From Candidatus Thorarchaeota archaeon (GTDB taxonomy: Archaea > Asgardarchaeota > Thorarchaeia > Thorarchaeales > Thorarchaeaceae), in contig JBHLRP010000053.1 in assembly GCA_048882485.1 (NCBI GenBank), positions 1 through 22,936 of the forward strand: a stretch of DNA of 22,936 nucleotides, in the 5' to 3' direction. The notes under the pieces were generated by a model. It saw only the letters and a list, made by a program, of their open reading frames with translations, had not been told where the DNA came from and did not search any database. The stretch's first letter is position 1, and every line of letters begins with the position of its first letter. A program made the translations under genes and the position numbers. Below, piece after piece: positions 1-22,936 of the stretch.

Positions 1-1001
1 GTTTCACGTATCATGTCGTACGTATTGTTGCTTGGACCACCATCGCATCCAAGTGAGACTGGTACGCCTATCTCCAGCATCTCTGGCACCCTAGCAAAGC
101 CAGATGCTAACTTCATATTGCTCGCTGGACAATGAGAGATATTCGACTGAGAGGCTGCAAGTCGCTTGAGGTCGTCATCATCGAAGTGAATGCCATGTGC
201 AAACACCATATCAGATCCCAAAAGATGGTTCTCCTTAGCAAACTCAGTGAGCGTCATGTTGTAGTTATCCCGTACATAGCGAACATCATCAATGACTTCG
301 CCCAGGTGCATGGTCATTCTAGTTTGCTTTTCTCTGGCTAGGCTCGCCACTTCCTGGAATAACTCAGGAGTTACTGCACCTAGAGACCTCAGACCATACC
401 AGACCTGAAGTCGACCATCCGCCTTTCCATGCCACTTTGAATGCATCTGAGCAGTTTCAGAGAGACAGGCGTCCTTGTCCTCGACCATTCCTGGATACAT
501 GATGTCAGGACTGTCTGCGTACCCTGTGGAGTCCATTATTATCTTTGAAAGCGCGGCCCGCATGCCAACTTCCTTCACAGCTTGTGCGATTCCGTCAAAG
601 CCGTAGCGCGTGTGAATCATACATTCAATGAAGGAGGTGGTACCAGTTCGAATCATCTCTGCCATACAGAGTTCCGCAGACACCCTCCCATCGTCTTTTG
701 TGAAGTTGCCCTGGAGGACCCACACATAGCTCTTCAACCAGTCAACAAGAGAGACATCATCTGCACAGCCGCGGATTAATGCCTGTGCCAGATGCATGTG
801 CGTATCAATCATTCCCGGCATGACTATCATATTATTGGCATCGATAACGAGCTCCGCTTTTTCCTTTGCGAGCTCATCAGTTTTGCCAACTCTAGCAATC
901 TTTTGGCCTTCAACCAAAACTGAGCCATTCTTAATGATACGACGTTTCGCGTCCATTGTGAGGACGTATCCATTCTTTATCAGAATCGAGTCCACTGACA
1001 T
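1..1001 (-). CDS. Amidohydrolase, MtaD/AtzA/SsnA-like nucleoside/heterocycle deaminase (3' end runs off the window)
   Basis: Not in the ORF track because it has no stop in the window. Manual translation from ATG at 1001 gives MSVDSILIKNGYVLTMD...MPGMIDTHMHLAQALIRG...MIRTGTT...MHLGE...FAHGIH...SHCPASNMKLASG...LGCDGGPSNNTYDMIRE. This has the metal-binding HxH, HxxE, H and D motifs of the family. An SD-like GAGGCG lies upstream. Confidence 0.9.
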   Translation of the reverse strand, partial: MSVDSILIKNGYVLTMDAKRRIIKNGSVLVEGQKIARVGKTDELAKEKAELVIDANNMIVMPGMIDTHMHLAQALIRGCADDVSLVDWLKSYVWVLQGNFTKDDGRVSAELCMAEMIRTGTTSFIECMIHTRYGFDGIAQAVKEVGMRAALSKIIMDSTGYADSPDIMYPGMVEDKDACLSETAQMHSKWHGKADGRLQVWYGLRSLGAVTPELFQEVASLAREKQTRMTMHLGEVIDDVRYVRDNYNMTLTEFAKENHLLGSDMVFAHGIHFDDDDLKRLAASQSNISHCPASNMKLASGFARVPEMLEIGVPVSLGCDGGPSNNTYDMIRE

Positions 1002-1063
1002 GCTTACGCCTCTGACTCTAATCAGACAGAGCGTACGACATAATGATTGTGGTCAGTATTAGC

Positions 1064-2839
1064 CTATTCGGCGAGTCGAAACTCAACAGATACTTCAAGT
1101 CCCTTCTCAGGCTGGCCCTTCACTCGATCATGCACATCCAACTTGGCTCCATACTTCTCTGCTAGCCTACGCACAAGATGCAGGCCCACCCCGCCGTATC
1201 TGCGACTAGCATCAAACAGTGCCTGTTTCTTAGAAACATTCAGGCCGGGACCGTTATCCGCAACGATGAGCTTGAACGCATCATGACTAATCTTCCCACT
1301 TATCCAAATCTGCGGATCATTCCCTGTGTTGTGTCTAACGCCATTCTCTATCAGATTCCAGAGAAGCTGTGAGAGAGCCCCATCTGCAAAGACCTTGACT
1401 TTCCTCGGAATTCCGTTGAGGTTTGGAGTGATGTTGTATTGACTCATGAGGAGTTCCATCTCCCCTTCCAGCACCTTCACCAGGTCTGTTGCGACGACAG
1501 GATCGGCTTTTGTCTCCTCCGCCTTTCTCACTTTCCCAATCAAGGTCAGACATCTGTGTGCTCCATCGAGGACGTATTGCTTGGCTCGCACTATTTCTTC
1601 AGGAGTAGATTCTCGAGCGAGAAAGTCGCCTCCGGCTAGTATTAGTTGCATCTGGTTGCCTACGTCATGCATGAGCAGGTCTAGCAGGAATCGTGATTCG
1701 TTCTCAGCGGCCTTTAGGGGTGATACATCTGTGAATATTGCAAAACTCCCTGTGTAATTGCCTTCAGGATCGCGGATGGGTCCGGCCGAAGCCATGGCCT
1801 GAATCAAGTCCCCGAACTTCGATAATAGGGTTGTTTCATAGTGCTCTACCTCTCCTCTTCTTCTTGCATCGCCTCGATTCTTGTACTCCTCTTCAGCTAA
1901 ATCGTGAAAGATAGTCGTCCCATGTTTGCCAATCAGCTCATTCTCTTCATACCCGAGCATCTCGTTGAGAGCGGCATTGGTGTATACAATTATGCCATTC
2001 TCATCATCAATTCCCATTCCCGCGGTCATGGTCTCGACCAGTCGGCGATAGTTATGCTCCGACTCCTCAAGGCGGCGTCTATCAGCTTTCTGTTCAGTTA
2101 TATCTATAGCCTGTCCGATGGTTTTGGTCGCACCATTCTTGCCTCTTATAGTAGTGACATGGATACGCACATATCGATCAGAGCCATCTCCTCTCCTGAT
2201 TTTGACATCGTAGGAAGGAGGCACCTTTTCACCAAGCTGTCGCTTCCTATATCGATCGGAAACCAGCTCTACACTGTCAGGATGAACAAGACTGCGGAAA
2301 TCGGATCCAATAAGATCGGCCCGCCTTAGTCCAACGATGTCGCACAGTTTATCGTTCACATATTCGAATCTGTACTTGTCATCGATTATACCAATCCCAC
2401 TGAAGGTAGAGTATTCCACAATGTATTCGAGAAGATCTTTTCGTTCTTCCAGCTTTTCCTCAAAGGCTGTACGCCTAGACAAATCGACTATGTATGCAAC
2501 AAATCCGATTATCTTACCTTGATGTACAATCTTATCAGAGTAGATTTGAGTCGGAACCTGCACTTTGTCTTTTCTGATGACTCGTAGACTTAATGATTTG
2601 GGCTCCTCCCCCACCTCTAGCTGCACAAGACCTCTGTGGACTAGGTCAATCTGCTCCTCTGCAACAAGTGTGTCAAGGTGTAACTTATTGTATACATCTT
2701 TCATCCCCATCTTGAAGAGCTCTAGTGCCTTGGGATTTGCATATCGTAGATTCAGGTCTGTATCAAATTCAAGAACTGGGATGAGCATATTATCTGCCAC
2801 TTCTCTGAAACTTTTCCGTATTTTGTCCATGATATTCAC
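1064..2839 (-). CDS. Soluble multi-PAS sensor histidine kinase (3 PAS/PAC + HisKA-like + HATPase_c)
   Basis: Three PAS-like repeats (YANPKALELF, YVNDKLCDIVG, YTNAALNEMLGY with PAC ends). H-box LLMHDVGNQ, N-box NLIENGVRH, G1 VADNGPG, G2 GGVGLHLV. No obvious TM helix. Start is GTG 2839 or ATG 2830. Confidence 0.9.
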   Translation of the reverse strand: MNIMDKIRKSFREVADNMLIPVLEFDTDLNLRYANPKALELFKMGMKDVYNKLHLDTLVAEEQIDLVHRGLVQLEVGEEPKSLSLRVIRKDKVQVPTQIYSDKIVHQGKIIGFVAYIVDLSRRTAFEEKLEERKDLLEYIVEYSTFSGIGIIDDKYRFEYVNDKLCDIVGLRRADLIGSDFRSLVHPDSVELVSDRYRKRQLGEKVPPSYDVKIRRGDGSDRYVRIHVTTIRGKNGATKTIGQAIDITEQKADRRRLEESEHNYRRLVETMTAGMGIDDENGIIVYTNAALNEMLGYEENELIGKHGTTIFHDLAEEEYKNRGDARRRGEVEHYETTLLSKFGDLIQAMASAGPIRDPEGNYTGSFAIFTDVSPLKAAENESRFLLDLLMHDVGNQMQLILAGGDFLARESTPEEIVRAKQYVLDGAHRCLTLIGKVRKAEETKADPVVATDLVKVLEGEMELLMSQYNITPNLNGIPRKVKVFADGALSQLLWNLIENGVRHNTGNDPQIWISGKISHDAFKLIVADNGPGLNVSKKQALFDASRRYGGVGLHLVRRLAEKYGAKLDVHDRVKGQPEKGLEVSVEFRLAE

Positions 2840-3000
2840 AGTTCCGAAACAAGGGTGGTATTGGCTATCTTTCTAATCCGCACAACTTCCAGCTGCTCCG
2901 CAGGTCATCAAAGCTCTATACCTGCACTGGATTGATTTCTTTACTTCAATCAGTATACTTGAGGGTTATTTGGACAGATAGAACAGGCTTCCAGAATGGT

Positions 3001-3012
3001 AACAACTTAAAG
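3001..3012 (+). promoter_or_regulatory. Possible BRE/TATA box for the first Fe-S/AOR operon
   Basis: AACAAC-TTAAAG about 60 nt upstream of TTG 3071, with SD-like GGAGAG at 3055-3060. Consensus match only. Confidence 0.3.
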
Positions 3013-3070
3013 GGCGAACTACCTCGGGAAGGAGGGTCACACGAGAGAGAGAACGGAGAGTATAGATGAC

Positions 3071-3562
3071 TTGAAAAGCCTACTCGCGATCGATGTTGAC
3101 AAATGCACAGGTTGCAGAAACTGCGAACTTGGTTGCTCAACAGCTCAGACCAAAACCTTCAATCCTGCAAGATCACGAATCACGATTCTCAAGAATGAGG
3201 CCGAGGGCACAATCGTACCAATGGTCTGTCTGCAGTGCGAAAGCGCACTATGTGTGGATGCATGTCCCACAGGTGCGATAGTGAAGAACGAGTATGACAC
3301 ACTCTATGTGCACAGTGGTGATTGTATAGGTTGTGGAAACTGCGTTACAGCCTGCATATACGGCGGCATCGAGATTGACCCGATCACCCACAAGGCCATC
3401 AAGTGCGACCTATGCGGGGGACAGCCAGCCTGTGTCAAGGCGTGCGACTATGGAGCCATAGAACTCGTGGGAACAAAAGCGGATGATTTCACGAGACGTG
3501 CCAGAGGAATCAGCGTCTTATCTCCATTCTATAGCCATGAAGAGCAGGAGGTTGAACCATGA
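3071..3562 (+). CDS. 4x[4Fe-4S] electron-transfer subunit (DmsB/HydN-like) of AOR-family enzyme 1
   Basis: Four Cys groups: CTGCRNCELGC, CLQCESALCVDACP, CIGCGNCVTAC, KCDLC...PACVKAC. ATGA overlap with the downstream AOR gene. Confidence 0.9.
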   Translation: MKSLLAIDVDKCTGCRNCELGCSTAQTKTFNPARSRITILKNEAEGTIVPMVCLQCESALCVDACPTGAIVKNEYDTLYVHSGDCIGCGNCVTACIYGGIEIDPITHKAIKCDLCGGQPACVKACDYGAIELVGTKADDFTRRARGISVLSPFYSHEEQEVEP

Positions 3563-5490
3563 CATTTCCATACAAAGGGTACGCAGGATATTATGCAGAG
3601 GTTGACCTCAACAAGGGCAAGGTACACAAGCGCGAGATGGAGAAGGAATGGGCAAGACTGTATCTAGGTGGCACGGGAGTAGCAGCAAGAATACTTTGGG
3701 AAGAAACCGGACCAGAAACTGACCCGCTCTCTCCGGAGAATGTTCTCATTGTAGGAACTGGACCCCTCACTGGAGTCATGTTCTCGCCATCTGGTCGCAT
3801 GATGTTTGCTTCGAAAGGACCACTTACTGGTGTTTGGGCGGAATCCCACGTGGGTGGTTTCTTAGGGCCTGAGATTAAATACGCAGGATATGACTTTGTG
3901 ATCTTCAAGGGTCGTTCACCAAAGCCAGTCTATCTCTTTCTGCGAGATGGAGAAGCTGAGCTACTTGATGCAGGTCATCTCTGGGGTAGAGAGACAGATG
4001 TGACCATGGATATGATACGTGAGGAGCATAGAGATCCTGAGATTAAGACAGGGATAATTGGACCTGCTGGAGAGAATGGCGTTCTATACTCAAGCATCAT
4101 TGTGGACCGTTATAGGGCGGCGGGAAGGGCAGGTCTCGGTACGGTGTTAGCCTCGAAGAATGTGAAAGCAATAGCAGCCTCTGGTTCACTGGCCCTCGAG
4201 GCTCATGATATGGACAAGTATCTTGAGGCCAATGAGATTGAGATGCAGAGAGTCTGTGATCCAATCTGGACAGAATCCCTTGCATCGCTCAGGAAATACG
4301 GGACCACAGACCTTGTGGCGATAATAAACGAGATTGGCCGATTACCAACAAAGAACCATTGGACAGGATTTTACGAGGATGCGGATGATATAGGCCCAGA
4401 GATTATTGCGCAGAAGTACAGAGTTGCACAAGAAGCATGTCATGGATGCGAAGTGGGCTGCAAGTACATCTATCGGGTTAAGGAGGGCAAGTTTGCATAT
4501 GGCCCTGCAGGAGGGCCAGAATATGAAACTATCATGGCTTTTGGCTCCAATTGCCTCAACAATGATATTGAGGCGGTCTTTCATCTCGGCACAAGATGTG
4601 ATCTTCTGGGGATGGATACTATTTCCTGTGGGAAGAGCATTGGATTTGCAATGGAGCTCTGGGAGAAAGGCATTATCACCAAGAAAGATACAGATGGCCT
4701 CGACCTCTCATGGGGGAATGTAGACTCCATGGTGGAACTTGTTGAGAAAATTGCCAAGCGGGATGGATTCGGCGACCTTCTCTCGAAGGGTGTCCGAAAG
4801 GCTGCTGAGATAATCGGTGGAGATGCATGGATGTATGCTGTGCATGTCAAGGGACTGGAAGCCTCCGGTCAAGACCCTAGAGCACATCAGTCAATCGGCC
4901 TCACCTATGCAACGAATGCGCGAGGAGCAGATCATCTGCGGAGCCTCTCAAGCCTTGAAGAACTGGGATACCCAGACATCGTTAGGGCTCGATTTGATGA
5001 TGAGAAGACTGAAGCAATACTTGACATAATGTCACCAAAACACAAAGGCGAGGTGGTTTGGGATATCGAGGACCTCTACGCACTGGTTGACAGTGCTGTG
5101 ATATGTAAGTACGGTACAATGTGGCCACCTATCTACTATTTCGATACGTTCACCAATGTGATAGCTCCTCTTACAGGAATGGAGGAATGGTCACAACCCA
5201 AGTTCGTTAAACAAGCTGCCGAACGCATCAACCACTTGAGAAGAGCTTACAATCATCGCCTGGGTATAACAAGAAAGGAGGAAAACCTGCCCAAACGACT
5301 CCTGAAAGAGCCTATGCCCACAGGTCCTTCAAAGGGAGGTCTCCCTGACCTAGATGAGATGCTCGACGAATACTATGACTACAGGGGATGCGACAGAGAA
5401 ACGGGCTATCCAAAGAAGGAGAAGCTCGAAGAGCTTGGCCTTGACTTCGTAGTTGAAGATCTTGGCAAACGAAAGATGCTTGCAAAGTAG
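3559..5490 (+). CDS. aor: Aldehyde:ferredoxin oxidoreductase family (tungstopterin) protein, paralog 1
   Basis: AFOR motifs GPLTG, AAGRAGLGTVLASKNVKAI, YGT, CHGCEVGC (C294/297/301), GGPEYET, CDLLGMDTIS, ARGADHL, DSAVICKYG (C516), MLDEYYDYRG. Confidence 0.93.
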   Translation: MTFPYKGYAGYYAEVDLNKGKVHKREMEKEWARLYLGGTGVAARILWEETGPETDPLSPENVLIVGTGPLTGVMFSPSGRMMFASKGPLTGVWAESHVGGFLGPEIKYAGYDFVIFKGRSPKPVYLFLRDGEAELLDAGHLWGRETDVTMDMIREEHRDPEIKTGIIGPAGENGVLYSSIIVDRYRAAGRAGLGTVLASKNVKAIAASGSLALEAHDMDKYLEANEIEMQRVCDPIWTESLASLRKYGTTDLVAIINEIGRLPTKNHWTGFYEDADDIGPEIIAQKYRVAQEACHGCEVGCKYIYRVKEGKFAYGPAGGPEYETIMAFGSNCLNNDIEAVFHLGTRCDLLGMDTISCGKSIGFAMELWEKGIITKKDTDGLDLSWGNVDSMVELVEKIAKRDGFGDLLSKGVRKAAEIIGGDAWMYAVHVKGLEASGQDPRAHQSIGLTYATNARGADHLRSLSSLEELGYPDIVRARFDDEKTEAILDIMSPKHKGEVVWDIEDLYALVDSAVICKYGTMWPPIYYFDTFTNVIAPLTGMEEWSQPKFVKQAAERINHLRRAYNHRLGITRKEENLPKRLLKEPMPTGPSKGGLPDLDEMLDEYYDYRGCDRETGYPKKEKLEELGLDFVVEDLGKRKMLAK

Positions 5491-5537
5491 GCCAGGATTC
5501 CGAAAGGTCCAAGAGCAAGTTCACGTGCAATGACATT

Positions 5538-6494
5538 ATGTCAGCGGGAATCATTGACCTTGGTCCTGCTAAGTTCACTAGTGATGGCTCAAGCGACACA
5601 TTCAGAGAAATCGTTTCCGGGCTCAAATTGAAACCACCTGTAATAATCAAGCCGAACTGGTCATCTTCAATGGTATACACGGAGAGTGAGATTCTAGACT
5701 GGGTGCTTTCAGCAATTGAAGGCGAAGTTCTGATTGTCGAGAGTTACGCAGCTTGGCGCACCCACCTATTCATACAGCACAAAGGACCTAGAGATGATGA
5801 GTTCCTCAAGAGGTTGGGAAATCAGAAGAGAGCTGATTTTAGAGAGAACGATAAGTGGTTCCTGCGACATTCAGGAATTGACAGGGTACTAGAAAAGCAC
5901 GGTGTGGAATATCTCAATCTCTCAGAAGAATTATGGGCCAACCGTATGTGCGATTCAGATGTGATTGTTGCTCTCGTGGAAGCACAATCATCAATAGTTG
6001 AGAATCCAGAATTATACGAACTCGTTCCTGAACGGCTCTATGAGTTGAGGGGAGGCACCCTACTGAATCTAACCAAACCTAAAAGATCACTGAAAGCGCG
6101 GCACGTGTCGCTCACTCTAAAGAACTTGTTTGGAATGATTCCAAGTCCTTGGAGAGGGAAATACCACGGCGATGATGATTCCCTTCTTTGTCCAAATATT
6201 GTAGACATCAACAAGGTGTATAATGCGCTGTTTGATGTGAAAGGGATCATAGAAGCGGTGTATTCAACCTCAGAAACCGTGGATAATATTCTTCATCCCG
6301 CAATACATCGAGATATGGGATTGATTTGGAGTGGGATTGACACCCTAGAGTTAGATGCTCTTGTGTGTTCTCAGCTGGGGCTGAACCCAAGCCAAGTCGA
6401 CTACCTTCAATTGGCTTCAGAGAAGATCAAGCAGTGGAATGAAAGCACTGTGAAGGTTGGAATGGCTAATCCAGTTAGATATCCCGGTGTCTAG
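5538..6494 (+). CDS. DUF362-family protein
   Basis: VIIKPN near the N-terminus, SLTLKNLFGMIP and D..ELDA motifs typical of DUF362. No appended ferredoxin domain. Confidence 0.7.
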   Translation: MSAGIIDLGPAKFTSDGSSDTFREIVSGLKLKPPVIIKPNWSSSMVYTESEILDWVLSAIEGEVLIVESYAAWRTHLFIQHKGPRDDEFLKRLGNQKRADFRENDKWFLRHSGIDRVLEKHGVEYLNLSEELWANRMCDSDVIVALVEAQSSIVENPELYELVPERLYELRGGTLLNLTKPKRSLKARHVSLTLKNLFGMIPSPWRGKYHGDDDSLLCPNIVDINKVYNALFDVKGIIEAVYSTSETVDNILHPAIHRDMGLIWSGIDTLELDALVCSQLGLNPSQVDYLQLASEKIKQWNESTVKVGMANPVRYPGV

Positions 6495-6541
6495 ATTCCT
6501 GTCTGGGAACTCTTATGTTGAAGGACTCTAGACAGAATTGC

Positions 6542-7636
6542 ATGGCAGACCTTAGAGTAGAGATAGCTGGGATGAGGTTCAGAAATCCTGTTTTCACTGC
6601 GGCAGGACCTACCTCAAGAGATGGAATTACTTTGCTCAATGCCGCAGCTGGAGGCGCAGGAGGACTAGTGGCAAAGACAGTCAGTGTCAAACCTGCGGAT
6701 GTGCCCAAGCCCAACATGGCTGCATTAGGCAGCGGGCGTCGTGAGTCAAGGCGAGGAATCCTAAATGCAGAGTTATGGAGCGAATTGCCCCTAGAACGAT
6801 GGTTAGAGAACGAGTATGAGATTGCCCTGGGCTCAGGACTTCCCGTAATTGCGAGTGTCGGCTACACGCCAGAGGAAGTAGCCGAAATTGCTCCAAAGAT
6901 TCAGGCAAAAGGTGTCAGTGCGATTGAATTCAGCACACACTATGTCGGAGGCCACGTAGAGATAGCAAAGTCCCTGAAAGAGTCTGTGGACATCCCAATA
7001 TTTGCCAAGCTCAGCCCCAAAGTCGATGTTGCAACGATAGCAAAGGAATTGGACCCCTTCGTCGACGGGATTGTTGGAATCAATACATATGGACCGGTTC
7101 TTAGGATTGACATTGAAACAGGTAAGCCGGTCCTTGGAAGCAACTTGGGAGAGGGATGGATGAGTGGCGCATCCCTCAAACCCATCGCAATGAAGTGTAT
7201 CGCGGACATTGCGAGGAACACCAAGAAGCCAGTCATAGCAGTGGGTGGAGTCACGACAGGAGAGGACGTGATCGAATTCTTGATGGCTGGAGCATCCGCG
7301 GTTGAAGTATGTACAGCAGCAATCCTGCAGGGTGACACAGTCTATGGTCAGATTGCCGGAGAGATTGCCAATTGGCTGGATGAGCATGGATATGACTCAG
7401 TGAATGATATCAAGGGAATAGCCCTCAAGCATCTTGAGAAGGGAGTAAAATTGAGCCCGCCCCCCAAAGTAGACCTCGAGAAATGCACTAGGTGTGGGCT
7501 GTGCCCAAAGTCATGTGTGTACCACGCGATTAATCTGGACAAAGGGAAGGGGACTTTCTCTATTGACGCTGAGAAATGCGAAGGGTGCGGCATGTGCATC
7601 TCAGTATGTCCATATTTTGCACTAAGCATGGATTAG
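6542..7636 (+). CDS. Dihydropyrimidine dehydrogenase PreA / class-1 dihydroorotate dehydrogenase-like FMN enzyme with C-terminal 2x[4Fe-4S] domain, non-canonical active site
   Basis: MADLRVEIAGMRFRNP..AAGP, AKT, NAELWSE, FAKLSP, GINT, SGASLKPIA, GGV..GEDVIEFLMAGASAVEVCT. C-terminal CTRCGLCPKSC and CEGCGMCISVCP. ATG 6542 preferred over 6515 because it gives the family-typical N-terminus. Confidence 0.85.
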   Translation: MADLRVEIAGMRFRNPVFTAAGPTSRDGITLLNAAAGGAGGLVAKTVSVKPADVPKPNMAALGSGRRESRRGILNAELWSELPLERWLENEYEIALGSGLPVIASVGYTPEEVAEIAPKIQAKGVSAIEFSTHYVGGHVEIAKSLKESVDIPIFAKLSPKVDVATIAKELDPFVDGIVGINTYGPVLRIDIETGKPVLGSNLGEGWMSGASLKPIAMKCIADIARNTKKPVIAVGGVTTGEDVIEFLMAGASAVEVCTAAILQGDTVYGQIAGEIANWLDEHGYDSVNDIKGIALKHLEKGVKLSPPPKVDLEKCTRCGLCPKSCVYHAINLDKGKGTFSIDAEKCEGCGMCISVCPYFALSMD

Positions 7637-7659
7637 ACCTTCTCGACACGCATGGATAA

Positions 7660-8865
7660 CTAGAGATACAGAATTTCATCGAGTCTGTCTGTTAGAAGAA
7701 CTGCTCTGTCTGTGCTAACTAGGTAGTCATTCTCTATTCGTACGCCTCCATACTCCTTGAAGTAGACACCCGGTTCAACTGTAATCACATGACCAGACTT
7801 GAAGTGATCTTGACGATTATATAGAGATGGATACTCATGGACCTCAAGACCAATGCCATGTCCAAGCCCATGGGTCATTCCTTCTGTGGCCTCGGGATTG
7901 AGACGACGAGAGTCGTATCCTGAACGCTTGAGACTCTCAGCGCACGCCATGTTGACATCATCGATTTGAACCCCATCTTTGAGAGCATCAACTGCTGCAC
8001 CGACTGACGCCTGAACTGACTCGAACATGTCGCATAGTTTCTTACTGACTGTACCCTTAACAAAGGTACGAGTCACGTCTGCCACATATCTCTCCTGTTT
8101 CAATCTGGGAAACACATCAAGTATAATTGGCTCCTCAGCCTTGAGCTCATCCTCAAGCGCACCTAGATAATGCCAGTCAAACCCTTTCTTTCCTACAGCC
8201 AAGATTGTGTCCATCGCAGCCTCTGCACCATGATCGAGGAGAAAGTGCTCAAGCGCTAGTTTTATCCGTCCAACCGTCAATGCCTCGCCTTCATACATCA
8301 GGGTTTTGTTGGGACCTATGTCTGAGTCCTTGACCATCTCAAGCAGTTTGGTGATTCCACCCACGGTTGCATCTCCCGCCTTCTTTATTGCGTCAATCTC
8401 AGCAGCGGATTTCGTTGCACGCGCTTCCTTCAACAGTTCTGGAACTACTTTCACTTCGTACCCCATTTTTTGAATGATTACAAGTCGTTCAGCAGGGAAG
8501 TGATCAGGTACACCGACAACTTTGCCAGTAAAGACTTTCTTCATAACGTCTTTCACAAAGACGCCAATATTATCACGCGCGCTTTTCCCCTCCTTCATTA
8601 GTCCGATGTAGATCTCGGACAAGTCATGTGTTCTTCTTATTCGGCTCTCCTTCAGAACCCGTTCCAGAGTGTTGAGGAAGGTGGCCACAACTGGTTCTTC
8701 GCCTCGGTTTTTCACGTATGTAATCTGGTCTGTCGACCTGAATCCAGTCAGCCAATAAATGTCTGGAGTTTCGTACACATTTCCGGTAGCAATTATTCCA
8801 TCAACCTCATAGTTCTCCATTAGCGAGTCCAAATCATCCAGCACTGCATCCACCGGTTTGCTCAC
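7660..8865 (-). CDS. Xaa-Pro aminopeptidase / prolidase (peptidase M24B)
   Basis: ILDVFP, YVADVTRT, HGLGHGIGLEVHE, TVEPGVY, GGVRIE: all five metal ligands present. GTG start. Confidence 0.9.
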   Translation of the reverse strand: MSKPVDAVLDDLDSLMENYEVDGIIATGNVYETPDIYWLTGFRSTDQITYVKNRGEEPVVATFLNTLERVLKESRIRRTHDLSEIYIGLMKEGKSARDNIGVFVKDVMKKVFTGKVVGVPDHFPAERLVIIQKMGYEVKVVPELLKEARATKSAAEIDAIKKAGDATVGGITKLLEMVKDSDIGPNKTLMYEGEALTVGRIKLALEHFLLDHGAEAAMDTILAVGKKGFDWHYLGALEDELKAEEPIILDVFPRLKQERYVADVTRTFVKGTVSKKLCDMFESVQASVGAAVDALKDGVQIDDVNMACAESLKRSGYDSRRLNPEATEGMTHGLGHGIGLEVHEYPSLYNRQDHFKSGHVITVEPGVYFKEYGGVRIENDYLVSTDRAVLLTDRLDEILYL

Positions 8866-8893
8866 ATACTAACTGACGAAAAAGGGTTGCCAT

Positions 8894-9787
8894 TCAATAC
8901 TGAGCGTAAGGCTTCATTCTTCTCTCAACCTGTTCGCGGGTCGGCATGTCATACGGACCGGCTGTTTCGACATTGAAGGAGGAACATGTGGCACCAAACA
9001 GACCCGCGCGCTTCACATCACCAGTTCTCATATATTCCAGGAGGAAGGAGATGACATATACATCCCCGCAACCCGTCGGGTCAGTCTGAGCATTGGCAAG
9101 CACAAGTGGAATGTCTTTCTGCGTGTTTCGAGTATAAACTGTAGATCCTCTACGGTCCCGTGTCACTAGGACCATACGCGGACCGATGTTGAGGAGCTCG
9201 GTCACTGCCGACAGCTCTGACTGAGAATCATACGCGAGTTGGAGTTCGGCCTCATCAAATTTCACAACATCCGCGAGTGCAAGAACCTGGTCTCTATCAG
9301 GCCAATCTCTCTCAATGATCTGTTCGTCTTCGATTCCTCTCAGAAAACCCTGACCATCAATAGAGAGCAGCGGGCCCCCTACTCGCACAGACTCAATGAC
9401 TGAATAGGGAATCTCGTTAGCTGTCAGCGGACTGAAGTGATAGATGCTTGCGCCTATGTGTTGAGGAAGAATGTCAGTAGGGCGTATCGGTGAACCTATA
9501 CTTTCAACCCTCTGCGTTCGGGTTCCCTCCTGATCATATTCATTGATGAACCTTGTACTCTTCTCCCCTCGTTTCTGGACTCCTGAGATGTTGATTCCAG
9601 CATCCTCAAGAGTGTTTAGGTAATCATCCTCGAAGTCCGCACCCACGCAACTTACAATTCCGGCGCCTAAAGCACCAATCTTGGGAGCGATCATGGCGTA
9701 TGCTGGGCCGCCCCCAATGGATTCAGTTCTACTCTCAGGAGTGATTATGAGGTCTCTGCTCAGGTGTCCAATCACCACAATCTCCAT
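8894..9787 (-). CDS. PfkB/ribokinase-family carbohydrate or nucleoside kinase
   Basis: N-terminal VIGHLSRD and GGGPAY; C-terminal PfkB signature DPTGCGD. Confidence 0.88.
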   Translation of the reverse strand: MEIVVIGHLSRDLIITPESRTESIGGGPAYAMIAPKIGALGAGIVSCVGADFEDDYLNTLEDAGINISGVQKRGEKSTRFINEYDQEGTRTQRVESIGSPIRPTDILPQHIGASIYHFSPLTANEIPYSVIESVRVGGPLLSIDGQGFLRGIEDEQIIERDWPDRDQVLALADVVKFDEAELQLAYDSQSELSAVTELLNIGPRMVLVTRDRRGSTVYTRNTQKDIPLVLANAQTDPTGCGDVYVISFLLEYMRTGDVKRAGLFGATCSSFNVETAGPYDMPTREQVERRMKPYAQY

Positions 9788-9920
9788 AGGCCTAACCTCT
9801 GTCGACGCCTTTTGTCACCTTAACGGATGCTAAAGCAATAGCACTGAAGCTAATAATTCCTATGCATCAGGAGCCATTCGCAGAACACTGAAAGCGTATG
9901 ATAATCCTCGTTCATAAGTG

Positions 9921-9928
9921 TTAAAATA
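9921..9928 (+). promoter_or_regulatory. Possible TATA box for the moaD-amidohydrolase-FeS-aor operon
   Basis: TTAAAATA ending 27 nt before TTG 9955, in a divergent intergenic region. Confidence 0.35.
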
Positions 9929-9954
9929 GCATGAGCCCACGTTGAGAAACTGAG

Positions 9955-10245
9955 TTGAAACGCTTGGCTGTAGTCACAGTGAAATTCTTTGCAACGGTGC
10001 GGGAGGCTGTCGGAACCAGAAGTACTGAGATTGAAGCTGATGACATCAAGGGCTTGCTTGAGAAACTCAAAGCATTATACGGAAAACGGTTCATTGAAAC
10101 AGTGATAGATGAGGAAACTGACAGGCTGAAAAGGTTCTATCAGTGCATGATCAATGGAACGCGTATCGAACGCCTTGATGGGTACGACACCTTGCTAAAA
10201 GACGGCGATGCAGTAGCTCTCTTCCCCCCAGTGGGAGGCGGCTAG
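9955..10245 (+). CDS. moaD: MoaD/ThiS/SAMP1-like ubiquitin-fold sulfur carrier
   Basis: VTVKFFATVRE N-terminus and LKDGDAVALFPPVGGG C-terminal di-glycine. Located at the head of an AOR operon. Start is TTG 9955 or 9964. Confidence 0.88.
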   Translation: MKRLAVVTVKFFATVREAVGTRSTEIEADDIKGLLEKLKALYGKRFIETVIDEETDRLKRFYQCMINGTRIERLDGYDTLLKDGDAVALFPPVGGG

Positions 10246-10278
10246 GCTATTCGATGACTGCAGAGGGGGCAATTTTGG

Positions 10279-11637
10279 ATGGTAGATCTTGTAGTTAAGA
10301 ATGCCAAGCTATTGCTCGAGTCAGGGCTGATTAGAGGCGGCCTTGGAATAGATGCTGGTCGAATCTGTAGTATTGCTACCGATGAGCATTTGCCTGATGC
10401 GTCTACTGTCATTGATGCAGAAGGAAAAATCGTTATTCCAGGACTAATAGATGGTCATGCGCATCTACATGATCCGACTATGCTGAATCACGAAGATTTC
10501 ACCACTGGTTCACGTGCAGCTGCGGCTGGGGGCGTCACAACCGTGATAGACATGCCATTGACCAATCAGGTTGATTCGCCCAAAGCCGTAGAAGAAAAGA
10601 TATCCCAAGGCCAATCAATGTCTTTAGTGGATTTCTCCTTCTATGCAGGCATGTTGAATTCTGATAATTACACCATAATTCCTGCTATGGTTGAAAAGGG
10701 GATTGCAGCTTTCAAGGCCTTCACCTGTGACCCATATCTAGTGAGTGATGGCGTATTAGTTCAGGCATTCAGTACCGCCTCGGAATGTGGGGCACATGTC
10801 ACTCTACACGCGGAGAACCAAGGTGTACTTGATGAATTTGGTCGAGACCTTGAGGGAGAATGGGATGCACCAATAAGCCATTCACTAGCCAGACCAAACT
10901 TGGCTGAACAGCTCGCTGTGAAGCAAGCCACCTCAATTGCAGAGTTGACAGGGGGCCATCTTCATGTTGCGCATATCACAACCAAAGAGGGCTTGAGAGA
11001 GGTCGAGCGGGCTAAGCTGAAGGGGACTATGGTCACCACTGAAGTATGCCCTCATCATTTGGTCTTTCAAAGAGATGAAATGAACCGACTTGGACCGAGG
11101 AGCAAGATGAACCCGCCGCTAAGAGCAGAAGTAGACAGGTCTGCGCTATGGTCAGCATTGCTTCGAGGAGCAATCGATATGACCGTCAGTGATCATGCAC
11201 CATGCCCCTTGGAGATGAAGGAAGCGGGAATGGAAGACATCCGTGAAGCTTGGTCAGGTGTTGATGGAGTCCAGATCATATTGAGAGTGCTGCTTTCAGA
11301 AGGCATCAACAAAGGAAGAATATCATTCACTCGACTATCGCAAGTTGCATGCAAAAATCCAGCCAAATTGTTTGGCCTCTATCCAAGAAAAGGCGTTTTG
11401 GCTGTTGGTGCTGATGCAGATTTCGTGATGATTGATCCGTGGCGAGAAGAGAAGCTGACAGATGATATGATGTTCTCGAAGTGTGGCTGGACACTATATG
11501 AAGGCAAGACAATGAAAGGAGTACCAACAATGACGGTTGTCCGCGGGACCCCAGTTTATGAGGAGGATAGGATGTTAGTCAAGCCGGGCCATGGAAGATT
11601 CCAAGCAATGACAGGGATGACACCAATGGAGAACTGA
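10279..11637 (+). CDS. Cyclic amidohydrolase (allantoinase/hydantoinase/dihydroorotase superfamily), most allantoinase-like
   Basis: PGLIDGHAHLHDP, AAAGGVTTVIDMP, AFKAF (carboxy-Lys), LHAEN, HVAH, EVCPHHL, KMNPPLR, SDHAPC, NPAKLFGLYPRKG, GADAD. Confidence 0.88.
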   Translation: MVDLVVKNAKLLLESGLIRGGLGIDAGRICSIATDEHLPDASTVIDAEGKIVIPGLIDGHAHLHDPTMLNHEDFTTGSRAAAAGGVTTVIDMPLTNQVDSPKAVEEKISQGQSMSLVDFSFYAGMLNSDNYTIIPAMVEKGIAAFKAFTCDPYLVSDGVLVQAFSTASECGAHVTLHAENQGVLDEFGRDLEGEWDAPISHSLARPNLAEQLAVKQATSIAELTGGHLHVAHITTKEGLREVERAKLKGTMVTTEVCPHHLVFQRDEMNRLGPRSKMNPPLRAEVDRSALWSALLRGAIDMTVSDHAPCPLEMKEAGMEDIREAWSGVDGVQIILRVLLSEGINKGRISFTRLSQVACKNPAKLFGLYPRKGVLAVGADADFVMIDPWREEKLTDDMMFSKCGWTLYEGKTMKGVPTMTVVRGTPVYEEDRMLVKPGHGRFQAMTGMTPMEN

Positions 11638-11640
11638 AGA

Positions 11641-12129
11641 ATGACCGAGTTAAAGTTTGTATTTGGGGACCCTGAAGTCTGCACAGGATGTATGATATGC
11701 GTCAATGTATGCAGCATGCGGTATTCCAAGGTAATTGGCCCTCGCTGGTCTCGGGTCAGAGCAGTAAGAATTGAGCCGGGACTTGATTTTCCTCTCTTCT
11801 GCAGAAATTGCGAAGACGCTCCATGCATGGCAGCTTGTCCAAACGAGGCGATAAGTCGCACCTCGAAGGGTGTCGTCATTGTGAACAACAAGAAATGTAC
11901 AGGCAGTGGTGAGTGCGTCAAGGCATGCCCCTATTATGCAATCAGATTACATCCTGATACCGGGAAGGCAATCAAATGCATCCAGTGCGATTCATGTGTC
12001 GATCGATGCCCGGTTAATGCAATCTGGATCACTACTGAGAGTGAATTGAACAAGAGGGACTCGGATGGTCGCCTATCAGCACTTTATAGTAAGTATGAGG
12101 ATGAGCTGTACAATAAGGAGGATATATGA
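11641..12129 (+). CDS. Fe-S electron-transfer subunit (DmsB/HydN-like) of AOR-family enzyme 2; group III has Cys>Ser
   Basis: CTGCMICVNVC, CRNCEDAPCMAACP, CTGSGECVKACP, KCIQCDSCVDRCP. ATGA overlap with the downstream AOR gene. Confidence 0.9.
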   Translation: MTELKFVFGDPEVCTGCMICVNVCSMRYSKVIGPRWSRVRAVRIEPGLDFPLFCRNCEDAPCMAACPNEAISRTSKGVVIVNNKKCTGSGECVKACPYYAIRLHPDTGKAIKCIQCDSCVDRCPVNAIWITTESELNKRDSDGRLSALYSKYEDELYNKEDI

Positions 12130-14009
12130 TGAAAGGAGTCGGAGGCAATAATCTCTGGATTGATCTGACCAAGGGCGAGATTGAGAAAAGACCGGTTGAA
12201 GAGGAAATGGTCAGGGAGTATCTCCTAGGAGCAGGCTATCTCTCACGAGTTCTATATGATAACATTCCTGTTGGAATTAATCCGCTGTCTCACGAGAATG
12301 TGCTTGGAATTGCCACAGGACTTCTCACGGGATCAATGTTTCCGCAGGCGTCACGTCATGTGGTTGCTGCACTATCACCTCTAACCGATGTCTGGGGAGA
12401 ATCTCATGCGGCGGGATTCTGGGGTGCCGAACTGAAATTTGCTGGTTATGATGCAATCATCTTCACTGGAGCATCATCAGACCCAGTATATCTCCATATC
12501 CAGAATGAAACCGTTGAACTTCTAGATGCGTCTGACATATGGGGTACATCAGTCTTTGAAACAGATGATTGGATTCGTGAAAAGCATAGCAAGAGAGCAA
12601 GAGTGCTGTCGATAGGACAGGCAGGAGAAAACAAGGTTCGATTCGCAGCTATAATGAATGATCGAGACCGTGCATCCGCGAGATCAGGACTCGGAGCAGT
12701 AATGGGTTCGAAAAGACTCAAAGCAATATCAGTGAGAGGGTCTGGAAAACTGGAGGTTGCAGACCCAAAGAATTACCTACCTCAGATGGACATCTTCTAT
12801 GAGAGGATGCTGGCAAATCCCTTCACAAAAGAACGAGCCAAGTATGGGACTACAAATCTGGTCGAGTTGATGAATCATATTGGTAGACTCCCAAGCTATA
12901 ACATGCGCCAAGGCGTCTTTGAGGGCTTTGAGAAGATCAGTGGGCACACAATCACAGAGAAGCATCTAGTGAAGCCAAGGTCTGACTGGAGTTGTCTGCA
13001 GAGATGTGGTAGATACACTAGGGTGAAAGAAGGGCCATACAAATACATTGGTGGGTCACCGGAATTCGAGTCACAGTCATCTCTCGGTTCCCGTTGTGGA
13101 AATGACAATCTAGAGTCGGTGCTCTACAGTCATCACTTGGCCAATATGTATGGGATGGATACGATTTCTCTTGGGGCCACCATATCTTGGGCAATGGAGG
13201 CGTGGGATGAAGGACTTCTGACTGCTGAAGACACAGGTGGTATCGATCTGAGTTGGGGTAATCATGAGACTGTTGTCAAGCTCACAAAGATGATTGCCCT
13301 ACGAGAAGGCTTTGGTGATGTCCTTGCGGAGGGCAGTGTACGGGCTGCAGATAAGATTGGTCGCGGAACAGAGAAGTTCGTCATGACAGTGAAAAAGCAA
13401 GAGATTGCAGGACAAGAACCACGGGCTCAGAAGTCAATGGGACTAGCTGCTGTCACTGCAGCAAGGGGTGCAGACCATCTCTACGCGTTCCCAGTTCTCG
13501 ACGAAGCGGGATTTGACAAGGAGATTAAGGAGCGATTTGGGGAACAGTATCTACCTGAAATGGCAGACCGACTCAATCCAAAATACAAGGGAATCATGGT
13601 CAAGGAATGTGAGGACTTCATGGTGATGGTCGAGAGCGTTGGTCTATGCAAGTATGGAACGCAGATTCCTCCTGAATTCTACTATAATGATGTTGCTCAG
13701 GCTCTAAAGATACACAATGGCATAGACCTAACAAGTAAGGAACTGCAGGTAATTGGAGAGCGCATTGTAAATCTCAATCGATTGTTCAATGTTGCTCGTG
13801 GTATCACTCGTCGTGATGATCAACTCCCTGATAGGCTGACGAAAGAAGGAGCGCCAAAGGGACCCTCACCAGGAGAGGTGGTCGAACTAGATCAAATGCT
13901 TGATGAGTACTATGAACAACGTGGATGGGACTTGGAAACAGGACTGCCCACAATGGAAACTTTGAAGCGACTTGGTCTTGAAAAGGAAGGAAAAGCGGTC
14001 ATCAAATAG
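12126..14009 (+). CDS. aor: Aldehyde:ferredoxin oxidoreductase family (tungstopterin) protein, paralog 2; first cluster Cys replaced by Asp
   Basis: SPLT, RSGLGAVMGSKRLKAI, YGT, DWSCLQRC, GSPEFES, YGMDTIS, ARGADHL, ESVGLCKYG, MLDEYYEQRGWD. Confidence 0.93.
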   Translation: MMKGVGGNNLWIDLTKGEIEKRPVEEEMVREYLLGAGYLSRVLYDNIPVGINPLSHENVLGIATGLLTGSMFPQASRHVVAALSPLTDVWGESHAAGFWGAELKFAGYDAIIFTGASSDPVYLHIQNETVELLDASDIWGTSVFETDDWIREKHSKRARVLSIGQAGENKVRFAAIMNDRDRASARSGLGAVMGSKRLKAISVRGSGKLEVADPKNYLPQMDIFYERMLANPFTKERAKYGTTNLVELMNHIGRLPSYNMRQGVFEGFEKISGHTITEKHLVKPRSDWSCLQRCGRYTRVKEGPYKYIGGSPEFESQSSLGSRCGNDNLESVLYSHHLANMYGMDTISLGATISWAMEAWDEGLLTAEDTGGIDLSWGNHETVVKLTKMIALREGFGDVLAEGSVRAADKIGRGTEKFVMTVKKQEIAGQEPRAQKSMGLAAVTAARGADHLYAFPVLDEAGFDKEIKERFGEQYLPEMADRLNPKYKGIMVKECEDFMVMVESVGLCKYGTQIPPEFYYNDVAQALKIHNGIDLTSKELQVIGERIVNLNRLFNVARGITRRDDQLPDRLTKEGAPKGPSPGEVVELDQMLDEYYEQRGWDLETGLPTMETLKRLGLEKEGKAVIK

Positions 14010-14021
14010 GAGAAGCAGACT

Positions 14022-14522
14022 ATGTCAATATTCCAGAATGAGATGGATATCACTGTCTATGAACACTTCAAGGAGAAGAGCTCGAGGCTAGTGTCACTTA
14101 TCCGCGAATTAGAGCAAGTCTTGGGCAAAGACAAGGCACATGAGATTGTGTCCAATTGGGCAGAGAAGAATGCAGTAAATGATGTGCGAAGCGTTGTTGA
14201 GTCCTTGGATAGGCCAATAAAATCGTTTGATGACGTAAAGGTGCTGCTTAGACATTGGGTGGATGCTCTCAACAAAGACAACATGGAAGTCGTCGAAATC
14301 ACTGAGGAAACCTCTACCAAGTCAATCTGTATTGTTTCAGAGTGTATCTACGCAAAGGTGTTCAATGATCTTGACGCGGCTGATATAGGATATTTGCTTC
14401 ATTGTAAGCAGGACTTTCCAGCAACACCAGCTATTCACCCAAATATGAGCTTGAGGCGGTCCAAGACGCTGATGGAAAAACACGACTGCTGTGACTTCGA
14501 GTACTACTGGGAGGACAAATAG
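14022..14522 (+). CDS. L-2-amino-thiazoline-4-carboxylate (ATC) hydrolase-family protein
   Basis: Signature EC.YA...DIGY.LHC..D...LRRSKTLM...CCDF. Lies 12 nt after the aor stop. Confidence 0.75.
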   Translation: MSIFQNEMDITVYEHFKEKSSRLVSLIRELEQVLGKDKAHEIVSNWAEKNAVNDVRSVVESLDRPIKSFDDVKVLLRHWVDALNKDNMEVVEITEETSTKSICIVSECIYAKVFNDLDAADIGYLLHCKQDFPATPAIHPNMSLRRSKTLMEKHDCCDFEYYWEDK

Positions 14523-14558
14523 AAGCCGCTCCACCTAATGCTTCCAAGAGACGCGATG

Positions 14559-14795
14559 TCAGTCCGATGCAGCACAGACGTTGGTTACTGTGTCCTTCAC
14601 TCCATCGACCTTTCGCAGCGTATCCACGACAAAGGAGCTCAATGACTCCGGAGTCTTGAAAGAACCTTTGATCAAGAGGTCATATGCACCATAGATCAGG
14701 TGGGCTTCTTCAACTTCTTCCAATTCTCTGACATGAACAAGCACATCACGAGCTTTTGCCGACTCGATTTTTGCCATGATAAAGGCTGTAATCAT
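14559..14795 (-). CDS. Stand-alone Lrp/AsnC ligand-binding (RAM) domain protein, 78 aa, no HTH
   Basis: MITAFIMAK...VEEAHLIYGAYDLLIK...LRKVDGVKDTVT. SD-like GGTGGGTGA just upstream of ATG 14795. The longer 126-aa ORF-track version overlaps the divergent promoter and gene. Confidence 0.85.
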   Translation of the reverse strand: MITAFIMAKIESAKARDVLVHVRELEEVEEAHLIYGAYDLLIKGSFKTPESLSSFVVDTLRKVDGVKDTVTNVCAASD

Positions 14796-14938
14796 TACTT
14801 TCACCCACCGAAAGACTACTTCTTTGTACATCCGCTGTGAGAGAATAAAACTGTTCCTTCTTAGCGGCAAATCCATCTCCTTAGCACTTATTAATTGGTC
14901 TTGAAAGCTTGGACGTGAACATGGGTGGCGAACTCTCA

Positions 14939-16021
14939 ATGGAGGATATGGTCAGTCCAAATGTTAGAGAGGGCTGGGCAGGCCCCGGACGAAAAGATGG
15001 TGTGATAACTCCTCTCAAGCCAGAGGATGATGCCTTGCATATTCAGCCTGGAAAGAGGAACCAGTTTGAGTGGTGGTATTTCGATGCCCATCTTGAAGGA
15101 GGATACACAGTCGTAGCCTTCTTCCATGCAGCAAATCCAAATCCGGGAATAGCAGGAAAAGCGGGAGTCGAATTGACACTGCTCAGACCGGATGGGAGAA
15201 AGACGCAGAGGTTCATTGAATACGATCGTTCAGAGTTTCAGGCATCTCGCGAGATACCGGATGTGAAAATCGGCAAGAACTACATGAAGGTTGATTACTC
15301 CCAAGGTGAGTTACCTGTCTATGAGATATTTCTGGATGAGGAGGAACTGGGATTTCATCTCACCTATCGTAGTCAAGTCCACGGCTGGAAGCCGGGAGAT
15401 GGCTATTCGCACTTTGACGGGAAGGGATATTTTGCATGGGTAGTTCCGTTTGCTCGAGCAGCTGTAGAAGGGACTGTTCGCGACGGCGACGAGTCGTTCT
15501 CCGTCACTGGCGTTGGCTATCATGATCATAATTGGTTGAATTTCGCATTCCAGAGAATCATAGAGTACTGGATGTGGGGCAGAGTCTATTCTGAAAACTT
15601 CACTCTCTCGTATGCTTACATCAAATGCAACAAGAGCGTGGATTATCACACAGTAAAAGTATTGATGCTAGCAAAGAACCAAGATGTCATTCTTAGCACA
15701 GGGGAATATGAGTTCATTCCCGAGACCTTCGAGTACGATAAGAGGGCAAATCATTACTACCCCAAGTCCTTGACTATAAGGAACCCTGAGTCTTTCGAAA
15801 CAGTGCTGACAGTTAAGAGAGTCTTGGAATCAGAGAACATGCTTGACAATTTTGGAGCACTTCTGCGGTTTGCTGCAAGTAGGATTCTGCGACTTCAACC
15901 CGGATACTTCAGACTCTTGTCTGATTTCGAACTCAAGGTGAATCATGATGGTACTAGCGTAAAAGAATCTGGAACTACACTACATGAGATTGTGGCCTTC
16001 AAACCAATACTGAAAGAGTAA
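14939..16021 (+). CDS. AttH/CrtC (hydroxyneurosporene synthase)-like double beta-barrel protein
   Basis: FEWWYFDAHL and GVGYHDHNW motifs, W.WGR, beta-rich and aromatic composition. Start is ATG 14939 (GGTGG SD) or 14921. TATA-like TTATTAA at 14888-14894. Confidence 0.65.
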   Translation: MEDMVSPNVREGWAGPGRKDGVITPLKPEDDALHIQPGKRNQFEWWYFDAHLEGGYTVVAFFHAANPNPGIAGKAGVELTLLRPDGRKTQRFIEYDRSEFQASREIPDVKIGKNYMKVDYSQGELPVYEIFLDEEELGFHLTYRSQVHGWKPGDGYSHFDGKGYFAWVVPFARAAVEGTVRDGDESFSVTGVGYHDHNWLNFAFQRIIEYWMWGRVYSENFTLSYAYIKCNKSVDYHTVKVLMLAKNQDVILSTGEYEFIPETFEYDKRANHYYPKSLTIRNPESFETVLTVKRVLESENMLDNFGALLRFAASRILRLQPGYFRLLSDFELKVNHDGTSVKESGTTLHEIVAFKPILKE

Positions 16022-16023
16022 AC

Positions 16024-16803
16024 TCAGTCGTGTATCAGGACACAACGCATGGATATCGATCCATAGATGACCTTAGCTGCTGAATAGCGGACTTGCTCAT
16101 GAGGCTGTTTTAATGCAAGCACATACAGGAGTGGTAAATAATGCTCATTCGTCCAGAATGCCTTGCCCGAGTTCGGAATACGCTCATAATGAATGAGTGA
16201 GTGGTGGTCATCGGCATCTATCCGCTTTTCAATATCCTCGTCGAACTCATAAGCCCAAGGATATCCTGTGTGATTCATTCTTGCCAGAGCCAGATTGTGT
16301 ACGATGTTACCACTGCCCAGAATCAAGACCCCTTCTCTTCTAAGTTGAAGGAGTTCCATACCAATGTCATAATGCTCATGAGGGGTCATAGTCTGGTGTA
16401 AACTCAGTTGGAGTGTTGGAATGTCCGCGTCGGGATACATTCTCTTAAGCACAACCCATGCACCATGGTCCAGACCCCTTGATTCATCAGGATAGACCTT
16501 GGTTTTTTTGAGAGTCTCCTGAATTCTCAGAGCGATCTCAGGAGCTCCTGGAGCTGGATAGGTTACTTTGTAGAGCTCTTCAGGGAACCCGTAGAAGTCA
16601 TAGATTGTATCGGGATGGGCAGTTGTCGATGCAAATGTTCCGCGTGAAAGCCAATGAGCAGAAACACAAAGAATTGCTTTTGGCCTAGGAATCTGCGCCG
16701 CAATCTCCGCCCAGTTCGCCGCAAATTCATTGTTCTCAATTCCATTCATGGGGGAACCATGCCCGACGAAGAGTGCAGGCATTAGCGATTCTGATTCTGA
16801 CAT
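16024..16803 (-). CDS. ygiD: 4,5-DOPA extradiol dioxygenase (YgiD/LigB class III ring-cleavage dioxygenase)
   Basis: FVGHGSPMN, VSAHW, TIYDFYGFP, RGLDHGAW, GSGNIVHNL, EHYLPLLY, SISMR. Confidence 0.88.
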   Translation of the reverse strand: MSESESLMPALFVGHGSPMNGIENNEFAANWAEIAAQIPRPKAILCVSAHWLSRGTFASTTAHPDTIYDFYGFPEELYKVTYPAPGAPEIALRIQETLKKTKVYPDESRGLDHGAWVVLKRMYPDADIPTLQLSLHQTMTPHEHYDIGMELLQLRREGVLILGSGNIVHNLALARMNHTGYPWAYEFDEDIEKRIDADDHHSLIHYERIPNSGKAFWTNEHYLPLLYVLALKQPHEQVRYSAAKVIYGSISMRCVLIHD

Positions 16804-16826
16804 TGAACAAGCGTCAGCAAAATCCT

Positions 16827-16834
16827 GTATTAAG
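16827..16834 (-). promoter_or_regulatory. Possible TATA box, leaderless ygiD transcript
   Basis: CTTAATAC on the minus strand ending 24 nt before ATG 16803, with no SD in between. Confidence 0.4.
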
Positions 16835-16852
16835 GGCTAAGATGTGGCAAGG

Positions 16853-17905
16853 TTAGATCCAGCCCCTGCGTCTGAAGTAAAACACCAGGATGATGGTGAT
16901 GAGTAGCATAACCATAAGGAAAACTGGATAGCCATAGAAAAAATCAAGCTCGGGCATCCAGATCCAATTCATCCCGTATATACTGGCCATCAGAGTCAGA
17001 GGGATGAAGATAGTGGAGATCACTGTGAGGACCTTCATCACTTCATTCATCTTATTGCTCATAGTTGAGAGATAGATATCCAGCATCCCCGTGATGCCCT
17101 CTCGATAAGTTTCGGCAAGGTCAGTCACTCGAATTACATGGTCGTATAGGTCTCTAAGGTAGACCTTGGTATTGTCTGTCACTAGTTCGGTGTCATCTCT
17201 ATTTAGGGCAAATACAACCTCACGAAGAGGCCAGATATACCTTCGAAGAGCAATGACCGTACGTTTCAGCCTATAGATACGGCTGAGGACCGCACTGTCT
17301 GCTTCCTCAATTAGCTCGTCCTCCAAACGCTCAATCTGTTCCCCGACCTCCTCCAAGACTCGAAAGTAGTCGTCTACCACAACATCCACGAGTGCATACG
17401 CTAGATAATCAGGACCGTCCTTTCGAATTCTTCCGGTGGGCCTCCGAAGCCTATCCCTGATTGCTTTGAAGATATTCTCCGAAGACTCCTGGAAAGAGAG
17501 AATGATGTTTTTCCCCAGGATGATGCTCAACTGCTCTGAGACAACCCTTCTATCCTCCCCTACTATATCGAAGACTCTCAGGACCAAATAGACCTTGTTC
17601 TGTAGCACCTCAACCTTGGGACGCTGCCCGACACTTGGAATGTCCTCTAGGATTAATGGGTGTATTTCATGTTTTTCTCCGAGATAGTTGATAATTTCCA
17701 AATCATGAACGCCATTGACGTGGATCCACTTCACCTTCACTGATTCATGAGGAGGATCGCAGTCCTGCATGCAGTCAGCGACATACTCACTCATCTTCTC
17801 CTCATTGTACTCCACAATCTCAACGGTGACCTTCTCCGTTCGTTCGATTCCTGTATGCACAGGAGTTCCGGGTGGAAGACCCGCTTTGCTAGTTCCGTCA
17901 GGCAT
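16853..17905 (-). CDS. corA: Magnesium/cobalt transporter CorA
   Basis: KAGLPPGT N-terminus, HPLILEDI..QRPKVE, YLRDLYDH, MNEVMKVLT, YGMN and MPEL signatures, two C-terminal TM helices. GGAGG SD. Confidence 0.95.
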   Translation of the reverse strand: MPDGTSKAGLPPGTPVHTGIERTEKVTVEIVEYNEEKMSEYVADCMQDCDPPHESVKVKWIHVNGVHDLEIINYLGEKHEIHPLILEDIPSVGQRPKVEVLQNKVYLVLRVFDIVGEDRRVVSEQLSIILGKNIILSFQESSENIFKAIRDRLRRPTGRIRKDGPDYLAYALVDVVVDDYFRVLEEVGEQIERLEDELIEEADSAVLSRIYRLKRTVIALRRYIWPLREVVFALNRDDTELVTDNTKVYLRDLYDHVIRVTDLAETYREGITGMLDIYLSTMSNKMNEVMKVLTVISTIFIPLTLMASIYGMNWIWMPELDFFYGYPVFLMVMLLITIILVFYFRRRGWI

Positions 17906-18036
17906 GAGTCATAACCTCCAAGGTGAAGAGATTGCCACACTCAATCTGCAGAATCTGACATAATAATCCATCCCGTGGTATTGAATTTCGAGCTTCATTC
18001 ACATGATTCAATTAAGAGCAGGTGATTCTATAGAAT

Positions 18037-19671
18037 TCATTTGAGCAGTCTGGGCACGAGCAGCCATATGACAAACGACTCAAGGATAGAAATCGCCAGT
18101 TGAACGCCAACACCAATCAAATGGTTTCCAGTGGATACCAGGGCTAGTGAATAGCCAATCAATGGCAATAGACCAACAATTGCGCCCATAGCCACAGAAA
18201 GTATGACCAGTCCCTGTTCAGAAGCCAAATTAAGAGCAACAACATTGCCGCCTCCCTTTCGTAGATAGATTGTTGCACCGATAGTCATTGCAAATGCGTA
18301 TCCACACGGGACTTGGCAAATTGGCATAGCAATCAGTAGCGGCACTATAATTGGATTGATTACTAGGAGAGTTGTTATGACTGACATTGCTAGGATCTCG
18401 CACACGAGAAAGATGAGAACCTTCGCCTGTAGATTCAAGACCGGTCTGAGTGGCAGACCGTCAAACACTGACGCACCTTGAGCATCAGTGGATAAGAGCC
18501 CAATGATTGAGAACCCTAGGAATGTCTGTGAATACCCAAGCGCGACGAGTACGTTTGTGCTCCTGATGACACCCTCGGGAGACATGGTAAGAAAGGGATA
18601 CACAAACATTGCCATGAGAAGAGGTATTGCAAAAATCATGATTGCACTCATGCTCCTGGAACCCAGCCGCAGGTCCTTTCTAATTATCCCAGCGAGCGGC
18701 CTTGTGGGATTGAATTCGATAATGTCTGAGGGCTTCTCGTCGGTCTGAATACCCCCGAAGGATATCTCTTGTAGTGAATGACCACTCCATCTGAGAGAGT
18801 AGAAAGCAATTATAGAATAGACAACCGCTCCGATTGCTGCAAATGCTGTGGTGAGTAATGGAATCGCCGCGCCATAAAGGATGCTGGCTCCTAGGAGGCC
18901 AAAAGAAACTGGGAATACCCATGCAAGAACCGCGAAAAGCGGAGAATCTATGCCCGTCGTATTATACGTGATGAATTGTATGAGTGCGGGCATATAATTC
19001 ATCATTCCAAATACTGCAAAGATACCCACAATCAAGCCAATATTCGTGATGATACGCAGTGCATTCGCTGACCTAGACTGAGGCGCTGTGGTGATCTTGC
19101 TGTGAAACCACTTGGAGGATCTGACAAGAGCTCCTACTGAGAACATCACCGTGACAACACAAGACAGGAGAGAGATGCCTGCAATGAGAGGCCCAAACAA
19201 CAAGAGGGCTCCGGCAGGGAACAGGACTATAATAGCTAGGACTGGGGCAAAGAATATCCGCATGAACGTCAGGGTGGAAAGAGCATCGAGTTCAGAACGA
19301 GGAAGTGGTAGAGTCGCAATGAATTCAATGGACTTCGAAGAAAAATATGCGGTGGTATTCTGTAGATTGAGAACGAAAAGAAGCACGAAAGAGAAACCCA
19401 TAAACATAGTGAACGAGAGGACAAGTAGGGTCGCTCGGTCTCCCTCTATAAAGGGGGATGCGCCTAGCAGGAGGGACATAAACGTAAGCATGCCTATAAT
19501 CATAGCTGATGAAATGCCACTCCACTTCACCGACCTGTTAAGATTCTTGATTAGCCTATCATTATTCTCCGTGAGCTGTGCATAACTCCCCGGGTTGGCT
19601 GTGAGAGCACCATTTAATCTGATCTCTGTCGCAGCTACTCCTGCGATATACCAGAGCTTACTCAGATTCAG
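18037..19671 (-). CDS. Multi-pass ABC exporter permease (duplicated ABC-2-like topology)
   Basis: Many hydrophobic segments in two halves, each with an LPL motif (TLPLPRSEL, GLPLRPV). Directly downstream of the ABC ATPase. First canonical start is GTG 19530, but the frame is open to 19683 and a CTG at 19671 has an SD. Confidence 0.75.
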   Translation of the reverse strand: MNLSKLWYIAGVAATEIRLNGALTANPGSYAQLTENNDRLIKNLNRSVKWSGISSAMIIGMLTFMSLLLGASPFIEGDRATLLVLSFTMFMGFSFVLLFVLNLQNTTAYFSSKSIEFIATLPLPRSELDALSTLTFMRIFFAPVLAIIVLFPAGALLLFGPLIAGISLLSCVVTVMFSVGALVRSSKWFHSKITTAPQSRSANALRIITNIGLIVGIFAVFGMMNYMPALIQFITYNTTGIDSPLFAVLAWVFPVSFGLLGASILYGAAIPLLTTAFAAIGAVVYSIIAFYSLRWSGHSLQEISFGGIQTDEKPSDIIEFNPTRPLAGIIRKDLRLGSRSMSAIMIFAIPLLMAMFVYPFLTMSPEGVIRSTNVLVALGYSQTFLGFSIIGLLSTDAQGASVFDGLPLRPVLNLQAKVLIFLVCEILAMSVITTLLVINPIIVPLLIAMPICQVPCGYAFAMTIGATIYLRKGGGNVVALNLASEQGLVILSVAMGAIVGLLPLIGYSLALVSTGNHLIGVGVQLAISILESFVIWLLVPRLLK

Positions 19672-20443
19672 AAAATGCCCCCCTCAACACCCGCACACCT
19701 TCTATGACTTCTTCCTCCTGATGCGTAAGTTTCAGGAAGAGCTGCTCGAGGCTCGCACTCTCTTGACTGGCCTTTTCCTTGAGTTCTTGGAGCGCCCCCT
19801 CTGCTACGAGCTTGCCTTCATCAATAATTCCTACACGGTCACACAGGTCTTCCGCCACCTCCATGACATGGGTACTGAAAAGCACCGAGCCGCCATCCTG
19901 GGAATGTTGTTGAAGCACATTCTTCATGATACTTGTGCTTCGAACATCAAGTCCGGAAAAAGGCTCATCGAGAATAAGGAGACGCGGAGCATGAAGCATT
20001 GCTATGATGAGCATCGCCTTCTGTCGACTCCCAGCTGAAAGCGTGAGAATCATCTGACTATAATATTTGGAGAAGTCAAGTGCTCGAACAAGTTTGTCAA
20101 CACGCGCGCTGGTCTTGATGGATGGCAGATCTCTCACAGAGGCAACGAATTCAAAAAGCTCTTGCGGAGTTAATGATTCATAGAGAAGCTGAGTTTCTGG
20201 TACGTATCCTACCTTCTTCTTGACCTCATACGAATCTTCAACAGGATTGTGGCCATAGACATCAACACTTCCAGAATCCGGATGCAGGAGTCCCATCAGG
20301 ATTCTAATAGTCGTCGTCTTTCCAGCTCCATTTGGTCCAAGGAGCCCATAGATTTCACCTTCTCGGACTTCAAAGGATAGGTCATCGACAGCACGAAGGC
20401 TTCCAAATGTTTTCACCAGATTCTTTATGATGACTGCTGCCAA
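19658..20443 (-). CDS. ABC transporter ATP-binding protein (CcmA/NatA-like exporter)
   Basis: Walker A GPNGAGKTT, signature LSAGSRQ, Walker B LLILDEP, H-loop STH. Start is TTG 20443 (GGGGG SD) or TTG 20458. Confidence 0.93.
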   Translation of the reverse strand: MAAVIIKNLVKTFGSLRAVDDLSFEVREGEIYGLLGPNGAGKTTTIRILMGLLHPDSGSVDVYGHNPVEDSYEVKKKVGYVPETQLLYESLTPQELFEFVASVRDLPSIKTSARVDKLVRALDFSKYYSQMILTLSAGSRQKAMLIIAMLHAPRLLILDEPFSGLDVRSTSIMKNVLQQHSQDGGSVLFSTHVMEVAEDLCDRVGIIDEGKLVAEGALQELKEKASQESASLEQLFLKLTHQEEEVIEGVRVLRGAFSESE

Positions 20444-20507
20444 TATCAGAGCCCCCAACCAGCAGACGGATCATTTGCACCGTCGTCCAATCAAATGTCT
20501 GTTTAAT

Positions 20508-20515
20508 GATATAAG
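20508..20515 (-). promoter_or_regulatory. Possible TATA box for the ABC exporter operon
   Basis: CTTATATC on the minus strand about 65 nt upstream of TTG 20443. Confidence 0.35.
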
Positions 20516-20638
20516 GATTCTGAACATTGTTTCTGAGCTCAAGAGAGCAATTCAGCGAATTACAGTTGAGGTGTTTCAGAACATACCTTAGACCTCATAT
20601 CATGGTATCGATAAGACTCTCAGCCCAAGATAATCTCA

Positions 20639-22936
20639 TTACTCCAAGTACAATGAAACTCGACCTGGTAATGCGAATCTTGCCTTGTTTTGAGGGTCAT
20701 ATTCGGGCTTTGCTGCTTTATGGACAGTAACTTTCATTCCCACCTCAGACGAAATGTATTCAGCAGAGTCCTTTAAGACGGTCATCTCATCCCTGGAACT
20801 CTTCGAGTGATCCCACAGCCCATTCTCCTTGGCAATTCTATCAACGATAACCTTGACCTGTTTTCCATGTTTTCGATTGTCCGGATTCGACATCAAGTGC
20901 TTCATAATATCGCCAACTATCAACGGGACCTCATCTGTCCTTATGCTGTTCATTGCTTTAAACATCCATTCTGGTGCTACATAGATATGAACCTCTGACG
21001 CCTTCTTGTCCCTCAATAATTTTGTAATCTCTCGGATGTCTTTGACCGTGGCTTCGACCACCTGCTGGGCCATTTCAACAGATGGATCAATCAGCCTTCT
21101 GTCCGCCTTAGGCCATGGCGCTAACGAAACATAGCCGTCACGGTCCATCTTAGACCAGATCTCCTCACTGACATGCGGAGTCATTGGTGCAGTCAATCTG
21201 ACCCACTTGTCGCATATGTAGGCCATGGTCGCTTCGCGCTCTTCTTTGGGCACTTTCCGTTTCAAATAGTGATGGATCGTGCGTATCATCTCGGACATGA
21301 CTGTAATGGCATAGTCGCGTATCCTGAAGTTCTCCATATAGTCGGTACACTCTTGGATGATGGTATTCATTCGGGACAGTACCCATCGAGTGGTCTCTGT
21401 TGGCTTGTCCTTCTTTGTGTAAGCCCTAGGCGTTTTCTTTGAGTATTTCTTCATGATTTCACTGAACTGCTTGATGCGATTCCTTACAGCTGGCACATCT
21501 CGTTCGCGCCAATCCATGAGACTGCCTGGTTCAGCTGCTGACAGCACATAAGTTCTGAACACATCTGCCCCATATTTTGTGGGAATCTCTCCCAGAGGGA
21601 TTGTGTTACCCTTGCTTTTTGACATCTTTCCACCCTCCATGTTCATATGTTCATTGAGGCTGATGCATTGAATCCAGTGCTTCTTGGGGAATAGTGCTGC
21701 ATGATGGAAGATAGCAAAGCTCAGGTGATTTGATATGTGCGAAGGAGCCGTATGCCGCTGGTCATTCGGATACCAATATAGAAACTCCTCTCGCATCGTT
21801 TTCAGTAGGGCTGGTGAGACTCCGGCTTCCTTTGCGACCTTGTCGAGCTTTCCCTTGCCTTGAAACACATAGTCGAAGAAAGGAACCACGAGATGCTCGG
21901 CTTTCAGCTTGTTTTGCCTAATGATATGAGCGATTGTGTAGAATGCCATGTAGATTGTGGAGTCCGACAACGCTTCGATGATCCATTCTGGGTCAAAGGG
22001 TAGGGGAGTTCCGATTCCCCTCTTGCGTGCACATGGTCTTTGAGCTAACCAATGGAAGGTCGACTCAAACATGATTCTGAAGGCTTCAGGGATTATCTTC
22101 ATCGAATTCAAAGCATCCCACGCCTTGTCCTTCCAGCCTGGACTCTCATAATCCAAGAACCACTGGCCAGCCAAGACTGCAATTTGCACATCTGTTCCGC
22201 ACTTGCAGACAACTGGTCGCTGATCTGGCTCATAGAACACATCGCCTTGATTCTGCTCCTTTAGCCAAGCAATGACATCATCCTTAACGCCACTCACCTT
22301 TCGCCCTGCAAAGGGCCCACAGTTGTCCATCATGATGCCTTCGTAGAACTCGACCTTGTAGACCTCTCCAGTCGCCTCCTCCAGTTTCTCCAAATCACTT
22401 TGGTTGGTAATACCCAATTTGTCAACTAGGTCTTTTGTTAGAAAGTCGCTCCCACCCTCAATCTCAATCATCATAATGACTTCAATGGCTCTGACTTCTT
22501 CTGCAGTAATGCCATATTGCTCAAGCCCGGATGGATCTTCCCATAAATCACGCAAAGCAATGTAGTCGTAGGGTGCATGACCAGGGACTGAATACACAAC
22601 CCCAGTTGCATTGTTCACATCTACAAACTCTGCAGGTAGGATTGGGATGTTGCGTCCATCATGAATGGTCTTGCATGTTTTGCCGATTATCTCAGAGCCT
22701 TTGAAGGTCTCCAAGACTTCTACTTCCTTTGCTTGTAGCTTCAATTTCTCTGTAGCTGCCGTTGAAACAATCCACTTCTCGCCATCTACGTCAGCCTTGG
22801 CATACTCTTCCTTTGGATTGATCCACACATTTGTAATGCCAAAGGTTGTTTCAGGCCTCAGGCTCCCGGCTACAAGGAATCCATCTTCAAAGGGATATTT
22901 CATGGCTGTGAACTCTTTGACCTTTGCATTAATGCC
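20639..22936 (-). CDS. leuS: Leucine--tRNA ligase, archaeal/eukaryal type (5' end outside the window)
   Basis: Frame is open to the window edge (GINAKVKEFTAMKYPF...). CP1 editing motifs SLRPET and TGVVYSVPGHAPYDY, QWFLDY, RKRGIGTPLP, IEALSDSTIYMAFYT, YWYP, KMSKSKGN, and C-terminal A.PGR...YLE. Confidence 0.95.
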   Translation of the reverse strand, partial: GINAKVKEFTAMKYPFEDGFLVAGSLRPETTFGITNVWINPKEEYAKADVDGEKWIVSTAATEKLKLQAKEVEVLETFKGSEIIGKTCKTIHDGRNIPILPAEFVDVNNATGVVYSVPGHAPYDYIALRDLWEDPSGLEQYGITAEEVRAIEVIMMIEIEGGSDFLTKDLVDKLGITNQSDLEKLEEATGEVYKVEFYEGIMMDNCGPFAGRKVSGVKDDVIAWLKEQNQGDVFYEPDQRPVVCKCGTDVQIAVLAGQWFLDYESPGWKDKAWDALNSMKIIPEAFRIMFESTFHWLAQRPCARKRGIGTPLPFDPEWIIEALSDSTIYMAFYTIAHIIRQNKLKAEHLVVPFFDYVFQGKGKLDKVAKEAGVSPALLKTMREEFLYWYPNDQRHTAPSHISNHLSFAIFHHAALFPKKHWIQCISLNEHMNMEGGKMSKSKGNTIPLGEIPTKYGADVFRTYVLSAAEPGSLMDWRERDVPAVRNRIKQFSEIMKKYSKKTPRAYTKKDKPTETTRWVLSRMNTIIQECTDYMENFRIRDYAITVMSEMIRTIHHYLKRKVPKEEREATMAYICDKWVRLTAPMTPHVSEEIWSKMDRDGYVSLAPWPKADRRLIDPSVEMAQQVVEATVKDIREITKLLRDKKASEVHIYVAPEWMFKAMNSIRTDEVPLIVGDIMKHLMSNPDNRKHGKQVKVIVDRIAKENGLWDHSKSSRDEMTVLKDSAEYISSEVGMKVTVHKAAKPEYDPQNKARFALPGRVSLYLE

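Follow-up and report, generated by a model that had tools for sequence, protein, structure and literature searches.

The window analysed here is the whole stretch of 22,936 nucleotides at positions 1 to 22,936 of the forward strand of contig JBHLRP010000053.1 (assembly GCA_048882485.1, Candidatus Thorarchaeota archaeon), and all coordinates refer to this contig. The island and its flanks contain the following genes:

3–1001, minus strand: TRZ/ATZ-family amidohydrolase, DadD/MtaD-like (Amidohydro_1; partial, truncated by the start of the window)
1064–2839, minus strand: PAS-domain sensor histidine kinase (domain matches), divergent from operon 1
3071–3562, plus strand: FeS1, WorS-type polyferredoxin with four [4Fe-4S] clusters, partner of AOR1
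3559–5490, plus strand: AOR1, WorL large subunit of a Class II tungsten-type oxidoreductase, AOR1 subclade (AFOR_N and AFOR_C)
5538–6494, plus strand: DUF362 protein (39.5 bits), between AOR1 and the reductase
6515–7636, plus strand: PreA/UacX-like FMN TIM-barrel reductase (DHO_dh domain and a C-terminal 2x[4Fe-4S] domain)
7660–8865, minus strand: M24-family metallopeptidase, creatinase/prolidase fold (domain matches)
8894–9787, minus strand: PfkB-family sugar/nucleoside kinase (weak matches to ribose-1-phosphate and nucleoside kinases)
9955–10245, plus strand: MoaD/ThiS-like small protein, WorX-like (moaD_arch 76 bits, cutoff 49.5)
10279–11637, plus strand: cyclic amidohydrolase of the allantoinase/hydantoinase/DHOase group, HyuA-like (NCBIfam scores)
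11641–12129, plus strand: FeS2, WorS-type polyferredoxin, partner of AOR2
12126–14009, plus strand: AOR2, WorL of the AOR2 subclade (profile matches and clade residues)
14022–14522, plus strand: ATC_hydrolase-family protein, a family of cyclic amidine ring openers (61.8 bits)
14559–14939, minus strand: Lrp/AsnC-type regulator, flanking operon 2 at the end of the island

The plus-strand genes form two tightly spaced operons. FeS1, AOR1, DUF362 and the PreA-like reductase make up operon 1, while operon 2 consists of the MoaD/ThiS-like protein, the cyclic amidohydrolase, FeS2, AOR2 and the ATC hydrolase. Each FeS gene overlaps its AOR gene by 4 bp, and 16 of the 16 cysteines of FeS1 are invariant (alignment A4). 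All gene types that the sequence-only reading had named for two such FeS–AOR operons are found, as is the PfkB kinase that it placed in the island. Its adjacent MtaD/SsnA-like deaminase is indeed an MtaD/DadD-like TRZ/ATZ gene, but the SsnA identity does not hold: the top NCBIfam match of this protein is 5'-deoxyadenosine deaminase (277 bits on 333 aa) versus 157 bits for SsnA. The histidine kinase gene stands between the deaminase gene and operon 1. The open reading frame at 7660–8865 encodes, by its domain matches, an M24 peptidase rather than a deaminase.

The true start of the PreA-like protein is probably Met10 at position 6542. The protein scores 182 bits on the PreA model against a cutoff of 335. 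About 19 residues of the catalytic Cys loop, which DPD, PreA and the homologues from clostridia and deltaproteobacteria possess, are deleted and replaced by an EFSTHY motif; Lys54, Asn84, Glu138, His142, Tyr143, Lys165 and Asn190 are invariant. Because the catalytic Cys loop is missing, the chemistry of the enzyme may differ. No PreT-like gene was found beside the reductase, and neither PreT nor PyrK is a neighbour at this locus. Judged by its sequence, the protein fits the architecture of UacX, the ferredoxin-type reductase in the bacterial pathway for reductive urate (2,8-dioxopurine) breakdown. The cyclic amidohydrolase scores just below the allantoinase cutoff (351.8 versus 357.85) and further below that of D-hydantoinase (316.8 versus 393). 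The MoaD/ThiS-like protein, WorX-like in the sense of PMC13328260, probably serves pterin cofactor maturation, and the M24 protein is a candidate amidino/ureido or peptide hydrolase.

The gene order DadD-like, histidine kinase, FeS1, AOR1, PreA-like / M24, PfkB / MoaD, amidohydrolase, FeS2, AOR2, AsnC is conserved in at least nine Thorarchaeaceae genera at 55–85% protein identity. The flanking genes vary, and the arrangement is therefore more than chance. The M24 and PfkB genes are syntenic across Thorarchaeaceae, and the histidine kinase and the AsnC-type regulator in most of the loci. DUF362 is seen in the nearest relatives only and is missing from most Thorarchaeaceae loci, and the ATC_hydrolase gene is confined to loci of genus g1; both are lineage-specific additions. 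In one relative (G004) operon 2 lies 1.8 Mb from operon 1, and in another (G019) the operons are on separate contigs.

The linkage between AOR, PreA-like and amidohydrolase genes is also kept outside Thorarchaeaceae. Parts of the island recur together with SsnA-like genes in Asgard families f12 (L031 and L044) and f15, in Heimdall family f18 (L051 and L131), in a MAG labelled Nitrososphaeria with three FeS–AOR modules (L050) and in a deltaproteobacterium (L072). A compact version is seen in L132 of family f15, where AOR1–FeS1 on the minus strand is followed by SsnA-like, TRZ, PreA-like, FeS, MoaD, AOR3, FeS2 and AOR2. Orthologues of the deaminase occur in equivalent clusters of f12 (54%), Heimdall (53%) and a deltaproteobacterium, an M24 gene is also found near the L044 cluster, and the ThiS-like gene recurs among the clusters of other lineages. 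Across phyla, the partner of the PreA-like clade is an SsnA-like protein with 369–410 bits on NF005540, which is under the SsnA cutoff of 444. In Thorarchaeaceae the SsnA-like gene is unlinked to the island, and in this genome it resides on another contig (C8). An operon of spirochaete L067 contains Xdh (627 bits to XdhA for the Mo subunit), HyuA-like and SsnA-like genes, followed by a loop-less PreA-like gene (45% identity); going by its gene content, this operon is built like the published bacterial pathway in its UacX variant.

Among 301 Asgard genomes from 30 families, AOR2 occurs only in f1 (68/76), f12 (13/19), f15 (1/4) and f18 (1/1). The PreA-like gene is limited to these same four families (70/76, 14/19, 1/4 and 1/1, respectively) except for its additional presence in f6 (1/1), and neither gene was found in the remaining 25 of the 30. 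Both genes are present in 80 genomes, PreA-like only in eight, AOR2 only in four and neither in 209. No Xdh-family match was found in 81 Thorarchaeaceae (this genome and 80 relatives), nor in the 19 f12 genomes, the Heimdall genome or the deltaproteobacterium. Xdh-family enzymes are present in five of the five genomes that have a PreA-like/SsnA pair without an AOR close by, and in 20 of the 22 genomes of Asgard family f22, which has SsnA-like genes but not AOR2 or the PreA-like gene. This complementarity is based on a handful of lineages, all genomes being MAGs and relatives not being independent samples, and it has exceptions in the AOR-linked MAG L050 (one Xdh) and spirochaete L076 (six Xdh).

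The genome encodes 11 AOR paralogues, at least five of which have FeS partners. In a tree that left out characterised AOR sequences, AOR1, AOR2 and a third paralogue, AOR3, form a single clade with support 99. Seven to eight further AORs of this genome, among them a classical-type paralogue on contig C5, fall outside it. Throughout this clade Gln stands at the position of PfAOR Tyr427, which is among the four residues conserved across aldehyde-oxidising WORs. In eight of eight AOR2 members the first cysteine of the [4Fe-4S] cluster (Cys288) is replaced by Asp. AOR1 keeps the CxxCxxxC...C motif as well as Thr243, Glu313 and His448. The best PDB matches of AOR1 and AOR2 are classical AORs (9mqx, 1aor and 8c0z; 406–427 bits), and their nearest solved relatives are broad-range aldehyde oxidisers. 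Given these relatives and the residues retained in AOR1, ordinary aldehyde chemistry is still plausible.

We consider it somewhat probable that the island represents, in Thorarchaeota, the core of an undescribed pathway variant in which anaerobic reductive ring degradation of the purine (N-heterocycle) type is linked to tungsten AORs. The DadD-like deaminase and the PfkB kinase would allow entry of nucleoside or base material, and the PreA/UacX-like FMN/[4Fe-4S] protein would dearomatise the heterocycle with low-potential electrons. Ring opening may then be carried out by the SsnA-like amidohydrolase and the HyuA-like cyclic amidohydrolase. The M24 and ATC-hydrolase-like proteins, together with carbamoyltransferases whose genes lie elsewhere, may remove ureido groups. 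AOR1, AOR2 and AOR3 (the last encoded elsewhere), each with its own four-cluster polyferredoxin, would replace the bacterial Xdh-family molybdenum enzymes (XDH and XdhD/DOPDH) in the pterin-dependent redox chemistry of the ring or of a carbon derived from it. The polyferredoxins would exchange electrons between the AORs and the PreA-like reductase, with MoaD contributing cofactor maturation. Gene content, synteny, co-distribution, the missing Xdh-family matches and the active-site changes of the clade are direct observations, whereas the nature of the substrate, the way in which electrons flow, the use of tungsten and the existence of a physical complex are inferred. The substrate need not be 2,8-dioxopurine or a purine at all, since no YgeX or YgeY equivalogues were found in the genome and the SsnA-like gene is unlinked in Thorarchaeaceae. 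All of the computational checks proposed with the sequence-only reading (conserved linkage, missing xdh, no preT beside the reductase, AOR phylogeny and paralogues of pyrD and pyrC) support an AOR-linked N-heterocycle catabolic island. Its analogy with the urate cluster stands, while its PreTA/HydA pyrimidine logic gives way to the closer reductive urate/2,8-dioxopurine route of 2025 (UacX–SsnA–HyuA). No publication on a tungsten-AOR-linked purine-type pathway of this composition was found.

The same pathway may instead employ AORs with conventional chemistry, which is possible but in our view less probable. They would oxidise a carbon of aldehyde, aminal or formyl type that is set free by ring reduction and hydrolysis, or a co-fermented aldehyde, and the polyferredoxins would hand the low-potential electrons on to the PreA-like reductase. 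The resulting electron loop, closed or self-priming, would drive an otherwise unfavourable dearomatisation. This agrees with the residues and cluster cysteines retained in AOR1, with the aldehyde-oxidising solved relatives, with the direct adjacency or translational coupling of FeS, AOR and PreA-like genes in at least five lineages and with the likeness of this arrangement to Class III WORs, which have a flavoprotein after WorLS. It also agrees with Li et al., according to whom the reduction step by itself is thermodynamically unfavourable and UacX probably requires reduced ferredoxin. However, the published purine route has no known aldehyde intermediate, and conventional chemistry alone explains neither the missing Xdh nor the keeping of two to three diverged AOR modules per cluster. 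The clade-wide Tyr427 to Gln and the AOR2 Cys to Asp replacements argue for an altered substrate or redox tuning. More doubtful is another N-heterocycle as the substrate (a pyrimidine, hydantoin, creatinine-type compound, pterin or modified-nucleoside base), only the enzyme types being common to the urate pathway. The lack of YgeX/YgeY matches, SsnA-like and HyuA-like scores under the equivalog cutoffs, the lost Cys loop and the M24 (creatinase-fold) and ATC-hydrolase-like genes all speak for it, and a Hadesarchaeal locus in which this type of reductase is paired with SsnA beside a second, canonical PreA–SsnA–PreT-like set suggests two different substrates. Yet in L067 the loop-less protein is the sole reductase of a uricolytic-type Xdh–HyuA–SsnA operon, a purine-type deaminase homologue recurs in the clusters and a canonical pyrimidine pair already exists elsewhere in the genome.

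That pair, a canonical PreA (446 versus a cutoff of 335) and a dihydropyrimidinase (492 versus 393), is located on contig C13. The genome has a separate pyrD on C14 (214 bits) and a likely pyrC on C25, and the island amidohydrolase is one of five paralogues. The island reductase and amidohydrolase are thus paralogues that come on top of the genome's pyrD and likely pyrC. A role of these two proteins in PyrD/PyrC biosynthesis or an ordinary PreTA/dihydropyrimidinase route would fit their family-level Pfam and NCBIfam matches, including pyrC_multi (310 versus a domain cutoff of 279), but is effectively refuted by this census, and the low PreA score, the missing Cys loop and the lack of a PreT or PyrK neighbour leave it very little probability. 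It is also improbable that the neighbourhood is coincidental and the AORs serve peptide fermentation as general aldehyde:ferredoxin oxidoreductases. AORs are abundant across Asgard genomes and this one has many, but the co-restriction of AOR2 and the PreA-like gene, the recurrence of the linkage in several phyla and the monophyly of AOR1–3 with signature substitutions point the other way.

The AOR-linked ring-degradation reading can be compared with several known systems. Anaerobic uric-acid/purine ring breakdown was found in gut bacteria in 2025; the reductive uric acid/2,8-dioxopurine cluster of E. coli encodes XdhD–YgfM, YgfK, SsnA, HyuA, YgeW, YqeA, YgeY and YgeX, and the C. difficile variant has UacX (bioRxiv 10.1101/2025.05.19.654654, 10.1101/2025.04.24.650524). 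Shared features are an FMN reductase of PF01180 that carries Fe-S clusters but has no FAD/NAD module (UacX type), its SsnA-like and HyuA-like amidohydrolase partners, the presence of carbamoyltransferases in related clusters and a pterin enzyme gene inside the cluster. In contrast, Thorarchaeaceae have two to three AOR–polyferredoxin modules and no Xdh-family match, the island reductase has no Cys loop, the SsnA-like gene is unlinked, YgeX/YgeY equivalogues were not found and the island additionally has M24, PfkB, DadD-like, ATC-hydrolase-like and DUF362 genes. With PreT–PreA/DPD and dihydropyrimidinase the island shares the TIM-barrel FMN domain, the 2x[4Fe-4S] domain and the type of cyclic amidohydrolase neighbour, but it has no PreT, the Cys loop is deleted, the PreA score is well under the cutoff and the canonical pair is elsewhere.

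Class II WORs are WorLS (for example PfASOR/WOR5 and CbGOR) and Class III are WorLSN (for example Aromatoleum aromaticum AorABC), with PfAOR belonging to clade 87 (PMC13328260). Like these, the island AORs have an AFOR_N and AFOR_C large subunit, an adjacent four-cluster WorS, a ThiS-like WorX-type gene and conserved Thr243, Glu313 and His448. Unlike them, they form a separate clade with the Tyr427 and, in AOR2, Cys288 replacements, strictly tied to heterocycle-catabolic genes, a context not mentioned in the 2026 WOR classification; the position of the FAD subunit WorN of Class III is taken here by the PreA-like FMN protein. No WOR other than BamB, of class II benzoyl-CoA reductase, is known to attack an aromatic ring. 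BamB likewise belongs to the WOR family, has an FeS partner and serves in ring dearomatisation, which sets a precedent for non-aldehyde chemistry. The island AORs nevertheless match it with about 234 bits versus 406–427 for classical AORs, and no BamDEFGHI-type partners accompany them. The Xdh-family molybdenum hydroxylases (XDH, XdhD/DOPDH and aldehyde oxidases) occupy the equivalent cluster position with a complementary phyletic distribution. Fold and cofactor are unrelated (bis-pterin W versus Mo=S/Se with 2Fe-2S and FAD) and there is no homology, but both would be pterin enzymes that attack sp2 C–H or C–OH carbons. An AOR clade in the position of Xdh predicts a new role for the tungsten-type 'aldehyde' oxidoreductase family.

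The ORF listing and the Pfam and NCBIfam scans resolve the island into two forward-strand operons, each with a gene pair for a polyferredoxin (FeS1 or FeS2) and a tungsten-type oxidoreductase of the AOR/WOR family (AOR1 or AOR2). The source metagenome-assembled genome (MAG) has a size of 3.96 Mb and is 90.5% complete.

Genes of the island (window coordinates, strand, product)
3-1001, reverse: TRZ/ATZ deaminase-like protein, DadD-like, partial ORF behind the PAS histidine kinase
1064-2839: PAS histidine kinase
3071-3562, forward: FeS1, polyferredoxin with four [4Fe-4S] motifs (operon 1)
3559-5490, forward: AOR1, 4-bp overlap with FeS1 (operon 1)
5538-6494, forward: DUF362 protein (operon 1)
6515-7636, forward: PreA-like reductase, DHO_dh barrel and C-terminal 2x[4Fe-4S] domain (operon 1)
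7660-8865, reverse: M24 peptidase, between the operons
8894-9787, reverse: PfkB kinase, between the operons
9955-10245, forward: MoaD/ThiS-like protein (operon 2)
10279-11637, forward: cyclic amidohydrolase, HyuA-like (operon 2)
11641-12129, forward: FeS2 (operon 2)
12126-14009, forward: AOR2, 4-bp overlap with FeS2 (operon 2)
14022-14522, forward: ATC_hydrolase-family protein (operon 2)
14559-14939: AsnC-type regulator, at the end of the island

These assignments bear out the gene types proposed in the sequence-only reading, which had left the gene at 7660-8865 unnamed; a deaminase at this position is ruled out by the Pfam match to M24 peptidases. The TRZ/ATZ gene is not SsnA: the partial gene scores 157 bits on NF005540 (cutoff 444) and is DadD-like. 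The cyclic amidohydrolase falls below the equivalog cutoffs for D-hydantoinase (TIGR02033, 316.8 versus 393.25) and allantoinase (TIGR03178, 351.8 versus 357.85), the domain-level pyrC_multi being the only model that it passes. An Rfam scan of the window gave no matches.

Further along the contig, a 370-aa protein (14909-16021, forward) has a weak match (24 bits) to the CrtC N-terminal lipocalin domain, and its ORF shares about 30 bp with the end of the AsnC-type gene on the opposite strand. The LigB-family protein at 16024-16803 (reverse) scores above the equivalog cutoff for the YgiD-type 4,5-DOPA extradiol dioxygenase (275.6 versus 233 bits), an O2-dependent ring-cleaving type that is odd for a presumed strict anaerobe. 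A 497-aa ORF at 18037-19530 (reverse) lacks Pfam and NCBIfam matches and adjoins the ABC-transporter ATPase gene at 19658-20458, of which it may be the permease partner.

The island is not a pyrimidine-biosynthesis locus. The genome encodes 11 AOR paralogues, four DHO_dh proteins and five cyclic amidohydrolases. Contig C14 carries a better pyrD than the PreA-like gene of the window, contig C25 a likely pyrC, and contig C13 both a true PreA (446 bits, cutoff 335) and a true dihydropyrimidinase (492 bits, cutoff 393), so the island reductase and amidohydrolase are not the only pyrD and pyrC of the genome, a point on which the sequence-only reading had made its proposal depend. The PreA-like protein itself reaches 182 bits on the PreA model NF006183 (cutoff 335) and has three other DHO_dh paralogues. 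A third set, on contig C67, combines PreA-like and hydantoinase-like genes with a transaminase and a carbamoyltransferase. The reductase of this second heterocycle-type cluster (L042:4040-9232) is divergent but PreA-like (287.6 bits, Cys loop present); the other products are a class-III aminotransferase, an amidohydrolase of hydantoinase-like type and an OTC-like carbamoyltransferase. The absence of xdh and preT, also raised in the sequence-only reading, holds for xdh, with no PF02738 match in the genome; GltD/PreT-like genes do occur, on contigs C7, C31 and C46 only, and none of them adjoins a PreA paralogue.

Contig C8 carries an SsnA-like gene that is 52% identical to the SsnA-like proteins associated with related clusters. 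Its neighbourhood contains no clear further pathway genes, only Amidohydro_2, a HEAT-repeat protein and, about 6 kb upstream, a DUF362 gene (L127:2318-3520); DUF362 is found near this gene as well as near the island reductase, a possible association. On the same contig, one in-frame TGA falls within the AFOR_C match of an AOR paralogue that has an FeS partner (C8:72986-74113); it could be a selenocysteine codon, a sign of a pseudogene or a sequencing error. AOR3, a third paralogue related to AOR1 and AOR2, lies on contig C2, where its own FeS gene is the only associated gene.

Across 20-kb regions from 18 genomes the whole island keeps the same order, with 55-85% protein identity, and the flanking genes differ. 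PreA-like orthologues occur in every sampled genus of Thorarchaeaceae; DUF362 is limited to the nearest relatives and the ATC hydrolase to the same genus, and in two relatives operon 2 is retained elsewhere in the genome. The linkage anticipated by the sequence-only reading also extends beyond this family. In the Asgard family f12 the cluster comprises ThiS, SsnA-like, FeS, AOR1, PreA-like, ThiS and a second FeS-AOR2 module, and family f15 has a compact version of 11.6 kb, with AOR1-FeS1 on one strand followed by SsnA-like, TRZ deaminase, PreA-like, FeS, MoaD, AOR3, FeS2 and AOR2. The same parts recur in a Heimdall genome (family f18). A MAG labelled Nitrososphaeria has three FeS-AOR modules together with a carbamoyltransferase, a HyuA-like protein, two TRZ/SsnA-type genes and a ThrC-like PLP enzyme, and a deltaproteobacterial locus contains TRZ, FeS, AOR and PreA. 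At four loci (L129, L130 in family f22, L046 and L050) the SsnA-like gene occurs together with genes for a carbamoyltransferase and for a ThrC-like PLP enzyme of the threonine-synthase type. This pairing is also seen where AOR and PreA-like are absent; the PLP enzyme has its thorarchaeal orthologue on contig C23.

A reductive bacterial pathway for urate and 2,8-dioxopurine was published in 2025: XdhD/DOPDH makes 2,8-dioxopurine, which is dearomatised by YgfK or, in C. difficile, by UacX (PF01180), followed by ring opening by SsnA and HyuA and by the action of YgeW or UacY and then YgeY and YgeX (bioRxiv 10.1101/2025.05.19.654654, 10.1101/2025.04.24.650524). UacX contains FMN and Fe-S centres without FAD and is probably ferredoxin-dependent; starting from hypoxanthine, C. 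sporogenes uses XDH twice and DOPDH once (same references).

The island reductase has the UacX architecture, a PF01180 FMN barrel with a C-terminal 2x[4Fe-4S] domain and neither an FAD/NAD domain nor a PreT partner. A search of 1.84 billion representatives combined with a scan of named genomes places it in a clade of 42-56% identity with members in Hadarchaeales, Desulfurococcales, Anaerolineae, spirochaetes and others. The alignment shows a deletion of about 19 residues of the active-site loop with the catalytic Cys (S/A-C-P) throughout this clade, its spirochaete member included, and an invariant E-x-S-T-H-Y (EFSTHY) motif in place of the loop; the loop is kept in clostridial, deltaproteobacterial and canonical PreA homologues. 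Lys54, Asn84, Lys165, Asn190 and the eight cluster cysteines are invariant. Because the Cys loop is missing, the chemistry of the enzyme may differ. A complex prediction for FeS1 and the PreA-like protein returned a score of 0.00, which says nothing about binding either way. The gene probably begins at Met10 (6542), leaving its first nine codons (6515-6541) untranslated: the similarity to orthologues sets in at residue 9-10, and the corresponding upstream sequence of several relatives contains stop codons.

The recurrent neighbour of this clade is an SsnA-like amidohydrolase gene about 0.4 kb upstream, whose products score 369-410 bits on NF005540, below the equivalog cutoff of 444. Such an SsnA-like neighbour is seen in Hadarchaeales, Desulfurococcales, Heimdall, f12, f15, a spirochaete and other loci; in the present genome the SsnA-like gene is on C8 instead of in the window. 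The spirochaete operon (L067) joins the pair to a HyuA-like gene and to Xdh subunits, the Mo subunit scoring 627 bits to XdhA. A Hadesarchaea MAG (L065, 6981-15440) carries two reductase-amidohydrolase pairs side by side, along with a HyuA-like gene: one consists of a loop-less PreA-like and an SsnA-like protein, the other of a canonical PreA (466 bits) and a true SsnA (572 bits) with a GltD/PreT-like protein.

AFOR_N and AFOR_C cover the full length of both AORs (239 and 413 bits for AOR1, 241 and 425 bits for AOR2). Among solved structures the best scores, 369-427 bits, are to the classical aldehyde oxidisers 9mqx, PfAOR (1aor) and AorB (8c0z), compared with 211-277 bits for FOR, WOR5 and BamB; phmmer scores within the AOR1-3 clade are 520-744 bits, against 406-427 bits to solved AORs. 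The sequence-only reading had named nesting within characterised generic aldehyde oxidisers as a point against its proposal. In trees built from the paralogues of this genome and all cluster-associated AORs, AOR1, AOR2 and AOR3 form one clade (support 99, SH-aLRT and SH-like), apart from the other paralogues of the genome, including the classical-type C5; its position relative to PfAOR, AorB, BamB and WOR5 is judged by bit scores only. Several Asgard families and the Nitrososphaeria-labelled MAG are represented in each of the three subclades. Judged by their FeS partners with 4-bp overlaps, the AOR1 and AOR2 modules are Class II WORs (WorL plus WorS) in the terms of the 2026 classification (PMC13328260), and the ThiS-like gene of the clusters corresponds to WorX. 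Tungsten is the putative metal from family membership only.

Of the [4Fe-4S] ligands (Cys288, Cys291, Cys295 and Cys494 in PfAOR), AOR1 has all four and AOR2 has Asp at the first position, as do 8/8 members of its subclade. Four residues are conserved in aldehyde-oxidising WORs, Thr243, Glu313, Tyr427 and His448 (PfAOR numbering; PMC13328260). The AOR1/2/3 clade keeps three of them, and every member has Gln in place of Tyr427, which is retained in the classical-type C5 and C20.

The distribution of these genes was followed in 301 Asgard genomes from 30 families. PreA-like orthologues (E <= 1e-80) are present in 70/76 f1, 14/19 f12, 1/4 f15, 1/1 f18 and 1/1 f6 genomes, and AOR2 orthologues (E <= 1e-200) in 68/76, 13/19, 1/4, 1/1 and none, respectively; the other 25 families have neither. 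Both are found in 80 genomes, usually on one contig, PreA-like only in eight, AOR2 only in four and neither in 209. The families with SsnA-like orthologues are the same ones plus f22 (16/21). No Xdh-family match (PF02738) was obtained in 81 Thorarchaeaceae (this genome and 80 relatives), 19 f12 genomes, the Heimdall genome or the deltaproteobacterium. PF02738 is present in 20/22 genomes of f22, which lacks AOR2 and PreA-like, and in 5/5 genomes in which no AOR lies near the PreA-like/SsnA pair. There are two exceptions: the three-AOR Nitrososphaeria-labelled MAG encodes one Xdh at another site of its genome, and six are found in a spirochaete whose PreA-like/SsnA pair is 6 kb away from a distant AOR. 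Because MAGs are incomplete and related genomes do not count as independent samples, this complementarity is a pattern across a handful of lineages and not a statistic.

Taken together, these comparisons support a dedicated, conserved system for the reductive breakdown of a purine-type heterocycle, in which a specialised AOR clade would stand in for Xdh-family enzymes. In one possible mechanism, the AORs themselves would perform the pterin-dependent steps on the ring. We consider it possible, with rather less than even confidence, that the AOR1-3 clade, with its Gln for Tyr427 and the Asp-ligated cluster of AOR2, hydroxylates or dehydroxylates ring carbons as the bacterial XDH and 2,8-dioxopurine dehydrogenase do. 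The two or three AOR types per cluster may parallel the double use of XDH and single use of DOPDH in C. sporogenes. Alternatively, the AORs would act by oxidation of an aldehyde-type carbon and pass the electrons through the polyferredoxins to the reductase, as would suit the retention of Glu313 and His448 and the closeness to classical AORs. Direct action on the ring is slightly favoured by the complementary distribution of Xdh and by the active-site changes.

If the AORs do act on the ring, purine fermentation in Asgard and other anaerobic archaea would depend on tungsten enzymes in place of Mo/Se hydroxylases. No earlier WOR activity would be directed at a heterocycle, and only benzoyl-CoA reductase, which the 2026 classification names as the only non-aldehyde WOR (PMC13328260), would precede it in non-aldehyde ring chemistry. 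More generally, the proposal would assign a physiological function, known for only 5/92 WOR clades, to one of the uncharacterised clades, and possibly widen WOR chemistry to N-heterocycles. Nucleobase fermentation would join Asgard sediment metabolism, and the replacement of one pterin enzyme family by another would be a clear example of non-orthologous displacement; concrete proteins and substrates are named for assays. That classification contains no mention of purine, amidohydrolase, dihydroorotate, hydantoin or Asgard, and full-text literature searches gave no paper in which AOR-family enzymes are connected with SsnA or with purine degradation.

Compared with the bacterial urate pathway, the archaeal system differs in the Xdh-family dehydroxylase (XdhD/DOPDH), of which there is no match in this genome at its 90.5% completeness or in 80 relatives, and in the loss of the Cys loop from its reductase. 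YgeX and YgeY equivalogues were not found in the genome either (best scores 55.9 versus 532 and 134.5 versus 321.5). The substrate need not be 2,8-dioxopurine, because these equivalogues are absent, because the SsnA-like and HyuA-like proteins score below their equivalog cutoffs and because the chemistry of the reductase may differ. The likeness lies in the SsnA-like neighbour of the PreA-like clade and in the Xdh-HyuA-SsnA-PreA operon of the spirochaete, both of which match the bacterial pathway. Anaerobic degradation of the purine ring was resolved only in 2025, and only for bacteria with Mo/Se enzymes of the xanthine dehydrogenase type; our analysis suggests that Thorarchaeaceae carry a version built on tungsten enzymes of the AOR family, as do a small number of further lineages among Asgard archaea, other archaea and bacteria.
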